A DNA stretch of 64,000 nt from an uncultured Acidobacteriota bacterium (GTDB lineage Bacteria > Acidobacteriota > Vicinamibacteria > Vicinamibacterales > 2-12-FULL-66-21). Both the position numbers and the translations under genes were made by a program. Within the stretch, counting starts at the first letter, position 1; each line of letters starts with the position of its first letter. Shown here piece after piece: positions 1 through 64,000 of the stretch. Under the pieces are notes generated by a model, which worked only from the letters and a program-made list of their open reading frames with translations, was not told the origin of the DNA and made no database searches. The DNA is taken from the NCBI GenBank assembly GCA_963717745.1, contig CAVQXJ010000011.1:127942-191941 (forward strand). The letters run 5' to 3'.

Positions 1-345
1 TCCAGCGACCACGCGCTGAAGGATCGCACCGCGATCGAGCTCAACGTGAAGATGGGCGCCGCCTATTTTCGGCAGGGTCGGGCGGACGAAGCCAGGCGGC
101 ACTTCGAGCGCGCGCGCAAGATGTTCGACAGCCTGGTCGGCAAGGGGGCCGATGATCCGTCCACCCGCTACTACATCGCCTGCCTGTACGCGCTGACCGG
201 CGATCTCGACCGCGCGTTCGACTCGCTGCAGCGGGTCGCCGCGAAGCTCCCGGCGCTGACCGCCGCGCGCGTCCGCCGCGATCCCGACGTCGAAGCGCTG
301 AAAGCCGATCCGCGCTTCCAGGCGATCGCGGAGCTTCAGGTGTGA
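1..345 (+). CDS. C-terminal part of a TPR-repeat protein (5' partial)
   Basis: Frame open from base 1; TPR-like helices (MGAAYFRQGRADEARRHFERA; YYIACLYALTGDLDRAFDSL) and a terminal DPDVEALKADPRF motif typical of TPR C-caps. Confidence 0.7.
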   Translation, partial: SSDHALKDRTAIELNVKMGAAYFRQGRADEARRHFERARKMFDSLVGKGADDPSTRYYIACLYALTGDLDRAFDSLQRVAAKLPALTAARVRRDPDVEALKADPRFQAIAELQV

Positions 346-1238
346 AGGACGTCATCATCGTCGGCGCCGGGCCTGCCGGACTGAGTGCGGCGCTGATGCT
401 CGGCCGGTGCCGGCGGTCCGTGGTCGTGTTCGACAATGGCAGCCCGCGCAACAAGCCCTCGCATGCGCTGCACGGCTATCTCACCCGCGACGGCATCCCG
501 CCGGCGGACTTCCTGAAGCTTGCCCGGCAGGAGATGGCGACCTATCGCACGGTTGAGCTCCGCGACGAAGTGGTGTCGGGCGCCGAGTGCCAGGCCGGGA
601 GCTTTCTCGCCACTCTCGCCTCAGGCGAACAGCTGCGCTCGCGCAAGCTGCTGATCGCCACCGGCGTCGTCGACAATCTCCCTGAGATTCCCGGGTTCCG
701 TGAGCTGTACGGCCGGAGCGTGTTTCACTGCCCGTACTGCGACGGCTGGGAACTGTGCGATCAACCGCTCGCCATCTATGGCCGCGGCGCCCGCGGCGTC
801 GGCCTGGCACTGGAGCTGACCCTCTGGAGCCGCGATCTGGTGCTGTGCACCGACGGTCCGTCCGAGATCGATCCGGAGGACCTGGGCCGGCTGACCCGCA
901 ACGGGATCGGCGTGCGGGAAGAGCGTGTGACCGCATTGGATGTTGCCGACGGCCGGCTCTCGCGCATTGTCTTCGACACTGCGGAGCCACTCGCCCGCCG
1001 TGCGCTGTTCTTCACCACCGGTCAGTATCAGCGTTCGGATCTGCTGGAACGGCTGGGTTGCAAGTTCAACGACAAGGGGACCGTGCGCACCGGGAAGTAC
1101 GAGACCACGCACTTGCCCGGGCTGTTCGTCGCCGGCGACGCGTCACGAGCGGTGCAGTGGGTGATCGTTGCCGCCGCGGAAGGCGCCGAAGCCGCGTTCG
1201 CGATCAATACCGACTTGCTGAAAGAGGACCTGAAGTAG
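342..1238 (+). CDS. NAD(P)/FAD-dependent oxidoreductase, thioredoxin reductase-like
   Basis: GAGPAG FAD motif, LLIATG, CPYCDG redox motif, GLFVAGD; GTGA overlap with upstream gene. Confidence 0.9.
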   Translation: MKDVIIVGAGPAGLSAALMLGRCRRSVVVFDNGSPRNKPSHALHGYLTRDGIPPADFLKLARQEMATYRTVELRDEVVSGAECQAGSFLATLASGEQLRSRKLLIATGVVDNLPEIPGFRELYGRSVFHCPYCDGWELCDQPLAIYGRGARGVGLALELTLWSRDLVLCTDGPSEIDPEDLGRLTRNGIGVREERVTALDVADGRLSRIVFDTAEPLARRALFFTTGQYQRSDLLERLGCKFNDKGTVRTGKYETTHLPGLFVAGDASRAVQWVIVAAAEGAEAAFAINTDLLKEDLK

Positions 1239-1674
1239 GCGGTCTCACGTCAGGAAGACCCGTCCCAGCTTGACCAGGATCTGCATTCGCCGCGTTTCCG
1301 CCTCGGCTACCCGCCGTCCGCGTCTGGTCACGCGGTAGTGTCAGTGTCGCAGCCAGCGCGAACGCCAGAATCGGTTCCCGCCGGTAGATTCGGACCGCGT
1401 GGCGGAGATCGGCGGCGCTGCCGTTCAGGCAGGCGCGATACGTGGCGGCGGCGCGCTCGGCCACGCCGACTCGCGCGATGTCGCCGCACGCCGCCGCCGT
1501 CAGCGTGACCGCAGCGCCGCGTCCCCGGCTCTCGACCGTGGCTTCGACGAGCTGCCGGAATGTGTCTGCCGATTCATCGCCGAACCGTTCACGGAAGCGG
1601 CGCGGCGCCAGCCGGGTGCACAGGCGATAGACCGCAGTCAGCAGGCGGATGGAGAACGATCTGCCGAGGGCCAT
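1204..1674 (-). pseudogene. Truncated N-terminal fragment of an ADOP-type ABC permease
   Basis: PRRFRERFGDE...DLRHAVRIYRREPILAFALAATLTL matches ADOP N-termini (compare DFRHAVRRLRQAPVFTLTAVLTLALG at 32070); similarity is lost after about 110 aa. Confidence 0.6.
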
Positions 1675-1681
1675 GACGGCG

Positions 1682-1710
1682 CGAACTATATTTCAAAAAA
1701 ATATAGTTCG
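1682..1710. promoter_or_regulatory. AT-rich palindromic operator-like site
   Basis: CGAACTATATTT-N5-AAATATAGTTCG, perfect 12-bp arms, directly upstream of the ADOP fragment start; contains TATAGT on the minus strand. Confidence 0.55.
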
Positions 1711-1736
1711 GCAAGGAGCAAATGCGACCGGTCGGA

Positions 1737-2231
1737 TCAGAGGCGGCTCTTGGGAACGAGGTCGTCCGACAGTCCGAAGAGATCGAGCGCATCCGGCTCG
1801 ACGAACACCCCGGCCTTCGGCGCGTAGGCGCGCCAGCCTTCCCGTTCCATGACTGCGCGCAGCAGTTCGACGGCGGTGTCCCCCTCCGCGGCGGCGACCG
1901 CGGTGTGGACCGGATTGCCGCGGCCCAGATCGATGGTCAGGCGGTAGTCGGTCTCGACGTAGTCCGCCTTGCCGTCGGCGTCGAACGAGATGCCCGGGGC
2001 CACGCCCTGGAGCGCCATGATCACTTCGTCGCGGCGCCCGAGCGGCGGCGCGTTCTCGATCTGTTCCACGCCGTCGCCCGGTTTGAGGTTGAGGAGCAGG
2101 AGTCCGCGGAGCCGCAGCGGCACGCGGACCTGTCCCGATGCCGCGGCTGCGCGTGGCGGCGCGGCCGGCGGCGCCGCTGGTACCGGTGGCGTTGCCTTCG
2201 CCTTGGATCGACGGAACCATAGAAGGCCCAT
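1737..2231 (-). CDS. Hypothetical protein
   Basis: ATG at 2231 preceded by TACAAT (6-nt gap); protein-like composition (MGLLWFRR...GWRAYAPKAGVFVEP). Confidence 0.65.
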   Translation of the reverse strand: MGLLWFRRSKAKATPPVPAAPPAAPPRAAAASGQVRVPLRLRGLLLLNLKPGDGVEQIENAPPLGRRDEVIMALQGVAPGISFDADGKADYVETDYRLTIDLGRGNPVHTAVAAAEGDTAVELLRAVMEREGWRAYAPKAGVFVEPDALDLFGLSDDLVPKSRL

Positions 2232-2327
2232 CGAGCGATTGTAAAGGAGTTCCGCTCCGCCACCACGGGCTGTTGAGTCGGTCGCGCGATACGGCACGAC
2301 CGAATGTGTATGTCATCATGATGAGCC

Positions 2328-3434
2328 ATGGCCCATCGGTTCACCGTTGGCGTGGAGGAAGAGTTCCAGATCGTCGACCCGAACACATGGGAATTGCGGT
2401 CGCACGTCAGCGAGCTGCTGGCCTCCGGTGCCCCGACGCTCGGCGAGCACATCAAGCGCGAGATGCACCAGTCGATCGTCGAGGTCGGCACCAAAATCTG
2501 CGGCGACATTGCCGAGCTTCGCGACGAAATCTTCCACATCAGGCGCGAGCTGGCCAGTGCGGCTGAACGCGTCGGCCTGGCCGTCGCGGCGGCCGGTACT
2601 CATCCGTTCTCGGACTGGAAGGATCAGGTCATCTCGCCGGGCGTCCGCTACGAGAGCATCGTCGAGGAGCTCCAGCAGCTGGCGCGATCGCTGCTGATCT
2701 TCGGACAGCACGTCCACGTCGCGGTCCCGGATCGCACGGCGACGATCGATCTGATGAACATGGCGCGCTACTTCCTTCCGCACCTGCTGGCGCTGTCGAC
2801 CAGCTCTCCGTTCTGGATGGGGCGGGACACCGGGCTCAAGTCGTTTCGCACCACCGTCTTCCGGCGGTTCCCGCGCACCGGCGTGCCCGATCATTTCGAC
2901 TCGTGGAGCGCTTACGAGGACTACGTGCAGATGCTGGTTGGCCTGCACTGCATCGAGGACGCGACCAAAATCTGGTGGGACGTGCGGCCGCACCCGAAAT
3001 TCGGTACCCTCGAGTTCCGCGTCTGCGACGTGACCACCAAGCCGGAAGCCGCGGTGATGATCGCCGCGCTCTGCCAGGCGATCATCGTCAAGCTGCACAA
3101 GCTCTACACTCGCAACCAGGGGTTCCGCCTCTACCACCGCGCTTTGATCGAAGAGAACAAGTGGCGCGCGGCGCGGTGGGGTCTCGACGGAAAGCTGATC
3201 GATTTCGGCAAGCGCGCCGAGGTCCCGATGCGGGACCTGGCGGTCGAGTTGCTCGAGTTCATCGACGACGTGGTCGACGAGCTCGGGAGCCGCGAGGCGG
3301 TCGAGTACGTGCACACGGTGCTGGCCGAGGGCACCAGCGCCGATCGTCAGCTGGCCGTCTACCGCCAGACGGGAGATATCAAGGCAGTGGTGCAGCACCT
3401 GGTCCAGGAAACCCGCGCCGGCGTCGAAGCGTGA
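2328..3434 (+). CDS. ybdK: Carboxylate-amine ligase, glutamate--cysteine ligase family 2 (YbdK/GCS2)
   Basis: FTVGVEEEFQIVD, AAGTHPFSDW, FGQHVHV, IWWDVRPHPKFGTLEFRVCD, ENKWRAARWG motifs. Confidence 0.9.
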   Translation: MAHRFTVGVEEEFQIVDPNTWELRSHVSELLASGAPTLGEHIKREMHQSIVEVGTKICGDIAELRDEIFHIRRELASAAERVGLAVAAAGTHPFSDWKDQVISPGVRYESIVEELQQLARSLLIFGQHVHVAVPDRTATIDLMNMARYFLPHLLALSTSSPFWMGRDTGLKSFRTTVFRRFPRTGVPDHFDSWSAYEDYVQMLVGLHCIEDATKIWWDVRPHPKFGTLEFRVCDVTTKPEAAVMIAALCQAIIVKLHKLYTRNQGFRLYHRALIEENKWRAARWGLDGKLIDFGKRAEVPMRDLAVELLEFIDDVVDELGSREAVEYVHTVLAEGTSADRQLAVYRQTGDIKAVVQHLVQETRAGVEA

Positions 3435-3443
3435 GGAGCAGCC

Positions 3444-4412
3444 GTGAAGATTGGATTGTTGTGCGGCCGTGAATACAGTTTTCCGCCGGCGTTCATCGAG
3501 CGGGTGAATCAGCTTGGGCAGTCGCACGGGATCACCGCCGAAATGGTGAAGTTCGGCGGCACCAGGATGGACGAGCCGCCGGAGTACGAAGTCATCGTGG
3601 ACCGCATCTCCCACGAGGTCGAGTACTACCGCGGCGCGCTCAAGCATGCGGTGCTGCACGGCGCCTACGTGATCAACAACCCGTTCTGGTGGACCGCGGA
3701 CGACAAATTCTTCAACTACGCGGTGATGCACAAGCTCGGGCTCGCGATCCCGCGCACCGTGCTGCTGCCGCAGAAGGGCTACCCGGCCGACGTCGACCTC
3801 ACGCCGGAGTCGCTGCGCAACCTGGTCTTCCCGATCGACTGGGACGGCCTGCTCGACTACGTCGGCCGCCCGGCGATCCTCAAGCCGTACTCCGGCGGCG
3901 GCTGGAAGCACGTCTACAAGGTGAACAACCGCGAGGAGCTGCTCGCGGCCTACGAGGTGACGTCCCCCTACCCGATGACGCTGCAGCAGTTCATCGATTT
4001 CGATCGCTACGTCCGCTGCTTCACCTTCGGCAAGACCGACATCACGCCGGTGGCCTACGATCCGCGGGAGCGCCGCTATCTCGTCGAGCACGAATACCTC
4101 AACGCCGGCCTGGGCGCGCGGGTGGTGCGGGACGCGCAGACCATCAACCTGGCGCTCGGATACGAGATGAACACCATCGAGTTCGCGATTCAGGACGATG
4201 TGCCGTACGCGATCGACTACCTCAACCCGGCGCCCGACTTCGAACGCGAGCGGATCACCGACTTCTACTTCCGGCATGTCGTGGAAAAGATGGCGCAGCT
4301 GGTCGTCGACCGCGCCCTGAACGGGCAGCCGTCGCAGTCGTGGCCGCGCTGGGAAGAGATGCTCGGCGCCGGCCCGGCCGGCGGCTACACCGGCGCCCCC
4401 GGCCTGCGGTGA
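3444..4412 (+). CDS. RimK-like ATP-grasp ligase
   Basis: VINNPFWWTADDKF, IPRTVLLP, ILKPYSGGGWKHVYKV, LQQFIDF, IEFAI...IDYLNPAPD; coupled to the GCS2 gene. Confidence 0.8.
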   Translation: MKIGLLCGREYSFPPAFIERVNQLGQSHGITAEMVKFGGTRMDEPPEYEVIVDRISHEVEYYRGALKHAVLHGAYVINNPFWWTADDKFFNYAVMHKLGLAIPRTVLLPQKGYPADVDLTPESLRNLVFPIDWDGLLDYVGRPAILKPYSGGGWKHVYKVNNREELLAAYEVTSPYPMTLQQFIDFDRYVRCFTFGKTDITPVAYDPRERRYLVEHEYLNAGLGARVVRDAQTINLALGYEMNTIEFAIQDDVPYAIDYLNPAPDFERERITDFYFRHVVEKMAQLVVDRALNGQPSQSWPRWEEMLGAGPAGGYTGAPGLR

Positions 4413-5989
4413 TGGATGCCGCCGCGGCCTGGACCGCGCTGCTCAGACCCGAGCGCGAGCTGACCCCGGAGTTCTGGGCGTCGTTCGCCGCGGCGATGCG
4501 TGAGCGGAAGCTGACCTTCGGCGATCGCGTCCATTGCTCGGTGCTGCGGCCGTTCTTCCTGACGGCCGCCGACGAGACCCGCATCCGAGCCGCGTCCGAA
4601 ACCATCGCCGCGATCGGCGAGCGGGTCGTCGCGGCGGCGATGGAGGACCGCCGGCTGCTGCGCGCGCTGGGAGTCACCGACGCCGAAGAGCGGCTGATCG
4701 GCCTCGATCCCGGCTATGCGCGGGCCAGCACCGCGTCGCGGCTCGACGCGTTCATCCTGCCGGATTCCCTGCACTTCGCCGAGTACAACGCCGAATCGCC
4801 GGCCGGTCCGGCCTATACCCAGCGGTTGTGCGAGCTGTTCGACGGCCTCGAGCCGATGGCCGCGCTGAAGCGCGAGGTGCACGTCACCCATCACCGACCG
4901 ATCCCGCCATTGCTGCAGGCGCTACTCGAGAGCTACCGCGAGTGGGGCGGTACCGCGTCGCCGCCGACGATGGCCATCGTCGACTTCCGCGGCGTGCCGA
5001 CGTGGGCCGAGTTCGAGCTGCTGAGAGACGCGTTCGTCGAGGCCGGCGTGCCCACCGTGGTCTGCGATCCGCGCGACCTCGTGTTCGACGGCGGCGTGCT
5101 GCGGGCCGACGGACGGGCGATCGATCTCGTCTACCGGCGGGTGCTCATCAACGACATCCTGGCCCGGCCGGACGACTGCGCAGCGCTGGTCGCCGCATAC
5201 GAAAAGCGCGCCGCCTGCGTGGCGAACACTTTCCGTTGCAAGCTTCCGCACAAGAAAGCGTTCTTCGCGGTGCTCACCGATCCGGTCCACGCCGCTCTGC
5301 TGTCTCCGGGCGAGCAGGCGATCGTGCGCGCCCACGTTCCGTGGACGCGGCTGGTGGCCGACGTCCGGACCGAGCGCGGCGGCGCCCAGGCGTCGCTGCT
5401 CGAGCTCGCGCGAACCGATCGCGAGCAGCTGGTGCTCAAGCCGAACGACGAGTTCGGCGGCACCGGCGTGATGCTCGGCTGGGAGGCGCCCGGGAGCGAA
5501 TGGGAAGCGGCCCTGCAGAAGGCCCTCGCGGATCCGCCGGGCACCTGGGTGCTCCAGGAACGGATCCCGGTGCGCCGCGAAGTGTTCCCCCACTTCGACG
5601 ACGCCGGGCGCGTGACGATGCGCGACATGCTGGTCGACCTCGCCCCTTACCTGTTCCGCGGCCGGCTGGGCGGGTATCTGACCCGCCTCAGCACCACCGG
5701 GCTGGCCAACGTCACTTCCGGCGGTGGGCAGGTGCCGGCGTTCGTGGTGGGGGCTGAGTCAAATCCCAAGCTCCAAATCCCAAATCCCAACCACTCCCAA
5801 CGCCCAACTCCCAACGTCCTAACTCCCAACGCCCAACGCCCAACGCCCAACGCCCAAACGCCCAACTCCCAACTCCTCTCGCCCAGCGCCTCGGAACTTG
5901 TCGTCGTTGGGAATTGGAGGTTGGGATTTCGAGTTGGGATTTGGAGCTTGGGAGTGGTTGGAGCTTGGAGCTTGGGATTTGGGATTTGA
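4412..5989 (+). CDS. Circularly permuted ATP-grasp protein (true end probably TGA 5755-5757; as given it reads through into a palindromic repeat)
   Basis: TGATG coupling at 4410-4414; [53 protein letters not shown] motifs. Confidence 0.8.
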
Positions 5990-5992
5990 CTC
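5756..5992. repeat. Heptamer-arm palindromic element, family A, copy 1
   Basis: GAGTCAAATCCCAAGCTCC...AACCACTCCCAA left arm; TTGGGAGTGGTTGG...GGGATTTGACTC right arm; 7-nt units TCCCAAA/CTCCCAA/CGCCCAA. Confidence 0.95.
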
Positions 5993-6005
5993 GTACAATC
6001 TGTAG

Positions 6006-7054
6006 ATGGTCTTTGGCCCTCCTCCGCAGGATTTGATGCCTGGCGCGCTGAACGCGGTCGGCATCTGTCTGGCCATCCAGCCGGGCGAGCGCGTGGCGCT
6101 GATCGCAGACGAGGCGAGTGGCGCGGTGGCGGCGAGTCTCGAGGCCGCGTTGACGCAGCACGAGGCGCGGACCGACGCGGTGCTCATCGAATCGGTCTCG
6201 TCGCGCCCGATGCTGAGCGCGCCGGCGCGGGTGCTCGAGGCGCTCGAGCAGGCGGATGCCGGCATTCTGTGCGTGCAGCCTCAGCAGGGGGAGCTTCCCG
6301 CGCGGATGGCGATCGTGGGGCTGGTGGAGCGGCGCCGCATCCGCTACGCGCACATGATCGGAGTCACGCCGCAGATCATGCGTGAAGGCCTGCGCGCGGA
6401 TTACCGGCTGGTCGATCGGCTCAGCCAGCAGTTGTGCGAACGGATGCGGACGGCGGTCACCCTCACCGTCAAGACCCCGGGCGGCACCGACTTCACGGCG
6501 ACCTTCAATCCGTCGCTGGCGTGGGTGAAGACCAGCGGGCTGATCAACCCGCGCTACTGGTCGAACCTGCCCGCCGGCGAGGTGTTCACCACGCCGGCCT
6601 CGGTGGACGGGACCTTCGTCTGCGACGGGACCGCCGGCGATTACTTCAACGGCAAATACGGCAGCCTCGAGGCCACGCCGCTGACCCTGGAAATCCGCGG
6701 CGGCCGGCTGGTCGACGCTCGCTGCGAGCGCCACGATCTGCAGCAGGACTTCTGGGAGTACTGCCACGCCGACGAGAACAGCAACCGCGTCGGCGAGCTC
6801 GCGTTCGGCACCAACTACGAGCTCCGCCGGATGATCGGCATCCTGCTCCAGGACGAGAAGTTTCCCGGGCGTGCACCTGGCCTTCGGTGATCCCTACGGC
6901 AGCCAGACCCACGCCGATTGGAAATCGAAGACCCACGTCGACGTGCTGACCCGCGACTGCAACGTGTGGATCGACGACGAACAGGTGATCGCCGACGGGG
7001 AGGTATCTGCTCGATCGCTTTGATCTGCGGGAGCCTTCGCTGACGCGGGTCTGA
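6006..7054 (+). CDS. Aminopeptidase, M29/AmpS-like (frameshifts near 6868 and 7000)
   Basis: [28 protein letters not shown] then shifted frame [26 protein letters not shown]. Confidence 0.8.
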
Positions 7055-7067
7055 GACGCGAGACCGT

Positions 7068-7344
7068 GGTCCGGTCCGCGGTCCGGGTCCGCGGTCCGGA
7101 AGTCAGGAATCAACCACGGTGGACTGGGCGTTGACCGATCGGTTCGACGGACTGGGCGCTTTCAGCGGCAACGGGCAACTCGATGGCCTGAGAGCTTTCA
7201 CAGGAGGGCCAGGAGATCAGGAAGAAAACATAAGTTCTTTCTCCTGAACTCCTGGCCCTCCTGTAAATGCTGGCGTCGCGAATGGCCCGGATCGCGTCTC
7301 CAAGCAGCAGGGGTGATTCGCCGGACTGCGGACCGCGGACCGCG
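7068..7344. repeat. Palindromic element with GGTCCGC heptamer arms, enclosing a family B palindrome
   Basis: Left GGTCCGCGGTCCGGAAGTCAGGAATCAACC vs right GGGTGATTCGCCGGACTGCGGACCGCGGACC (imperfect inverted repeat). Confidence 0.7.
7194..7267. repeat. Family B palindrome (CAGGAG about 9-nt units), empty copy
   Basis: GCTTTCACAGGAGGGCCAGGAGATCAGGA...TCCTGAACTCCTGGCCCTCCTGTAAA. Confidence 0.9.
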
Positions 7345-7353
7345 ACTGCGAAG

Positions 7354-8082
7354 TCACCACCACCCCACGTATTCCCTCAGCATCCGCTTCCAGTAGGGCC
7401 AGTCGTGCCCGCCCTCCGGCCCCCAATCGTCGACGTAGTGCCGGATCCCTTTGCGCGCGAGCACGCTCGAGAACGCGTAGGTGTGGCGGCTGTCTTCGAA
7501 TGGGCCGGAGCCGGTCACCAGCCGGATCTCGCAGCTCGCCAGCTGCTGCAGGTACCAGCCGTCGGTCATGTTGGCCATGTAGTCGACCGGGTTGTGGAAG
7601 TAGAAGTTGTCGTCGTAGAGCCCGTCCATGAACCGGCGCAGATCGTAGACGCCCGAGAAGCCATAGCAGCGCTTCACCAGGTGCGGATAGCGGAACAGCG
7701 TGTTGGCGGCGTGGTAGGCGCCAAGGGAGGCGCCGAACGTCGTGATCGGCACTCCCGGCGACTGGCAGTGCGTATGAACGAACGGCACGACCTCGTCGCG
7801 GATGTATTCGTCGAACATGCGCTGGCGCCAGCTGCGGTGGAACGGGTGCGCGGCCTTGTTGAGGAACGAGTCGTGGTTGTTCGAGCCGACGCAGAACACT
7901 TTGACGCGGCCGGCGTCGATGAAGTCGGCGATGGCGTCCAGCAGCCCCTGACGCTGCAGCTCCCATTCGTCGCCGTGACTGGTGGGAAAGGCCAGCATCG
8001 GCGGTCCCCAGTGGCCGAAGACCGCCACGCCCATGTCCCAGCCAAGCCGGGGTGAGTACCAGCGATGGTGCTCGATGTGCAT
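7354..8082 (-). CDS. Alpha/beta hydrolase, putative esterase
   Basis: FGHWGPPMLAFPT, GASLG nucleophile elbow, GHDWPYW catalytic His; ATG at 8082 after GATAAT. Confidence 0.85.
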   Translation of the reverse strand: MHIEHHRWYSPRLGWDMGVAVFGHWGPPMLAFPTSHGDEWELQRQGLLDAIADFIDAGRVKVFCVGSNNHDSFLNKAAHPFHRSWRQRMFDEYIRDEVVPFVHTHCQSPGVPITTFGASLGAYHAANTLFRYPHLVKRCYGFSGVYDLRRFMDGLYDDNFYFHNPVDYMANMTDGWYLQQLASCEIRLVTGSGPFEDSRHTYAFSSVLARKGIRHYVDDWGPEGGHDWPYWKRMLREYVGWW

Positions 8083-8098
8083 TGTGCGATTATCACTC

Positions 8099-9478
8099 GT
8101 GCTCCGGCTGCTCTTCGGCCCGCCTGAGTCGCCGATCGATCGGCGCACCTACCTGACCTACGGCGCGTCGCTGATGGCCCTGAAGTACGCCGTGGATGCC
8201 AGCGCGATCGCGATCTTCGCCGGCGTCTTCTGGACGCCCGCCGACTATCTGCTGCCGATGATCAGCTTCAACGCGGCGAAGATGGCGGAGTTCCCCGAGG
8301 CGCTGAACCTGTTTCTGCTGTTGTGGACGCTGCCGTTCCTCTGGATCGGCGTGGTCCTGAGCGCCCGCCGGGCGCTCGATGCCGACATCTTTCCCGGCGT
8401 CGTGGTGACCTTCTTCGTGCCGTTGCTGAACTACCTGTTGATGGCGCTGCTGGCGATCGCCCCGTCTCGTGCGCCACGCCCGCCCAAGGTGTTCGCCAGG
8501 CCGGAGCGGCCGCCCGAGCCCGGGCTCGCTCCCAGCGACAGCGGGCCGAGCACCACGTGGGGGATTCTCGCGGGTGCGGCGGCGGGCGTGTTCACCGTGG
8601 TCCTCGGCATCCTCGTCTTGAAGAGTTACGGCGCCGCGGTCTTTCTCGGCGCACCGTTCGTGGCCGGCATGATCAGCGCGCTGGTCGCCAACCGCATCGC
8701 GCCCCGCAGCCGCAGGCAGACGGTGTGGATTGGTCTGGCGGCGTTGGCGGCGATTGGCGGCGCCATCATCTTCTTTGCGATCGAAGGCGCCGTCTGCCTG
8801 GTGATGGCGTTCCCCGTCGCCGCGCCAATCGCGATCATGGGCTCGCTGACGGGACAGCTGCTCGCCCATCGGGAGCAGCCGCCGTCGCTGGGGCATCTCA
8901 CGCTGATCCTCATGGCGGTGCCGCTCGGCGCCGGAATCGAAGCCGCGATGCCAGCCAGCGCTGCTCGCATGGTGCTGACCTCGGTGGAGATCGACGCACC
9001 CGCGAGCACGGTCTGGCAGCATGTGGTGTCGTTCCGCGAGATTCAACGCCCGCCGGCGTGGTACTTCCGCTTCGGGCTGGCGTATCCGCTCCGCGCCCGC
9101 ATCGACGGCACCGGCGTCGGCGCGGTGCGCCACTGCGAGTTCACGACCGGCGCGTTCGTCGAGCCGATCACCGTCTGGGACGAGCCGAGGACGCTCGCCT
9201 TCGACGTGGTCCGTCAGCCGCCGCCGCTCCGGGAATGGAGCCCGTATTCCCGCGTCTATGCGCCGCATCTCGACGGGTTCTTCCGCACGTCGCGCGGCGA
9301 GTTCCGCTTGATCGCGCTGTCGCCGTCGCGGACGCGGCTCGAAGGACGCACCTGGTACTTCCTCGACATGCGGCCGTCGATCTACTGGAACGTGCTCGCC
9401 GACACCATCCTGCACGCCATTCATGAGCGCGTGCTGGAGCACGTCAAAGACGAGGCGGAGGCAGGAGGTAGGAGGTAG
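8099..9478 (+). CDS. Multi-pass membrane protein (DUF805-like N-terminus) with C-terminal SRPBCC/START domain; start uncertain
   Basis: Several TM segments, then TSVEIDAPASTVW, GVGAVRHCEFTTG, GEFRL, TRLEGRTWY, IHERVLEHVK. Confidence 0.75.
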   Translation: MLRLLFGPPESPIDRRTYLTYGASLMALKYAVDASAIAIFAGVFWTPADYLLPMISFNAAKMAEFPEALNLFLLLWTLPFLWIGVVLSARRALDADIFPGVVVTFFVPLLNYLLMALLAIAPSRAPRPPKVFARPERPPEPGLAPSDSGPSTTWGILAGAAAGVFTVVLGILVLKSYGAAVFLGAPFVAGMISALVANRIAPRSRRQTVWIGLAALAAIGGAIIFFAIEGAVCLVMAFPVAAPIAIMGSLTGQLLAHREQPPSLGHLTLILMAVPLGAGIEAAMPASAARMVLTSVEIDAPASTVWQHVVSFREIQRPPAWYFRFGLAYPLRARIDGTGVGAVRHCEFTTGAFVEPITVWDEPRTLAFDVVRQPPPLREWSPYSRVYAPHLDGFFRTSRGEFRLIALSPSRTRLEGRTWYFLDMRPSIYWNVLADTILHAIHERVLEHVKDEAEAGGRR

Positions 9479-9513
9479 GAGGTAGGAGACAGAAGACAGA
9501 AGACAGAAAACGG
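9461..9513. repeat. Heptamer tandem tract (TAGGAGG)x3 followed by (ACAGAAG)x3
   Basis: Read directly, between convergent genes. Confidence 0.85.
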
Positions 9514-9516
9514 CGT

Positions 9517-11212
9517 CTACCGCGCAAAAACTCTTCCGCGGCCCCACAGCGCTCGGCCCGGGCGCGCGTTCGTGTGCTCGCCGTTCCGCAGCACGACCAC
9601 GCCGTTCACCAGCACGTCCCGCACGCCGACCGAGTACTGGTGCGGCGATTCGAACGTGGCGCGGTCGGCCACGGTCGCCGGATCGAAGATGACGACGTCG
9701 GCGAATTTGCCGGGGGTGAGGAAGCCGCGCTGATCGAGCTCGAGGTTGGTCGCGGGCAGGCCGCTCATCCGGTGAATCGCGTCGGCGAGGGTCAGCACCT
9801 TGTCGTCGCGAACGTATTTCCCGAGCACTCGCGCGAAGTTGCCGTAGGCGCGGGGATGCGCCCCCGACTTCGTGAACGGCGGTTCGGGAGCCATCGAGGC
9901 GGCATCGGATCCGAACGACACCCACGGCAGACGAATCTGCATGGTCAGGTTGTCCTCGGACATCATCGAAGTACACCGTGCCGACCCGCGATCGATCCTC
10001 GACCACGAGGTTCATGATGGTCTCGACCGGGTCTTCGCCGCGCAGCCGGGCCGCCTCCGCGAGGGTCTTGCCGGTCAGCGGCTTCAGGGCGTCGGACTTG
10101 AACTCCACCAGCCGCACCCGGTCCGGTGACCCGGCCGCCAGGTAGAGGTTCTCCCACTCGCGGGACGGCGTGCGGATGGCGGCGGCGATCTTCTTGCGGA
10201 TCTGCGGATCGCGCAGCCGCTTGAACGCCTCCTCGTAACCACCGTCGAGGACCCATGGCGGCATCGAGGCATCGAGCCCGGTCGCGCCGGCCGTGTAGGT
10301 GTACATGTCGGCGGTGATGCGGAGCCCGTCCCGCCGCGCCTGCTCGATCATCGCGATCACCTGCGGCATCTTCGGCCAGTTCGCCTCGCCGGCCGCCTTG
10401 AGGTGATAGATCTCGGCGGGAATCCGCGCGTCCCGGCTGATGCGGATCAGCTCTTCGATCGCCTCGACCAGCCGGTTGCCTTCGCTGCGGACGTGCGAGA
10501 TGTACTTGCCGCGGTACTTCGCCGCGACCTTGCACAGCTCGATCAGCTCGTCGGTCGAGGCGTAGAACGCCGGCGCATAGATCAAGGACGACCCGATCCC
10601 GAGCGCCCCCGCCTCCATCTCTCGCCGCACGAGGTCACGCATCGCGTCGAGCTCCGCCGCGCTCGGCTTGCGATCCGCGAGACCGATGACGTGCTCGCGC
10701 ACCGTGGTCGCCCCGAGAAACGACGCGACGTTCTGCGACACGCCTCGCCGCTGCAGCTCCCCCAGATACTCGGCCAGCGTCGTCCAGGTGATGTCGAACT
10801 TGAGGTCGCCCATCTGCTCGACCATCCGCTTCTTCATCGCCTCGTTGAGCGGGCCCATCGAGCTGCCTTCGCCGAAGATCTGCGTGGTCACACCCTGACG
10901 GATCTCTCCCTGCGAGCGGCCGTCGACCAGCAGCGACTCGGTCGACCACGACAGCATGTTGATGAACCCGGGCGCGACCGTGAGACCGGTCGCATCGACG
11001 ACCGTTCCGGCTTTGGCCGCCGACAGGTCGCGCACCGCGGCGATGCGGTCGCCGCGGATCCCGACGTCGGCGCGCACCCCGGGACTGCCGCTGCCGTCGA
11101 AGACGGTGCCGCCGCGGATGATGGTGTCGAACGACTCCGGCTGCTGTGCCGTCGGCCCCGCCGCGACGGACAGTGCACCGACCGCAAGAATCACGCTGAG
11201 GATCAGACGCAT
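9517..11212 (-). CDS. N-acyl-D-amino-acid deacylase family amidohydrolase with signal peptide (frameshift near 9967)
   Basis: IRGGTVFDGSG, VAPGFINMLSW, YISHVRSEG, EIYHLKAAG, FGSDA, HPRAYGNFARVLG, ADVVIFDP. Confidence 0.85.
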
Positions 11213-11301
11213 GCCGAGATTATCGATCCGCGCGCCACGGGAGCCGCCATTTGGCAACGGTGACCTCTGGATCCCTGCACACGCGGGTTATTCGCGCGAC
11301 G

Positions 11302-11376
11302 GCTTCAACAGGAGGCCAGGAGTTCAGGAGACAGAATCATTTGGTTTCTCTCCTGATCTCCTGATCTCCTGTAAAG
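11302..11376. repeat. Family B palindrome, empty copy
   Basis: GCTTCAACAGGAGGCCAGGAGTTCAGGAGA...TCTCCTGATCTCCTGATCTCCTGTAAAG. Confidence 0.9.
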
Positions 11377-11443
11377 ACTGGCCATCGAATTAACCCAGCG
11401 GCCGCTGAAAGCATCGCGGTCCGCCGAGCAGCGGGCAGCTCGC

Positions 11444-11474
11444 TTGACGGCAGTCTTACAACATGTAAGACTGC
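11444..11474 (+). promoter_or_regulatory. Sigma70-like promoter with overlapping palindromic operator (putative PadR autoregulation)
   Basis: TTGACG at 11444; GCAGTCTTACA-ACA-TGTAAGACTGC perfect 11-bp arms at 11450-11474, 5 nt before the PadR ATG. Confidence 0.65.
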
Positions 11475-11479
11475 GCCGC

Positions 11480-11785
11480 ATGGCGGATCGATTGGCGTCG
11501 CTCTCGGACAAGGAACGGCTGATTCTCGAGCTGCTCGGGCGGGCGCGGCAGATGTACGGGCTGGAGCTGGTGACGGCTTCCGAGGGTGCGCTGAAGCGGG
11601 GCACTGTTTACGTCACGCTCGGGCGCATGGAGACGAAGGGGTACCTCGTGTCGCACCTGGAGGAGGAGCCGCCGTCGCAGGGCGGCATGCCTCGTCGCCT
11701 CTATGAGCCGACCGCCTATGGACGGGAGCTGCTGGCCGCCTGGACCTCGGCGCACCGGCGCCTCCGAATGAGGTTCGCGCAGTGA
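11480..11785 (+). CDS. PadR family transcriptional regulator
   Basis: MYGLEL, LKRGTVYVTLGRMETKGYL, PRRLYEPTAYGR winged HTH. Confidence 0.9.
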   Translation: MADRLASLSDKERLILELLGRARQMYGLELVTASEGALKRGTVYVTLGRMETKGYLVSHLEEEPPSQGGMPRRLYEPTAYGRELLAAWTSAHRRLRMRFAQ

Positions 11786-12714
11786 GGGCGCCGGGATACT
11801 GGCTGAGGGCCATCGCGACGCGGTTCTGCGGGCCGCAGACGATGGAGCGGCTGGTCGATCCGATCGTGGCCGATCTGCAGGCGGAGTACGCGGCGTTGGG
11901 TGACGGCGAACGCCTGGCGCCGGCGACGATTGCTGCTCTCGACGTATGTCGCGTTCTGGAAAGCGCTGAGCCTGCACGTCGTGCTGTCGGTCGGTCAGCC
12001 GCCGCCAGAGGGAGCCAGGCTCCGTCGCGCAATCGGCGTCTCCCTGGTCATGCTGGCGTTGTTCACCGCCGCGCTGACCATGCCGCCGTTGTTCAGCGGG
12101 CTCGGCTCGCAGGGTGGGCTGGGCGTTTCGGTCGATGCTGGTACTCCTGCTGATCCCCCAGGCGCTGCCCTTGAGTATTCCCGCCGCCATGTGCATCGGC
12201 ATTCTCTACGCGATGCGGGCCAGTCGGGTGACACGCCGCGATCTGTATGGCGTGGTGGCGATCGCTCTCGTCGCCAGCGCCGCCGTCTGGGCGGTGATCG
12301 AATGGGGCATGCCGCGGCGCGAACCAGGCGTTCCGGGAATTGGTCCACGCACAGCTCACCGGTCGCCGTGTCCACCTCGAGCCGGGCCTGAACGAGCTGG
12401 GGTTCACGGCGCTCGGCCAGCGGACCGATGCCGCCGCCATGCGGCTCTACCACCTGCGGTGGGCGCTGTCGTTCGCGCCGATCCCGTTGGGTGTCTTCGC
12501 GCTGTCAGTGGCCCACGCATCCGAGGCGCAATCGCCGCCGCCGCCCTCGCGGTGTACGGTGCCGTTCTTTTACTACAGCGCGTTGTGGGTGTCCGACTGG
12601 TACCTGACCCAGGGCGTCGCCCTCCCGATCCTGGCGGCGTGGGCGCCCAATGCCCTGTTCCTGGCCGCGGCGCTCGGGTTGATGCCGCGGTGGCGGAGAG
12701 AAGCGGCGATCTAG
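11782..12714 (+). CDS. PadR-associated membrane protein, multiply frameshifted
   Basis: GTGA coupling; N-terminal TMERLVDPIVADLQAEY; hydrophobic segments continue across at least 3 frames, ending LPILAAWAPNALF. Confidence 0.55.
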
Positions 12715-12772
12715 CTGGTTTCCACGGCTTTCACCCCACCAAAAATCGGCACATCGGGCAGGTTGCGAGGCT

Positions 12773-13374
12773 GCTTTAACAGGAGGTCAGGAGGACCGGA
12801 ATTCATTGTTCTCGGGGCACTGGCGACGGTCGGCTGTTTATAGAGGTCGGGATGCACCAGGTCTTCAGGCCAGCTCTCAGACTTCAGTGTTGAAGTTCAT
12901 GAGCAGGCCGACCGGAAAGCCCGTCAGCTTCAGATACGTGATCACCTGCGCCATGAAGACGGGATGCAGACGCTCCACGGCTTTGATCTCGACGATGAGC
13001 CGATGCTCGACGGCGAGATCCACCTTGAGAGAGCGCCAACCGTCTGATCTCGTACTGAATGGCTACTCGCGCTCTCGCTCAACAGCAGTCCCGCCGCTCG
13101 CAATTCAATCGTCATACAGTCCTGATAGATCGACTCGAGCAAGCCTGGCCCAAGCGCCCGGTGGACTTCGATGCCGCAGGCGATCACCCGTTCCTTCAGC
13201 GCTCCAGGTCGTCCGCCAGCACAACCCGCATGCCGCGACGAAAGAAGCAACTACGGCCACGCGAATTGCTTCGGAAACCGCGCGGGCCGGCCGGGCGACG
13301 GCATTTTGACCCAGGGCCGCCGCGTCCTCCGGGAGACAGAAGAACTTTCCGTCCTCCTGACCTCCTGTTAAAGC
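12773..13374. mobile_element. Family B palindromic element carrying a GxxExxY gene
   Basis: Perfect 24-bp terminal inverted repeats GCTTTAACAGGAGGTCAGGAGGAC (12773-12796) and GTCCTCCTGACCTCCTGTTAAAGC (13351-13374). Confidence 0.7.
12810..13231 (-). CDS. GxxExxY protein (PD-(D/E)XK-like nuclease fold), about 5-6 frameshifts; 3' end approximate
   Basis: Reconstructed across frames: ERVIACGIEVHRALGPGLLESIYQDCMTIEL...LKVDLAVEHRLIVEIKAVERLHPVFMAQVITYLKLTGFPVGLLMNFN. Confidence 0.85.
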
Positions 13375-13457
13375 TCACTGCCCTCGCTGAGAAGCTTGTG
13401 TGCCGCGATTGAGAGGTTAACCAGCGCCGCTAAGAGTGGGGTGACCGACGCGCGCAC

Positions 13458-14879
13458 TCATCTGACCCGGGGCAGGAACCCAGGCTTCTTGAGGAAGATT
13501 GGCGCGTTCGGCGGGGTTTCGGGCTTCACGTTGTAGCGCCAGGCCTCGATCAGCCAGAGGCCGCGTTGGCGCATCAGCACCAGCGTGCACAAGCCCTCGG
13601 CCGATGGCGCCGGTTCTCCCTTCGCGTCGGTCATGCCGCGGAGCTCCCATTTGGCGTCCGCGATCGCCACGTCGGGGGTGATGCAGCGAATGGTGCCGAA
13701 GGAGAGGTAGTGCCTCGAATGCCGGTACTCCGGCTGCCTGAAAAGGTAGGCGCGGTTTTCCCCGATGATCTTCGCGTTGCTCTCGACCAGGCCATCCGGG
13801 TGCGCCATGTCGCCCCCCGCGGACCAGAACGAGACGATGCGATCGACGTCCTGGTTGGCCCACGCGAGCTGGAACGCGGGGCCGAGCGCCCGGATGGTCC
13901 GATCGTCGCCGGGCTGGCACTCCCCGTTGGTGGGGCGCGAGGGGGACTGGGGCGGCCGGACGCTCGCCGGCGCCGGAGTTGCCGCAGGGGAACCGGCGAA
14001 CGGCAGCGACGCCTTTCGCAGACTCTCGATGTCCGTGCGGATCGCGCCCACCAGCCCTTCGACGACGACGCGCCCTTTGTCCCGGGTCGCGAGCGAGGGA
14101 TCGCCCCACGCGCCGGTCGGCGAATACGTTCCGCGTCCCCCCTCTCGTCGCGTCAATTGAAATGGCGTGCTCATCGCCGGGTTGTAATCTGGCTGCGCGC
14201 TCGGCATGTTCACGGCCGACGGGTCGATGTAGAGCATCATGGACGTTTCGATCTCGTCGGCGTGGTTGCCGCCCGGCTGCCGCTGCATGCCTCGCGTTTC
14301 GGCCAGGTGGGCGCGCCAGTCGGTGTAGTGCAGCAGGATCCCGTCCGACGCCAGCAGCTTCGCGGCGGCGGCCAGCGCCTGAGCGGAGGAAACGCCGGTG
14401 TTCAGCACGTAGAACCGTCGTGGCCCGCTGCGCGCGAGGCTGCGCACGACGTCCGCCGTCAGGTCGCGCGCGGTGGTCAACGACAGCGAGGTGGAGCCGG
14501 GGTACTCGGCGAATCCTGGAAAGTAGTGATACGGGAGCGGCGGTGCCGCGACGACGTCGGCGAGCTGGAGGAGGCGGCTGGTGAAGTAGTCGGCCAGCGT
14601 GCGATCGTTCCCGAGCTTGAGGTGCAGGCCGTGTTGCAGCGCGGCGGCGCCGAGGGGCAGGACCATCACGGTTTCCGGCGTGAGGCGCCGTTCGGCCACG
14701 GGCCACGTCAGCTCGGCCAGGCTGACGCCGGTGACCACCGGCTCTGCCGGCTTCGCCGGCGGCGCCACGGCCGGCGGCCGTGCCGGCGCCTGGCCGCTGA
14801 GGCCGGTGAGCGGACCGAGCAGAACCACGAAGAGAAACGAACGCCGAAACGTGGTGGCCAGGACTGAAGCGAGCCGCAT
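13458..14879 (-). CDS. Secreted creatininase-family protein fused to a C-terminal SnoaL/NTF2-like domain
   Basis: Signal peptide and Pro/Ala linker; LAELTWP, QHGLHLKLGND, GNHADEIETS, GAWGDPSLATRDKG; then AWANQDVDRIVSFW...ITPDVAIAD...WLIEAWR. Confidence 0.8.
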   Translation of the reverse strand: MRLASVLATTFRRSFLFVVLLGPLTGLSGQAPARPPAVAPPAKPAEPVVTGVSLAELTWPVAERRLTPETVMVLPLGAAALQHGLHLKLGNDRTLADYFTSRLLQLADVVAAPPLPYHYFPGFAEYPGSTSLSLTTARDLTADVVRSLARSGPRRFYVLNTGVSSAQALAAAAKLLASDGILLHYTDWRAHLAETRGMQRQPGGNHADEIETSMMLYIDPSAVNMPSAQPDYNPAMSTPFQLTRREGGRGTYSPTGAWGDPSLATRDKGRVVVEGLVGAIRTDIESLRKASLPFAGSPAATPAPASVRPPQSPSRPTNGECQPGDDRTIRALGPAFQLAWANQDVDRIVSFWSAGGDMAHPDGLVESNAKIIGENRAYLFRQPEYRHSRHYLSFGTIRCITPDVAIADAKWELRGMTDAKGEPAPSAEGLCTLVLMRQRGLWLIEAWRYNVKPETPPNAPIFLKKPGFLPRVR

Positions 14880-14936
14880 GTGTACCTCGCGGATTGGACG
14901 CTTGCCGGTGATCGTCGGCTTTACTCTAATGGGGAT

Positions 14937-14964
14937 CGCCGGGGTCTGAAGACCCCGGCGCTAC
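14937..14964 (-). repeat. GTAG-type REP-like hairpin
   Basis: Reverse strand GTAG-CGCCGGGGTC-TTCA-GACCCCGGCG. Confidence 0.75.
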
Positions 14965-15043
14965 AAATGCTTCCGGGGGTTCGCGGTTCGCGGGCTCGCG
15001 GGTTCGGGGCTCGGCGCGGTGGAAGCACCAGCCAGCTTGACGT

Positions 15044-15119
15044 GTAGGGCGGGGCCTGCCGCCGTCGCTGACGCTATGGCGGACCACCGTAGCCTTGGCG
15101 AAGGTGGCCAGGCCCCGCC
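15044..15119 (+). repeat. GTAG-type REP-like hairpin with a second palindromic unit in its loop
   Basis: GTAG-GGCGGGGCCTG-[..CCACCGTAGCCTTGGCGAAGGTGG..]-CAGGCCCCGCC. Confidence 0.75.
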
Positions 15120-15131
15120 GATGGAGAGATT

Positions 15132-15917
15132 GTGAGCGATTGGGATGCGGCGCGGTATCACCGGGTGTCCGAGCCGCAGTTCGACTGGGGACAGCGGGTG
15201 ATAGCGCGGTTGAAGCCGTCCGCAGGCGAGCGCATCCTCGATCTCGGGTGCGGAACCGGACGGCTGACGCTGGAGATCGTGAAGGCGGCCGGCGGCGCAC
15301 CGGCGCCGCGAGTGGTCGGGCTCGACCGCTCGGGCGCGATGCTTGCGGTGGCCAGAGCCGGCGGCGAGGATTCACACTCACCGGTCGGCTTCGTCCATGG
15401 CGACGGCGCCGCGCTGCCGTTCGCCGGCGTCTTCGACGCGGTGTTCAGCGCCGCGACCCTGCACTGGATTGACGATCATCCGGCGGTGTTCCGCAGCGTG
15501 GCCACCGCGCTCGCGGCCGGGGGACGGTTCGTGGCCCAGTGCGGCGGCAAAGGGAACCTGCAGCGCATGCTCGAACATGCCGAGGTGGTGATGGCACTGC
15601 CGGCCTACCGCGAGCACTTCGCCGGCTGGCGGGGTCCCTGGAATTTCGCCGACGCCGAAGGAACCGCGAGCCGGCTGGACGGCGCCGGGCTGACCGCGGT
15701 CGAGACCTGGCTCGAGGAAGCACCGGTCGATCTGGGCACCGCGGAACGGTACGCCGACTTCGTCTCGTGCGTCTGCATCCGTCATCATCTCGAACGCCTT
15801 CCGCTCGGCCTGCGGGCGCCGTTCACGCAGGACCTGACGGCACGCGCCGCCGGGGATGCTCCGGCGTTCACGCTGGACTACTGGCGCCTCAACATCGACG
15901 CGCGAAAGCCCGCGTGA
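15132..15917 (+). CDS. Class I SAM-dependent methyltransferase (trans-aconitate methyltransferase-like)
   Basis: WDAARY, ILDLGCGTGRLT, FDAVFSAATLHW, TLDYWRLNI. Confidence 0.85.
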   Translation: MSDWDAARYHRVSEPQFDWGQRVIARLKPSAGERILDLGCGTGRLTLEIVKAAGGAPAPRVVGLDRSGAMLAVARAGGEDSHSPVGFVHGDGAALPFAGVFDAVFSAATLHWIDDHPAVFRSVATALAAGGRFVAQCGGKGNLQRMLEHAEVVMALPAYREHFAGWRGPWNFADAEGTASRLDGAGLTAVETWLEEAPVDLGTAERYADFVSCVCIRHHLERLPLGLRAPFTQDLTARAAGDAPAFTLDYWRLNIDARKPA

Positions 15918-17758
15918 TCGCTCACTACGAGCGGCAGGTGGCCGCGCACACGGCTCGCCGGGATGCGGAAGCGGTCGTCTCCACCCGCATCTCGCGTCTG
16001 CGTCTGGCGACCGTCGTTCCTGGCGTCGCGCTGCTCGCCGTCGCGGGCGCCCGCACCTTCTCGTCCGCGGCGCTGACCGGTGGGTTCGCGCTGCTGCTGA
16101 TCTTCGCGGTGCTGGTCGTCTGGCATGCGCGCGTGGAGCAGCGGGTCGCCTGGCACGATGCCCTGCGCACCGTGAATCTCCATGCGCTGGCGCGGATTGG
16201 CCGGGCCTGGGATCGATTGCCGCCCGCGCCCGACCCGCCCCCCGGCATCGAGCGTCACCCATACGCGCACGACCTCGATCTGTTCGGCCGGGCGTCGCTG
16301 CTGCAGTGGCTCGGTCCCCCGGCCACCGCGGCCGGGGCCTTGACGCTCCAGCGCTGGGTGCTCGGCGCGGCGCCGGCGGTCGAGGTCGCCGGACGCCAGT
16401 TGGCGGTGATCGAACTGGCGGCAGCGGTCGAATGGCGCGAACACCTGGCGGCGCACGGGCGTCTCGTCGCCGGAGTCCGCCGCCCCGAGCTCGAAGCCTT
16501 TCTCAGCTGGGCCGAGAGCACGGGGCCGTTCACGCCCAAGGCGGCGATCCGGCTGCGGGTGGCGGTCATGGTGATCACCGTGTCGATTTGGGGCCTGATC
16601 GCGCTGGACGCCGCCACCGACGGCGGCGGCGCGTACTGGCTGATCCCGATCGTCGCCGGCATGATCCTCTCGTTCGTCACCGCGCTGCACGTCCACCGTG
16701 ACTTCGATCGCGCGCTCATCGTGGATCAGGCCTTCGCGCGGTATTCGGACTTGTTCGCGCATGCGCTTCGCACACCGCACGCCGCGCCGCGTCTCGGCGA
16801 CATCCGATCGCGGCTGACCGGATCGGGACGTGATGCCCCGGCCTGCCTGCGCCGCTTGACCCGCATCCTGGGCTTCGCCCAGCTGCGCGCCGGCGCCGCG
16901 ATCTTCCACTTCCCGATCCAGGCGCTCACGCTCTGGGACTTTCACGTGTTCTTCGCGCTGGCCGCGTGGCGGCGGCAGGTGGGGTCGGCGGTGCGCGGCT
17001 GGATGGACGCGGTGGGAGAGCTGGATGCGTTGAGCGCGCTGGCGCAGATCAAGGCCGACAATCCCGAGTGGTGCCTGCCCGAGGTCGTCGACGCGCGCAC
17101 CGACGACCGCAAGGAGCTCCACGCCGCCAGTCTCGGCCACCCGCTGATTCACGACGAGCGGCGGGTCGGCAACGACGTCACCGTCGGACCTCCGGGAACC
17201 CTCCTGTTGATTACCGGTTCCAACATGTCGGGCAAGAGCACCCTGCTGCGCTCAATCGGGCTCAACGCCGTGCTCGCGCAGGCGGGCGGTCCGGTGTGCG
17301 CCCTCTCGCTCAGGATGCCGACCGCGGACATCGAGAGCAGCATCCGGGTGCAGGACTCGCTCGAGCAGGGCCTCTCGTATTTCATGGCGGCGCTGGCGCG
17401 CTTGAAAGGGGTGCTGGATCGCGCCCGGGATCCTGGGGAGGGCCGCGTGGTGCTCTATCTCCTCGACGAGATTCTGCAGGGCACCAACACCGGCGAGCGG
17501 GCGATCGCGGTCCGCGGTGTCGCGCGCCACCTGCTGGACGCCGGTGCGATCGGCGTCATGACCACGCACGATCTGGGGCTGGCCGGGGAAGAGCCGCTCG
17601 ATACGGCGGCGCGGCTGGTCCACTTCACCGAATTGGTGGACGAGCACGGCGGTATGACCTTCGACTACCGGCTGCGGCCCGGCCTGGCGACGTCCCGCAA
17701 CGCGCTGCGGCTGATGCGGCTGATCGGGATTGGTGACGGGGGTCAGACCGGGGTCTGA
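15914..17758 (+). CDS. Membrane-anchored MutS-related ATPase (domain V only)
   Basis: N-terminal TM pair, DLDLFGRASL, LGHPL, ITGSNMSGKSTLLR, LLDEILQGTN, TTHD, FDYRLRPG. Confidence 0.85.
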   Translation: MIAHYERQVAAHTARRDAEAVVSTRISRLRLATVVPGVALLAVAGARTFSSAALTGGFALLLIFAVLVVWHARVEQRVAWHDALRTVNLHALARIGRAWDRLPPAPDPPPGIERHPYAHDLDLFGRASLLQWLGPPATAAGALTLQRWVLGAAPAVEVAGRQLAVIELAAAVEWREHLAAHGRLVAGVRRPELEAFLSWAESTGPFTPKAAIRLRVAVMVITVSIWGLIALDAATDGGGAYWLIPIVAGMILSFVTALHVHRDFDRALIVDQAFARYSDLFAHALRTPHAAPRLGDIRSRLTGSGRDAPACLRRLTRILGFAQLRAGAAIFHFPIQALTLWDFHVFFALAAWRRQVGSAVRGWMDAVGELDALSALAQIKADNPEWCLPEVVDARTDDRKELHAASLGHPLIHDERRVGNDVTVGPPGTLLLITGSNMSGKSTLLRSIGLNAVLAQAGGPVCALSLRMPTADIESSIRVQDSLEQGLSYFMAALARLKGVLDRARDPGEGRVVLYLLDEILQGTNTGERAIAVRGVARHLLDAGAIGVMTTHDLGLAGEEPLDTAARLVHFTELVDEHGGMTFDYRLRPGLATSRNALRLMRLIGIGDGGQTGV

Positions 17759-17772
17759 CCCCGTCTGACCCC
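17739..17772. repeat. GGGGTCAGACC hairpin overlapping the MutS-like stop codon
   Basis: GGGGTCAGACC-GG-GGTCTGACCCC plus an extra GTCTGACCCC. Confidence 0.7.
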
Positions 17773-17784
17773 GCCACTACACAC

Positions 17785-17967
17785 TCAGAGGATGTCGCCT
17801 TCCACCGGAGTCGGGGTGTTGTGAAAGATTGTGGTGCCGTGGTCGCGCGCCGGGGTCAGCCGCAGCTGGTCGGCGTGCGCGGATGTGCTTCGCTGCCGGG
17901 CCCACCACCAGGCGCCAACCGCTGAACCGACCAATCCAGCCAGAAGCCCTACTGTTCGTTTGCTCAA
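17785..17967 (-). CDS. Small (60 aa) single-TM protein
   Basis: TTG start after AGAGGAGG; VGLLAGLVGSAVGAWWW TM segment; upstream sigma54 consensus. Confidence 0.65.
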   Translation of the reverse strand: MSKRTVGLLAGLVGSAVGAWWWARQRSTSAHADQLRLTPARDHGTTIFHNTPTPVEGDIL

Positions 17968-17993
17968 GATTCCTCCTCTTGAGCCTGTAAATC

Positions 17994-18008
17994 GCAAGTC
18001 GGGTGCCA
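17994..18008 (-). promoter_or_regulatory. Sigma54 (-24/-12) promoter
   Basis: Minus strand TGGCACCCGACTTGC, an exact match to TGGCAC-N5-TTGC. Confidence 0.65.
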
Positions 18009-18043
18009 TACGAGGCGGCCTTCGGTTTGCACAACCAGGCGAT

Positions 18044-18535
18044 GTGCGCGCTCGAACCCTGACCCGCCCGGCTTCCGACCGCTACCGTTTCCTCTGGGTT
18101 TCTCTGTTCTGGCTTACGGTCGGGCTCGTGACCATTTATGCCGCCGCCGGATGCCGCAGGGCGGTTCCGCCGCTCCACGCTCCAGGACCCGCCGGCGCGG
18201 CCGGGGCCACCATCAGCGGCACCATCCGCGGACCCGAACGGACGACGGCGATCGACGGACGAATCGTCGACGTGATCAACCTCACAACCAATCAGCGCCG
18301 GCGTGTCACCACCAACCAGGCCGGCGGCTTCTCGGTGACCCTCGATCCCGGCGACTATCGTGTCGAGCTCACGCTGCGCGAAGGCGAAGCCATCGTCCGC
18401 CAGCCCGGCGTGATCCACGTCGATCGCAGCGACGTCGACGCCGATGCGGATTTCGTGCTCGGCACCGGCCGGATCTCGCGTCCGCGTCGTCCGGCCTACA
18501 AGGTGGACGACGGGCTGGGCTCGCCGGTGGCTTAG
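18044..18535 (+). CDS. Carboxypeptidase regulatory-like domain exported protein; start uncertain
   Basis: TM/signal segment, then TISGTIRG...[22 protein letters not shown]. Confidence 0.65.
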
Positions 18536-18771
18536 TCAAATCCCAAGATCCAAGCTCCAAATCCCAACCACTCCCAAGCTCCAACTCCCAAATCTAATTC
18601 CCAACTCCCAAGTCCCAACTCCCAAATCCCAATCCCAAATCCCAAATCCCAAATCCCCATGTGTCGTAGCTGCTCGGCGATCTTGCGCTGGGATTTGGGA
18701 GTTGGGAATTAGATTTGGGAGTTGGGATTTGGGAGTGGTTGGGATTTGGGATTTGGAGCTTGGGATTTGTC
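18535..18771. repeat. Family A palindrome, copy 2
   Basis: GTCAAATCCCAAG...AACCACTCCCAA / TTGGGAGTGGTTGGG...GGGATTTGTC; overlaps the TAG stop. Confidence 0.95.
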
Positions 18772-18788
18772 GCCGATAATTCCCTTTG

Positions 18789-18890
18789 ATGTCCTCTGAT
18801 GCTCCGGCCACGCGTATGTACGCGCTGGTCGTCGTCTGTGAAGTCCTGACCATCATCGCGCTGTGGCTGCTCGGCCGCGCGTTCGCCTAG
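18789..18890 (+). CDS. 33-aa single-TM peptide upstream of a sodium:solute symporter (absent from the ORF track)
   Basis: MSSDAPATRMYALVVVCEVLTIIALWLLGRAFA*; GATAAT upstream; stop 3 nt before the symporter ATG. Confidence 0.6.
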   Translation: MSSDAPATRMYALVVVCEVLTIIALWLLGRAFA

Positions 18891-18893
18891 CCG

Positions 18894-20621
18894 ATGCACA
18901 TTCTTGACTGGGCCGTCGTCGCCGCCTACCTGGTGTGGATGGTCTGGGACGGCGTGCGCCGTACCGAAGGCTCGGACAAGGTCGAAGGCTATCTGCTGGC
19001 GAACCGCAGCCTGCCGTGGTGGGCGGTCGGCCTGTCGGTGATGGCGACGCAGCTGAGTGCGATCACGCTGGTTGGCGCCACCGGGCAGGGCTACGCCGAC
19101 GGCATGCGGTTCGTGCAGTTCTATTTCGGCCTGCCGATCGCGATGATCATCCTGAGCGTGACGCTGGTGCCGTTCTTCTATCGCGCCCGCGTCTACACCG
19201 CCTACGAGTACCTCGAACGCCGCTTCGATCTGAAGACGCGGACGTTGGCGAGCGTGCTGTTCCTGTGCTCGCGCGGGCTGTCCTGTGGGGTGATCATCGC
19301 GGCGCCGGCGGTGATCCTGTCGATCATCCTCGGCTGGAACCTGACCCTGACGATCCTCGCGATTGGCCTTCCGACCGCGGTCTACACCATGGTCGGCGGC
19401 GTCCAGGCGGTGACCTGGACCGACGTCAAACAGATGGTGGTCATCGTCGTCGGCCTGGTGGCGGTGATCCTCGCGCTGATCCTGGGGCTGCCGGGGGATG
19501 TCAGCTTCGGCGAGGCGATGCACGTGGCCGGCGCGGCCGGACGTCTGAAGGCGGTCGACTTCCGCTTCGACTGGAGCCAGACCTACACCTTCTGGTCGGG
19601 TCTGCTCGGCGGGCTGTTCCTGATGCTGTCGTATTTCGGCTGCGATCAGAGCCAGGTGCAGCGCTACCTGACCGCCAAGTCGGTGGCGGAAGGGCGCGAC
19701 TCGCTGATGATGAGCGCGTTCGTCAAGATCCCGCTGCAGGCGCTGGTGCTGCTGACCGGCGTGCTGGTGTTCGTGTTCTATCTGTTCCAGCAGCCGCCGA
19801 TGCTGTTCAACCGGGTGCACGCGGAGCAGATCGCGTCGAGCGAGCGCGCGGCCGAGTTCCAGCGGCTGGAGGCCGAGTTCGGCGCGGCGTTCCAGGCCCG
19901 GCGCGGCGCCGCCGCGGCGCTCGCCGACGCCGGCGACGGTCCAGTCAGAGCCACGGCCGCCGACGCGTTCCGCACCACCGACGCCGAAGTCAAAGCGATC
20001 CGGGCCAGGGCCGCGCAGCTGGTGCGCGAGGTGACCGGCGACGAGCGCTATCGCGATCGCACCGGTGACACCCCCGCCCCCGACGTCAACTACGTGTTTC
20101 CCACGTTCGTGACGACCCGGCTGCCGATCGGCATGGTGGGTTTGATCATCGCGGCGATCTTCGCGGCGGCGATGTCGTCGATCGCCGCGGAATTGAACTC
20201 GCTCGCGACCTCGAGCGTGATCGACATCTACCGGCGGCTGCTGAAGCCGACCGCCACCGACGCGCACTACCTGTCGGTCTCGAAGCGGCTGACCGGCTTC
20301 TGGGGGATCGTCGCCTGCATCGTGGCGATGTATGCGGCCGGGCTCGGGTCACTCATCGAAGTGGTGAACCGGTTCGGGTCGTTCTTTTACGGGTCGCTGC
20401 TCGGTGTGTTCGTGCTGGCGCTCGGGTTCAGGCGGGCAACCGGCACCGGCGCCTTCGTCGGGCTGATCGCCGGCATGGCGGTGGTGGCGGTGGTGGCGCT
20501 CCACCCGGCGACCAGCGGCATCTCGTTTCTGTGGCACAACCCGATCGGCGTAATCGCCGTCGTCGTGGTCGGATCGCTGGTCAGCCTGATGACGAAGCCG
20601 GTCGCGGGGACCCCGGCATGA
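18894..20621 (+). CDS. Sodium:solute symporter (SSS family)
   Basis: [56 protein letters not shown]. Confidence 0.92.
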
Positions 20622-22184
20622 AGATCCTGGCCGGGATCACGGCGATCGTGATGGTGCTCGGCGCGCCGCAGCCGGCGCGCTACGACCTCGCCATCGTCGG
20701 CGGTCAGGTGGTGGATGGCTCCGGCCAGCCGGCGCGGCGGGTGGACGTGGCGATCGCTCAGGGGCGGATCGCGGCGATGGGCACGATCGCCCGGGGCGAG
20801 GCGCGAGAGGTGATCGACGCGGCCGGGCTGATCGTGGCGCCGGGCTTCATCGACGTGCACACGCACGCCGACGATCTGGCCGATCACCCGCTCGCGGACA
20901 ACTTCGTGCGGATGGGGGTGACCACGATCATCGCGGGCAACTGCGGCTCGTCGGCGCTGGATGTCGGCGAAGCGCTGGCGAACATCAGCCGGGCCGGCGC
21001 TTCGGTGAACTTCGCGACGCTGATCGGCCACAACACGGTGCGTGCCGAGGTGATGGGGACGGCCAGTCGATTGCCGTCGATCCCGGAGCTGACCCGCATG
21101 CGCTCGCTGGTGTGGCGCGCGATGGCAGACGGTGCGGTCGGCTTTTCCACCGGCCTCCAGTACGTGCCTGGGACCTACGCGAAGACGCCGGAGATCATCG
21201 ACCTGGCGCGCGTCGCGGGTAATGCCGGCGGGGTCTACGCCACCCACATGCGGAACGAAGGGACCGCGCTCGAGGCCGCGGTGGAGGAATCGATTCGCGT
21301 CGGCTCGACTATCGGCGGGCGGGTGCAGATCTCGCATCTGAAAGTCGACAGCCCGAGCCGGTGGGGGGCCAGCGCCCAGGCGCTGGCGATGATCGACGCC
21401 GCCCGCAGCCGCGGCGTCGACGTGATGGCCGACCAGTACGCCTACACCGCGGCGAGCTCGACGCTCGGCATCCGTTTTCCTTCGTGGGCCCTCGAAGGAG
21501 GACAGACCGCGATGGCGGCGCGCCTGGAGGATCCGCAGCAATGGGCGCGCATCAAGCGCGAGATGGCCGGCCTTCTGGCGGAGCGCGGGCTCAAGGACCT
21601 GTCGTTCGCGGTGGTCGCCTCACACGCCGCCAACCCGTCGCTGAACGGTCTCAACATGGCGCAGGTCGCGGCGAAGCTGAAGGGGTCCGACTCCGCCGAC
21701 GCGCAATTCGAGGCCGCTCGCGATCTGATGCTCGCCAACGGCGCGTCGATGGTCTATCACTTCATGTCGGACGACGATGTGAACCGCATCATGCGGCATC
21801 CGTTCGTGGCGATCGCCTCGGACGCGAGCGTGCTGGTCGCGGGCCAGGGCGCCCCTCATCCACGCGGCTACGGCAACAACGCGCGCGTGCTGGGCGAGTA
21901 CGTCCGCACCCGTCACGTGATCGCCCTGGAGGACGCGGTGCGCAAGATGACGTCGCTCCCCGCGGGGCATTTCAGGCTCGACCGCCGCGGGTTGTTGAAG
22001 GAGGGCTACGCCGCCGACGTGATCGTGTTCGACGCGGCGCGGGTGAAAGACGCGGCGACGTTCGAGAAACCGCACGCCTATGCGGCTGGCATTCCCTACG
22101 TCGCTGGTCAACGGCGTGGTGGTGGTGAAGAACGGCGAGCACACGAAGGCGAGGCCGGGAGTCGCTATTACACGGGGGAAATAG
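20618..22184 (+). CDS. N-acyl-D-amino-acid deacylase family amidohydrolase (frameshift near 22102)
   Basis: [40 protein letters not shown]; corrected tail [19 protein letters not shown] ends at TAG 22182-22184. Confidence 0.88.
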
Positions 22185-22386
22185 CGTCAAATCCCAAGCT
22201 CCAAGCTCCAAATCCCAACCACTCCCAAGCTCCAAAATCCCAATTCGAAATCCCAAGTTCCAAATTCCAAATTCCCAAGCTCCAAATCCCACGTCCTGCA
22301 GCGACTCGGCGATCTTGAGCTGGGGATTTGGGACTTTGGGATTTGGGAGTGGTTGGGATTTGGAGCTTGGAGCTTGGGATTTGACG
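22185..22386. repeat. Family A palindrome, copy 3
   Basis: Perfect 44-bp arms CGTCAAATCCCAAGCTCCAAGCTCCAAATCCCAACCACTCCCAA; fills the gap between two convergent stop codons exactly. Confidence 0.95.
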
Positions 22387-22893
22387 TTATTCGTCGAGCG
22401 CCAGATAGACCACCACCGGCGCGACAATCACCCAAATCCCCGCGGCGATGAGTGGCAGCGTGGTGTAGGCGGCCGCGCCGAGCAGCCAGGAGAAGCTGAC
22501 GTCGCGGGGCAGCGCGAGCCATTCCGGGCCGCCCATGGTGGCAATCGCTCCACGGATACCGGCCGAAGCGGCGGGCGCCAGCGCGATCGCGCCGAAGGCG
22601 GCGCAGATGGTCGCGATGACCTGGACGATCAGCAGCGGGCGGACCGCCAGCCGTGCGGCCTCTTCGCGGGCGCGAATCTGCGCCCGCCACCAGACGGCGC
22701 TCGCTGTCGGCACCACGGCCTCGGCCCGGGCGCAGTCGCGGTCCTCGAAGAATGCCGCGGCAATCTCGGCGACGTCGGCGCACACCGCGCATCCGGCGAC
22801 GTGGCTGCGCAGCGACTCGTCGGCCCGATCCGGCCACCGGCGCGCCGTGACCGCGTCCAGCAGCTCTTGCTCGAATGGACAATGGAGCTTCAC
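22387..22893 (-). CDS. Putative ZAS-type anti-sigma membrane protein
   Basis: HVAGCAVC (HxxxCxxC), C-terminal TMs, overlaps the ECF sigma stop. Confidence 0.75.
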   Translation of the reverse strand: MKLHCPFEQELLDAVTARRWPDRADESLRSHVAGCAVCADVAEIAAAFFEDRDCARAEAVVPTASAVWWRAQIRAREEAARLAVRPLLIVQVIATICAAFGAIALAPAASAGIRGAIATMGGPEWLALPRDVSFSWLLGAAAYTTLPLIAAGIWVIVAPVVVYLALDE

Positions 22894-23474
22894 AGTCCGC
22901 TCCTTTCTTGTGCCGCGCCGCGGCTGCCGGTCAGCAGGCCGGCCAGCCGGCGCCGGGCGCGGAACAGCAGCAGCTTGACGCTGGCGGTGCGCAGCCCAAG
23001 TGATTCGGCGATTTCCTTGTGCGACGAGCCCTGGGCGTAGGCCAGCCAGAGCAGCGCCCGTTCACGCGGCTTGAGGTGCGTCATCGCGCGCCGCAGGTCG
23101 GTGGCGCGTTCGGTGGCGGCCGCCTCGTCTCGGCGATCGGCGATCTCGCGCCCCGAGGTGTCGATCAGCGGCGCGACGCGGGCTCGGCGGCGGCTGTCGT
23201 GAATCAGGTTGGTGGCGATCCGGAACAGCGTGTTGCGCCGGTGGGCTTCCCCTTCGTAACTGCCGCGCGCCCGCAGGAACCGGTAATAGGCCTCCTGCAG
23301 TAAATCGTCGGCGAGCGCCCCGTCGCCGGTCACCCGCGCCAGGTACGCCCGGAGGCTCCGGGCGGTCCGGTCGTAGAAGCCGCGGAACGATTCCTCGTCC
23401 ATTTCGAGCGGTACGGTGGCGTCGGTCTCCTCGGTGCGGAGCCGCTCGATTTCGGTCAGCGTCAAGTCACGCAT
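22890..23474 (-). CDS. ECF RNA polymerase sigma factor
   Basis: ADDLLQEAY, LFRIATNLIHD, LKPRERALLWL, SHKEIAESLG, VKLLLFRARRRL. Confidence 0.92.
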   Translation of the reverse strand: MRDLTLTEIERLRTEETDATVPLEMDEESFRGFYDRTARSLRAYLARVTGDGALADDLLQEAYYRFLRARGSYEGEAHRRNTLFRIATNLIHDSRRRARVAPLIDTSGREIADRRDEAAATERATDLRRAMTHLKPRERALLWLAYAQGSSHKEIAESLGLRTASVKLLLFRARRRLAGLLTGSRGAAQERSGL

Positions 23475-24369
23475 GGTTTTCCGCCGCCCCCGGAGTGTGC
23501 CGATCCGGCCGGTCGAGCAGACCAAGCCGGCGCGAGAGCACGTATGCCGCCACCGCCGAGACCAGGAAACCGGCACCGACCGCGGTGGCCATGCACCCGG
23601 CGATGTAGAAAATCTCCTGGATTTCGAACAACGCCCGCCCGCTCAGGAACAAGAGCCCCAGGCCGGCGACGAGCAGGACCACGCCGAGCTGCATCGACCA
23701 CAGGATCCTCGAGAGCGGCGCCGCCACGGCCGGCGCCATGTCCTGCTGCAGCGGGCTGGGGCCCGATTCGAGGAAGCGTCGGCCTGATGGTGTCTGGACG
23801 TAAGTGATGAGCTCGTCGTTCGACGAAAATCGATCCATCAGCTTGGAGTGCACTTCTGCCTGGATTTTCGAGAGTCGGCTCCAGCGGCGCTGTTCGAGGA
23901 CGGTCCGGATAATCCAGACCAGCGTGCCCAGCAGGATGCCCGCCGCGCTGAACGCGGCAAATCCCGCCAGCACCGCCGCCGCCAGCTCGAGCTTGTCGTT
24001 ACGCTGGTAGCCATCGTTCGGGGAGACCCGGACGCCTTCGAGGTAGTACTGCGAGTTCTGCGGGACCTCGCTGTGCTGAGTCAGGAATTCCCGCAGCTCC
24101 GGATACGCCGCCAGGTAGCTTTCGCTGCGCATCAGGGACGGATCGAGCTTCAGGACCCGGCCGACCGAGGGCGGATGCTTCTCGAGAATCCGCATCAGCT
24201 CTTCGCGGGTCGACTGGGCGTCCATGGTGGTGACGGCGCTCGGGCGCTCCAGTCTCGGCGCCTGGGCCTGGGCGGCCTGGCCCAGGGCCGTCCCGACGAG
24301 GGGCGAACAGGTCAGGCCGAGGGCGATCGCCGCGGCGCCGAGCGGGAACCGGAAAGATGATGACTTCAT
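23467..24369 (-). CDS. Exported/membrane hypothetical protein in the ECF operon
   Basis: Signal peptide, soluble domain, 3 TMs; overlaps the sigma start. Confidence 0.7.
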   Translation of the reverse strand: MKSSSFRFPLGAAAIALGLTCSPLVGTALGQAAQAQAPRLERPSAVTTMDAQSTREELMRILEKHPPSVGRVLKLDPSLMRSESYLAAYPELREFLTQHSEVPQNSQYYLEGVRVSPNDGYQRNDKLELAAAVLAGFAAFSAAGILLGTLVWIIRTVLEQRRWSRLSKIQAEVHSKLMDRFSSNDELITYVQTPSGRRFLESGPSPLQQDMAPAVAAPLSRILWSMQLGVVLLVAGLGLLFLSGRALFEIQEIFYIAGCMATAVGAGFLVSAVAAYVLSRRLGLLDRPDRHTPGAAENHA

Positions 24370-24430
24370 GCCCTCTAGATACGCGCAGGGGGGGAGGGGG
24401 TTAACAGGAACGAATCGTAATCCCCGATGT

Positions 24431-24490
24431 CGGGATCTCAGGGATTCGGGATTCGGGATTCGCTGATTAGGGATTAGGGATTAGGGATTT
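24431..24490. repeat. Heptamer tandem tract (GGGATTC)x3 followed by (GGGATTA)-type units
   Basis: Read directly. Confidence 0.85.
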
Positions 24491-24493
24491 GAA

Positions 24494-25447
24494 TCAGCGA
24501 CCAGCCACCTCCATCATCCGGTCGACCCCCACGTTTCCTCCGCTGACGATCGCCACGATCGGGCCCTCTATCCGCTCTTTGGCATCGATCACGCCCGAAA
24601 GCACCGCGGCGATGCTGGCGGCGCCGCTCGGTTCGGCGACCACTTTCGCCCGGCTGAACGCCCACACCACCGCTTCGAGGATCTGGTCATCGGTGACCGT
24701 CACGACGCCATCGCCCAGCCGGCTGACGCAGTCGAACGTCAGATCCCCCGGCCGCATCGGGATCAACCCATCGGCGATGCTGGCGGTCTTGGGCAGCGTG
24801 ACCGGATGGCCGGCGGCGAGCGAGGCGTGCATCGCGGCCGCACCCTCCGGCTCGACGCCGATGACGCGGACCCCGGGGCGGGTCTGCTTGACCGCCGCCA
24901 CGACCCCCGCGATCAGCCCTCCGCCGCCGATCGGCACCACGATCGCGGCCACGCCTGGCAGCTGGTCGAGGATCTCCAGACCGACCGTGCCCTGGCCCGC
25001 GATGATCCACTCGTGATCGAATGGCGGGACGATCGTGAGCCCCCGCGCCACCGCCTCGGTTTCGGCCCGCGCCCGCCGGTCCGCCGAGGTCGTGCCCTCG
25101 AAGATCACTTCCGCGCCGTAGGCCCTCGCCCCGTCGACTTTCACGCGCGGGGCCGTGGTCGGCATCACCACCACCGCCGGTGCCCCGAGCGCGCGCGCGG
25201 CGAGCGCCATGGCCTGCCCGTGATTGCCCGACGAAAAGGTGATGACGCCGCGCTGCCGCTCGTCGGCGGTCAGCTGCGCGACCATGTTGTAGGCCCCGCG
25301 AATCTTGAACGCGCCGCTCGGCTGCATGTTCTCGCACTTGAGCAGCAGCGGCCGCCCGGCGTGCGCGGAGACGTCGATGAGCGGCGTGACGCTGGCGACG
25401 CCTGCGATGCGCTCGCGAGCGGCGTGAATATCGGAAAGCGTGATCAC
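24494..25447 (-). CDS. PLP-dependent threonine/serine dehydratase (racemase-like)
   Basis: LKCENMQPSGAFKIRGA, SSGNHGQA, PPFDH, PIGGGGLIAG, VSGGN. Confidence 0.9.
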   Translation of the reverse strand: MITLSDIHAARERIAGVASVTPLIDVSAHAGRPLLLKCENMQPSGAFKIRGAYNMVAQLTADERQRGVITFSSGNHGQAMALAARALGAPAVVVMPTTAPRVKVDGARAYGAEVIFEGTTSADRRARAETEAVARGLTIVPPFDHEWIIAGQGTVGLEILDQLPGVAAIVVPIGGGGLIAGVVAAVKQTRPGVRVIGVEPEGAAAMHASLAAGHPVTLPKTASIADGLIPMRPGDLTFDCVSRLGDGVVTVTDDQILEAVVWAFSRAKVVAEPSGAASIAAVLSGVIDAKERIEGPIVAIVSGGNVGVDRMMEVAGR

Positions 25448-25472
25448 GTCTGTGATTGTAGCTGTCGCTGTC

Positions 25473-25640
25473 TCCGTAGTCCGCGGGCTCGCGGTTCGCG
25501 GGGTCCGTCGCCAGCCGCTCGAGGCCGTGGGGTCGAACGCGCGCCAACCAGCTCGATGCGAAGCCTTCAACCCTGATGTCTCGAACCCTCTGAAAGATTT
25601 GACGGACCGTGAACAGCGGACTACGGACTACGGACCGCGG
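25473..25640. repeat. Palindromic element with heptamer arms (GGACTAC/GGTTCGC type)
   Basis: TCCGTAGTCCGC (25473) vs GCGGACTACGGA (25616), perfect 12 bp, flanked by tandem heptamers. Confidence 0.65.
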
Positions 25641-25653
25641 AAGCGGAAGCGTT

Positions 25654-26427
25654 CTATTTCCACCGCTTCCGAATCATCAGCACTAGCACGTCGTGCGCAC
25701 TGAACGTGCGCTGGTAGGTCGGGCCAGTCGGGCCAGCCACGAAGTTCACCGAAGTCCCCGTCAGCATGTTCTGCCAGACCGCTTCCGGGACGGCGGGCGG
25801 GAACGTCAGCGTCACCTCGCGCGGTGCGGCGGCATGATTCACGGCGATCAACAGCAGCGCGTCCGGCGACTCCAGCCAGCGTGCCTCGACGTCGTCCTGG
25901 CCGCCCTCAATCGCGATCGCGCGGTCGCCGGTGGCGTCGACGCGCCGCAGCGGCGCGTACAGCGCAGGATTGAGGGCGAGCGCCTCGGCGAAAGAGGCCG
26001 CTTCGGCCAGCGCGCCGTCGTTCTTCTGCAGCGTCTGCCAGCCGTCGAAGATCACGCCCACTGCGCGCGCCGCGAGTCGCGTCCAGGCCGCTTCGCGGAC
26101 GCGGTCCGGCGCCGTCTGCGCCGTTACCGCCACGAGGCCGAAGTCCGCCGCCGTAGCTCTCAATGGGGCACCGTCGGCTCCGGCGAGCAACCGATCGATC
26201 CAGACGATCTTCAAGGCGCCGGGACTGAGGGTGTCGGGGACGGCGACGACGGTGAACCGGAGGCGCTGGATGGTTTCGAGATCGGTCTTCCGGCGGACCG
26301 GATCGGGATCGGGGTCGTACCGCACACCCACCGGAACGACGTCGAAGGACGGCTGTCTCGAGGCCGCGTGAGGCGCGGCGATCACCGCGCCGAGGGCCAC
26401 CGTCATGAGAGCGACGCGGATCGTCAT
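25654..26427 (-). CDS. Secreted hypothetical protein
   Basis: Signal peptide; beta-sandwich-like C-terminus; overlaps the upstream gene stop. Confidence 0.65.
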   Translation of the reverse strand: MTIRVALMTVALGAVIAAPHAASRQPSFDVVPVGVRYDPDPDPVRRKTDLETIQRLRFTVVAVPDTLSPGALKIVWIDRLLAGADGAPLRATAADFGLVAVTAQTAPDRVREAAWTRLAARAVGVIFDGWQTLQKNDGALAEAASFAEALALNPALYAPLRRVDATGDRAIAIEGGQDDVEARWLESPDALLLIAVNHAAAPREVTLTFPPAVPEAVWQNMLTGTSVNFVAGPTGPTYQRTFSAHDVLVLMIRKRWK

Positions 26428-27215
26428 CGCAGCGGCGACCGGATCCGCCCGTACCTGGCGTGCAGTGCCTGATCGACGGCGTACGCGAGCAGACCGAACG
26501 CGATGAAGGCCAGCAGCCAGCGGCCCGGCCCGGCGCCAGCCAGCTCCAGGATCGATCCTCGCACGCCGGCGGCCGCGCGCGGGTTGTGCAGATAGGCGGC
26601 TCGCATCAGCAGGATGCCGAGCACGACGATGATCAGGGCGCGCGCGCCGACGCCGAAACGGCAGATCCGGGTCAGGAGCCGCCGGCGTGCCGGATCCAGC
26701 GCGGTCAGATTCTTCGTCTCGTCGTCGGTGTCCCTGATCGCGGCAACGATTTCGGACACGCCGTAGGCTGCGGTGATGGCGCCGAGGAGGCCGACCAGCC
26801 AGTCACCCATGGGCAGCGCCAGCAGCGTCGCCGCCCAGAGCCGGACCGTGGTGTCGGTGCCATGAGACGCTCGCAGGCCGCGCGCCAGCCTGAACGCCTC
26901 GATGCCGAGGCCGCCGTAGACCACCCCGCGGATCACGTGGCCAATCCGGATGACCAGTCCTTGGAAACCAGTGCCGCGCCGTTCCGGATCGAGGAACGCG
27001 TCGAGCAGGCGCCAGAGGCCGTAGCCGCACAGTCCCACCGCGAGCACGAAGAGCAGGATGTTCCCGAAGGGATGCGACAGGATCACGCGGAGCGCGCCGC
27101 GCGTGTCGGTCACTCTTCCGCCGCGATTCAGGGCCACCGCGGCCGCGAGCACGCCGACGATCGCATAGACGAACGCCTTGGACGCGTATCCGAGCCGGAC
27201 GAGGGATTCAATCAT
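26424..27215 (-). CDS. DUF1206 family membrane protein
   Basis: RLGYASKAFVYAIVG repeats, LSHPFG, GYGLWR, GRWLL. Confidence 0.8.
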   Translation of the reverse strand: MIESLVRLGYASKAFVYAIVGVLAAAVALNRGGRVTDTRGALRVILSHPFGNILLFVLAVGLCGYGLWRLLDAFLDPERRGTGFQGLVIRIGHVIRGVVYGGLGIEAFRLARGLRASHGTDTTVRLWAATLLALPMGDWLVGLLGAITAAYGVSEIVAAIRDTDDETKNLTALDPARRRLLTRICRFGVGARALIIVVLGILLMRAAYLHNPRAAAGVRGSILELAGAGPGRWLLAFIAFGLLAYAVDQALHARYGRIRSPLR

Positions 27216-27712
27216 CAGCGGAGCGCATTGCTGAAGAAGAGATCGTGATCGCCCGGCGGCTCGTGCCCGGCCAGGCGGACGGCGAGCGCGATCTGCGCCC
27301 AGTGCCTGATCTCGTGGATCAGGGTGTGAAACAACAGCTTGCGCGACGTCATCGAGACCTGCCGCTCGCGAACCACGAACGTCCGCAGCTCGTCGGCGAC
27401 GTCGGCATCGAGATCGCCGGCGAACTGCTCGAGCTCGCGGCGCACCGAGGCGCCGTAGTCGAAGAGCGGCGGGACATTGCTGCCGGTCAGGCCGGTGGAT
27501 CTCGACAGCTCCTCGCCCATCAGACGCTGCAGATGCCGCCGCTCGACGAGAAAGATGTGGTCGATCAGCTTCCCGACGGTGGGCAGTGCCCCACCTGGCT
27601 GCACGGCCGCCTCCATCGCCTGGGGACGCGCGGTGAGCCAGATCCGCCACCTGTCGCGCTCGCCCGCCGTGTAGCGCAACAGCTCATCCAGTCGAAGGGT
27701 GATGGAAGACAT
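27215..27712 (-). CDS. DinB family protein
   Basis: HIFLVERRH, HTLIHEIRHWAQI His triad. Confidence 0.85.
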   Translation of the reverse strand: MSSITLRLDELLRYTAGERDRWRIWLTARPQAMEAAVQPGGALPTVGKLIDHIFLVERRHLQRLMGEELSRSTGLTGSNVPPLFDYGASVRRELEQFAGDLDADVADELRTFVVRERQVSMTSRKLLFHTLIHEIRHWAQIALAVRLAGHEPPGDHDLFFSNALR

Positions 27713-27728
27713 GATCAGATAATGCCGT

Positions 27729-28896
27729 ATGTTCTCCGCGCGGGTGCCACCGCCGCTGCAGCGCAACGCATTTTCGAAAGCGCTCGACGCGGCGCGCGCG
27801 GCGGGACGCGATCTGATCGACCTGACGATCAGCAACCCGACCCGCACCGGGATCGCCTATCCACCCCACCTGTTCGCGCCGCTCGCCAGCGCCGGGGTCG
27901 CCGAGTACCACCCGGAGCCGTTCGGCCTGCGCAGCGCGCGCGAAGCCGTCGCCGCTGATTATGCCCGCCGATCGCTCTTCGCGCCCTGGGATCGGATCGT
28001 CCTCACCGCGAGCACCAGCGAGGCGTACTCGGTGTTGTTCAAGCTGCTGTGCGCACCGGCCGGCGATCGGGTGCTGGTGCCGGCGCCCAGCTATCCGCTG
28101 TTCGACCATCTGTCGGCGCTGGACGGCGTCAGCGCGATGCCATACGAGCTCCTCTACGACGGCCGCTGGTGGGTCGACTTCGATAGCGTCCGAGGCTGCC
28201 TGGGACGGTTCGACCCGAGCCCTGCTCGCCGTCAGTCCCAACAACCCGACCGGATCGGTGCTGTCGGACGACGAACGGAGTGGACTGAGGGCGCTGTGCG
28301 CGGCGCGCGACGCGGCGCTCATCGTAGACGAGGTGTTCGCGGACTACATCTTCGGGCCGGCCGGACCCGGCGAAGACGACGCCGGGCCGCCATCCTGCCT
28401 GACCTTCCGGCTCGGCGGCCTGTCGAAGTCGGCGGCGCTGCCGCAGGTGAAGCTGGGATGGATCGCGGTGAACGGTCCCGCGGCGCTCGTGGACGAGGCA
28501 CTCGGCCGGCTCGAGCTGATTTGCGACACCTATCTCTCGGTGTCGACCCCGGTGCAGGTGGCCGCCGCCGATCTGATTGCCGGCGGGGCCGGCCCTCGCG
28601 CACAGGTGCTCGAACGCGTCCGTGCGAACTATCGCCTGCTGCGCGAGCTCGCGGCGCAGTACCCCTCGGTCGAGGTCCTGAACGCCGACGGCGGCTGGTC
28701 GGCGGTGATCCGCGTGGCGGCCAACGCCAGCGAGGAAGCGATCACCCTCGAGCTGCTCGAACGGGACGGCGTCGTGGTGTATCCCGGATTCTTTTTCGAC
28801 TTCCCGCACGAGGCGTTCCTGGTGGTGAGCCTGCTGCCGACGGCCGCGCAGTTTCATGAAGGCATCCGCCGTGTCCTGGAGCGTGTCGATGCCTGA
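27729..28896 (+). CDS. PLP-dependent aminotransferase class I/II (frameshift near 28190)
   Basis: DLTISNPT, TASTSEAY, PSYPLF, then SPNNPTG, DEVF, GGLSKS, KLGW. Confidence 0.88.
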
Positions 28897-30463
28897 ACCG
28901 CGCGATTTTCACGCCGGACGCCACGCCGGCGTCCTGGTGCCGCTCTTCTCGATCCCGTCGCGCGCGAGCTGGGGTGTCGGGGAGATCGCCGATCTGCCGC
29001 GGTTCGCGGACTGGCTGCGCGCCGCCGGGCTCGACTTCGTGCAGCTCCTGCCGACCAACGAAATGCAGGAAGGCCAGTATTCGCCGTATTCGGCGCTGAG
29101 CGCGATGGCGATCGATCCCGTCTTCCTCGCGCTCAACGAGGTCCCCGAATTCCACGACGCGGGCGGCGAGGCGTCTCTCGACCGTCCCGATCGCGCGCGC
29201 CTGGACCAGGTGCGCGCCGGGACCACCGTCGACTTCCGGACGGTGCGGGCGCTGAAGAGCCTGGCGTTGCACACCGCTTTCCATGTCTTCCGCGATCGCC
29301 ATCACGGATCGGATTCGGATCGGTCGCGCGCGTTTCGCGCCTTTCGCGAGCGCGAGGCCTGGTGGCTCGAGGACTACGCGCTGTTCAGGGCGCTGCACGA
29401 CGAGCACCGGGCCGCTTACTGGCGGGACTGGGAACCGGATCTGCGGGATCGGAACCTGGCGGCGCTCGAGCACGCGCGCCAGCGGCTGGCCGACAGCATC
29501 CTCTACTACCAGTACCTGCAGTGGCTGGCCGACGACCAGTGGCGCCGCGTTCGCACCGCATGCGGCGACGTCGGGCTGTTCGGCGATTTCCCCTTCATGG
29601 TCAGCGGCCACAGTGCCGACGTCTGGGCGAGGCAGGACGAATTCCGTCTCGACGCCTCGGTCGGCACGCCGCCGGACGCGTTCTCGGAAACCGGACAGGA
29701 CTGGGGCCTTCCCGTCTATCGCTGGGATCGCGTGGCAGAAACCGGCGACGAATGGCTCCGGCAGCGGGCCCGGCGCTGCAGCGAGCTCTACAACGGGTTC
29801 CGCGTCGACCACTTGATCGGCTTCTACCGCACGTTCGTGCGCGAGCGCGACGGCCGCAGCTACTTCACCCCGCCCGACCAGCCCTCGCAGATCGCGCAGG
29901 GGGAGCGCATCATGCGGCTCTTCAAGGAATCGGGGGCCCGCATCATCGCCGAGGACCTCGGCATCGTCCCCGACGTCGTCCGCGAGTCGCTGATGCGGCT
30001 GCACATTCCGGGGCTCAAGGTGCTGCGATGGGAGCGGCACTGGCACAGCCCGCGCCAACCGTTCCGCGATCCGGAGCATTACGCCGCCGAGTCGGTGGCG
30101 ATCAGCGGCACGCACGATACCGATACCCTGGCGGAATGGTGGGACGGTGCGAGCCGGGAGGAACGTCACCTGTGCGCCGACATTCCGGGATTGCGCGACG
30201 CCGGCTGCGATCCCGACGCGCCCTTCAATCCCCGGATCCGCGACGCGCTCTTGCGGGCGCTGTTCAGCGCCGGCTCCGCGTTCGTGATCGTGCCGTTCCA
30301 GGATCTCTTCGGATGGCGCGACCGGGTCAACGTGCCGGCGGTCGTCAACGACGAAAACTGGACCTGGCGATTGCCCTGGGCGATTGACGAGCTCGACGTC
30401 CTCCCTGAAGCTCGTGAGCGCGCCGGATTCCTGCGCGCGCTGGCGAAGGAGTGCGGGCGCTAG
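28889..30463 (+). CDS. malQ: 4-alpha-glucanotransferase (amylomaltase, GH77)
   Basis: GVLVPLFS, SPYSALS, GTPPDAFSETGQDWGLP, RVDHLIG, AEDLG, GTHDTDT, NWTWRLP. Confidence 0.92.
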   Translation: MPEPRDFHAGRHAGVLVPLFSIPSRASWGVGEIADLPRFADWLRAAGLDFVQLLPTNEMQEGQYSPYSALSAMAIDPVFLALNEVPEFHDAGGEASLDRPDRARLDQVRAGTTVDFRTVRALKSLALHTAFHVFRDRHHGSDSDRSRAFRAFREREAWWLEDYALFRALHDEHRAAYWRDWEPDLRDRNLAALEHARQRLADSILYYQYLQWLADDQWRRVRTACGDVGLFGDFPFMVSGHSADVWARQDEFRLDASVGTPPDAFSETGQDWGLPVYRWDRVAETGDEWLRQRARRCSELYNGFRVDHLIGFYRTFVRERDGRSYFTPPDQPSQIAQGERIMRLFKESGARIIAEDLGIVPDVVRESLMRLHIPGLKVLRWERHWHSPRQPFRDPEHYAAESVAISGTHDTDTLAEWWDGASREERHLCADIPGLRDAGCDPDAPFNPRIRDALLRALFSAGSAFVIVPFQDLFGWRDRVNVPAVVNDENWTWRLPWAIDELDVLPEARERAGFLRALAKECGR

Positions 30464-30652
30464 ATCAAATCCCAAGCTCCAAATCCCAAATCCCAACCAC
30501 TCCCAAATCCCAACTTCCAAATCTCACCGTCAACTTCCAACCGCCAACTCCCGAGCGAAATCGAAACTCCTGTTTGGGATCTGGGGTTCGGGGTGTTGGG
30601 ATTTGGGAGTTGGGAGTGGTTGGGATTTGGAGCTTGGGATTTGGGAGTTGAT
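30464..30652. repeat. Family A palindrome, copy 4
   Basis: ATCAAATCCCAAGCTCC...AACCACTCCCAA / TTGGGAGTGGTTGGG...GAGTTGAT, immediately after TAG. Confidence 0.95.
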
Positions 30653-30665
30653 AAGATTCACTCCT

Positions 30666-31754
30666 ATGTCCCAAGCTCTCGCAAAGCACCCGCAGGCTGT
30701 CACTCTTGCCCAGGAACGCCTGGATGCGCACGTGCGCGAGATCGTGCGGTGGCACTTCGATCCGGCCACCGGCTGTCCGTTCTGGCTGGAGCGGGCGCGC
30801 GGGTTCGACTTCGATCCGCTGACCGAGGTCCAGAGCTACCGCGACCTCGACAAGTTCGGACCGTTCGAGGACGAATGGCTGCGCGGCGGACCGGTGCGGC
30901 GGTGGGTGCCCAAGGCCTACGCCGACAAGGCGATCCACGTGTTCGAGACCGGCGGCAGCACCGGGGTGCCGAAGTCGCGCATCGCGCACGAGGACTTTCG
31001 AATCGACTACTCGAACTTCAGCGAGACCCTCCCGGACGACGCGTTTCCGAAGGGGTCGGACTGGCTGATGGTCGGACCGAGCGGTCCGCGCCGGCTGCGG
31101 CTCGCGATCGAGCACCTCGCGCAGCATCGCGGCGGCATCTGCTTCATGGTCGATCTCGATCCGCGCTGGGTGATCAAGCTGATCAAGAACCGGCAGATGG
31201 ATCAGATGGAGGCCTACAAGCGGCACGTCATCGATCAGGCGCTGACGCTGTTGCGCGCGCACGACAACATCAAGTGCCTGTTCACCACGCCGAAGCTGCT
31301 CGAGGCGCTCTGCGAGAAGGTGTCGCTCAAGAAGATGGGCATCCGCGGCGTGTTCTGCGGCGGCACCGAGATGACCCCGCAGTTCCACCGGTTCGCGGTC
31401 GAGGAGCTGCTCGACGGCATCTACTTCGCGCCGACCTACGGCAACACGCTGATGGGGCTGGCGACGCACAAGCCGCCGGAACCGCAGGACAACTACGCGG
31501 TCATCTACTACCCGCCGAACCCGCGCGCGATGATCGAGGTCGTCGATCCCGATCAGCCCGATCGGATCGTCGACTACGGCGCCACGGGGCGGGTCCGGCT
31601 GACCACGCTGACCAGGGAATTCTTCATGCCGCGGTTCCTGGAACGAGACGAGGCGGAGCGTGAACCGCCGTGCCGGCAGTACCCGTGGGACGGCGTGCGG
31701 AACGTGCGGCCCTTCTCGCGCTTCGGCACCACCGTCGTCGAAGGCGTCTACTGA
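30666..31754 (+). CDS. Atypical adenylate-forming enzyme (EhpF/LuxE/PaaK-like)
   Basis: ETGGSTGVPK P-loop, GGT, YGNT, IEVVDP...GATGRV, ERD; short, lacking the usual ANL C-terminal domain. Confidence 0.7.
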   Translation: MSQALAKHPQAVTLAQERLDAHVREIVRWHFDPATGCPFWLERARGFDFDPLTEVQSYRDLDKFGPFEDEWLRGGPVRRWVPKAYADKAIHVFETGGSTGVPKSRIAHEDFRIDYSNFSETLPDDAFPKGSDWLMVGPSGPRRLRLAIEHLAQHRGGICFMVDLDPRWVIKLIKNRQMDQMEAYKRHVIDQALTLLRAHDNIKCLFTTPKLLEALCEKVSLKKMGIRGVFCGGTEMTPQFHRFAVEELLDGIYFAPTYGNTLMGLATHKPPEPQDNYAVIYYPPNPRAMIEVVDPDQPDRIVDYGATGRVRLTTLTREFFMPRFLERDEAEREPPCRQYPWDGVRNVRPFSRFGTTVVEGVY

Positions 31755-31872
31755 CCAGCCGGGTCCCGTGCCTCACTCCGGCGGCTTCGTCGCGGCGATC
31801 CGCGCGGCCCATGTTCGCTGGCGGACAGGTCGTGACCGGTGATGGGACGATGTCGAGCCAACGAATCGCTCT

Positions 31873-31994
31873 GTGGCTTCCGGCTTTAGCCGGAAGGTGG
31901 CGGCGGCCGGCGTGAACGTCCGGCTGCCCAGCCTTCCGCTAAAGCTACGGCGGGTCCACCGTAGCCTTGGCGAAGGTGGAAAGCCGGAAGCCAC
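31873..31994. repeat. REP-like pair (GTGGCTTCCGGCTTTAGCCGGAAG) with a nested CCACCGTAGCCTTGGCGAAGGTGG unit
   Basis: Left hairpin intact; right copy CTTCCG..CTAAAG|insert|AAAGCCGGAAGCCAC. Confidence 0.75.
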
Positions 31995-32069
31995 ACTGCC
32001 GATGGGTCAAAGACCTAATTCCGCGGGTTGGCATCGCCGTTGAAAAGGTGAGAAGGATGAGACTCACCG

Positions 32070-34523
32070 ATGTTCTCTGATTTTCGTCACGCCGTCCGGC
32101 GGCTGCGCCAGGCGCCCGTCTTCACGCTCACCGCGGTTCTGACGCTGGCGCTCGGGATTGGCAGCACCGTCGCCGTCTTCACGTTCGTCGACGCGGTGAT
32201 CTTCCGTCCGCTGCCCTTCGAGCAGCCCGAGCGTCTGGTCTCGCTGTCCGAGAGCCACGCGGCCACCGCCCAGGACCGTATTGGTGTGCTGCCCGGCACG
32301 TTCCTCGACTGGCGACGTCACGGCACGAGCCTCGAGACGATGGCGATGGTCGCCCCGGCGAGCTTTCTGGTCACCAGCCGCGACGAGCCCGCGCGCGTGG
32401 CGGGCGCCACGGTTTCCCCCGCGTTCTTCGACACCCTCGGGGTGCAGCCGGCGCTCGGACGGACATTTCCCAGCGCGGACGCACCGTTTGCCGGCCACGA
32501 GCGCGAGATCCTGATCGGTCACGGCATGTGGCTGCGTTGGTTCGGCGGTGATCCTGGCGTGCTCGGCCGCACGATCGTAGTGCAGGGCGCCGTGCCGCTC
32601 ACCATCGTCGGCGTGATGCCGGCGACGTTCGACTTTCCACGCGGCACCGAAATCTGGGGGGGGCAGGTGTGGGATCCGGCCTGGGGACGGGGTGAGCGTT
32701 CGCGCCAGGGGATTGCGCGGCTGAACCAGGGGGTCAGCGTATCGGCCGCGCAGGCGGAGCTGAACGCCATCTCGGAGCAGCTGGGCCGTGCGTTTCCCGT
32801 GACCAATGGCGGCTGGACCCCGCGTGTCGATCCCCTGGCCTCGTTCGTCGTGGGGCCCGCCCGGCCGCCGCTGGCGACCATGCTCGTGGCGGTCGCTCTC
32901 GTCTTTCTGATCGCCTCGGTCAACGTCGCGACGCTGATGATGCAGCGCGGCATCGGGCGGCGCCGCGAGCTCGCCGTGCGTACGGCCATCGGCGCCACCC
33001 GCTGGAGGCTCACGCGGCAGGACCTCGTCGAGCACGCGGTGCTGGCCGGTCTCGGTGCCGGAGCGGGCGCCATCCTTGCGATGTTCCTGGTCGACGGTCT
33101 CGTCGCGCTCGCCCCGCCGGCGATCCCCCGGCTCGACACCGTCCGTGTCGACTGGTCCATGCTCGGCTATCTTGCAGGGCTGGCGGCTGTCGTGGTGGCG
33201 ATCACCAGCGTCATGCCGGCGCGGCAGGCCTCCCGCATCGACGCGACGGGGGTGCTACGCAGCGGGCCGGGAGGATCGCGCCGCGGGTCGGCCGGCAACG
33301 GGCTGATCGTCGCCGAGCTCGCGCTCGCCGTGGTGCTGGTCGTCGGGGCGGGGCTGATGATCCGCACGATGATCAACCTGCAACGGACGGACCTCGGCTT
33401 CCAGCCGGCCGGTATCACGGCCACCGAGTTGATCGTGCCGATGGCCCGGGTGATGGACGGCCCGATGGAAGTGGGGAAGCGCCCGGCGTGGGACCGGCTG
33501 GCCCTCCTCTATGGCGGACTCGTCGAGCGGGTGGAGCAACTCCCGAACGTGACGGGCGCCGCCCTGGTGTCGGCGCCGGCCCTCGGCGACCGTGACTCCG
33601 CATGGCTGGCCAGGCCCGGCATCGGAGAGCCGAGATCGGATGGCTCGCCGGAGTGGCGACCGGTGCAGCGTCGGGTCATCACGCCAGGCTACTTCTCCGT
33701 CCTGCAGCTGCCGCTCGCCGGCGGGCGACCGTTCACCGCGGAGGACCATGCGCTCGAGTTCCTCCGATCCGGCCGCGGCCGCCGCCGGGGTGTCGTCATC
33801 GTCAACCAGGAGGCGGCGCGGCGCCTCTGGCCGGGCGGCGAGCCGATCGGGCGCACGCTGACCATCGATGGCGATTCGCGCGTGGACGGGCGGCTGGTCG
33901 TGGGGCTGGCGCGCGACGCGCGCGACCTCGCGCCCGATGTGCCACCGCCGCCAATCTTGTACGTGCCGTTCGCCGAGAGCCCCGGCTTGTCGGCGACGCT
34001 GCTCGTGCGCGCCGCGGACGGCGCACCAGTTGCCGCTGCGATCCGCCAGCGGCTGCGCGACGCGGAATCGGCGCTCATGATCGGCAACAGCCGAAAGTTG
34101 GGTGACGTCTATGCCGCGGCGCTCGCGCCTCGCCACTTCATTGCCGTCGTGCTGGCGGCGTTCGCCGTCGCGGGACTCCTGGTCGCCGGCATCGGCCTCT
34201 ACGGCGTCGTCGCGATGTCGGTTGCGGCACGCACCCGGGAGCTGGCGATTCGAATCGCGCTCGGAGCGAGCGGCGGCGGAATCCGCCGGCTCGTCCTGCG
34301 CGAAGCAGGAGTCATCGTCGCGATCGGTACCGCGCTCGGCGCGGTGGGCGCTGCAGCAGGCACAAGCCTGCTGCGCAATCAGCTCGTCGGCGTGAGCTCG
34401 ACCGACACGCAGACGTGGGTGGCGATGGTCGTGATTCTGGCAGCCGCCGGCCTGACGGCCGCCTGGCTGCCCGCCCGCCGCGCCGGCCGGGTGGATCCGA
34501 TCGAAGCGCTGCGTCAGGAGTAG
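32070..34523 (+). CDS. ADOP-family duplicated ABC permease (MacB/FtsX-like)
   Basis: DFRHAVRRL..LTLALGIG, RRRELAVRTAIGA, LYGVVAMSV..RTRELAIRIALGA, PARRAGRVDP. Confidence 0.92.
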   Translation: MFSDFRHAVRRLRQAPVFTLTAVLTLALGIGSTVAVFTFVDAVIFRPLPFEQPERLVSLSESHAATAQDRIGVLPGTFLDWRRHGTSLETMAMVAPASFLVTSRDEPARVAGATVSPAFFDTLGVQPALGRTFPSADAPFAGHEREILIGHGMWLRWFGGDPGVLGRTIVVQGAVPLTIVGVMPATFDFPRGTEIWGGQVWDPAWGRGERSRQGIARLNQGVSVSAAQAELNAISEQLGRAFPVTNGGWTPRVDPLASFVVGPARPPLATMLVAVALVFLIASVNVATLMMQRGIGRRRELAVRTAIGATRWRLTRQDLVEHAVLAGLGAGAGAILAMFLVDGLVALAPPAIPRLDTVRVDWSMLGYLAGLAAVVVAITSVMPARQASRIDATGVLRSGPGGSRRGSAGNGLIVAELALAVVLVVGAGLMIRTMINLQRTDLGFQPAGITATELIVPMARVMDGPMEVGKRPAWDRLALLYGGLVERVEQLPNVTGAALVSAPALGDRDSAWLARPGIGEPRSDGSPEWRPVQRRVITPGYFSVLQLPLAGGRPFTAEDHALEFLRSGRGRRRGVVIVNQEAARRLWPGGEPIGRTLTIDGDSRVDGRLVVGLARDARDLAPDVPPPPILYVPFAESPGLSATLLVRAADGAPVAAAIRQRLRDAESALMIGNSRKLGDVYAAALAPRHFIAVVLAAFAVAGLLVAGIGLYGVVAMSVAARTRELAIRIALGASGGGIRRLVLREAGVIVAIGTALGAVGAAAGTSLLRNQLVGVSSTDTQTWVAMVVILAAAGLTAAWLPARRAGRVDPIEALRQE

Positions 34524-34527
34524 TGGT

Positions 34528-35859
34528 GTGAAGAGATTCGCCCTGGCGTTGGTGAGTGCCGTCGCGTCTGTCGCCGTCACGCAGGCGCAGTGGCCGCAGT
34601 GGCGTGGACCCGACCGCACCGGCCTCGTGCCTGCCGCTGCGGTGCCGGCGGCGTGGCCCGACAAGCCGACCGTGAAGTGGACGCAGCCGGTCGGCGAAGG
34701 CTATTCGTCGCCGGTCGTCGCCGACCAGCGGGTGTTCGTGCACAGCCGCACCGATCCGGACGAGGTCGTCAGCGCGTTCGAGCTCGACTCCGGCGAACCG
34801 ATCTGGTCGGCCACCTACGGGTCGTCGTTCACCAAGAACAAGTACGCCGCCGCGATGGCGAAGGGGCCGTTCTCGACCCCGCTGGTGGCGAACGGCCGCC
34901 TGTTCACACTCGGGACCAGCGCCGTGCTGTCGTCGTTCGATGCCGCGACCGGCGCCGTGAAGTGGCGCAAGGACTGGTCGAAGGAGATCGACACGTCCGG
35001 GCTGTTCACCGGCACCGCGATGTCGCCGATCATCGACAGCGGCCTGCTCATCGTGCACGTCGGCGATGATGGTGCCGGCGCGATGCGCGCGCTCGATCCG
35101 GCGACCGGCGACGAGAAGTGGACGCTCCCTGGACATGGACCAGGCTACGCCTCACCGATCGTGACGACGTTTGGCGGCGTCCGCCAGCTGGTGACGATGA
35201 CCGACAAGGCGGTGGTGGGGATCGAGGTGCAGTCCGGCAAGGCGCTTTGGACGATTCCGTTCCCTGACCTGTGGAACGAAAACATCGTCACCCCGGTGGT
35301 GGCCGGCGACATCCTGATCGTGTCCGGCGCGCGCAAGGGGACCTATGGCTATCGACTGGAAAAGACCGGCGCCGGGTTCGCGGCGGCCGAGGTCTGGCAC
35401 AACACCGATCTGCCCATGCATATGAGCTCTCCGGTCGTCGACGGCACGGTCGTCTACGGCTTCGGCAGCAGGCGCAAAGGCCAGTTGTTCTGCCTCGACG
35501 CGAGGACCGGGGTCGCGAAATGGACGACCGAGGGACGGGGTGGCACGAACGCATCGATCCAGATGGCGGGTCCAAACCTCGTGGTGCTGACCACTGACGG
35601 CGAGCTGCTGGTGGTGCGGCGGTCGCCGGACAAATACGAGGAGCTGAAGCGCTACAAAGTGGCGGAGTCGGAGACCTGGGCGCAGCCGGTGCTGGTGCCG
35701 GGAGGAATGCTGATCCGGGATGCGGGGGGGATCGCGTTGTGGTCTCTGTCAAATCCCAAATCCCAAGCTCCAAATCCCAACCACGCCCAAATCCCAAGCT
35801 CCAAGGAATCCCAAATCCCGAATCCCAAATTCCATTCCCAAATCCCAACGCCCCATTGA
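34528..35859 (+). CDS. PQQ-like (BamB-type) beta-propeller protein; last about 36 aa derive from a palindrome
   Basis: Signal peptide, WPQWRGP, GYSSPVV, ALD..TG..KW repeats, TWAQPV; tail [12 protein letters not shown] is translated repeat. Confidence 0.85.
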   Translation: MKRFALALVSAVASVAVTQAQWPQWRGPDRTGLVPAAAVPAAWPDKPTVKWTQPVGEGYSSPVVADQRVFVHSRTDPDEVVSAFELDSGEPIWSATYGSSFTKNKYAAAMAKGPFSTPLVANGRLFTLGTSAVLSSFDAATGAVKWRKDWSKEIDTSGLFTGTAMSPIIDSGLLIVHVGDDGAGAMRALDPATGDEKWTLPGHGPGYASPIVTTFGGVRQLVTMTDKAVVGIEVQSGKALWTIPFPDLWNENIVTPVVAGDILIVSGARKGTYGYRLEKTGAGFAAAEVWHNTDLPMHMSSPVVDGTVVYGFGSRRKGQLFCLDARTGVAKWTTEGRGGTNASIQMAGPNLVVLTTDGELLVVRRSPDKYEELKRYKVAESETWAQPVLVPGGMLIRDAGGIALWSLSNPKSQAPNPNHAQIPSSKESQIPNPKFHSQIPTPH

Positions 35860-35935
35860 GCCCGGTTTGGAGGGTGATTGGGATTTGGGCGTTGGGAGTG
35901 GTTGGGATTTGGAGCTTGGGATTTGGGATTTGACA
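35747..35935. repeat. Family A palindrome, copy 5
   Basis: Perfect arms of about 38 bp, TGTCAAATCCCAAATCCCAAGCTCCAAATCCCAACCAC. Confidence 0.95.
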
Positions 35936-35951
35936 CCAGGTACACTGAGCC

Positions 35952-37427
35952 ATGCTCCACCTTCCAATTCTCCGTCAGGGCATTCCCTACAAGAGCCTGG
36001 ATATCGTGAGAGTGCCGCACTATCAGACGCGGGAGCCATTCGTCGAAATCAGTCAGGCGAACGCCGGGCTGATCCGGCGCGATCTGCGGCCGGAGCGGCA
36101 GGCGGCGGCGCGCCAGGCGCTGGCGCGGCTGCCGTTCGCGCGGCTGATCGCGATGTGCAGCGAGGCGGCGGATCACTTCCTGAACGACAGCCTGCCGCTC
36201 GGCGACGGCGAACAGTCGCCGGTCGACTACGTGCTGCAGCTGTCGGCGACGACCGGGATGCCGCACGCGCTGGTCCGGCGCAACATGCAGCGGGTCGCCG
36301 GCGTGATGCGGCAGATGAACACGGTGCTGGGCGGCCTGACCCGCGGGCTGGATCTCTCCGTTCTCGACACCGGCCACGGCGAGCACGATGGCCACGTCCT
36401 GAGCTTCTATCCGCGGACCGACGCAATGGGCGTGGTGCTGCCGAGCAATTCGCCGGGCGTGCACTCGCTCTGGGTGCCGGCGATCGCCTTGAAGATTCCG
36501 CTGGTCCTGAAGCCGGGCAGCGCCGAGCCGTGGACGCCATTCCGGATTGCGCAGGCATTCATGAAGGCCGGATGCCCGCCGGAGGCGTTCAGCTATTACC
36601 CCGCGGACCATGCCGGCGCCGGTGAGATTCTGCGCAGGACGGGCCGGAGCATGTTCTTCGGCGACGTCTCGGCGGTGGGCGGGTGGGAAGGGGACCCGCG
36701 GGTCGAGCTGCACGGACCCGGCTACAGCAAGATCCTGATTGGCGACGATCTGCTCGAAGGCGACGCCTGGAGGCAGCATCTCGATCTGATCGCGGGATCA
36801 ATCGCCGACAACGGCGGCCGGTCGTGCGTCAATGCCTCCGGAGTCTGGGTGGCCGCCTCGCATGCCGCACGGGTGGCCGATGCCATTGCGGCGAAGCTGG
36901 CGGCGATCGTCCCGCGTGCCGCCGACGACGAGGCGGCGACACTGGCGCCGTTCGCGGATCCCAAGGTCGCCGAGCGGATCTCCGGGCAGATCGACGCCGG
37001 GCTGTCGACCCCAGGGGCGCGCGAGGTCACGCTCGATCATCGACCCACCCCGCGGCTCGCCACGCTCGCTGGCAGCACCTATCTGCAGCCGACGCTGGTG
37101 CTGTGCGACTCGCCCGAGCATCCGCTGGCCAACCGTGAGTTCCTGTTCCCATTTGCGGCGGTGGTGGCGGTCAGCCCCGACGAGATGGCGCGGGTGCCGG
37201 CCGCGATGGGCAAGACGCTGGTCGTGACCGTGCTCTCCCGCGACCGCGGGCTGGTGAACCGCCTGCTCGGCTCGTCGCTGGTCGATCGCTTGAACGTCGG
37301 CGCGATCCAGACCAACCAGATCAGCTGGGATCAGCCGCACGAGGGCAACCTGTTCGAGCACCTATACGCCCGGCGATCGTTCCAGCAACACGCGGACGAG
37401 GCGCTCGCCGCGGCCGCCGACGCGTGA
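35952..37427 (+). CDS. Aldehyde dehydrogenase superfamily protein (acyl reductase-like)
   Basis: GVVLPSNSP, LVLKPG, HGPGYSK, GRSCVNAS (catalytic Cys), EFLFPF. Confidence 0.8.
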   Translation: MLHLPILRQGIPYKSLDIVRVPHYQTREPFVEISQANAGLIRRDLRPERQAAARQALARLPFARLIAMCSEAADHFLNDSLPLGDGEQSPVDYVLQLSATTGMPHALVRRNMQRVAGVMRQMNTVLGGLTRGLDLSVLDTGHGEHDGHVLSFYPRTDAMGVVLPSNSPGVHSLWVPAIALKIPLVLKPGSAEPWTPFRIAQAFMKAGCPPEAFSYYPADHAGAGEILRRTGRSMFFGDVSAVGGWEGDPRVELHGPGYSKILIGDDLLEGDAWRQHLDLIAGSIADNGGRSCVNASGVWVAASHAARVADAIAAKLAAIVPRAADDEAATLAPFADPKVAERISGQIDAGLSTPGAREVTLDHRPTPRLATLAGSTYLQPTLVLCDSPEHPLANREFLFPFAAVVAVSPDEMARVPAAMGKTLVVTVLSRDRGLVNRLLGSSLVDRLNVGAIQTNQISWDQPHEGNLFEHLYARRSFQQHADEALAAAADA

Positions 37428-38716
37428 GGATTCTGTCGTTCACGGGCGGCGCCGGAGCGATGTACTGCGGCAGTTGCCTGCGCGACAACGCGCTCGCCGC
37501 CGCGCTGCTCGCCCGCGGGCACGACGTGCTGCTCACGCCGGTCTACACTCCGACCCGCACCGACGAGCGCAACGTCAGCGGCGCCCAGGTGTTCTTCGGC
37601 GGAATCAGCGTTTTTCTCGAGCAGCAGGTGCCGCTGTTCCGGCACTCGCCGCGCGTCTTCGATCGGCTGTGGGATGCACCCTGGGTCATTCGGCTGGCGA
37701 CCAAGCGTCAGATCAAAGTCGATCCCGCCAGCCTCGGCGAGATGACCGTCTCCATGCTGCGCGGCGAGCAGGGGTTCCAGGCCAAGGAGATCTCCAAGCT
37801 GCTCGACTGGCTGCGCACCGAGCCGCGGTTCGACGTCGTCAACCTGCCCTATGCGCTGCTGATCGGACTGGCCGGGCCGCTCCGCCGCGAGCTGAAGGCG
37901 CCGATCTGTTGCACGCTGCAGGGAGAGAATCTGTTCCTCGACGGCCTCGGCGAGGCACACCGGCGGGAGTCGATGGCGCTGATTCGCGGCGCCGCGCAGC
38001 ACGTCGACCTGTTCCTTCCCGTGAGCGAGTACTACCGCGACTTCATGCCCGGCTATCTCGGGGTTCCGCGCGAGAAGATGCGGCTGGTGCCGCTCGGCAT
38101 CAACATGGAGGGACTCACTCCGCGGCCGGAACGCCGCGACGGCGCGTTCACGGTTGGCTATCTTGCGCGGATCGCGCCGGAGAAGGGCCTCCATCTCCTG
38201 TGCGAAGCCTACCGGGCGCTGCGCCAGCGCGAGCCCTCGGGCGCCTCGAGGCTGATAGCGGCGGGTTACCTTCCACCGGAACACCAGCCCTACCTCGACG
38301 AGATCCAGCGCAAGATGCGCGAATGGGGCCTCGGCCACGAGTTCGAGTACCGCGGCGAAGTCGATCGCGCGCAGAAGACCGCGTTCCTCCAGAGCGTGGA
38401 CGTCTTTTCGGTACCCGCGACCTACGACGAGCCGAAGGGCATGTTCCTGCTCGAGGCGCTGGCGAACGGCGTCCCGGTGGTGCAGCCGGAGCGCGGCGCG
38501 TTTCCCGAGATCGTGTCGAAGACCGGCGGCGGCCTGCTGGTGGCGGTCGACGACCCTGCTGCGCTCGCGGACGGCATTCTCACGTTGTGGCGAGATCCGG
38601 AGCGGGCGGCTGCGTTGGGCCGGGCCGGAGCGCGGGGCGTGCGGGAACACTACGACGTCGGCGTGATGGCCGAGGCGGCCGAGCAGGCTTACCGGTCCAC
38701 GATCGGAACACACTAG
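37424..38716 (+). CDS. Glycosyltransferase family 4
   Basis: GYLARIAPEKG, YDEPKGMFLLEALANGVPVV, GAFPE; N-terminal MYCGSCLRDN. Confidence 0.88.
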   Translation: MRILSFTGGAGAMYCGSCLRDNALAAALLARGHDVLLTPVYTPTRTDERNVSGAQVFFGGISVFLEQQVPLFRHSPRVFDRLWDAPWVIRLATKRQIKVDPASLGEMTVSMLRGEQGFQAKEISKLLDWLRTEPRFDVVNLPYALLIGLAGPLRRELKAPICCTLQGENLFLDGLGEAHRRESMALIRGAAQHVDLFLPVSEYYRDFMPGYLGVPREKMRLVPLGINMEGLTPRPERRDGAFTVGYLARIAPEKGLHLLCEAYRALRQREPSGASRLIAAGYLPPEHQPYLDEIQRKMREWGLGHEFEYRGEVDRAQKTAFLQSVDVFSVPATYDEPKGMFLLEALANGVPVVQPERGAFPEIVSKTGGGLLVAVDDPAALADGILTLWRDPERAAALGRAGARGVREHYDVGVMAEAAEQAYRSTIGTH

Positions 38717-38770
38717 CCCGCTGATGAAGAACCTCGTGTCAAGGGAGAAAGCAGAAGGGAACGGGAGACT
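38714..38770. repeat. Family D element (GCTGATGAA...GTCAAGGGAGAA, heptamer AAGGGAG)
   Basis: Aligns by eye with the reverse complement of 54796-54858 and with 53355-53408. Confidence 0.6.
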
Positions 38771-38813
38771 TGCCGGCGACATTGACTAGCACCGATCGGA
38801 TGCGCCCGGACCC

Positions 38814-39489
38814 ATGCTGACCGTCGATCGAGTCACGAAGCGCTATCGCACTCCCCGGGGGGAGCTCTCCATCCTGACCGACATCTCGCTGTCGCTCGAG
38901 CGCGGCGCCGCGATCGCGATCATGGGACCCTCCGGCAGCGGCAAGAGCACGCTGCTCTATATCCTGGGCGCGCTCGAGGCACCGTCGTCTGGCACGGTCA
39001 CCCTTGACGGCAAGGACCCGTACCGGATGGGCGAGCGGGAACAGGCGGCGTTTCGCAACCAGCAGATCGGGTTCGTCTTCCAGGATCACTCGCTGCTGCC
39101 GCAATGCTCGGTGCTCGAAAACGTGCTCGCGCCGACGTTCGTGGCGCCGCCGGCCGACGCCGGACCGCGCCGCCGCCACCCGGGCGCAGGCGCTGCTGAC
39201 CCAGGTCGGACTCGCCGACCGGCTCGCCCATCGTCCCGCCGAGCTGTCGGGCGGCGAAAAACAACGGGCCGCGCTCGCGCGCGCGCTCATTCGCAATCCG
39301 ACACTGCTGCTCTGCGACGAACCGACCGGCAACCTCGATCGTGCCGCGGCCGACACGGTGGCCGATCTGCTGCTCGAGCTGCATGCGGCCCGCAACACGA
39401 TCCTGGTGGTGGTGACCCATAGCGCGCCGCTGGCCGCCCGTTTTCCGGTGCGTTATGAGATGAGCGGCGGGAGTCTGGTGAAGGCGTAG
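38814..39489 (+). CDS. ABC transporter ATP-binding protein, LolD/MacB-type (frameshift near 39165)
   Basis: GPSGSGKST, GFVFQ, LSGGEKQR, DEPTGNLD, VTH. Confidence 0.92.
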
Positions 39490-39707
39490 TCAAATCCCAA
39501 GCTCCAAGCTCCAAATCCCAACCACTCCCAAATCCCAAATCCCAAATAACTCCCAAATGCCAACGCCCAATTGATCTCGAGTGCAGGGTTTTGGAAGATG
39601 GGTCGGATTTGGCGGTTGGGAGTGATTGGGATTTGGGGTTGGGAGTCGATTTGGGAGTTGGGAGTTGGGAGTGGTTGGGATTTGGAGCTTGGGATTTGGG
39701 ATTTGAC
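39489..39707. repeat. Family A palindrome, copy 6, inside the ABC operon
   Basis: GTCAAATCCCAAGCTCC... / ...GGGATTTGAC; overlaps TAG and ends 2 nt before the next ATG. Confidence 0.95.
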
Positions 39708-39709
39708 GA

Positions 39710-42700
39710 ATGTCGCATACGCCATCTAGCACTCCGTAGCACCACCTACCATTGGCGCACCAACCTCGCCGTCGGCCTCGGCGTCGCCGCCGCGGTGTCG
39801 GTGCTCGGCGGCGCGCTGCTGGTCGGCGACTCGGTGCGCGGCAGTCTGCGCGATCTGGTGCTGTCGCGGCTCGGCCGGACTGGTCAGGTCGTCTCGTCGA
39901 TGGGCTTCTTCAGGGAGGCGCTCGCGGCGGATCTGACCGCCAACGGCGCGGCCGCGGCGCCGCTGATTGCCACGCGCGGGTTCATCACCCACGAGGCCTC
40001 GCAGCGGCGGGCGTCGAGCGTGCTCGTCTACGGCGTCGACGAGCGGTTCTGGCGGTTTCACGGGCTCGAGCCGCGCGACGGCGTGTTCGTGTCGCCGGCG
40101 CTCGGGGCAGAGCTCGGCGCCGCGCCTGGCGACGTCCTGTTGACGCGGCTGCAGAAGCCGTCGGAGATTCCGCTCGAGTCGCTGTTCGCACACAAGGAGG
40201 ATCTCGGACGCACGATCCGGCTGACCGTCACCGGCTCGCTTCCGCCGGCGCAGCTCGGCGAGTTCTCGCTTCAACCGCAGCAGTCGGAAGTTCGCGCCGT
40301 GTTCGCGCCGCTGTCACGGCTGCAGCGCGATCTTGCGATCGGCAGGCAGGTCAACACCGTGCTGGTCGCCGGCGAGATCCCCGAGGCCGACGCGGCGCGG
40401 ACGCTCCGATCCAGCCTGACGCTCGACGATCTGGGCGTCAGCGTGAGCGTGGTGGCGGGAGGGACCGCCGTGATCGTCGAGAGCGCCAGCGGCGTGATCG
40501 GCGACGCGCTCGAGAAGGCGGCGTACGACGGCGCGCGAGAGCTGGGTCAGACCCCGATGCCGGTATTCACCTACCTGGCGAATGCGATCCGGGTGGGCGA
40601 TCGGGAAGTGCCGTATTCCCTGGTCAGCGGAATCCACCTGCGCGCGCTCCCGACGTTCGAGCGCCCCGAAGCTCGCTTGCCCACCGTAGCGCGAAGCGCG
40701 GAAGCGGGGGTTCCCAATCTGGGTGCGCCGCTTCCCATGTGGAGGTTGGGCCCGGACTCGATCGTCCTGAACGACTGGACGGCGCGCGAGTTGAACGCGA
40801 AGGTCGGCGACACCGCCACCCTCGAGTTCTATCTCTGGGACGCCGCCGCCGGACTGCAGACGAGCACTGCGACATTCACGGTCACCGGCTTCGTGCCGAT
40901 GACCGGACTGGCCGCCGACCGGCGGCTCGCTCCGGTCTATCCGGGTATCTCCGACTCCGACAGCCTGTCGGGCTGGGACCCGCCGTTCCCGCTCGACCTC
41001 TCCAAAGTCCGCCCGCAAGACGAAGCGTACTGGCGAGACCACCGCACGACACCGAAGGCGTTCATCTACTACGAGCGCGCGCGCGATTTGTGGTCGACCC
41101 GTTACGGCAAGCTCACCGGCCTCCGCTTCGGCGTTCCCGCCGGAGGCAACGCCGAAGCGCTGGCAGAGGGGCTGCGAGCCGCAGCTGCGGCAGCAGGTCG
41201 AGCCGGTCTCGCAGGGCATCGCGCTTACGCCGGCGCGGCGGCAGGCGCTCGAGGCCTCGCGCGGCGCCACCGATTTCGGCGAGTACTTCACTTACTTCAG
41301 CTTCTTCATCGTCGTCTCGGCGCTGCTGCTCGTGGTGCTGTTCTTCCGGCTCGGCATCGAACAGCGGCTCCGCCAGATCGGCGTGCTTCGAGCCACCGGG
41401 TATACCGAGCGTCATCTCCGCTGGATGCTGTCGGCCGAGGCGGCGGTGATCGCGCTCGCAGGCGGCGTCGTTGGTGTCGCCGGCGCCATTGCCTATGCGG
41501 CCCTCGTCGTGCTCGGTCTGAAAACCTGGTGGGTCGGGGCGGTGGGGACGACGCTCCTCGAGCTGCATGTGGGGAAGGCGAGCCTCGCAATCGGCTTCGC
41601 GGGCGGCATGATTGCGTCGCTCCTCTGCGTGGTGCTGTCGCTGCGGGCGGTGTCGCGGCGGAGTCCGCGGGCCTTGCTCGGCGCGCACTCGATCGAGCAG
41701 CCGGTTGGCGTGGATCCACGGCGATCCCGGCGCGGTGCGCACATCGCCGCTCTGCTGGCGTTGGCCTCGATGGCGGCCGGATTCGTCAGGCCCGCGGCGC
41801 AGGCCGCCGCATTCTTTGTCGCCGGCGCCGCACTGCTGACGGCGTTCCTGTTCATGCTGTCATCCTGGCTGCGCTCGCGCGACGCCAGGGCCATCGTCGG
41901 CCACGGTACCTGGGCGATGTCCCGCCTCGGCTTTCGCGGCGCGGCGTTTCGGCCGGCGCGGAGCGTCCTCTCCGCGGCCTTGGTGGCATCGGCGGCGTTC
42001 ATCATCGTGTCGGTCGACGCGTTCCGCCGCGGTGGGGGAGAGCTCACCCAGGACCAGACGTCGGGCACCGGCGGATATGTGCTGCTGGCGCAGTCCGAGG
42101 TTCCGATCGTGCACGACCCCGACAGCGCCGCCGGACGGGAAGCGCTGGTGGTGCAGTCGCCGGCCTTCGCGCGGGCCGGCTTCACGCGCTTTCGCTCGAG
42201 ACCGGGCGAGGACGTGAGCTGCCTGAATCTCTATCGCCCCGGCAATCCGGCGATCGTCGCTCCGGAAGACTCATTTCTCGATCAGCGGCGTTTTACCTTC
42301 GCGGCCTCGCTCGCCGAGAGCGAGCAGGAGCGCGCCAATCCCTGGCTGCTGCTGCGCCGTCCATCCTCGGATGGCACCGTCCCGGTGATCGCCGACGCGA
42401 CTTCGCTGCAGTACGTCCTGCACGCGGCGGTGGGCGACACGATGACCATCGACACCGGCGCCGCGACGCCGGTGACGCTGCGCTTCGTCGGCGCGCTGCG
42501 CGACAGCGTGCTGCAGGGGGAGCTGGTGATGGCGGAGGGGCAGTTCGTTCGGCTGTTCCCGAGCCAGGAAGGGTATCGCTTCTTCCTGATCGATGCGCCG
42601 GATGTCCGCACCTCCGAGCAGGCGCGGCAGCTGGCGGAGATCATCGAGAAAGATCTGCAGCCGTTCGGGGTCGACGCGGTGAGCACGGTCGAGCGGCTCG

Positions 42701-43104
42701 ACGCGTTTCACCGGGTGGAGAACACCTACCTCTCGACGTTCCAGGCGCTGGGCGGGCTCGGGCTGCTGCTCGGCACGATCGGGCTTGCCACGGTGATGTT
42801 CCGGAACGTGCTCGAGCGCCGGCGCGAACTGGCGCTGCTGCGCGCCGTCGGCTACGACGCGCGGCACATCACCGTGATGATCGGGGCCGAGACGCTGTTC
42901 CTGCTGCTGTCGGGGCTCGCCGCCGGTGCCGGCTGCGCGATCGTCGCGGTGGCGCCGGCCTGGCTGGCGCGCGGCGGCAGCGGGCCGGGCGTAGGATTGC
43001 TGGTCTTGCTCGGCGCCATCGCCGCGGCCGGGATCCTGTCCGCCGCCGTCGCCACGCGCGCGGCGGTGACTGGGCCGCTGCTGGAGGCGCTGCGGGCAGA
43101 GTAG
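39710..43104 (+). CDS. Large duplicated FtsX/LolE-like ABC permease (frameshifts near 39716 and 41178)
   Basis: YHWRTNLAVGLGV..GALLVGDSVRGSL; EQRLRQIGVLRATG; ERRRELALLRAVG; LEALRAE. Confidence 0.85.
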
Positions 43105-43190
43105 GATCCACCTTCAAGACGTTGGAGGTAGTGGGAGGTGCCGGATCCCCGCCTTCGAGACGTTGGAGGTGGTGGGAGGTACCGGATCTC
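43104..43190. repeat. Tandem direct repeat of about 40 bp, two copies
   Basis: GGATCC..CCTTC(A/G)AGACGTTGGAGGT(A/G)GTGGGAGGT(G/A)CC twice, running into the family C arm. Confidence 0.8.
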
Positions 43191-43297
43191 AAAAACGGAG
43201 CAACGGAGAGAACGAAGTAAAACGGAGAAGACTATTTCAGGCAAACCCTAATTGTCTTTTTCGTTATTCTCCGTTGCTCCGTTTTTGAGATCCGGTA
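43180..43297. repeat. Family C palindrome (AACGGAGC units), copy 1
   Basis: Perfect 30-bp arms TACCGGATCTCAAAAACGGAGCAACGGAGA. Confidence 0.92.
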
Positions 43298-43336
43298 GCT
43301 CCAACGACCTCGGCTGCTTCTAATAAGGACGACGAG

Positions 43337-43789
43337 ATGAAAACAATGTTGACAGCACGGGACATCAAGGTGGCGCTGGCGGCCGCGGTAATCACGCTCA
43401 CCGGCGCCGGGATGATGCGGGCACAGACTCCGGTGATGGGCTCACGCATCTTCGAATGGGACGCGCTGAAGGTCGAGAAAACGAAGGTCGGCGCCCGGCG
43501 CGACGTCGTCCGGCTGCCGACCGCCACGCTCGACGAGCTCGAGATGCACATCACCACGCTCGATGCCGGCCAGACCTCGCATGCGCCCCATCAGCATCCG
43601 GCCGAGGAGCTGATCATCATCAAGGAGGGCACGCTCGAGTCGTTCGTGAACGGCGAGTACAAGCGCGTCGGTCCAGGCTCGATCGTCTTCCAGGCGTCCA
43701 ATCAGCCGCACGCGATCCGGAACGTCGGTACCACGCCGGCGACCTATCACGTGGTGCAGTGGCAATCGCCAGGCATGCTCAAGAAATGA
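43337..43789 (+). CDS. Secreted cupin domain protein
   Basis: Signal peptide; HAPHQHPAEELIIIKEG...GPGS...PHAIRN; SD AAGGA. Confidence 0.88.
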   Translation: MKTMLTARDIKVALAAAVITLTGAGMMRAQTPVMGSRIFEWDALKVEKTKVGARRDVVRLPTATLDELEMHITTLDAGQTSHAPHQHPAEELIIIKEGTLESFVNGEYKRVGPGSIVFQASNQPHAIRNVGTTPATYHVVQWQSPGMLKK

Positions 43790-43958
43790 AAATCCCAAGA
43801 TCCAAATCCCAAGCTCCAACCACTCCCAAAGTCCAACGCCCAAGGGTGAAATCCCAAATCCCAAATTCCCAATCCCGCGTGAATGCCACTGTTGGCGGAG
43901 GGTTTGGGATTTGGAAGTTGGGAGTGGTTGGAGCTTGGGATTTGGATCTTGGGATTTT
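43789..43958. repeat. Family A palindrome, copy 7
   Basis: Perfect arms of about 41 bp, AAAATCCCAAGATCCAAATCCCAAGCTCCAACCACTCCCAA. Confidence 0.95.
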
Positions 43959-44005
43959 GGATGGTGCTGTATTTCAAGCCGTCGGCTTGAAATACAGCAC
44001 CATCC
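43959..44005. repeat. Perfect 22-bp hairpin formed by an inverted copy of a gene 3' end
   Basis: GGATGGTGCTGTATTTCAAGCC-GTC-GGCTTGAAATACAGCACCATCC. Confidence 0.9.
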
Positions 44006-44426
44006 CTGCTCCGATCGCCGTCACCAGAAACCCCACATACAACATCGGGCTCGGCGCGGTCTTGGGTGGGTGCGTCGCGATCGTGTACAGCACGTTGACG
44101 AGCGGCGCGCCGCCGAAGACCAGGGGCATCACGTAGGTCGGAATGCCGCCGGTGCGGAACGAGAAGATGATGCAGACCGCGCCGAGTGCCCCCAGCGTGC
44201 CGGCGACGGTTGCCGCGGTCGTCCCCTCCCGGTTGAATCCGCTCAGGCCCTGCCCCTGCGCGAACAGCGTAATCACCGGCACCACGACGCCGACCATGAA
44301 GTAGGCGACGCCCACGCACAGCAACGCGCGCATCGGACTCCCCAGCTTCACCTGCCCCTGATGCAGCATCGCCCCATAGACGCCCCACGACAGCACCGCT
44401 CCCGCGACGAACACAAGCCACGTCAT
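43974..44426 (-). CDS. Small 5-TM membrane protein (DMT/EamA-like)
   Basis: SD GGAGGAG; WGVYG, GTLGALG, YVMPLVFGGAP. Confidence 0.75.
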   Translation of the reverse strand: MTWLVFVAGAVLSWGVYGAMLHQGQVKLGSPMRALLCVGVAYFMVGVVVPVITLFAQGQGLSGFNREGTTAATVAGTLGALGAVCIIFSFRTGGIPTYVMPLVFGGAPLVNVLYTIATHPPKTAPSPMLYVGFLVTAIGAGMVLYFKPTA

Positions 44427-44471
44427 TGAAAACTCCTCCACTGAAAACCAATTGAACGACAGCGGCTGTCG

Positions 44472-47400
44472 TTAGAACACAGCTCTTATCCCCAACTGAA
44501 TCTGCCGCGCGGACGTGATGGTGTTGGTGATGCGGCCGAACGTGGCGAGCACCGGCTGGCCTTCGGTGCCGGAGAACGCGCGCAGTTCGGGCGTGCCGAA
44601 GTTGGCCCGGTCGAGGAGATTGAAGGCTTCGACACGGAACTCGAGGCGGCCCCCGAGCCGGGCCCAGCCGACGGTCTTCGAGAGCGCCATGTCGAGGGTG
44701 CGCAGATTGGGGCCGGTGAAGTCGCCGCGGCCGGTGTTGCCGAAGGTCCCGGCGGGTTGCAGCGCGAACGCTGCGGGATCGAACCACTGCTCGACCCGGC
44801 CGAGCACCGCGTTGTCAGGACCATAGCCGGGCGCGTAGTCGGGGCGATCCTGGCCGATGCCCGGGCCCCGCGAGGGATTCCACTGCGACCGCGAGCGGTT
44901 GGTGGTCACGAACACGGTCAGCGGGTTGCCGCTTCGCATGGTCCAGATGCCTGCGAGGTTCCAGCCGCCGAGAAGCGCGCCCTTCGCGCCGGTCAGACTG
45001 CGTCCGGGCAGCGTCCAGGTGAAGTTCATGACCCAGTTGTGCCGGATGTCGAACTCCGACGGCCCCCGGTTGTAGTCGGGGATGAACTCGGGGAGCGCCG
45101 ACGTCGTGCCGTTGGTGGCGTCGGAGAAGAAGGTCGACGCCTGGGTGGTGTCCTCGCTCTTCGAGAACGTGTAAGCCGAGTGCACCGACAATCCCTGGCT
45201 CCACCGGCGGCGGACTTCGAAGATCAGCGCGTTGTACCACGAGTTGCCGTCGCTGCTCTTGAGCTCGATGGTCGAGAACGCGGGGTTGATGCGCGGCGTG
45301 CCGGCGGCGATGAACGGCCGTCCGTCGGCGGTGGTTCCGGTCGGCTGCGCCAGGTTGACGTCGCCGCTGCGGAGCAGGTGCTTGCCGCGCGAGCCGGCGT
45401 AGCCCACCGTGATCGCCGTCCGCCCCCAGATCTCCTGCTGGACGTTGGCGTTGTAGATGTGCACCCGCGGGTTCTCGAGGTCGAACTGCACCGGCCGCAT
45501 CGAGATCGCGCTGGCGCGATCGAACGGCGGATTCGGGAAGGTCGGATTGACGATGACCGGCCGCGGGGTGAACGGCGGGTTGGTCACCGTCACGATCAGG
45601 TTCTGGTGATTGTTGGTGTTGAAGTAGAGCCCGTACCCGCCGCGCACCGCGGTGCGCCCGGTGCCGAATGGATCCCACGCGAGTCCCATCCGCGGCGACA
45701 GGTTGGTATAGGTCGGGTTCTCGTAGAGCGGGCCGACGACCGCGACCGACCCGCTGAGATCGGGCAGCGCGGAATCGCGGTTGTATTTCTCCTCGGGCAG
45801 GGTCGCGAACTCGTAACGCACCCCGGCGTTGAGGGTCAGCCGCGGCGTGAGCTGGATGTCGTCCTGCGCGTAGAAGCCGAACAGCGTGAACCGCCAGTAA
45901 CGATCGAACTGCGCCTCCGGCGTCAGGCCGACGAAGCTCGAGGGACGGTTGCCGAGGAAGGCCGGGAGATCGGCGAAGGTGAAGATCCCGAGGCTGAAGG
46001 TCGGGTTCACCATGTTGTCCTGATAGTGCTCGGCGATCGCCCCCGACTTGATCACGTGCCGGCCGCGGGTGTGGACGAGATCGGACTGCGCGCTGAACAC
46101 GTTCTGCACCAGCCGCAGGTTGCCCGAGCTCTGCGGCCCGAACCGGCGCAGGCCGCCGATGTCGATGTCCCCCATGCTGTCGCGGGTGGCGATGAAGACC
46201 GGCAGCGGCGTCGAGGTGTTGGCCTGGACGTTCTGGCCGATCCGGGTCCGGCTGAAGCCGCCGCGAACGGTGTTGAGGGTGTTCGGCGACAGGATCCGCC
46301 GGTACTCGGCGGTGAAGAACTGGTTGCGCGAGATGAAGTTCCTGGGGAACTGCGGATAGTCGGTCGGCAGGAACTGGTCGGTGGTGTCGAAGGTGTATCG
46401 CGCGAAGAGCTGGTTGCCGGCGCCCAGGTTGTGGTCGATCCGTCCCTGCGCGAAATGCTCGTCGAGCCGCTGATCGAACGGGAACGTGAAGGTGGCGAGC
46501 CCCTGGCCGATCGACGGCCCGTTGGCGCGCGGGTACTCGGCGAGGTAGGGTGCGGTCACCGGGCTGATCGCCACCTGTCCGCTCGGCAGCAGCCCGGTGC
46601 GGGCGTTGTCGTCCGGGACGACGGTGCTGACCGTCTTGCCGAGCCGCTCGATCAGCGCTTCGTAGCCGAGGAAGAAGAAGGTGCGGTCGCGGGCGATCGG
46701 TCCGCCAAGAGTGGCGCCGAACTGGTTGCGATGGAAGTCGGGCTGCGTGCCGACGTCGAAATAGTTGCGCGAGTCGAGCGCGTCGTTGCGATGGTATGCG
46801 TAGAGCGCGCCGTCGAGGGTGTTGGCCCCGGACTTGGTGAGCACGTTGATCTGTCCGCCCGAGTTGCGCCCGAATTCCGCGCTGTAGGCGTTGGACTCGA
46901 CCCGGAACTCGCGGATCGTTTCGGTCCCGAGCGCGGTGCCGGCGGCGCTGCCCGCCGGTCCGTTGGTGAAGTCGTTCTGCAGCGTGCCGTCGAGCAGATA
47001 CACGTTGGAGCGCGGGTCCTGGCCGTTCACGCTCATCCCGAGGCCGTGGGCGACGACCGAGCCGCCGTCGCGATGCGGATAGGCGAGCACGCCAGGCTGC
47101 AGCAGCGCCAGGTCGGTGTAGTTGCGGCCGTTGAGCGGCAGTGCGTTGATGGCTTCGGAGCCGACCAGGTAGCTCAGCTCCGCGCTCGAGGTATTCACGA
47201 GCGAGGTGTCGCCGGTGACCGTGACCTCTTCGCTGAGACCGCCGACCTCCAGCGTGAGGTTGAGGACGAGCGCCTGCGCGATCGTCAGCTGCAGTCCGCG
47301 CCGGACGTGCGGCTTGAAGCTGGCGAGCTCGGCCCGCAGCTCGTAGACGCCAGGCGGCAGGCCGGCAATCACGTAGCGGCCTTCGGGCCCGGTGGCCACG

Positions 47401-47576
47401 GTCCGCGTCAGCGCGGTATCGACGTTCCGCAGCGTGATCGCGACGCCCGGCAGCAGGCTTCGATTCGGATCTTCGACGGTTCCACTGATGGTCGCCGCGG
47501 TCTGCGCCGTCGCGGCCGCGGCAGGGAGGAGGGCGAATAGCGCCGCAAGAACACACAAGACGGAACGAAAACGCAT
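44472..47576 (-). CDS. TonB-dependent receptor with N-terminal carboxypeptidase regulatory-like domain (Oar-like)
   Basis: [48 protein letters not shown] with terminal Phe. Confidence 0.92.
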
Positions 47577-47797
47577 CAGGTCCTCAGGTTCAAGGGTTCC
47601 GGGGCCGTGAACCCCTTGAAGCAATTGTGTCATCCGCCGCTTGCCCGATGCCGCGGTTCGTGTGATAAAGACGTTTTGCCCCTTTGCCCTGTTTCAGGGC
47701 CGCTTTCCACGTGTCCGCCCGCCGGCCCTTCACGAGGCTCAGGGCTCCGAGCGCGGTCGAGGACGGGAACGAGGGCACGCTCCAAGGAGAGGCGACA

Positions 47798-48019
47798 CTG
47801 GCCCCGACTGCACGGATCGGCTGGTTCATCGCGATTGCCGCGCTGTACCTGCTTCATCAGGACATCTGGTTCTGGCGCCAGGCGCGTCCGCTCGTGTTCG
47901 GTTTCCTGCCGGTCGGGCTGGCGTACCACGGCGCCTACTGTGTGGCGGTCGCCGGCCTGATGTGGGGGCTGACCCGGTTCGCCTGGCCGTCTCATCTGGA
48001 AGATCGCGAGGACCGTTGA
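47798..48019 (+). CDS. Small 2-TM partner of an SSS symporter (DUF3311-like); possible CTG start
   Basis: [11 protein letters not shown]...[11 protein letters not shown]; SD AAGGAG; overlaps the symporter start. Confidence 0.65.
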
Positions 48020-49555
48020 TTCCAGCGGTCATCGTTTTTGCCTATCTCGCGGTCATCCTCTACATCGGCATCTTCGCCTGGCGATCCGAGCGTGGCGGCG
48101 CCGCGGTCGAGGAGTACTTCCTGGCCGGCCGCTCGCTCGGGCCGGCGGTCTTCCTGCTGTCGCTGTTCGGCACCAACATGACGGCGTTCACGATCCTGGG
48201 ATCGGCCGGACACGCGTTCGCGAACGGCGTGGTGACGTTCGGATTGATGGCGTCCTCTTCCGCGCTCGTCATCCCCCTGACCGCTGTTCTTCATCGGCAC
48301 CCGGCTGTGGGCGCTCGGCAAGCGCCACGGGTTCATCACTCCGGTGCAGATGTTCCGCGATCGCTGGGAGTGCGCTCACATCGGCACGCTGATCTTCGTG
48401 GTGCAGGCCGCGCTGCTGGTGCCCTACATCATCATCGGTGTGATGGGCGGTGGGACGGCGCTGCGCGCGATCACCGGCGGTCTGATTCCCTACGCGGCCG
48501 GCGGCGGGCTGGTCGCGCTGGTGGTGATGGGCTACGTGTTCTTCGGCGGCATGCGCGGCACCGCCTGGGTCAACGCCTTCCAGACCGTCCTGTTCCTGTC
48601 GTTCGGCGCGATTGCGTTGATCGTGATCGGCCGCAGCATCGGCGGGTTCCCCGCGACGATGGCCGCGCTGCTCGACAGTCCGGCCACCGCACCGCTCCTG
48701 ACCCGCGAGCGGGTCTCGCCCTGGTTCTTCTTCAGCTACACCTTCATCCCGCTCTCGACCATCGCCTTTCCGCACATCGCGATTTTCTGCCTGACCGCGA
48801 AGCGCCTGGTGCAGTTCAAGCGCACGGTCGTGTTCTATCCGGTCTGCATCCTGGCGATCTGGCTGCCGTGCGTGTTTCTCGGCGTCGCCGGCAATGCCCT
48901 GGTCGACGCGCCGCCGATCGCCTCCAAGCTGCAGGCCCGGCAGGCGCTGGCCGCGGCCCCGGCGGACATGCCCGCTGCCGAGCGCACCGCGCTCCGGCGC
49001 CAGGCGGCCGGCGACGACGTGATTCCGATCATGCTGGACTGGTTCGCGCCGCTGTGGCTCGCCGGACTGCTCGGGGCCGGCATCATGGCGGCGGTCATGG
49101 CCAGCGACTCGCAGATCCTGGCGCTCTCGACCATGTTCACCGAGGATGTGTTCACGTTCTACGGGGGGACCGCCCGGTTCGGCGAGTCGGTGCAGGTGCA
49201 GACCGGCCGCGCGTTCGTGGTCGCGCTGACCGTCGCGGCCTATTTGATCGCGCTGCGCGCGCCGCAGGGCATCTTCGATCTCGCCGTGCAGTACGCGTTC
49301 TCCGGCTATGCCGCGCTGTCGCCGCTGCTGGTGGCGGCGCTGTTCTGGAAGCGGAGCACGAAGTGGGGCGCCCTGGCGGTCACGCTGTGGGTCGCCGCGG
49401 CGGTGATCTATACCGCCCGCGTTCCCGGCGCGCTCGCGTGGTTCGGGCTGCTGCCGGTGGTGCCGATGACGCTCATCTCAGTGCTGCTGATGATCGTCGT
49501 CTCGATCGCGACCCCCCCGCCGTCTCCCGAGACGTTGGCGCGGTATGGGTGGTGA
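48016..49555 (+). CDS. Sodium:solute symporter (frameshift near 48282)
   Basis: [39 protein letters not shown]. Confidence 0.88.
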
Positions 49556-49641
49556 ATCCTCTCGCTGTCCGCGGGTTCGCGGTTCGCGGGTTCGCGGGAT
49601 CGGGCGGGCTTGGCCTCGAGGCGGCGGAGGTATATCGAGGC

Positions 49642-50003
49642 ACCGGATTTCAAAAACGGAGCAACGGAGCCAACGAAGAGAACGGAAAAGACAAATTGGT
49701 TTTTGGTTTTAGTCCGGTGTTCCGTTCTTGAATTGGGTACTGCTGCGGATCACGGCCCGTGACCCAGTGTCCCGAATCCGAAGTTCGCCACCAAATTCCC
49801 GGGCGGGGCATCCCGCCTCGCGGCGTTGCTCCTCCCTCACATATTCCCGATATGCTCGGTCGTCGCGCCTTGCGATCCGGGCGCCGCGCCCGGGACTTTG
49901 GCGCCGAACTTCGGACTCGGGACACTAGCGAAAAAGAACGGAAAACAAATTAGTCTTTTCCGTTTCCTCCGTTTGCTCCGTTGCTCCGTTTTTGAGATCC
50001 GGT
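49642..50003. repeat. Family C palindrome, copy 2, interrupted by a MITE
   Basis: ACCGGATTTCAAAAACGGAGCAACGGAGC / GCTCCGTTGCTCCGTTTTTGAGATCCGGT. Confidence 0.88.
49766..49928. mobile_element. MITE with IS630-like termini
   Basis: Imperfect TIRs of about 40 bp, AGTGTCCCGA(A/G)TCCGAAGTTCG; CTAG at the right end; ends translate RTSDSGH, recalling IS630 transposase C-termini. Confidence 0.6.
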
Positions 50004-50036
50004 ACCCTCCGTCCAGCTCCGTCGGCTCTATCTGGG

Positions 50037-51179
50037 TCAATACGCGGCCTCATAGATCTCGAGCGCGCCCACAGCATCGAACGGGCGCGGGTTGAACGTG
50101 CCGGTCCATTGCTGGGCCGCGAGCTCCGCGAGCTCCGGCAAGGCCGGCTCCGTGACTCCCACATCGGACAGCCGCGACGGCAGCGCGCCGGCGACGGCGA
50201 AGTCCTCCAGGCGTCGGGCGAGCGTCTCGGCCGCGTCGCTGTCGCGGGCGCGGCGGCGCGGCGAGCCGAGCAGTGCCGCGTAGCCGTCGAGGGCAACCCG
50301 GCTGTTCCAGCGGACCACGTGGGGGAGCAGGATCGCGAGCGCGACGCCGTGGGTCAGGCCGAAGCGGGCGGTGAGCGGGTTGGCGCAGGCGTGCGCCGCG
50401 CCGAGCATCGACTGCTCAATCGCCAGGCCCGCGAAGTGGGCGCCGACCTGCATCATCGCGCGCGCCTCGACGTCGGCCGCGTGCAGCACCACGCGCTCGA
50501 ACCCTTCGGACAACAGCCGCCATCCCTGGTGCGAGAACGTGTCCGACAGCGGCGTCCGGCGGGTCGTGACCGCGGTCTCGACCGCGTGCGCGATCGCGTC
50601 GATCCCGGCGGCCGCGGTGACCCCGGGCGGCGCCGTCAGCGTCAGCTCCGGATCCAGGATCGCCACCCGGAACGCCGCCGACGGATCGCCGCACGCCATC
50701 TTCATGTGCGTGCGTGCGTCGGCGATCACCGCGTAGCTCTGCGCCTCGCTGCCGGTCCCTGCCGTGGTCGGGATCCCGATCATCGGCAGCAGCGGCCGCG
50801 CCGCCTTGCCGTAGCCGCGGTAGTCGGCGATCTCGCCGCCGTTGGTCAGCAGGAAGTTGATGCCCTTGGCGCAGTCGAGCGAACTGCCGCCGCCAAGCGC
50901 GACGATCCCGTCGATCGCGTGGCCCGCGGCGAAGCGCGCCCCGGCCGCGACCATCAGGCTGTCGGGATTCTCGGCGAAGTCGGAGTACCGGACGACCGTG
51001 AGCGAGGCGGCCTGCAGCGTGCGCTCGATCGCGGCGGCGTGACCGGCCGCCACGATCCCCGGATCGGCCACGAGCAGCGTCGTCTGCAGACCCAGCTCCC
51101 GGGCCAGCGGGCCGGTCCGCTCCGCGGTGTGCCGGCCGAAGATCGCCCGCGTACGATGCTGGAAATCGAACGGGACCAT
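50037..51179 (-). CDS. Iron-containing alcohol dehydrogenase
   Basis: GGGSSLDCAK, PTTAGTGSE, DAIAHAVE, HACANPL, HGVA. Confidence 0.92.
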   Translation of the reverse strand: MVPFDFQHRTRAIFGRHTAERTGPLARELGLQTTLLVADPGIVAAGHAAAIERTLQAASLTVVRYSDFAENPDSLMVAAGARFAAGHAIDGIVALGGGSSLDCAKGINFLLTNGGEIADYRGYGKAARPLLPMIGIPTTAGTGSEAQSYAVIADARTHMKMACGDPSAAFRVAILDPELTLTAPPGVTAAAGIDAIAHAVETAVTTRRTPLSDTFSHQGWRLLSEGFERVVLHAADVEARAMMQVGAHFAGLAIEQSMLGAAHACANPLTARFGLTHGVALAILLPHVVRWNSRVALDGYAALLGSPRRRARDSDAAETLARRLEDFAVAGALPSRLSDVGVTEPALPELAELAAQQWTGTFNPRPFDAVGALEIYEAAY

Positions 51180-51264
51180 CGTGAAGTAAACTTTATCACC
51201 CGCTGACGAGCCTTCCGGCCGCGTGCGCCGGCGCGACGGGGCCGACGCTCCCAACGCTCAATTT

Positions 51265-52650
51265 ATGCAGACAGCCGACTCCGTTCCTGGCACTCGTCTG
51301 ACCCCGATCCAGTGGCTGATCTGCGCCATCGCCGCGATCGGATTCGCGTTCGACATCTACGAAATCCTGATGCTGCCGCTGATCGTGCGGCCGGCGCTGC
51401 TCGAGTTGACCGGCGCGGTGCCCGGCTCGCCCGAGTTCCAGATGTGGGTCGGGCGGCTGTTCTACATCCCGGCGTTCGCCGGCGGGATCTTCGGGCTGAT
51501 CGGCGGCTACATGACCGACCGCTTCGGCCGCCGCCGCGTGCTGACCTACAGCATCCTGATCTACGCCGTCTCCGCATTCCTGTCCGGGTTCGCGACCTCG
51601 ATCGAGATGCTGCTGTTCCTGCGGTGTCTGGTCTTCATCGGCGTCTGCGTCGAGTTCGTGGCCGCGGTGGCCTGGCTCGCCGAGCTCTTCCCGGAGCCGA
51701 AGCGCCGTGAAAAGGTGCTGGGCTACACCCAGGCGTTCTCCTCGTTCGGCGGATTGCTGGTGGCGTTCGCCAACGGCTGGTGCGTCGCCCATGCGGCGAG
51801 CCTGCCCGCGCTGACCGCGCTCGGCTCAGGGGTGATCGCGAATCCGCACGCGCCGTGGCGCTACACCCTGATGTCGGGTGTGCTCCCCGCGATTCCGCTG
51901 ATCCTGATCCGGCCGTTCCTCCCCGAGTCGCCGATCTGGCAGTCGAAGAAGGACGCCGGAACGCTGCGGCGACCCAGCTTCGCCGAGCTGTTCGCACCGG
52001 CGCTGCGCCGGACCACGATCGTCACCACGGTGATGTTCGCGATGGCCTACGGCGCCGCGTTCGGTGCGATTCAGCAGATTCCGCAGATCGTTCCCGGGCT
52101 GCCCGAAGTGCGGCAGATGGTCGCGGGGCGGCCGGCTCCCGAGGCCCGGTTGATCGAACAGCGGGTGGCGTCCGACGTGACCAAGTTCCAGGAGATCGGC
52201 GGGCTGGCCGGCCGGGTCGCGCTCGCCTGGCTCGCGGTGGTGGTGGTGAGCCGCCGCAAGCTGATTCGGGTGTTCCAGATTCCCGGGTTGATCGTGATGC
52301 CGATTGCGTTCGCCTGGGCGGCGCGTACCGACTTGCAGATCCTGTATCCGCTGATCTTCCTCGCGGGGTTCTTCACGGTCGCGCAGTTCAGCTTCTGGGG
52401 CAACTATCTGCCGCGGGTGTATCCCGTCCATTTGCGCGGGACCGGGGAGAGCTTTGCCGCCAACATCGGTGGGCGGCTGATCGGCACGTCGTTCGCCTGG
52501 CTCACCGCGACCCTGGCCGTGACCGCCGATCGCGCCTACGCGCCAACCAAGGTCGCGCTGGTCGCCGCCACGGTGGGGTTCTCGGTGTATGTCGTCGGCC
52601 TGATCGCGAGCGCCTGGCTGCCGGAGCCGAAGAGCGAGTCGCTGGAGTAA
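51265..52650 (+). CDS. MFS transporter
   Basis: GYMTDRFGRRRVL motif A, PESP, multiple TMs. Confidence 0.92.
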   Translation: MQTADSVPGTRLTPIQWLICAIAAIGFAFDIYEILMLPLIVRPALLELTGAVPGSPEFQMWVGRLFYIPAFAGGIFGLIGGYMTDRFGRRRVLTYSILIYAVSAFLSGFATSIEMLLFLRCLVFIGVCVEFVAAVAWLAELFPEPKRREKVLGYTQAFSSFGGLLVAFANGWCVAHAASLPALTALGSGVIANPHAPWRYTLMSGVLPAIPLILIRPFLPESPIWQSKKDAGTLRRPSFAELFAPALRRTTIVTTVMFAMAYGAAFGAIQQIPQIVPGLPEVRQMVAGRPAPEARLIEQRVASDVTKFQEIGGLAGRVALAWLAVVVVSRRKLIRVFQIPGLIVMPIAFAWAARTDLQILYPLIFLAGFFTVAQFSFWGNYLPRVYPVHLRGTGESFAANIGGRLIGTSFAWLTATLAVTADRAYAPTKVALVAATVGFSVYVVGLIASAWLPEPKSESLE

Positions 52651-52656
52651 CCTGGA

Positions 52657-53347
52657 ATGGCTCCAATCACGCGAACGATCACGCTGACCCTCGTGCTGGT
52701 GATGGCGGGGGGCACGCTGGTGAGGCCCCAGGGGGCCGCCGGCGCGGCGGCCGATCTGCAGGGGAAGCTGTACAAGTCGGTGTTCTCGTCGGGCATCGGC
52801 GCGCTGTCGGCCGCCGACGTGAAGGCGCTCGCTGAGCCGCTGCGTGGAAGACTCGAGAAATATCTCGCCCGCCGGACCGCGTTCAAATCGAACTACAAGT
52901 CGGAGGCCGACAGCTTCGAGACCGTCAGGGTCGACGCCAAGCGGCGTCTGCTCGAACAGGCGATCGTGTCGCTGATCGAGGCGCCTGGCATCGAGCGCAG
53001 CGCCGCCGACTACGTGACCGGCGCACCGATTCACTACGAGTGGAAAGGGCTGCCCGACGGCCCGCTCGAGGAAGCGAATCAGGCCGAGGCCCTGCTCCAG
53101 AAGGATCCGGGCTCGCCGCTCGCGCCGTGGTTCGCCGCCTTCATCGCCCAGCGCCAACGCGTCATCTTCGAAACGCAGGCGGTGCAGAAGAACGAGGCCG
53201 GCGATGAAGGCGACGGCGAAGAAGTACCGGACCTACGTCGAGCGGGCACGCGCGGCTACCGATCCGATCTTCGCGGTGCTGATGGCCGACATGGAACGGC
53301 AGCCCTACCTCTATCTGAAGACGACGCTGCACCCGCGCGACTACTGA
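52657..53347 (+). CDS. Secreted hypothetical protein (frameshift near 53200)
   Basis: Signal peptide; shifted frame continues KKYRTYVERARAATDPIFAVLMADMERQPYLYLKTTLHPRDY*. Confidence 0.6.
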
Positions 53348-53354
53348 CTTCGCT

Positions 53355-53408
53355 GTCAAGGGAGAAGGGAGAGGGAGAAAAGGTTCTCCCTTGTGCCTTC
53401 TCCCTCAC
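53355..53408. repeat. Family D palindrome
   Basis: GTCAAGGGAGAAGGGAGAGGGAGAA..TTCTCCCTTGTGCCTTCTCCCTCAC between convergent genes. Confidence 0.7.
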
Positions 53409-53415
53409 CGGCCGT

Positions 53416-54745
53416 CTAAGGCCGCCGGCCGTCGGGTAACACCAGCTCGTTCACCTTGTTCGGGGCATCGGCCGCGGCCGTGCCGGCGTGCCAGCTGGGA
53501 ATGGGCGGCTTGTCCGGCCCGTACATCGCCTCCATCGGCGCCCACACCTTGTCGACACGCGTGTTGAACAGGTCCCCGATCAGCAGGTCCGTGACGGTGC
53601 CGCGCATCTCCGGGTGTTCCTTCATGAATTTCCCGAAGCTGAAGCCGTCGTAGTACTCGCACACCAGCCGCCGCATCCGGTCGACACCTTCGTTGAAGCC
53701 CGGCCCCCATTGCCCGAGCTGCGCCGCTGACGTGTCCCCCTTCTCGAAGCCGTCGCAGATCGCATCGGCGGCCAGTTGCCCGGACTTGAGGGCCAGCAGC
53801 ACGCCCGACGAATAGAGCGGGTCGAGGAAGCCGAAGGCGTCGCCGACGAGCACCCACCCGTCACCCGAGACCTGCTTCGATCGATAGGAGTAATCCTTCG
53901 TGGCGAAGTGGCCGGTGACGCGCCTCGCGTGCTCGACGCGCTCCTTCACCGACGGGCATTTCTCGACTTCTTCCGCGTAGGTCTCCGGATAGCTGCCGCG
54001 CCCCTTGAACAGGTAGTCGAACGGCGCGACGACCCCGACACTGACGATGTTGTCGTGGAGCGGGATGTACCAGAACCAGCCCTTGCGGTCGGTGGTCTGG
54101 ATCACGATCGTCGCCCCTTCATCGCGCCCGGTATCCCGATACGCCCCTTCCCAGTAGGTCCAGATCGCCCCCTTGTTGAGGATGGGATCCCAGACGCGCA
54201 GTCCCAGCCGGTTCATCATGAGCCCGTTCTGGCCGCTGGCATCGACGACGACTTTCGCGCGCACCTCTTCGGTGCGGCCATCCTCGTGCTTGACCTTGAC
54301 GCCGACCGCGCGCGTGCCCTCCATCAGCACTTCGAGCACGCGGACCCCTTCGTGTACATCGACGCCGTGCTCGCGGGCGTTGTCGAGCATCATCTTGTCG
54401 AACTCACCGCGCACCACCTGCCAGGTCTGGGAGCACTCATGCGGCTTGTTGTCGGAGAAGTAGAAGGGCGCCGAGAGCTTGCCGTTGGCGTTGACGAACT
54501 GGACGCTGTGCTTGTGCACGAAATGGCTCTGCCGCAGCTTCGGCAGCATGTTCAGCCGCTCGAGCACCCAGTAGGTCTCGGGAATCAGCGACTCGCCGAT
54601 ATGGAATCGCGGGAAGTGCTCGCGCTCGAACAGCCGGTACTGAACGACCGCGCTGCGCGATCAGCGTGGACACGGTGGATCCCGCTGGTCCGCCCCCGAT
54701 GACGATGACATCGGGAGACGCGGTCGGGGACGCTTCGTGGTTCAT
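53416..54745 (-). CDS. Flavin-dependent halogenase-like oxidoreductase (frameshift near 54645)
   Basis: GGGPAG, FPRFHIGESL, FVHKH, DASG, GWFWYIP (WxWxIP), GDAFGFLDPLYSSGV. Confidence 0.8.
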
Positions 54746-54770
54746 CGGTTTCAATCTGCCTCGCTCTAAC

Positions 54771-54858
54771 CGGTTGCTGATAAGGGATAGGGGAGTTCTC
54801 CCTTGTGCCTTCTGCCTTCTCCCTTGTCACGCGGGCTTTTCATCAGCCCGCTCGGCTA
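54771..54858. repeat. Family D element
   Basis: GCTGATAAGGG...TTCTCCCTTGTGCCTTCTGCCTTCTCCCTTGTC..TTTTCATCAGC. Confidence 0.65.
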
Positions 54859-56190
54859 GTCCCCTGCCGGCTCGACGATGAACCGGCGGGCTTTCATCTC
54901 GAACCTCGGGAGATGCCCATGGGGCACGACATGGACGGGCACGGTGAGGCCGAGGGCCTCACGAATTTCCCACCCGACTTGCGTCGCCAGCACCGGCCCG
55001 TCCGCGTCGGCCCCGCCGTGCTCGATCTCGACGTCGAGCGTCCGCATCGACCCGGTCGTGCGCACCGTCGATCGGAACTCGACGATCGACGGGAAGTGGC
55101 GGACCACGGCCTCAATCGCCGCCGGATACACATTCACGCCGCGCACGGTGACCATGTCGTCGGCGCGCGAGAGGATGCCCCCCTCGAGCCACGCCAGCGT
55201 CCGGCCGCACGCGCAGCGACCCTGCTGGCGCGAGACCAAATCACCGGTGCGATAGCGAATCGCGGGGCTGCCGACCCGTCCGAGATTGGTGAGCACCAGT
55301 TCGCCGAGCTCGCCGTCGGCGGCCGGCTTGCCGGTCGAGGGCTCGACGACCTCGACCACGAACTCGTTCTCGAGGAGGTGGAGGCCGCCCGGCCGCTCCC
55401 AGCACTCGAAGCTGGCGGGTCCGGTTTCGGTCAAGCCGTGATGATCGATCACCCGCGCGCCCCAGCTGGCTTCGATGCGCCGCCGTGTCGAGGGGATGCT
55501 GCCGCCGGGTTCCCCCGCCACGATGACGACCCGCGGCGCCCGCGCCGCCAGCCAGCCTTCACCGTGATCGGCCGCCGCGACCTCGGCCAGCCGCAGCGCA
55601 TAGGTCGGCGTGCAGCACACCACGTCGGGACGCACGCTGTCCATCATCGCGAGCCGCAGGTGACTGGCCATGCCGCCGGCCGGGATGGCCATGGCGCCAA
55701 TCTGCGGCGCGGCGTCGAACGCGGCCCAGAATCCCAGGAACGGTCCGAAGGAGAACGGGAACAGCACCCGATCGCCGGCGCCGACGCGCGCCGCCCGATA
55801 GACCGCCTTCCAGCACTCCAACATCCATTGCCAGGTCTCGTTGGTGTCGCACCACTTGAGCGGGCGTCCGGTCGTGGACGAGGTCTGGCAGAACCGGGTG
55901 TAGCGGTGGCGCGGGAACGTCAGATTCGATCCCCACGGCGCGTGGGCGTCCTGATCCGCGACCAGATCCGCCTTGGTCGTGAACGGCAGGCGCGCAAGAT
56001 CCTCGAGACCGAGCTTGTCTCCCCGCCCGACGCCCGCGGCGGCGAAGCGGGCCCGATAGAACGTGTTGTGCGCGAGGACGTCCTCGAGCAGGCGGCCGAG
56101 CGCCGCGGATTGGTGTGCGGCGAGCGCGTCGCGGGTCAGACACTCGTCGGCGGGCACCTCCACGGGCGCGCCGGCGCTAGGGCGCGACAT
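54856..56190 (-). CDS. Phenylacetate--CoA ligase-like adenylate-forming enzyme
   Basis: LPFTTKADL, TSSTTGRP, TPTYAL, GEPGG, HGLTE, RYRTGD, RADDMVTVRGVNVYP. Confidence 0.88.
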   Translation of the reverse strand: MSRPSAGAPVEVPADECLTRDALAAHQSAALGRLLEDVLAHNTFYRARFAAAGVGRGDKLGLEDLARLPFTTKADLVADQDAHAPWGSNLTFPRHRYTRFCQTSSTTGRPLKWCDTNETWQWMLECWKAVYRAARVGAGDRVLFPFSFGPFLGFWAAFDAAPQIGAMAIPAGGMASHLRLAMMDSVRPDVVCCTPTYALRLAEVAAADHGEGWLAARAPRVVIVAGEPGGSIPSTRRRIEASWGARVIDHHGLTETGPASFECWERPGGLHLLENEFVVEVVEPSTGKPAADGELGELVLTNLGRVGSPAIRYRTGDLVSRQQGRCACGRTLAWLEGGILSRADDMVTVRGVNVYPAAIEAVVRHFPSIVEFRSTVRTTGSMRTLDVEIEHGGADADGPVLATQVGWEIREALGLTVPVHVVPHGHLPRFEMKARRFIVEPAGD

Positions 56191-56608
56191 GCTCGGCCAC
56201 CTCGAACCGGTCGCGAAGCGCGGCCGGCAGGGCGGCCGCTTTCATGCTCCGTTCCGCTCCCGATCGCGTCACGCAGACCGTCGTCATGCTCAGGGTCGCG
56301 ACCACCGTCGAGCCGAGCGACATCCGGCAGAGGTATTTCAGGGTCCGCTCGGTCATCGCCACGATTTGCAGATGGATCTCCACCTCGTCTTCGAAACGGA
56401 GCGGATGCCGGTAGTCGGCGGTTGCGGCGACTCGCGGCCAGCCGAACGGCGAGTCGGGGGCCGCCACGCTGAGGCCGACCGATCGCCAGAACGCGTGTTC
56501 GGCCTCCTCCATGTAGCGGAAGAAACAACTGAAATGTACGATGCCGGCCGCGTCGGTCTCGTGGAACTGGACCCTCCGCGTCATCCGGAATTCGCTTTGC
56601 TTGGTCAC
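56177..56608 (-). CDS. Acyl-CoA thioesterase (4HBT/YbgC hot-dog fold)
   Basis: RRVQFHETDAAGIVHF, YRHPLRFEDE. Confidence 0.88.
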   Translation of the reverse strand: MTKQSEFRMTRRVQFHETDAAGIVHFSCFFRYMEEAEHAFWRSVGLSVAAPDSPFGWPRVAATADYRHPLRFEDEVEIHLQIVAMTERTLKYLCRMSLGSTVVATLSMTTVCVTRSGAERSMKAAALPAALRDRFEVAEHVAP

Positions 56609-56679
56609 GTGCGATGTGCCGGGAGTACTAAACTAACAGGTTGCTGAAAAAGTGACGCGCGGGGTTTTGATCGGCCCGC

Positions 56680-58006
56680 TTACGTGTAGCGGACGTCGAC
56701 GTGCTCTGGCCGGAAGAACCGCCGCAGCAGCGTGTCCACCCGTAGCAGTGCGTCACGGGAGAGGGTGATCTGATCGGCGGCGATTGTGAGAAGGCCATCG
56801 GACCGCAGTCGGCTCAGCGGTTCGGCGAACCGGTCGAGCACGTCCACGCCGTATCGGCGCGCGAAGTACGACGGCTTCAGCGCACCGCGTTTGAGTTGCA
56901 GGACGAACTCGCGAATCAACCGCTCGTCGTCGCTGGGACGGTAGGCGCGCGCCAGTGGAATGTCCCCGCGTTCAACCGCCGCGGCATAGGCCTCCCACTG
57001 ATCGAGGTTCTGCATATGGACGCCATTGACGTGGCCAAACGACGCCACGCCGAGCGCCGCCAGGTCGGCCCCTTCCCACAGGCGATCCGTGTAGACGAAC
57101 CTGGTCCGCTCCGGATTCCTCACCAGCGTGTAGGCACTGCGCGCGGTGTAGCCCGCCGCTTCGAGCGCCGCGAACGCCTCTCCCACCCAGCGCCGCTTGG
57201 TCGACCAGTTGGCCAGCGACTCGGTGAACCGGCCGGTGCCTTTCAGGCGGTCGCCGCTGATGGTGGTGTTGAACGGCAGTTCCATCTGATAGATGGTGAT
57301 GCTGTCCGGCGCCAGCTCGAGGGTGCGCGCAATGCAGCGCTGCCAATTCTCGTCGGTCTCGCCGAGCATGCCGGCGATCAGGTCGATGTTGATCTGCGGA
57401 AAGCCAAGGCTCCGCGCGAACCCGTAGGCCCGCTCGATCTCGCCCGACCGATGCGCCCGGCCGTTGGCTTCGAGGATGTGGTCGTCGAAGTTCTCGACGC
57501 CGAGGCTGAGGCGCGTCACGCCGAGCCGGCGAATCACGCCGAGCTTGGCCTCGGTGAGCGTCCCGGGCTCGCACTCGAAGGTAATCTCCTCCGCGGCGTC
57601 CCAAGGCGTCACGGCGGTGAGGCGCTTGACCAGGCCCTCGAGCTGCTGCGTGGACAGGAAGGACGGCGTCCCGCCGCCGAAGTACACGAAATCGAGCGGG
57701 CGGCCCGCAATCGCCGGCTCCCGCGCGAGCCGCTCCCACTCGCGCGCCAGCGTCTCCAGGGTACTGCTGCACCTGCTGCGCGTTCTTGTCGGTGTAGACC
57801 CGGAAGTAACAGAAGTGACACCGCTTCCGGCAGAACGGGATGTGCAGGTAGAGGCCGAGCGGCACGCCTCCTGGCGACGGCCGCTCGAGGGCCGGCAGCG
57901 CGTCGGCCGCGACCGCCTCGGGCGTCCAGACCGAGAACGGCGGATAGGTCGCGACGAAATAGCTACCGATGCCGGTGTCGTCGCCAACCGCAGCGGTATC
58001 AGACAT
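56680..58006 (-). CDS. HemN-like radical SAM protein (frameshift near 57761)
   Basis: LYLHIPFCRKRCHFCYF (CxxxCxxC), YFGGGTPS, ECEPGT, RLSLGV, NIDLIAG. Confidence 0.88.
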
Positions 58007-58099
58007 GCCTCTCCGACTATATCAGCCTACCGAGCCAGCTCGTCGGCTGGTCGGCGGTCCCTGTAGAGTGGGGCCTGGAGTCTCTTCGGGGGGTGTTCG

Positions 58100-58141
58100 C
58101 CCTTCGACTACGCTCAGGGCGACCCTGAGCTTGTCGAAGGG
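58100..58141. repeat. Short CCCTTCGAC...GTCGAAGGG palindrome
   Basis: CCCTTCGACTACGCTCAGGG-CGA-CCCTGAGCTTGTCGAAGGG. Confidence 0.8.
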
Positions 58142-58146
58142 TCGCA

Positions 58147-58477
58147 GTCACGCTGCATTCCTTGTCCACGGCGCCTGCGGCGCGCAGCCCGCCTGCGGCC
58201 GGTCACGACGACACGACGACACGACGACAACGACGCTTTTGACACGAGCAACCGGCTCACGATTATTGCCGCGGGGTCGTTCGAGTTGCCCGAAATATCA
58301 GCGGCTCGGTGAGTGGCAGCCCGCCGGCCTACGCCGGCGCGGAAGCGCGGCCCTGCCAGCGGGTAGGAGTCCATCGAAGAGACTGAGCTCTACGTCGTTG
58401 TCGTCGTGTCGTCGTCTCGTCGTGCGGCCGCAAGGCCGCCAGCGCCGCAGGCGCCGTGGGCACGATGGCAGCGTGAC
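58147..58477. repeat. Long palindromic element with octamer (CACGACGA) inner arms
   Basis: GTCACGCTGC..CCACGGCGCCTGCGGCGC..ACGACACGACGACAACGACG mirrored at 58394-58477. Confidence 0.85.
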
Positions 58478-58506
58478 AGCGAACATCCTAGGAAGAGATC
58501 TAGGCT

Positions 58507-60915
58507 TCACCCCTGTTGTTCCAGCAACCGCGCCGGGTCGAGTCTGGCGGCTCTCGCCGCCGGCACCAGGCACGCCGCCAGCGCCACCGCCGCCAGGGAC
58601 GCCGCGGATCCGGTGAGGATGATCGGGTCGGAGGTCGAGGTCTGAAAGAGGAGCGGCGTGAGCGCGCTGCCAAGAACCAGGCTCGCGGCTATGCCGGCGG
58701 CGACGCCTGCGCCGGTGAGACCGGCTCCCCGGCGAAGGACCAACCAGGTGATTTGCCAGCGCGTCGCGCCAATGGCCATCCGCGTGCCGATCTCGCGGGT
58801 GCGCTGTCTGACGCCCGACGACATCACGGCGTAGATGCCGACCGCCGCGAGCGCGACCGCGATCCAGGCGAAGAGGCCGAGCAGCCAGAGCGCCAGTCGC
58901 ACCGCACCCACAGACTCGGCGGCGACCGCGTCGAGAGGACGCGCATTGGTCAGGATTATCCGTGGCTCGATCCGCTGCAGTGCCATCTTGACGTCCGGCG
59001 CCAGCCCGGCGGGATCGCCGGCCGTCCGGAGGAAGAACGTGGCCGCCGGGGTCGGTCCCTGTTCCATCGGAAAGTACATGTCGGCGCGTAGGTCGTCGGT
59101 GAGCGCCGCCCGGCGGATGTTGCCGACCACGCCGACGATCTCGGCCTGAGTCTGTCCGAGCCTGATCCGGCCGCCGACGGCCGTGCCGCCCGGGAAGAAC
59201 CGCCGCTCGATGGCCTCGCTGACGATCACCACGGTCGGCGCGCCGGGCCGATCGCGGGAATCGAACAGGCGCCCCGACAAGAGAGGGATCCGAAGCGCCG
59301 TGAAGTATCCGCCGGAGGCGTTCTGCCAGCCGACATCAGGCGGCCGCTCGCCGTTCGGCAGCGGCCGATCCGCGCGCTCGAAAGGTACCGTCCAGTTGTT
59401 GCCGGTCAGCGGCGTCACGATCGCGGCGCCAACCGCCTCGACCTCACCGAGTGCGCCGATCGCCGCGGTCGCGCGGTCGAAGAATGCGCGGCCGGCCTTC
59501 TCGTCCGGATACCGATCGACCGGGATCGCGAAATCGAGCGCGAGCACGTGGTCGGCCCGGAAGCCCGGATCGATCGAGAGCAGCCGGTCGAAGCTCCTGA
59601 GGACCAGGCCGGCGCCGAACAGCAGCACCACCGCCAGTGCGACTTCTCCCACCACCAGGATGGACGTCGCCCTGGTCACGCCCCGGGCGATTCCGCCGCG
59701 GGCCGGCCCGGCGAGACCGCCCATCCCGGGCTGCGTCGCCGGCATCAACGCCGGAATCACCGAGAACAGCAGCGACGCGGTCAGCGCGATCGCCAGCGCG
59801 TAGCCCAGCACCGTGGTGTTGATGCCAGCCTCGTCCAGCCCCGGCACCGCGACGCCCGACGGGACGAGCGCGACCAGCGCCGGCACGCCCCAGTGCGCGA
59901 TCGCCAAGCCGGCCGCGGCGGCGACCAGCGCGAGCAGCAGGTTCTCGGCGACCAGCTGCGAGAACAGGCGCAGTCGTCCCGCGCCAAGCGCGACCCGCAG
60001 CGCCATCTCATGCCGCCGATTCATACCGCGAACGAGCAGCAGGTGCGCCACGTTGGCGCACGCGATCACCAGCAGCACGCCGACCGCCCCGAACAGCAGC
60101 TCGAGCGGCCGCCGCGTATCGCCGACCAGCGCATCACGCAGGGTGACCGCCGCATACTGCGAGGACTGATTCGACGCGGGAGACTCCCGTTCGATTTGTG
60201 CTGACAGCGTCTCGAGGTTGGCCGACCCGTCGGCGAGGGTGTTGCCCGGCTTCAATCGGCCGATCGCAAACGTCCATGAGGCCTTCCGGTCCGGCGGCGC
60301 CGCCAGCGGGACGACGGCCGGGACGATGAGATCGGTAGCGGCATTGGGAGGGAAGCGGAAGCCTCGCGGCGCGATCCCGACCACCTCCCGATCCTGCTCG
60401 TCGATCCGGATTCGGCGGCCGATCATCGCGGGATCCGAACCAAAGCTGCGCTCCCACAGGTCGTAGCCGAGTACCGCCACCGGCGCCGCTCCCGGCCGGC
60501 CCTCTTCCGGCGTGAAGAAGCGGCCGAGCGACGGCTGCACCCGCAGGATGTCGAACAGTCCAGGACCCGCGATGAGGCCGCGGACTACGAGCGGTTCGGA
60601 GGTCGAGACGATCGTCGCCCTGACGCCGCCATAGGGTGCCAGCTGCTCGAAAGCGGTCTGGCGCGCCGCGAGATCGACGAAATCGCCGATCGCGACGAAT
60701 TCCTTGGTGATGCCGGTCCGGAGATCGCGATGGTTCAGCACCGCCAGCGCGCCGGCCTCAGGATAGGGCAGCGGACGCAGCAGCACGGCTTCGATCACCG
60801 AGAACACCGCGGCGTTGGCGCCCACCCCGAGCGCCAGCGTCAGGACGGCGGCGATGGTGAAGCGGCGGTCGCGAACCAGCAGCGAGAAGGCATGCCGAAG
60901 CGTGTGGGCGAACAT
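58507..60915 (-). CDS. ADOP-family duplicated ABC permease
   Basis: LTLALGVGANAAVFS, ACANVA, RRHEMALRVALGA, QRTREIGTRMAIGA, PAARAARLDP. Confidence 0.92.
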   Translation of the reverse strand: MFAHTLRHAFSLLVRDRRFTIAAVLTLALGVGANAAVFSVIEAVLLRPLPYPEAGALAVLNHRDLRTGITKEFVAIGDFVDLAARQTAFEQLAPYGGVRATIVSTSEPLVVRGLIAGPGLFDILRVQPSLGRFFTPEEGRPGAAPVAVLGYDLWERSFGSDPAMIGRRIRIDEQDREVVGIAPRGFRFPPNAATDLIVPAVVPLAAPPDRKASWTFAIGRLKPGNTLADGSANLETLSAQIERESPASNQSSQYAAVTLRDALVGDTRRPLELLFGAVGVLLVIACANVAHLLLVRGMNRRHEMALRVALGAGRLRLFSQLVAENLLLALVAAAAGLAIAHWGVPALVALVPSGVAVPGLDEAGINTTVLGYALAIALTASLLFSVIPALMPATQPGMGGLAGPARGGIARGVTRATSILVVGEVALAVVLLFGAGLVLRSFDRLLSIDPGFRADHVLALDFAIPVDRYPDEKAGRAFFDRATAAIGALGEVEAVGAAIVTPLTGNNWTVPFERADRPLPNGERPPDVGWQNASGGYFTALRIPLLSGRLFDSRDRPGAPTVVIVSEAIERRFFPGGTAVGGRIRLGQTQAEIVGVVGNIRRAALTDDLRADMYFPMEQGPTPAATFFLRTAGDPAGLAPDVKMALQRIEPRIILTNARPLDAVAAESVGAVRLALWLLGLFAWIAVALAAVGIYAVMSSGVRQRTREIGTRMAIGATRWQITWLVLRRGAGLTGAGVAAGIAASLVLGSALTPLLFQTSTSDPIILTGSAASLAAVALAACLVPAARAARLDPARLLEQQG

Positions 60916-61023
60916 GCGCTAATTAGACGGTTCACCGCGCAAAACGGCACGCTGGAGTGACGGATGGGGCTGGGGTGTGATGGGTGGAGTGGTTCCGATG
61001 TCGGCTGACTCGATCGACGTCAC

Positions 61024-61071
61024 TTGACCAGCCAATGAGGGCGGAGTATTTTCACTGGCATGGCCAGTGAA
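61024..61071 (+). promoter_or_regulatory. Leaderless sigma70-like promoter with a palindrome centred on the PadR start codon
   Basis: TTGACC-17nt-TATTTT-7nt-ATG; TTCACTGGC-ATG-GCCAGTGAA. Confidence 0.7.
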
Positions 61072-61410
61072 GAAAAGAGCGTGGAGCTCCTCCAGGGGAC
61101 ACTGGATCTCATCGTCCTGCGGGCGCTCTCGACGATGGGCCCGCTGCACGCCTATTCGCTCGCGACCCGGCTGGCGCAGGTGTCGGATCATCCGCTGACC
61201 CTCAACCAGGGCACTCTCTATCCGGCATTGGTCCGGCTGGAGCAGAAGGGCTGGATCAAAGGCTCCTGGCAGAAGACCGACAACAACCGCGACGCCAAGT
61301 ACTACACGATCACCAAGCCGGGGACCCGGGAGCTCGCCCGCCAGGCCGAGCGCTGGCGCCGACTCGCCGGTCTGGTGAACAAACTGTTGCTGGGCCCGGG
61401 CAGAGCGTAA
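61060..61410 (+). CDS. Acidobacterial PadR family transcriptional regulator
   Basis: ELLQGTLDLIVL, LNQGTLYPALVRLEQKGWI, NNRDAKYY; divergent from an ADOP gene. Confidence 0.92.
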   Translation: MASEEKSVELLQGTLDLIVLRALSTMGPLHAYSLATRLAQVSDHPLTLNQGTLYPALVRLEQKGWIKGSWQKTDNNRDAKYYTITKPGTRELARQAERWRRLAGLVNKLLLGPGRA

Positions 61411-61423
61411 GGGCTCTCCGCGG

Positions 61424-62494
61424 TCAACTCCCCGCGGGCTGTGAGGGCTCGCGTTTGATCCACTTGTAGGCCGCCACCGAGTTCTTCCAGAAATACTTCT
61501 CGGCGATCGTGCGCGGCTGGGTCGCGAAATATTCCCGCACCACGCCGACGACCCGGTCGAGCGGCGCCACTCCATCGCTGTTGGGCCAATCGCTCCCGAA
61601 GACGATGCGATCCTCGCCGAAAGTGCCGACCAGCGCATCCAGCCGATCGCGGTAGGGCGCGAGCTCCATGGAGACCTTCCCATTGACGCGATGAATCACC
61701 GCTGACAGCTTCACGAAGACGCGGGGTCGCCCGCGCAGTTCCGCGAGCGCCGCATCGTAGGCCCGTCTCGTCTGAGGGTTCGGCTCGAGGCTCGGCAGAT
61801 GATCCAGCACCACCCGCAGTTCCGGCACCTTGTCGGTGATCTTCACGATCGCCTCGAGCAGGTCGACCCGGGGGTTGGCGGTATCCAGCACGAGATCGGC
61901 CTGGGCGAGCCGCCGAAGTCCGTCGATGAACGCGGCGCTCTCGGCCTCTTTCGTGATGTCGCGTCCCCAGAGGTTGCCGTATCGGATGCCTCGAAAGAGC
62001 CGGTTCTTGTGATATCGGGCCAGCATTTCTCCGAAGTCCGGCCTCGCGGGCTCGAGGTTGCCGATCACGCCGACCACGATGGTGTCCCGCTCCGCGACTT
62101 CGAGCACCCACAAGTTGTCTTCCACCCACGGACTCGCTTCGACCTTGATCGCGCCGACGATGCCGAGGCGCGACGCGAGCGCGCGATAGCGTGGAGGCAG
62201 CGCGGGCTGCGGCGGGCCGGCGTCGGGATGGCCCGTGTAGGGCGCGCCCTGGGGCCGCGTCGGATCGAACAGATGAATATGGGTGTCGATGATCGGGATC
62301 GCGGCGGCTGCGATCTGCGGCGAGGACCCCCCCGTCGCCCGTGCCGCCGGCGGGTCACCAGTTGACCCGATGGCCGCGGTGGCGAGGCCGGCCACGTGCG
62401 CGAGAAATAGCCGGCGCCCGGGGTCGGCGGGGCCGAGCGCCGGCGATCCGGGCGGTTCGAGATCGCGGTCGGAGAGGTCAGGTTCGATTTGCAT
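61424..62494 (-). CDS. Amidohydrolase family protein (lactonase-like), Tat-like signal
   Basis: RRLFL, IIDTHIHLF, VLDHL, VKLS, FGSDWP. Confidence 0.85.
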   Translation of the reverse strand: MQIEPDLSDRDLEPPGSPALGPADPGRRLFLAHVAGLATAAIGSTGDPPAARATGGSSPQIAAAAIPIIDTHIHLFDPTRPQGAPYTGHPDAGPPQPALPPRYRALASRLGIVGAIKVEASPWVEDNLWVLEVAERDTIVVGVIGNLEPARPDFGEMLARYHKNRLFRGIRYGNLWGRDITKEAESAAFIDGLRRLAQADLVLDTANPRVDLLEAIVKITDKVPELRVVLDHLPSLEPNPQTRRAYDAALAELRGRPRVFVKLSAVIHRVNGKVSMELAPYRDRLDALVGTFGEDRIVFGSDWPNSDGVAPLDRVVGVVREYFATQPRTIAEKYFWKNSVAAYKWIKREPSQPAGS

Positions 62495-62577
62495 GGCACA
62501 TCCCGCACGGTTATTCTCTGCGGCGACCGTTAGATCCCGCTCGCGGCGGTTCATCCTCTCAAGAGTCAGGACGACCA

Positions 62578-63459
62578 ATGATCACTCGCCGGAGTTTCAT
62601 ACACCAGACCGCTACGCTTGCCGCGGTCGCGCTCGGCCCCTCCGCCGGGCAAGCCCAAAGCCGCTACAAAATGGGGCTGCAGCTCTTCACCATCAACAGG
62701 AACATGAACCAGGATCCCGTCGGGTCCTTGAAGCGCATCGCCGGGATGGGCTACCAGGAGGTCGAGACCTATGGCATCGATCCCGCCAAGCTGACCTACT
62801 ACGGCATGCCGGCGAAGGATTTTGCGCAGCGGCTGAAGGACCTCAATCTGACGACGCCGAGCGGCCACTACGACCTTCAGAACTTTCTCACGAGCAGCGC
62901 CGACGATTTGAACCGCTACGTTGACGGCTGCGCCGAGGGGGCGCATCTGCTCGGACAGACCTATGTGACGTGGCCGACCATCGGTCCCGGCTCGCGGCCG
63001 CTCGACGTCTACAAGACGGTTGCGGAGCGGCTGAACCTGATTGGTACGAGGCTCGCCAAGGCCAAGCTGCAGCTCGCCTATCACAACAACAATGGCGATT
63101 TCCTCGAGCAGAACGGCCAGACCGGCTACGACGTCATCCTGAAAGAAACCGATCCGAAGCTGGTGAAGCTCCAGGTCGATGTCTACTGGCTGGTGCACGA
63201 CGCGAAGGAGTCGCCGCACTACTGGTTCAAGCGCGCCCCCGGCCGGTTCGTGATGTGGCACGTCAAGGACTTGCACAAGGTCAGCCGCAACTACACGGAG
63301 CTGGGGAACGGGACGATCGACTACACGAAGATCTGGCCCGATGCGGCGATGTCCGGGATGAAGCATTTCTTCGTCGAGCAGGGCGGCAACTTCGCGGTGG
63401 ACGCGATGACGAGCGCCGAGGTCGGTGCCGCGTACGTGAAGAAGTTCCTCCTCAAGTAG
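62578..63459 (+). CDS. Sugar phosphate isomerase/epimerase (xylose isomerase-like TIM barrel), Tat signal
   Basis: TRRSFI, GLQLFT, AYHN, QVDVYW, WHVKD, LGNGTID, FVEQ. Confidence 0.88.
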   Translation: MITRRSFIHQTATLAAVALGPSAGQAQSRYKMGLQLFTINRNMNQDPVGSLKRIAGMGYQEVETYGIDPAKLTYYGMPAKDFAQRLKDLNLTTPSGHYDLQNFLTSSADDLNRYVDGCAEGAHLLGQTYVTWPTIGPGSRPLDVYKTVAERLNLIGTRLAKAKLQLAYHNNNGDFLEQNGQTGYDVILKETDPKLVKLQVDVYWLVHDAKESPHYWFKRAPGRFVMWHVKDLHKVSRNYTELGNGTIDYTKIWPDAAMSGMKHFFVEQGGNFAVDAMTSAEVGAAYVKKFLLK

Positions 63460-63482
63460 CACGGACGATCCCAGTCGCCGTG

Positions 63483-64000
63483 GTGAAAGACGCGCAGGAT
63501 CCGAGCAGACGCGCCCTGCTGGCCGCGACCGCCTCGTTGGTGGCCGCGGCTGTCGGTCATCCCGGAGGCCGCATGCAGTGGCAGGAGAGTCAGCGCTATC
63601 CGGATCCGCGAATCGAGATCCTCGATCCCTCTTTCGCCAAGTACCGCATCAACTCGGCGAAGGTCGAGCGCCTCGCGTCCGGTCTGCGGTGGGCGGAAGG
63701 GCCGGTCTGGTTCGGCGACGGCCGCTACCTGCTCTGGAGCGACATTCCGAACGACCGGATCCTGAGGTGGGACGAGGAGACCGGCGCGGTCAGCGTCTTC
63801 CGCCGCCCCTCGCATTTCGCGAACGGCAACACCCGCGATCGGCAGGGGCGGCTGCTGACCTGCGAGCACGACACGCGGCGCGTCACCCGCACCGAATACG
63901 ACGGGGCGATCACGGTGCTCGCCGACGCGTTCGACGGCAAGCCGCTGAATTCGCCGAACGACATCGTCTGCCGCTCGGACGGCACCATCTGGTTCACCGA
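63483..64000 (+). CDS. SMP-30/gluconolactonase family protein (3' partial)
   Basis: WAEGPVW, LLWSDIPN, ANGNTRD, LTCEH, LNSPND, IWFTD. Confidence 0.88.
   Translation, partial: MKDAQDPSRRALLAATASLVAAAVGHPGGRMQWQESQRYPDPRIEILDPSFAKYRINSAKVERLASGLRWAEGPVWFGDGRYLLWSDIPNDRILRWDEETGAVSVFRRPSHFANGNTRDRQGRLLTCEHDTRRVTRTEYDGAITVLADAFDGKPLNSPNDIVCRSDGTIWFT

Follow-up and report, generated by a model that had tools for sequence, protein, structure and literature searches.

The seven heptamer-armed palindromes of the window, i.e. the whole 64-kb stretch of DNA that was analysed, belong to a repeat family (family A) that is probably the amplified gene-less, non-autonomous form of an IVS-like heptamer-armed four-helix-bundle cassette, acting as an RNA hairpin. 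The source genome (G000) is a 7.97-Mb MAG of a soil acidobacterium, 88.7% complete and with apparent homopolymer frameshifts. A count by profile, which an earlier note on this DNA had called for, finds 372 arms with the 43-nt terminus, comprising 177 paired copies and 18 lone arms. As in the class of heptamer-armed hairpins in general, two inverted arrays of ~7-nt units form one long hairpin.

All seven copies recognized in the window by the earlier note are confirmed with refined limits, and none is assigned a strand. Copy 1 (5758..5990), the interior of which is abundant in AACGCCC units, lies between tandem genes on the + strand, ATP-grasp-like and then M29-peptidase-like. Copy 2 (18535..18771) follows a CarboxypepD_reg-domain gene, its first G being the last base of that gene's TAG, and is followed by a small ORF and a sodium:solute symporter gene. 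Copy 3 (22186..22385) occupies the whole gap between the stops of a converging amidohydrolase gene (+) and a 168-amino acid gene (−). Copy 4 (30465..30651) starts immediately 3′ of the TAG of malQ (4-alpha-glucanotransferase), and its right end adjoins a conserved GTTGATAAGAT box 5′ of the next gene. Copy 5 (35748..35934) has a BamB-like ORF upstream and an aldehyde-dehydrogenase-like gene downstream, which starts 18 nt past the right end of the element. Copy 6 (39489..39707) separates an ABC ATPase gene, whose TAG again lends its last base as the first G, from a MacB-like permease gene. Copy 7 (about 43788..43961) lies downstream of a cupin gene; its left terminus is remodelled (TGAAAATCCC), with the TGA of the cupin gene falling inside, and on its right a separate 16-bp perfect palindrome precedes a converging gene. 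The near-invariant core attributed to these copies is borne out, as AACCACTCCCAA occurs 15 times in the window with at most one mismatch against 0.07 expected from shuffles. The loop motif CTCGGCGATCTTG is indeed common to copies 2 and 3 and present in no other family member (8 occurrences genome-wide, 2 inside elements). A search of the window against Rfam gave no match at the gathering score and no rRNA; the sub-threshold matches were to miRNA-precursor hairpin models only.

Five of the copies (2, 3, 4, 6, and 7) sit at stop codons, each 0–1 nt off or overlapping, as had been claimed. Copy 1 was suspected to do the same, and the orthologous ORFs of G001, G004, and G005 all terminate precisely where the element begins to be joined (VVGQ*, VVG*, and VVD* at the junction). 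As assembled, its upstream ORF reads through the element to the terminal TGA of the latter; given these orthologues and a TGA at 5755–5757 that follows a G5 run and is shifted from the reading frame by one base, the read-through is probably an assembly indel. A similar frame problem is seen at copy 3, where the orthologue end ITRGK* agrees with the TAG frame. Copy 5 is truly undocked, the BamB-like ORF having no stop at the junction and continuing 37 codons into the left arm, to 35859. Elements placed on stop codons can lengthen or shorten annotated ORFs, as copy 5 illustrates.

Genome-wide, the terminus consists of GTC, four 7-nt units (AAATCCC or AAGCTCC), and AACCACTCCCAA, and is almost invariant: conservation reaches at least 0.99 at positions outside the a/b unit slots (277 arms), and the exact core is found 151 times forward and 144 times in reverse. 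The terminal units are AAATCCC in 633 cases, AAGCTCC in 403, and AAGATCC in 26, with all others at 5 or fewer each. Variation is block-wise, each slot holding an a or a b unit at a constant length of four, and the unit strings often differ between the two arms of one copy. These 43-nt conserved ends constitute terminal inverted repeats of elements of 113–276 nt (median 184, n = 167), among which the number of 7-nt units varies. Despite the nearly invariant termini, interiors and loops are mostly unrelated among copies, a combination that is unusual for a transposon family and counts against the explanation favored here. Six copies at six loci on five contigs have interior and loop in common. 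Copies are also clustered, with 44 of 140 gaps below 6 kb against 11.8% expected. The reported lack of a target duplication stood up to a search with k = 2–8 at offsets 0–3, in which counts were close to the shuffled-pair expectation (e.g. 2 matches versus 0.85 expected for k = 4 at offset 2).

Placement relative to genes follows measurable rules. With gene ends taken from our own crude gene caller, 132 of 197 gene-3′-facing sides fall in the interval of −3 to +10 nt relative to a stop codon, so that the bias toward stop codons, the absence of which had been named as part of what would refute the proposal, holds throughout the genome; 24 of the 197 have ORFs apparently reaching more than 50 nt into an element. 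The median distance in tandem contexts is 4 nt to the stop and 39 nt to the next start, the stop being the closer of the two in 85 of 111 (p = 1.7e-8). Divergent spacers are avoided (111 tandem, 43 convergent, and 12 divergent contexts against 112, 27, and 27 expected; p = 1.6e-4). The docked stops are TAG in 65 cases, TGA in 59, and TAA in 25, compared with 1731, 3728, and 706 in the genome (p = 1.8e-6), and the terminal bases of the element supply parts of the stop codon, e.g. TA|GTCAAAT 14 times. This docking may be the outcome of selection acting as a filter on a compact genome, and not of targeting. The further claim that copies end just before a −10 box is upheld in part. An excess of TANNNT downstream of elements is seen genome-wide (motif starting within 20 nt past the element: 30 of 111 downstream sides, 9 of 86 control sides), but a consensus scan gives a single promoter-like site against 1.1 expected (TTGGGA-16-TACAAT, 5972–5999, straddling the right end of copy 1).

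The earlier note suggested looking for copies with an ORF in the loop, and one such copy was found. At C13:872436–873130 of G000, family A arms enclose a 124-amino acid PF05635/TIGR02436 four-helix-bundle gene, the product of which scores 36.6 bits for PF05635 (cut-off 33.8) and 55.9 bits for TIGR02436 (cut-off 24). This is the only gene-bearing family A copy in G000 and its gene the sole long cargo found there between family A arms, and all nine PF05635 loci of this genome lie between inverted heptamer arrays. A homologous four-helix-bundle gene is present inside A-type arms in G001 (C37); at the orthologous site of G000 (C32:46881–47098) the element is a gene-less family A copy with the same flanks, including the downstream hairpin, so the gene-bearing and gene-less forms interchange at one site. 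CCCAA-type arrays surround the query locus and three of five close homologues (54–67% identity; L158, L159, and L160), which argues against the arms at C13 being a chance neighbor of the gene, and were seen at none of 24 distant homologues (32–42%). The linkage may nevertheless be plain co-inheritance. To our knowledge, no four-helix-bundle protein is known to move DNA, and within the large PF05635 "23S IVS protein" family we know of a role assigned only to those in diversity-generating retroelements (Avd). A literature search found no paper on the layout of heptamer arms plus gene.

Among known dispersed repeats, REP/BIME, ERIC/IRU, and Correia elements are non-autonomous, imperfectly palindromic sequences located between cistrons or at the 3′ ends of genes, which are co-transcribed and affect mRNA stability or processing. 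REPs are short repeats associated with RAYT genes, whereas family A has no RAYT link, both Y1 genes of G000 being over 43 kb away from the nearest copy. A TA duplication accompanies ERIC and Correia elements, and no duplication was found at family A. As far as we know, none of these repeats consists of heptamer arrays or has a connection with a four-helix-bundle gene. Heptamer repeats are themselves over-represented in bacterial intergenic DNA. Those of Xanthomonas (GGGAATC) and Nostoc (GGGGA(C/T)T) form G-quadruplexes and are described, in the passages compared, as intergenic, rarer between divergent genes, mostly less than 50 bp from stop codons, and mostly transcribed, with 70–75 convergent (inverted) pairs per Xanthomonas genome (Rehm et al. 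2015, PMC4692102). The G-rich 7-nt units, the intergenic position near stops, and the scarcity between divergent genes are thus shared with family A. In those same passages, however, they are treated as simple repeats, with no mention of defined termini, a shared core, a gene-bearing form, or site turnover, whereas family A is a copied unit with a fixed terminus of GTC, four units, and AACCACTCCCAA.

The closest parallel in build is provided by the ORF-bearing intervening sequences of 23S rRNA, which reportedly occur in Leptospira as well as in Coxiella burnetii. The relevant part of the report on Coxiella describes an S23p/PF05635 ORF adjoining tandem heptamer repeats of variable number, and a 28-bp stem that is cut by RNase III (Warrier et al. 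2016, PMC4990558). As far as the passages compared go, both this sequence and the family A cassette have a stem of terminal inverted repeats enclosing a small ORF of the four-helix-bundle family, and a mobile origin has long been suspected for the former. In contrast to it, family A lies between protein genes rather than in rRNA helices, the gene has been lost from nearly all of its copies (~177 per genome), and its arms are heptamer arrays of 40–110 nt compared with the 28-bp stem given for Coxiella. An identity of family A with a 23S rRNA intervening sequence (helix 25 or 45) does not fit, as the flanks are protein-coding and the Rfam search reveals no rRNA in the window.

The predicted fold of the element is an imperfect hairpin of ~80 bp with a mean of −112 kcal/mol; for copy 2 the RNA fold reaches −143.3 kcal/mol (z −16.0 versus shuffles). 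Of the 111 tandem copies, 78 have the more stable fold on the sense strand and 32 on the antisense strand (Wilcoxon p = 2.9e-6), with 648 G-U pairs in sense versus 354 in antisense. Greater stability on the sense strand fits a hairpin in the mRNA, although the bias could also come from oriented insertion or mutational skew. The terminal unit slots show no strand asymmetry (b/a 40 versus a/b 33, p = 0.48), and insertion itself seems to have established the bias in five members of the subfamily of six copies. The fold is in keeping with the proposal of a hairpin in the mRNA, but the extension of that proposal to classical termination is not supported. Element ends read ...GGGATTTGAC followed by unrelated sequence, and a scan of 5000–24000 detected no terminator-like site at copies 1–3; with no U-run after the stem, an intrinsic (Rho-independent) terminator is not indicated.

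Family A is abundant in G000 alone, in agreement with a lineage-specific expansion. An exact 21-mer of the arm gives 137 + 135 matches in this genome and 4 + 1 in the congener G001, and no match in any of 39 other relatives. Comparison of filled and empty orthologous sites, another check proposed earlier, reveals presence/absence differences among congeners, whose sites are empty or hold a sister family or unrelated heptamer hairpins. Where G000, G001, and G004 are filled, clean empty sites are seen, for instance, in G005 (TAG-4 nt-ATG) and G006 (TAG-7 nt-ATG); a convergent junction of G004 reads TGACTCA, and two sites of G000 (C10:12206 and C10:16401) have no element in G001. At other junctions (copies 1, 2, 3, 4, and 6; C4:84190) family A in G000 is matched by the sister family A2 in G001 and/or G004, and the malQ junction of various soil bacteria carries arrays of eight different units, an argument in favor of repeated colonization. 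Heptamer elements or fragments are present at 11 of the 13 G000 sites comparable in G001, a figure that in-place conversion of old elements fits as well as new insertion. The description "spreading non-autonomous element" consequently holds in that family A has been copied and has expanded in one lineage, but many are old sites at which one family has taken the place of another, so that spreading by new insertions explains the pattern only partly.

These in-place replacements are what would be expected if family A comprised old host-kept hairpins at fixed gene ends, homogenized by gene conversion among dispersed copies with few or no new insertions. The nearly invariant termini around mostly unrelated interiors and loops, the block-wise a/b variation at a constant four units, and the different unit strings on the two arms of one copy point the same way. 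We nevertheless regard this as unlikely, considering the clean empty sites in G004, G005, and G006, the two sites element-free in G001, the whole interior and loop common to six copies at unrelated loci, the 177 copies in G000 as opposed to the few core-bearing ones of G001, and the diversity of units at malQ.

An origin as simple, immobile heptamer repeats, generated by slippage and template switching and kept for G-quadruplex or i-motif formation, would account for the 7-nt units and their variable number; a canonical G3-N(1–7) ×4 motif is present in the G-rich arm of 89 of 167 elements, and the Xanthomonas repeats near stop codons, in the part of the report compared, form G-quadruplexes in vitro (Rehm et al. 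2015, PMC4692102). The other 78 elements lack the motif, the AACCACTCCCAA core and a GTC end that is not repetitive recur in about 370 arms, six loci have a loop in common, and a quadruplex would have to compete with the partner arm in so stable a predicted hairpin, all of which make such an origin improbable. More improbable still is movement as REP/BIME-type repeats by a RAYT (Y1, IS200-like) or as MITEs by a DDE transposase encoded elsewhere. Palindromic structure, the missing target duplication, the position at gene 3′ ends, and two Y1_Tnp (PF01797) proteins encoded in G000 speak for it, but both Y1 genes, distant from any copy, have their own different flanking repeats, the four-helix-bundle gene is the only cargo found, and the missing target duplication speaks against a DDE-type MITE. 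A REP is moreover about one fifth of the length of a family A element. No transposase-bearing full-length parent with family A ends (GTCAAATCCC) was found in G000, at its 88.7% completeness.

On the explanation that we favor, an IVS-like cassette amplified without its gene, the parent form would carry the PF05635/TIGR02436 gene in its loop, built as in the ORF-bearing 23S rRNA intervening sequences. Whole elements would be copied into new places, leaving no target duplication, and would be retained in gaps of a few bases that extend from a stop codon to the following start, promoter, or converging stop. Transcribed together with the upstream gene, the element would then fold into an RNA hairpin, most likely a processing or stability element at the gene 3′ end or between two genes; by analogy with the IVS stem it may be an RNase III-type substrate or a block to exonucleases. 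Over time a site would be re-occupied by other versions of the same cassette class.

A bolder extension, which we put forward only tentatively, is that heptamer-armed hairpins constitute a new kind of mobile element, with the Avd/IVS-family protein as a trans-acting partner that recognizes the heptamer arms belonging to its lineage. In that case, family A would be the largest known non-autonomous amplification, and insertion without target duplication would be directed to the bases immediately 3′ of a stop codon, or to resident hairpins, which would explain the docking, the orientation bias, and the in-place family replacement. Should this be true, the classic 23S rRNA intervening sequences would be one special case. 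G000 offers a tractable case, with one gene-bearing and ~177 gene-less copies, sharply defined ends, measurable placement rules, a fold strand bias, and congeners with empty, filled, and replaced sites.

All seven copies of family A, a heptamer-armed palindrome of about 180 nt, that the earlier note had claimed for the window were found (copies 1–7, at 5758, 18535, 22186, 30465, 35748, 39489 and 43788), and a terminus profile recovers exactly these seven there. Each copy is an imperfect palindrome of a C/A-rich left arm and a complementary G/T-rich right arm, with termini of the form GTCAAATCCC...GGGATTTGAC. The terminus runs from GTC through four 7-nt units to the core AACCACTCCCAA. With at most one mismatch allowed, 15 instances of the core lie in the window, where 0.07 would be expected. 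The window itself spans C11:127942-191941. For the whole source genome, G000 (7.97 Mb, 33 contigs, 67% G+C, 88.7% complete, rated 4.4% contaminated), a cluster heuristic gave 169 paired elements, along with unpaired arms of both kinds, 13 C-rich and 10 G-rich; the model-based genome-wide count proposed in the earlier note, run with a profile of the 43-nt terminus, gave 372 arms, that is, 177 pairs and 18 unpaired arms. The exact core is dispersed over 27 of the 33 contigs. Across 277 arms the terminus positions are conserved at 0.99 or above, except for the first two bases and those at which unit a (AAATCCC, 633 terminal units) differs from unit b (AAGCTCC, 403); AAGATCC accounts for another 26 and any other unit for at most five. 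These nearly invariant termini enclose unrelated interiors, in which additional, more variable heptamers (AACTCCC, AACGCCC and others) flank the loop, and total length ranges from 113 to 276 nt with a median of 184. The genome also holds 303 near-perfect period-7 arrays of at least four units; 275 lie outside predicted genes, and there are dozens of unit types (AATCCCT 26, ACCACGG 24, AACTCCC 22, ACGGACT 19, others).

Comparison of 169 loops revealed that most are unique, with a few pairs and one group of six shared. The members of this six-copy group, found on five contigs, have the loop and the entire left interior in common; most of their differences are 7-nt steps in the right arm and a or b units in the termini. 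The loop motif noticed earlier in copies 2 and 3 is 13 nt long and, among the copies, is shared by these two alone, at a distance of 3.6 kb. Copies cluster locally, 31% of inter-copy gaps being shorter than 6 kb against 11.8% expected. Family A is a discrete gene-less element that has been copied as a unit, and a gene-bearing relative of it exists.

That relative came from a search, suggested in the earlier note, for copies with an ORF in the loop: family A arms at C13:872436-873130 enclose a 124-aa ORF (C13:872625-872996) that scores 36.6 bits against PF05635 (cut-off 33.8) and 55.9 bits against TIGR02436, 'four helix bundle protein', and matches PDB entry 2rld (five chains) with E=5e-9. Inverted heptamer arrays enclose all nine PF05635 loci in G000, and the unit differs from locus to locus. 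The congener G001 lacks the gene at the site of this copy; its homologue, held in A-type arms, is at a different locus. At the orthologous G000 site (C32:46881-47098), between the same flanks, stands a family A copy without a gene, and the upstream stop there is formed inside a mutated terminus, GTTAAAT. A screen of the 169 loops for traces of the four-helix-bundle gene returned only residual heptamer matches. We examined 30 homologous loci, one of them the query locus, from 201 genomes of the order. CCCAA-type arrays are present at the query locus and at three of five close homologues (54-67% identity) and at none of 24 distant ones, so that arm type follows the protein clade, a pattern that fits protein recognition of the arms and simple co-inheritance equally well. 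Among the period-7 arrays of G000, some unit types have a four-helix-bundle copy, and none was found for ACCACGG, ACGGACT or ACCTCCT. A low-G+C four-helix-bundle gene, in AATGTGC-type arms and adjoining a biotin-carboxylase-like gene, stands at the AT-rich start of contig C3 (5793-6873); this stretch looks foreign to a genome of 67% G+C and may reflect a chimeric join or contamination.

The bias toward stop codons seen in the window extends across the genome. With gene ends taken from our own, crude codon-usage gene caller (6165 genes), 132 of 197 element sides facing a gene 3' end lie -3 to +10 nt from the stop codon, and on 24 of the 197 the ORF seems to extend more than 50 nt into the element. 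The 166 placed elements comprise 111 in tandem, 43 in convergent and 12 in divergent contexts, against 112, 27 and 27 expected from gene pairs (p=1.6e-4). Tandem copies lie at a median of 4 nt from the stop before them and 39 nt from the start that follows, and in 85 of 111 the stop is the closer of the two (p=1.7e-8); many genes downstream of an element begin 0-12 nt past it. In convergent pairs the two stops are usually adjoined by both element ends. TAG and TAA are over-represented among the docked stops (65 TAG, 59 TGA and 25 TAA, against 1731, 3728 and 706 genome-wide; p=1.8e-6), and the element's own end often supplies part of the stop, as in TA|GTCAAAT (14 times), T|GACAAAT (five) and TA|ATCAAAT (three). 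Docking may reflect targeting, or the survival of only harmless insertions.

Within the window, docking was borne out for copies 2, 3, 4, 6 and 7. Copy 1, described earlier as probably at a stop, is docked as judged by its orthologues, with a probable one-base assembly error in a G5 run; copy 5 has no upstream stop, and an ORF enters its arm for 37 codons. The ABC ATPase gene that precedes copy 6 (38814-39489) is broken between two reading frames, with ABC_tran profile positions 1-80 at 38814-39422 and 79-136 at 39004-39489. Together with the frame problems in G5 runs before copies 1 and 3, this suggests homopolymer assembly indels rather than pseudogenes. Directly after copy 7, between converging genes, lies a perfect palindrome, GGTGCTGTATTTCAAGCC / GGCTTGAAATACAGCACC (43962-44002), whose right half is kept in G001 and which is possibly the original bidirectional terminator.

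Several known classes of repeat were weighed as identities for family A. A DDE-type MITE would be expected to leave a duplicated target and to have a parent; no parent was found, and the absence of a clear target duplication reported earlier holds at k=2-8 and offsets 0-3. A TA target finds little in the flanks, T at -4 and A at -3 occurring in only about 27% of ends. The core sequences of integron attC sites resemble the family A ends in composition; the order is wrong, and the copies are spread over the genome's contigs rather than gathered in one array. Family A likewise failed the tests for an rRNA intervening sequence (IVS), for a REP/RAYT link and for an intrinsic terminator, and the termination role offered in the earlier note is unsupported in its classical form, as no U-run follows the stems and a terminator scan finds none at copies 1-3. 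No Rfam family matches family A. G000 does have two Y1_Tnp (IS200/RAYT-like) genes, at C13:815683-816547 and C13:1017961-1018357, with short inverted repeats of their own (GGGGTCAGATCTCGA type and GGTGTCAGGCACCAAATCGTG type) that are probably separate REP-like families.

For the repeats, the nearest published description is by Rehm et al. 2015, on heptamers of Xanthomonas and Nostoc that form G4 structures; these lie near stop codons, and 70-75 inverted pairs are reported per Xanthomonas genome. For the architecture, it is the ORF-bearing 23S IVS. Full-text literature searches, supplements apart, turned up no paper joining gene-end heptamer hairpins with PF05635 genes outside rRNA.

Among the relatives searched, exact family A is abundant in G000 alone. 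An exact 21-mer of unit plus core has 272 matches in G000, five in G001 and none in 39 other relatives searched. In public genomes the matches listed fall in Vicinamibacterales or Acidobacteriota MAGs and in one Chloroflexia-labelled contig, two others among them (L063 and L065) being chance partial matches; these matches offer little guide to the wider distribution of the family. The Chloroflexia-labelled contig (L057, 66.5% G+C) carries a full copy with exact termini at about 2500-2810, reflecting either mis-binning or transfer.

Orthologous sites were compared, as the earlier note had proposed, for 16 of about 177 G000 sites (the seven window copies and nine on C4 and C10), and empty, filled and replaced sites were all seen. 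Among 13 comparable sites in G001, three hold A-type elements, five the sister family A2 (an inner palindrome of about 90 nt enclosed by AACTCCC arms), one a lone A2 arm, one an unrelated heptamer hairpin, one a complex insert and two nothing. The congener G004 has A2 at the sites of copies 1 and 4 and at C4:84190, and is empty at the copy 3 site, where the converging stops read TGACTCA; in G005 and G006 the sites are mostly empty or hold other arrays. The cleanest empty site is C4:84190, filled in G000, G001 and G004 and reading TAG-4 nt-ATG in G005 and TAG-7 nt-ATG in G006. With 83 matches to the A2 inner module in G001, 17 in G004, four in G006 and five in G000, the abundances of A and A2 are reciprocal, and at several junctions G000 has family A where relatives have A2. 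If G001 is nearest to G000 and G004 lies outside the pair, an order assumed from identity levels alone, A would have replaced A2 in place, at different times. Here, and in the nearly invariant termini around unrelated interiors, a conversion-like process may operate alongside insertion or in place of it.

The A2 cargo, TTCGAACAAYGGGGTGAAAG...loop...complement, occurs in G001, G004 and G000 (for example at L026:3159-3314) and matches no Rfam family. Four of its five G000 matches (C31:107850, C13:1115434, C25:87436, C31:194348 and C13:971940) are enclosed by arms of another heptamer family (AGGAGGT/ACAGAAA), indicating that arms and cargo are modular. At the copy 1 site in G005, several hairpins of AACGCCC type whose loop segments recur extend over 1.3 kb (C2, about 2540727-2542048; L032), piled up in tandem at one junction. 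A third repeat, containing GGCGAG(A/G)CCTCGCCAGAGC, sits inside the left arm of A2 in G001 (copy 6 site) and G004 (C4:84190), one small repeat nested in another.

The junction after malQ, occupied by copy 4, was followed more widely. Of 80 metagenome loci fetched, 76 were analysed, with L072, L075 and L131 (match short of the gene end) and L084 (little sequence after the match) left out, and 68 were usable, eight being too short. Tandem heptamer arrays start within 52 nt of the stop in ten of the 68, with eight different units, and many other loci are empty, the stop overlapping a TGATAAGAT-like box. These loci indicate that the post-stop position has been colonised repeatedly by the whole class.

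At the RNA level, copy 2 has a predicted fold energy of -143.3 kcal/mol against a shuffle mean of -69.9 (z=-16.0); averaged over 166 elements, the prediction for each strand is about -112 kcal/mol. Among tandem copies, the strand in sense with the flanking genes gives the better fold in 78 and the poorer one in 32 (p=2.9e-6), and it has 648 G-U pairs against 354 on the opposite strand; convergent contexts show no such bias (23 vs 20). The terminal a/b unit strings were rejected as its carrier (b/a 40 vs a/b 33, p=0.48). Five members of the six-copy subfamily have the same orientation to transcription, and the sense strand of each of these folds better, which argues that at least part of the bias was set at insertion or establishment; a contribution from mutational skew is possible.

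Promoter supply by the G-rich arm is unsupported as a general rule, one site being found against 1.1 expected. The genes that follow copies 1, 2, 4 and 5 have a -10-like hexamer (TACAAT, GATAAT, GATAAG and TACACT, respectively; 5990-6010, 18771-18800, 30651-30675 and 35934-35955) just 5-10 nt ahead of their ATG, and the hexamer is kept in congeners irrespective of the preceding element. These genes have no visible Shine-Dalgarno sequence, and the arrangement suggests leaderless or very short-leader mRNAs.

REP-like stabilisers offer one precedent for a role in RNA. The closest is the IVS stem, which is cut by RNase III (Warrier et al. 2016). We infer that family A would be co-transcribed and would work as a hairpin at the 3' end of a gene or between cistrons.

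What the first reader, a model, noticed from the sequence alone, without database searches (positions are those of the whole stretch)
12773..13374. GxxExxY nuclease-fold gene carried inside a palindromic element whose empty copies lie nearby
Seen: a single GxxExxY gene (GLLESIY; KVDL..VEIK catalytic-like motif) is bracketed by perfect 24-bp inverted repeats, GCTTTAACAGGAGGTCAGGAGGAC. The same arm family (GCTT(T/C)(A/C)ACAGGAG with about 9-nt CAGGAG units, ending CTCCTGT(T)AAA) occurs without a gene at 7194-7267 and 11302-11376. Established: GxxExxY proteins are a widespread family of unknown function assigned to the PD-(D/E)XK fold. REP/RAYT and MITE/IS pairs show this same filled-versus-empty relationship, but with HUH or DDE enzymes. 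Inference: an undescribed element in which a small PD-(D/E)XK protein mobilises, generates or processes tandem-unit palindromes. Families C (AACGGAGC) and the CACGACGA element could belong to paralogs. Caveat: this copy is heavily frameshifted.
Basis: partly seen in the sequence, partly recalled or inferred. Interest (0 to 1): 0.88.

Follow-up and report, generated by a model that had tools for sequence, protein, structure and literature searches.

The report
Small nuclease gene inside repeat palindrome
A broken gene for a small GxxExxY nuclease sits between inverted arrays of short CAGGAG repeats whose many gene-less hairpin copies litter the genome, and the same gene-in-a-palindrome layout recurs in many bacterial phyla, pointing to an undescribed mobile or repeat-maintaining element.

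Summary
Arms at 12773-12801 and 13346-13374 (24 nt perfect) bracket a GxxExxY (TIGR04256/PF13366) pseudogene with two frameshifts. Gene-less hairpins of the same CAGGAG units lie at 7193-7271 and 11302-11376.

In the whole genome, all 3 GxxExxY loci sit between inverted arrays of a different unit (CAGGAG, AACGGAG, CACGACGA). Each unit family has 36-136 gene-less paired copies. Random 350-bp intervals reach the same repeat score in 1 of 300 cases.

The layout is general:
- 15 of 29 loci in relatives and 35 of 80 loci from many phyla show it, against 1 of 146 in-locus controls.
- One element splits fabD-fabG in a Sphingomonas.
- The gene-bearing copy of the AACGGAG family is syntenic between two species, while its gene-less copies are present or absent between species.
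- Arm counts follow the cognate gene, imperfectly.

One unexpected result: 7 of 9 genes for the unrelated 23S-rRNA-IVS protein have the same layout (score at least 16), each with its own unit. So the enzyme role of GxxExxY is not shown.

Best reading (0.45): a REPIN/RAYT-like system in which the nuclease acts on its own unit arrays. Rivals are a passenger gene or an RNA-level, IVS-like cassette. No description was found in print.

The parts
12773..12801 (.). Left arm of the gene-bearing palindrome: TTTAAC followed by CAGGAG units (24 nt perfect, 29 nt at 93%).
   Evidence: (I4)
13346..13374 (.). Right arm, the reverse complement of the left arm (CTCCTG units followed by GTTAAAGC).
   Evidence: (I4)
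12877..13250 (-). GxxExxY / PDDEXK_3 pseudogene. N-terminal part about 13074-13199 (GPGLLESIY). Middle part in another frame, about 13024-13073. C-terminal part 12880-13023 (D..ExK: KVDLAVEHRLIVEIK), stop at 12877-12879. Two frameshifts.
7193..7271 (.). Gene-less hairpin of the CAGGAG family (main subfamily, GGGCCAGGAGATCAGGA), between convergent ORFs.
   Evidence: (I2)
11302..11376 (.). Gene-less hairpin of the CAGGAG family.
   Evidence: (D2, I11)
43166..43311 (.). Gene-less palindrome of the AACGGAG family. Its gene-bearing copy is at G000:C15:451693-452265, outside the window.
49642..50003 (.). AACGGAG-family palindrome with a 238-nt non-coding interior.
58204..58424 (.). CACGACGA-family element. 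Its gene-bearing copy is at G000:C16:30772-31294, outside the window.

Best explanation
The locus is the decayed gene-bearing ('master') copy of a family-specific palindromic repeat system. A ~125-140-aa GxxExxY PD-(D/E)XK nuclease gene lies at the apex of a long palindrome. The arms of that palindrome are inverted arrays of short (7-9 nt) tandem units beginning with a TT(C/A)AC-like terminus.

Inferred mechanism: the protein recognises its own unit arrays in trans. These arrays would be its binding sites, like the subterminal repeats of classical transposons. The protein would cut at or near them on DNA. That would move, copy or maintain both its own element and gene-less derivatives, as RAYT does for REPINs.

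In this lineage (probably Vicinamibacterales) the gene-less derivatives have multiplied to tens or hundreds per family. The gene copy stays single and is inherited vertically.

In the window the nuclease gene is dead (two frameshifts). This family would now be non-autonomous or decaying.

Shown: the architecture, its generality, the one-gene-per-family relation, synteny of one gene-bearing copy, presence/absence of gene-less copies, and conservation of the D..ExK motif.

Inferred: binding, cleavage, DNA-level action, and any mobilisation.
For: (1) Own genome. 3 of 3 GxxExxY loci are bracketed by inverted arrays (scores 24-28), each of a different unit. Only 1 of 300 random 350-bp intervals reaches score 16.

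(2) Each unit family has many gene-less copies. CAGGAG: 136 paired hairpins plus 69 solo arms. AACGGAG: 53 plus 50. CACGACGA: 36 plus 60.

(3) Relatives. 15 of 29 GxxExxY loci have a bracketing repeat of score 16 or more. By eye, nearly all 26 printed flanks hold unit arrays on at least one side.

(4) Many phyla, including two archaeal records.
- 35 of 80 loci score 16 or more, against 1 of 146 in-locus controls.
- Exact 5-mer arrays upstream with their complement downstream occur in 30 of 80 loci, against 2 of 146 controls.
- The unit C[AG]CN[AG]AG occurs at least twice in sense upstream and at least twice in antisense downstream in 48 of 80 loci, against 0 of 68 controls. This motif was defined after seeing the data.
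- Conservation of the unit sequence itself across phyla, not just of pairing, argues for recognition by the co-inherited protein.

(5) Named cases.
- Bacteroides finegoldii NZ_OY725952.1: the arms fill the radA/GxxExxY and GxxExxY/FAD-protein spacers.
- Sphingomonas parapaucimobilis NZ_CP155749.1: the element (about 437 bp, TTCACGCGAAG...CTTCGCGTGAA) sits between fabD and fabG. S. paeninsulae has these two genes 32 nt apart.

(6) The AACGGAG-family gene-bearing copy is colinear over about 2.9 kb (78.7% nt) between G000 and G004.

(7) Three gene-less copies in G000:C2 are absent from the colinear region of G001.

(8) Arm counts follow the gene. AACGGAG-type arms: 163 in G000 and 44 in G004, the two genomes with the intact orthologous gene. 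G023 has 5 (gene with an internal stop). G002 and G006 have 3 each. The other 36 genomes have 0.

(9) Sampled density of tandem-unit hairpins:
- G000: 17 in 400 kb.
- G013: 5 in 100 kb.
- G023: 4 in 100 kb.
- G035 (5 IVP genes only): 1 in 100 kb.
- G005 (2 IVP genes): 0 in 100 kb.
- G034 and G039 (neither gene family): 0 in 320 kb.

(10) Protein tree against unit labels: 13 changes against a shuffled mean of 17.3, with 0 of 200 shuffles as low. The CAGGAG-flanked proteins of three genera form one group (SH-aLRT 89). The window's pseudogene is closest to them.

(11) Core arms are exact in most copies (about 96 of 163 for a 25-mer, my count of the zero-mismatch rows listed). Yet whole gene-less elements are only 83-87% identical (median) to their nearest copy. 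The cores therefore look constrained.

(12) D72, E82 and K84 are invariant in 22 of 22 aligned proteins. The AF2 model is confident (pLDDT 93.5) and its best structural neighbours are PD-(D/E)XK nucleases.
Against: (1) The unrelated, non-nuclease 23S_rRNA_IVP four-helix-bundle family shows the same architecture. In G000, 7 of 9 loci score 16 or more (8 of 9 at 13 or more). In relatives, 18 of 28 loci do. The architecture therefore does not need a PD-(D/E)XK enzyme.

(2) No known transposition chemistry rests on a lone PD-(D/E)XK nuclease (my recall). No target-site duplication could be defined.

(3) Gene and repeats are uncoupled in places.
- G001 has 36 CAGGAG arms but no CAGGAG-type gene was found.
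- G000 keeps 246 such arms although its gene is broken.
- The pseudogene's arms match a subfamily of about 7 other places, not the main one.
- 2 of 3 GxxExxY genes in G000 are frameshifted.

(4) In the Sphingomonas record only the element's own two arms match, so it has no gene-less copies there.

(5) Gene-less copies are not recent. Best-partner identity of 95% or more is seen in 0 of 39 (AACGGAG) and 6 of 112 (CAGGAG) elements.

(6) CACGACGA-family interiors share nothing with the gene (no blastn hit at E 0.01 or better), so they are not simple deletion derivatives.

(7) 14 of 29 loci in relatives and 45 of 80 loci across phyla fall below score 16.

(8) In the tree, the CGGAG and CAGAG labels are not clustered (183 and 139 of 500 shuffles as low). 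The labels were assigned by eye.
Confidence: 0.45

Rival explanations
1. RNA-level, IVS-like cassette. The two arms pair in the transcript into a long stem with the small ORF in the loop. RNase III or another host enzyme processes or insulates this stem. The selfish small gene can then sit inside operons or spacers without polar damage, and its translation is gated because the purine-rich units next to the start codon are sequestered. Gene-less hairpins would be relics or host-useful terminators or stabilisers. The protein (GxxExxY or IVP) would serve the cassette in some other way.
For: - The sister architecture carries the protein family first found inside 23S rRNA intervening sequences (PF05635 name and description). 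PMC11270868 (passages seen) calls it functionally uncharacterised and finds it in rRNA insertions.
- The named elements are co-oriented with, and tightly wedged into, operons: fabD-GxxExxY-fabG, with only about 20 nt between the element's right terminus and the fabG start (the annotated ORF, which reads through the right arm, ends 3 nt before fabG), and radA-GxxExxY-FAD protein.
- Arms often abut the ORF, 0-60 nt away.
- The hairpins are very stable as RNA on either strand.
- No sigma-70-like promoter lies inside the window element (0 found).
Against: - The unit sequence and a TT(C/A)AC terminus are conserved across phyla, not only the pairing.
- The outermost part of the arms is the best conserved, as in transposon ends.
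- Gene-less copies occupy more than 100 separate intergenic sites, including one between divergent ORFs (11302-11376).
- It does not explain one gene per unit family.
- No RNA data could be had.
Confidence: 0.25
2. Passenger or insertion-target reading. The tandem-unit palindromes are made and spread by something else: an unlinked enzyme, or replication or repair of hairpins. Small selfish ORFs (GxxExxY, IVP) merely land in, or are retained at, palindrome apices, for example by homing-type double-strand-break repair.
For: - Two unrelated protein families occupy the same kind of site.
- Arm families exist without a matching gene: G001, and the main CAGGAG subfamily of G000.
- At least one abundant unit family (CGGACC-type, 68 loci) has no gene-bearing copy in the assembly. 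The assembly is 88.7% complete.
- PD-(D/E)XK homing endonucleases exist (my recall).
Against: - 10 of 12 GxxExxY or IVP loci in G000 lie in such palindromes at score 16 or more, each in a different family and one per family. Random landing would give several per large family and none in small ones.
- The unit type tracks protein clades across genera and phyla.
- Solitary gene-bearing elements exist where there are no gene-less palindromes to land in.
- Genomes without either gene family showed no tandem-unit hairpins in 320 kb sampled.
Confidence: 0.2
3. Coincidence or assembly artefact: a pseudogene that happens to lie between two independent copies of an abundant repeat.
For: The genome is crowded with such repeats, about 4 per 100 kb. 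Pairs of separate hairpins do flank ordinary genes in the long-range repeat scan.
Against: - 3 of 3 loci in this genome, against a 1 in 300 background.
- 35 of 80 loci against 1 of 146 controls across phyla.
- The arms are in matching register and abut the ORF.
Confidence: 0.02

Closest known systems
REPIN / RAYT systems (REP doublets and REP-associated tyrosine transposases; PMC3116915, PMC5581495, 10.1101/2021.07.10.451892; search listings and abstract starts seen only)
   Same: - A single-copy gene flanked by its own repeats in inverted orientation.
- Tens to hundreds of dispersed gene-less palindromic doublets.
- Several independent gene/repeat families in one genome.
- Vertical inheritance of the gene copy.
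- Repeats scarce or absent where the gene is absent.
   Different: - The protein is a PD-(D/E)XK nuclease (or, in sister elements, a four-helix bundle), not an HUH/Y1 transposase.
- The arms are arrays of 7-9-nt tandem units, not a single REP hairpin with a GTAG/CGTC tag.
- The gene lies at the apex of one long palindrome.
IS / MITE pairs and TIR transposons with subterminal repeated binding motifs
   Same: - Terminal inverted repeats with a conserved tip (TT(C/A)AC...GT(G/T)AA).
- Repeated short motifs inside the ends.
- A gene-bearing copy plus short gene-less copies.
- Insertion into an otherwise conserved operon spacer.
   Different: - No DDE, serine, tyrosine or HUH transposase.
- The ORF is only about 125 aa.
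- No target-site duplication could be defined.
- The gene-bearing copy is single and syntenic rather than multi-copy.
23S rRNA intervening sequences carrying a 23S_rRNA_IVP ORF (PF05635)
   Same: - A long stem formed by inverted flanks with a small ORF, or nothing, in the loop.
- IVP genes in this genome and its relatives have the same tandem-unit arms.
   Different: - The elements here are intergenic, not in rRNA.
- The cargo in the window is GxxExxY, not IVP.
- Whether classical IVS stems are built of tandem units was not tested here.
Free-standing or intron-borne homing endonuclease genes of the PD-(D/E)XK type (recalled; not searched)
   Same: A small selfish nuclease ORF inserted between conserved genes.
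   Different: Homing genes are not bracketed by unit arrays and have no dispersed gene-less repeat family. No cognate empty target site was identified here.
Cas4 and small restriction-type PD-(D/E)XK nucleases (structural neighbours)
   Same: Fold and D..ExK motif. Foldseek: 4ic1, E 4.1e-3. VIA: BpuSI Z 7.6, 3ijm Z 7.3, 4ic1 Z 7.3, BglII Z 7.3, Hjc Z 6.2.
   Different: - No sequence-level match to any solved structure (0 hits at E 1 or better).
- Z below 8 shows only a shared fold.
- No cas or restriction-modification context.

Membership tests
GxxExxY protein (TIGR04256) / PDDEXK_3 (PF13366) | HMM score above the curated cut-off | tested here: met
   Two fragments score 42.2 and 59.6 bits against a cut-off of 35. 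Pfam gives 40.7 and 59.2 bits against a cut-off of 22. The gene is broken, so it is a pseudogene member.
GxxExxY protein (TIGR04256) / PDDEXK_3 (PF13366) | GxxExxY motif and the D..ExK catalytic motif | tested here: met
   GLLESIY and KVDL..VEIK are read. G27, G29, D72, E82 and K84 are invariant in 22 relatives.
PD-(D/E)XK nuclease fold | Alpha-beta-beta-beta-alpha-beta core with the catalytic residues on the central strands | tested here: met
   AF2 model of the intact paralog: pLDDT 93.5, pTM 0.86. All top structural neighbours are PD-(D/E)XK nucleases, Z up to 7.6. The subfamily is not resolved.
REPIN/RAYT system | The associated protein is an HUH/Y1 (IS200/IS605-like) transposase | tested here: not met
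   The protein is PF13366/TIGR04256. It is therefore not a member, only an analogue.
REPIN/RAYT system | Single-copy gene flanked by its own repeats in inverted orientation, with many dispersed gene-less palindromic copies | tested here: met
REPIN/RAYT system | Gene inherited vertically while the repeats turn over | tested here: met
   Shown for the AACGGAG family only: synteny between G000 and G004, and gene-less copies absent at three colinear sites in G001. The CAGGAG element of the window is absent from the syntenic G001 locus.
IS element / MITE | Recognised transposase (DDE, HUH, serine or tyrosine) | tested here: not met
   The only ORF between the arms is GxxExxY.
IS element / MITE | Target-site duplication at the ends | tested here: inconclusive
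   The filled and empty sites compared are too diverged (about 70-78% nt) to place the junctions to the base.
23S rRNA intervening sequence | Located within a 23S rRNA helix and excised from the rRNA | tested here: not met
   No Rfam family, rRNA included, reaches its gathering score in the window. The element lies between two protein-coding ORFs.
Rho-independent terminator | Short GC-rich stem followed by a T run | tested here: not met
   The stems are 25-30 bp or more with A/T-rich apices and no T tail. The scan finds one unrelated terminator-like site in 12600-13500.

The most novel reading that the evidence does not exclude
GxxExxY proteins, and in parallel the 23S-rRNA-IVS four-helix-bundle proteins, are the sole proteins of a previously unrecognised and very widespread class of minimal genetic elements. 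The ends of these elements are inverted arrays of short tandem units that the encoded protein reads. The elements insert into spacers, operons and possibly rRNA helices, which would explain the origin of ORF-bearing IVSs. In some lineages they seed large REPIN-like populations of gene-less palindromes. That would give a function to two large 'unknown function' families and add a mobility or maintenance mechanism that uses none of the known transposase chemistries.
Probability: 0.3. Interest if true: 0.9.

Novelty: new variant of a known kind. Interest (0 to 1): 0.8.

Why it matters
GxxExxY (TIGR04256/PF13366) and 23S_rRNA_IVP (PF05635) are large families of small proteins with no assigned function. 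They are found in most bacterial phyla and in some archaea.

This work shows that their genes are typically the cargo of a definable element: a terminus, inverted arrays of 7-9-nt units, and one ORF. In some genomes each gene also has its own population of gene-less palindromes. 'Unknown function' thereby becomes a directly testable hypothesis: does the protein bind or cut its own unit arrays?

The work also gives a second, non-HUH example of the REPIN/RAYT type of long-lived intragenomic replicator. It explains why these small genes turn up inside conserved operons and cas loci. It offers a lead on the origin of rRNA intervening sequences.

On the practical side, these arrays break assemblies. 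Many loci lie at contig ends. They can also mislead ORF and CRISPR callers.

Tried and rejected
- **Rfam.** No family reaches its gathering score in the window.
- **G·U test for a strand-specific RNA stem.** This looks for within-element concordance of G·T against A·C mismatches. Result: no excess (P 0.20 for 115 CAGGAG elements, P 0.27 for 42 AACGGAG elements). This is inconclusive, not evidence against an RNA role.
- **Sequencing runs.** No RNA holder was listed. Six DNA-type runs hold small shares, 0.04-0.10. Laying 4 of them showed scattered short contigs and one contig that joins 12801 to 13346 with 13 other letters and only 23 letters on the shorter side. I read this as another gene-less hairpin of the same subfamily from elsewhere, not an allele of this locus.
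- **Orthologous-locus comparison in a Chryseobacterium genus set.** 22 genomes were searched and 21 matched. The two flanks of L122 are mostly not adjacent in the other species, so no clean filled/empty pair resulted. G055 has a different 300-aa ORF and a small CACAGAG/CTCTGTG hairpin near the right flank.
- **Target-site duplications.** Not definable.
- **CACGACGA interiors as deletion derivatives of the gene.** Rejected, no similarity.
- **PADLOC.** Only a weak Cas4 hit (E 0.01) for 1 of 3 proteins.
- **Solved structures by sequence.** None at E 1 or better.
- **First hairpin 'tandem' detector.** It was too strict (1 of 19 flagged in G000) and was replaced.
- **k-mer label method.** It was noisy, so the tree labels were assigned by eye.
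- **Literature searches.** None of these returned a description of the flanks: 'GxxExxY' (3 papers); 'PDDEXK_3'/'PF13366' (2); IVS/four-helix-bundle/inverted-repeat terms; STRR/heptameric repeats/S23 terms (9); TIGR04256/TIGR02436/PF05635/23S_rRNA_IVP (4); Vicinamibacter/Acidobacteria/palindromic terms (0). The curators' comment texts of TIGR04256 and TIGR02436, and the supplements of papers, could not be seen and may bear on novelty.
- **Unpublished genome G002.** It contributes 1 of the 24 GxxExxY-positive genomes, locus L023 in the 29 loci (no repeat, right flank only 69 nt), 3 of the arm matches, and 1 of the 32 IVP-positive genomes. No conclusion rests on it. Its IVP locus L144 and G000's own L156 were left out of the 28 loci.
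- **Rows dropped before the tree.** L030 (near-copy of L014), L029, L027, L028 and L023 (truncated or broken), and the two G000 pseudogenes.
Full report
**The observation.** Window 12773-13374 is a 602-bp palindrome-bounded unit.
- The repeat finder reports arms 12773-12801 and 13346-13374 (29 nt, 93% complementary, 544 nt apart). An exact-seed scan of the whole genome gives a perfect 24-nt core.
- Between the arms, on the minus strand, lie two fragments of a GxxExxY gene. Profile positions 2-44 are in ORF 12942-13250. Positions 62-108 are in ORF 12877-13023. Both score above the curated cut-offs of TIGR04256 and PF13366.
- Reading the three frames beside the alignment to intact relatives, I place two frameshifts. 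One is after ...ELRAAGLL. The other is in a CTCTCTC run before KVDLAVE. Neither is in a homopolymer. I therefore take the gene to be truly broken rather than mis-assembled, although this is not proven.
- Gene-less hairpins of the same CAGGAG units are at 7193-7271 and 11302-11376. The unit pattern occurs 8 times in the window against 0.39 expected. As RNA they fold at -51 to -76 kcal/mol, z -6 to -10.

**The whole genome.** The window is G000:C11:127942-191941 of a 7.97-Mb, 33-contig assembly, 88.7% complete.
- It has only three GxxExxY loci: the window's, C15:451794-452144 (intact, 139-140 aa), and C16:30821-31163 (two frames, so frameshifted).
- Each is bracketed by inverted arrays of a different short unit: CAGGAG, AACGGAG and CACGACGA.
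- Census with simple unit patterns: CAGGAG has 341 arms, 136 paired hairpins (inner spacing mostly 13-48 nt) and 69 solo arms. AACGGAG has 156 arms, 53 pairs and 50 solo. CACGACGA has 132 arms, 36 pairs (120-320-nt structured interiors) and 60 solo.
- In each family the only pair that encloses a GxxExxY gene is the one named above. The other long pairs were not searched for genes.
- As a null, 300 random 350-bp intervals were scored the same way. They reach score 16 in 1 case and score 14 in 4.

**A second cargo.** A de novo k-mer survey shows at least nine further families of tandem-unit palindromes, for example TCCCAAGCTCCA (187 loci), GGGAGAAGG (148 loci) and AATCCCT (52 loci).
- A long-range inverted-repeat scan (224 candidates) picked out pairs that enclose small ORFs. 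Seven such ORFs were typed into Pfam. Four are 23S_rRNA_IVP (PF05635) four-helix-bundle proteins.
- The genome has nine IVP loci. Seven are bracketed at score 16 or more and eight at score 13 or more, each by a different unit family whose core 12-mer occurs 12-409 times in the genome.
- So 10 of 12 GxxExxY or IVP loci sit at the apex of their own palindrome family at score 16 or more (11 of 12 at 13 or more).
- In relatives, 32 of 41 genomes have IVP genes. Of 28 loci examined, 18 are bracketed at score 16 or more (17 of 22 with full flanks). The units are very diverse.

**Generality for GxxExxY.**
- Among 41 genomes of the same order, 24 have the gene. Of 29 loci, 15 are bracketed at score 16 or more. 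The printed flanks of 26 loci show unit arrays on one or both sides in nearly all (by eye).
- A scan of one genome per species with a conserved peptide of the family returned 585 confirmed stretches. The best 80 come from Bacteroidota, Planctomycetota, Chloroflexota, Verrucomicrobiota, Pseudomonadota, Acidobacteriota and others, and from two archaeal records.
- Of these 80, 35 are bracketed at score 16 or more and 22 at score 20 or more. For 146 pseudo-genes placed in the same loci the figures are 1 and 0.
- Exact 5-mer arrays with their complement on the other side occur in 30 of 80 loci against 2 of 146 controls.
- Most arms are built of one degenerate unit, C[AG]CN[AG]AG (CACAGAG, CGCAGAG, CACGGAG, CACGAAG, CGCAAAG...). 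I defined this unit after seeing the data. It occurs at least twice upstream in sense and at least twice downstream in antisense in 48 of 80 loci against 0 of 68 controls. It occurs at least twice on at least one side in 68 of 80 loci against 6 of 68 controls. The opposite polarity on both sides is seen in 7 of 80.
- A TT[CA]AC[CG]-type tip precedes the first unit in 10 upstream and 20 downstream flanks, and in both flanks of 7 of the 80 loci. Control figures are 1, 0 and 0 of 69.

**Named cases.**
- In Bacteroides finegoldii NZ_OY725952.1 the annotated GxxExxY gene lies between radA and an FAD-dependent protein. The two spacers are filled by TTCACCACAGAGGACGCAGAGGACACGGAG and its imperfect complement ending GGTGAA.
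- In Sphingomonas parapaucimobilis NZ_CP155749.1 the gene lies between fabD and fabG, bounded by TTCACGCGAAGG... and ...CTTCGCGTGAA.
- S. paeninsulae NZ_CP032828.1 has fabD and fabG 32 nt apart, so the element is an insertion of about 437 bp.
- In the 880-kb Sphingomonas record only the element's own two arms match the arm pattern. Gene-less copies are therefore a lineage-specific development, not a constant companion.
- Five Bacteroidota genomes hold 3-8 GxxExxY matches each and 3-61 unit-pair matches, against 0 for the reversed-pattern control.

**Dynamics.**
- The AACGGAG-family gene-bearing copy and its neighbours are colinear between G000:C15 and G004:C9 (2985-nt alignment, 78.7%; proteins 76% identical). 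This points to vertical inheritance.
- G000:C2:81500-91500 has three AACGGAG gene-less copies and is colinear with G001:C19. At the three sites the G001 gaps are 142, 10 and 89 nt against 305, 165 and 280 nt in G000. The element is missing at the two sites that were aligned.
- At the window's own locus, G001 keeps both flanking genes but has neither the CAGGAG element nor a GxxExxY gene. It has a few CGCGAACC-type units instead. In G004, G005 and G006 the right-hand gene has other neighbours.
- AACGGAG-type arm counts over 41 genomes: 163 in G000, 44 in G004, 5 in G023, 3 in G002, 3 in G006, and 0 in 36 others. G000 and G004 carry the intact orthologous gene. G023 carries one with an internal stop.
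- CAGGAG-type arms: 246 in G000 (gene broken), 36 rather degenerate ones in G001 (no such gene found), and single matches in three other genomes.
- Sampled 20-kb pieces give these tandem-unit hairpin counts: 17 in 400 kb of G000, 5 in 100 kb of G013, 4 in 100 kb of G023, 1 in 100 kb of G035 (IVP only), 0 in 100 kb of G005, and 0 in 320 kb of G034 and G039, which have neither family. These genomes are kin and the samples are small.
- Whole gene-less elements are only moderately alike: median best-partner identity is 83% for AACGGAG and 87% for CAGGAG. Yet the core arm is letter-perfect in most copies. The cores therefore look constrained, and the copies are not a recent burst.

**Protein.**
- D72, E82 and K84 (the D..ExK motif), G27, G29, H93, Q96, N113 and R125 are invariant in 22 aligned relatives.
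- No solved structure matches by sequence.
- The AF2 model of the intact paralog is confident (pLDDT 93.5). It resembles PD-(D/E)XK nucleases only at fold level: Foldseek best is Cas4 SSO0001 at E 4.1e-3, and VIA best is Z 7.6.
- In a tree of 25 relatives' proteins labelled by flanking unit (labels assigned by eye), labels change 13 times against a shuffled mean of 17.3, with 0 of 200 shuffles as low. The CAGGAG-flanked proteins of three genera group together (SH-aLRT 89), as do the GCGGAT pair (99) and the CCAAG/GCAAG pair (99). The CGGAG and CAGAG labels are not clustered on this poorly resolved tree.
- The window's pseudogene is most like the CAGGAG group: 57.5% to L015, 63.8% to L013 over 47 residues, and 53.7% to L031.

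**Interpretation.**
- The association between the gene and its unit arrays is far beyond chance, is old, and crosses phyla with the unit sequence conserved. The simplest account is that the protein reads these units. The system then behaves like REPIN/RAYT: one vertically inherited gene flanked by its repeats, plus a population of gene-less palindromes that lives and dies with it. I hold this at 0.45.
- It is not a member of the REPIN/RAYT family, because the defining HUH transposase is absent.
- The main caution is the IVP parallel. A four-helix bundle with no known catalytic activity occupies the same architecture. So the arrays may be read by the cargo protein while another activity does the chemistry. 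Alternatively, the stem may work in RNA as in rRNA intervening sequences (0.25). Or the small genes may be passengers of palindromes made by something else (0.2).
- These readings are not exclusive.

**Novelty.** Six literature searches found no description of these flanks.
- PMC3424549 (passage seen) lists PDDEXK_3 as of unknown function.
- PMC3936711 (passages seen) noted IVP genes scattered in cas loci.
- PMC11270868 (passages seen) calls IVP uncharacterised.
- I could not read the curators' comments of the two TIGRFAM models.

Noticed in passing
G000:C3:277097-277638; C15:228105-228815; C15:358058-358524; C29:202764-203371; C27:152244-152974; C9:111937-112427; C13:872438-873128; C13:790080-790735: Eight of nine 23S_rRNA_IVP (PF05635) four-helix-bundle genes of this genome sit between inverted arrays of tandem units (seven at score 16 or more, one at 13). 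Each has its own unit (AATGCCAA, AATCCCT, ACAGAAG, GGGAGAA, GGTTCGCG, CCAGTT, TCCCAA, GATCCC-type). Each unit family is repeated 12-409 times in the genome.
   Followed up: partly
window 5756-5992, 18537-18769, 22180-22391, 30466-30643, 35747-35935, 39489-39707, 43789-43958: Seven large palindromes of the TCCCAA(G/A)CTCCAA family (arms 49-81 nt, 60-117 nt apart). This family has 187 loci genome-wide, and its gene-bearing copy carries an IVP gene at C13:872682-872969.
   Followed up: partly
window 58204-58424 and 35 other paired loci in G000 (e.g. C1:10230-10535, C2:109928-110234): CACGACGA-family elements have a 120-320-nt directional interior with conserved blocks and nested variable hairpins. 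The interior is about 70-76% alike between copies and unrelated to the GxxExxY gene. There is no Rfam match for the copy in the window. It could be a structured RNA or a composite of nested palindromes.
   Followed up: partly
G041 (Mucilaginibacter MAG), e.g. L211-L218: About 30 gene-less repeats of about 200 nt. At their centre the two element tips are abutted 'inside-out' (CTCTGTG units...GGTAAAAA/TTAACC...CACAGAG units). The outer ends are a separate inverted repeat, TATCAAAAG/CTTTTGATA. This looks like a composite or a joined-ends form and is unexplained.
   Followed up: no
L199 (Sphingomonas parapaucimobilis NZ_CP155749.1) 1473-1909: The annotated GxxExxY ORF reads through the downstream arm and ends 3 nt before fabG. 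The element is co-oriented with the fab operon and must be transcribed with it.
   Followed up: partly
many loci: Many GxxExxY and IVP genes in draft genomes lie within a few hundred bases of a contig end (e.g. G001:C7:887, G008:C112:167, G022:C186:167, G021:C56:35). This is as expected if their flanking arrays break assemblies.
   Followed up: no
G000 arm units in general: GxxExxY-associated units are purine-rich and Shine-Dalgarno-like on the upstream side (CAGGAG, ACGGAGG, CACAGAGG). Their complement downstream resembles the anti-SD CCUCC. IVP-associated units do not share this, and some resemble telomere-type repeats (ATTAGGG, TTTGGGA).
   Followed up: no
G000:C13:1139441-1140824 and C24:391916-392494, C31:132880-133832: Further long pairs of AACGGAG or CAGGAG arms that enclose 0.5-1.3 kb without a GxxExxY or IVP match. 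The contents were not identified. They may be two neighbouring hairpins or other cargo.
   Followed up: no
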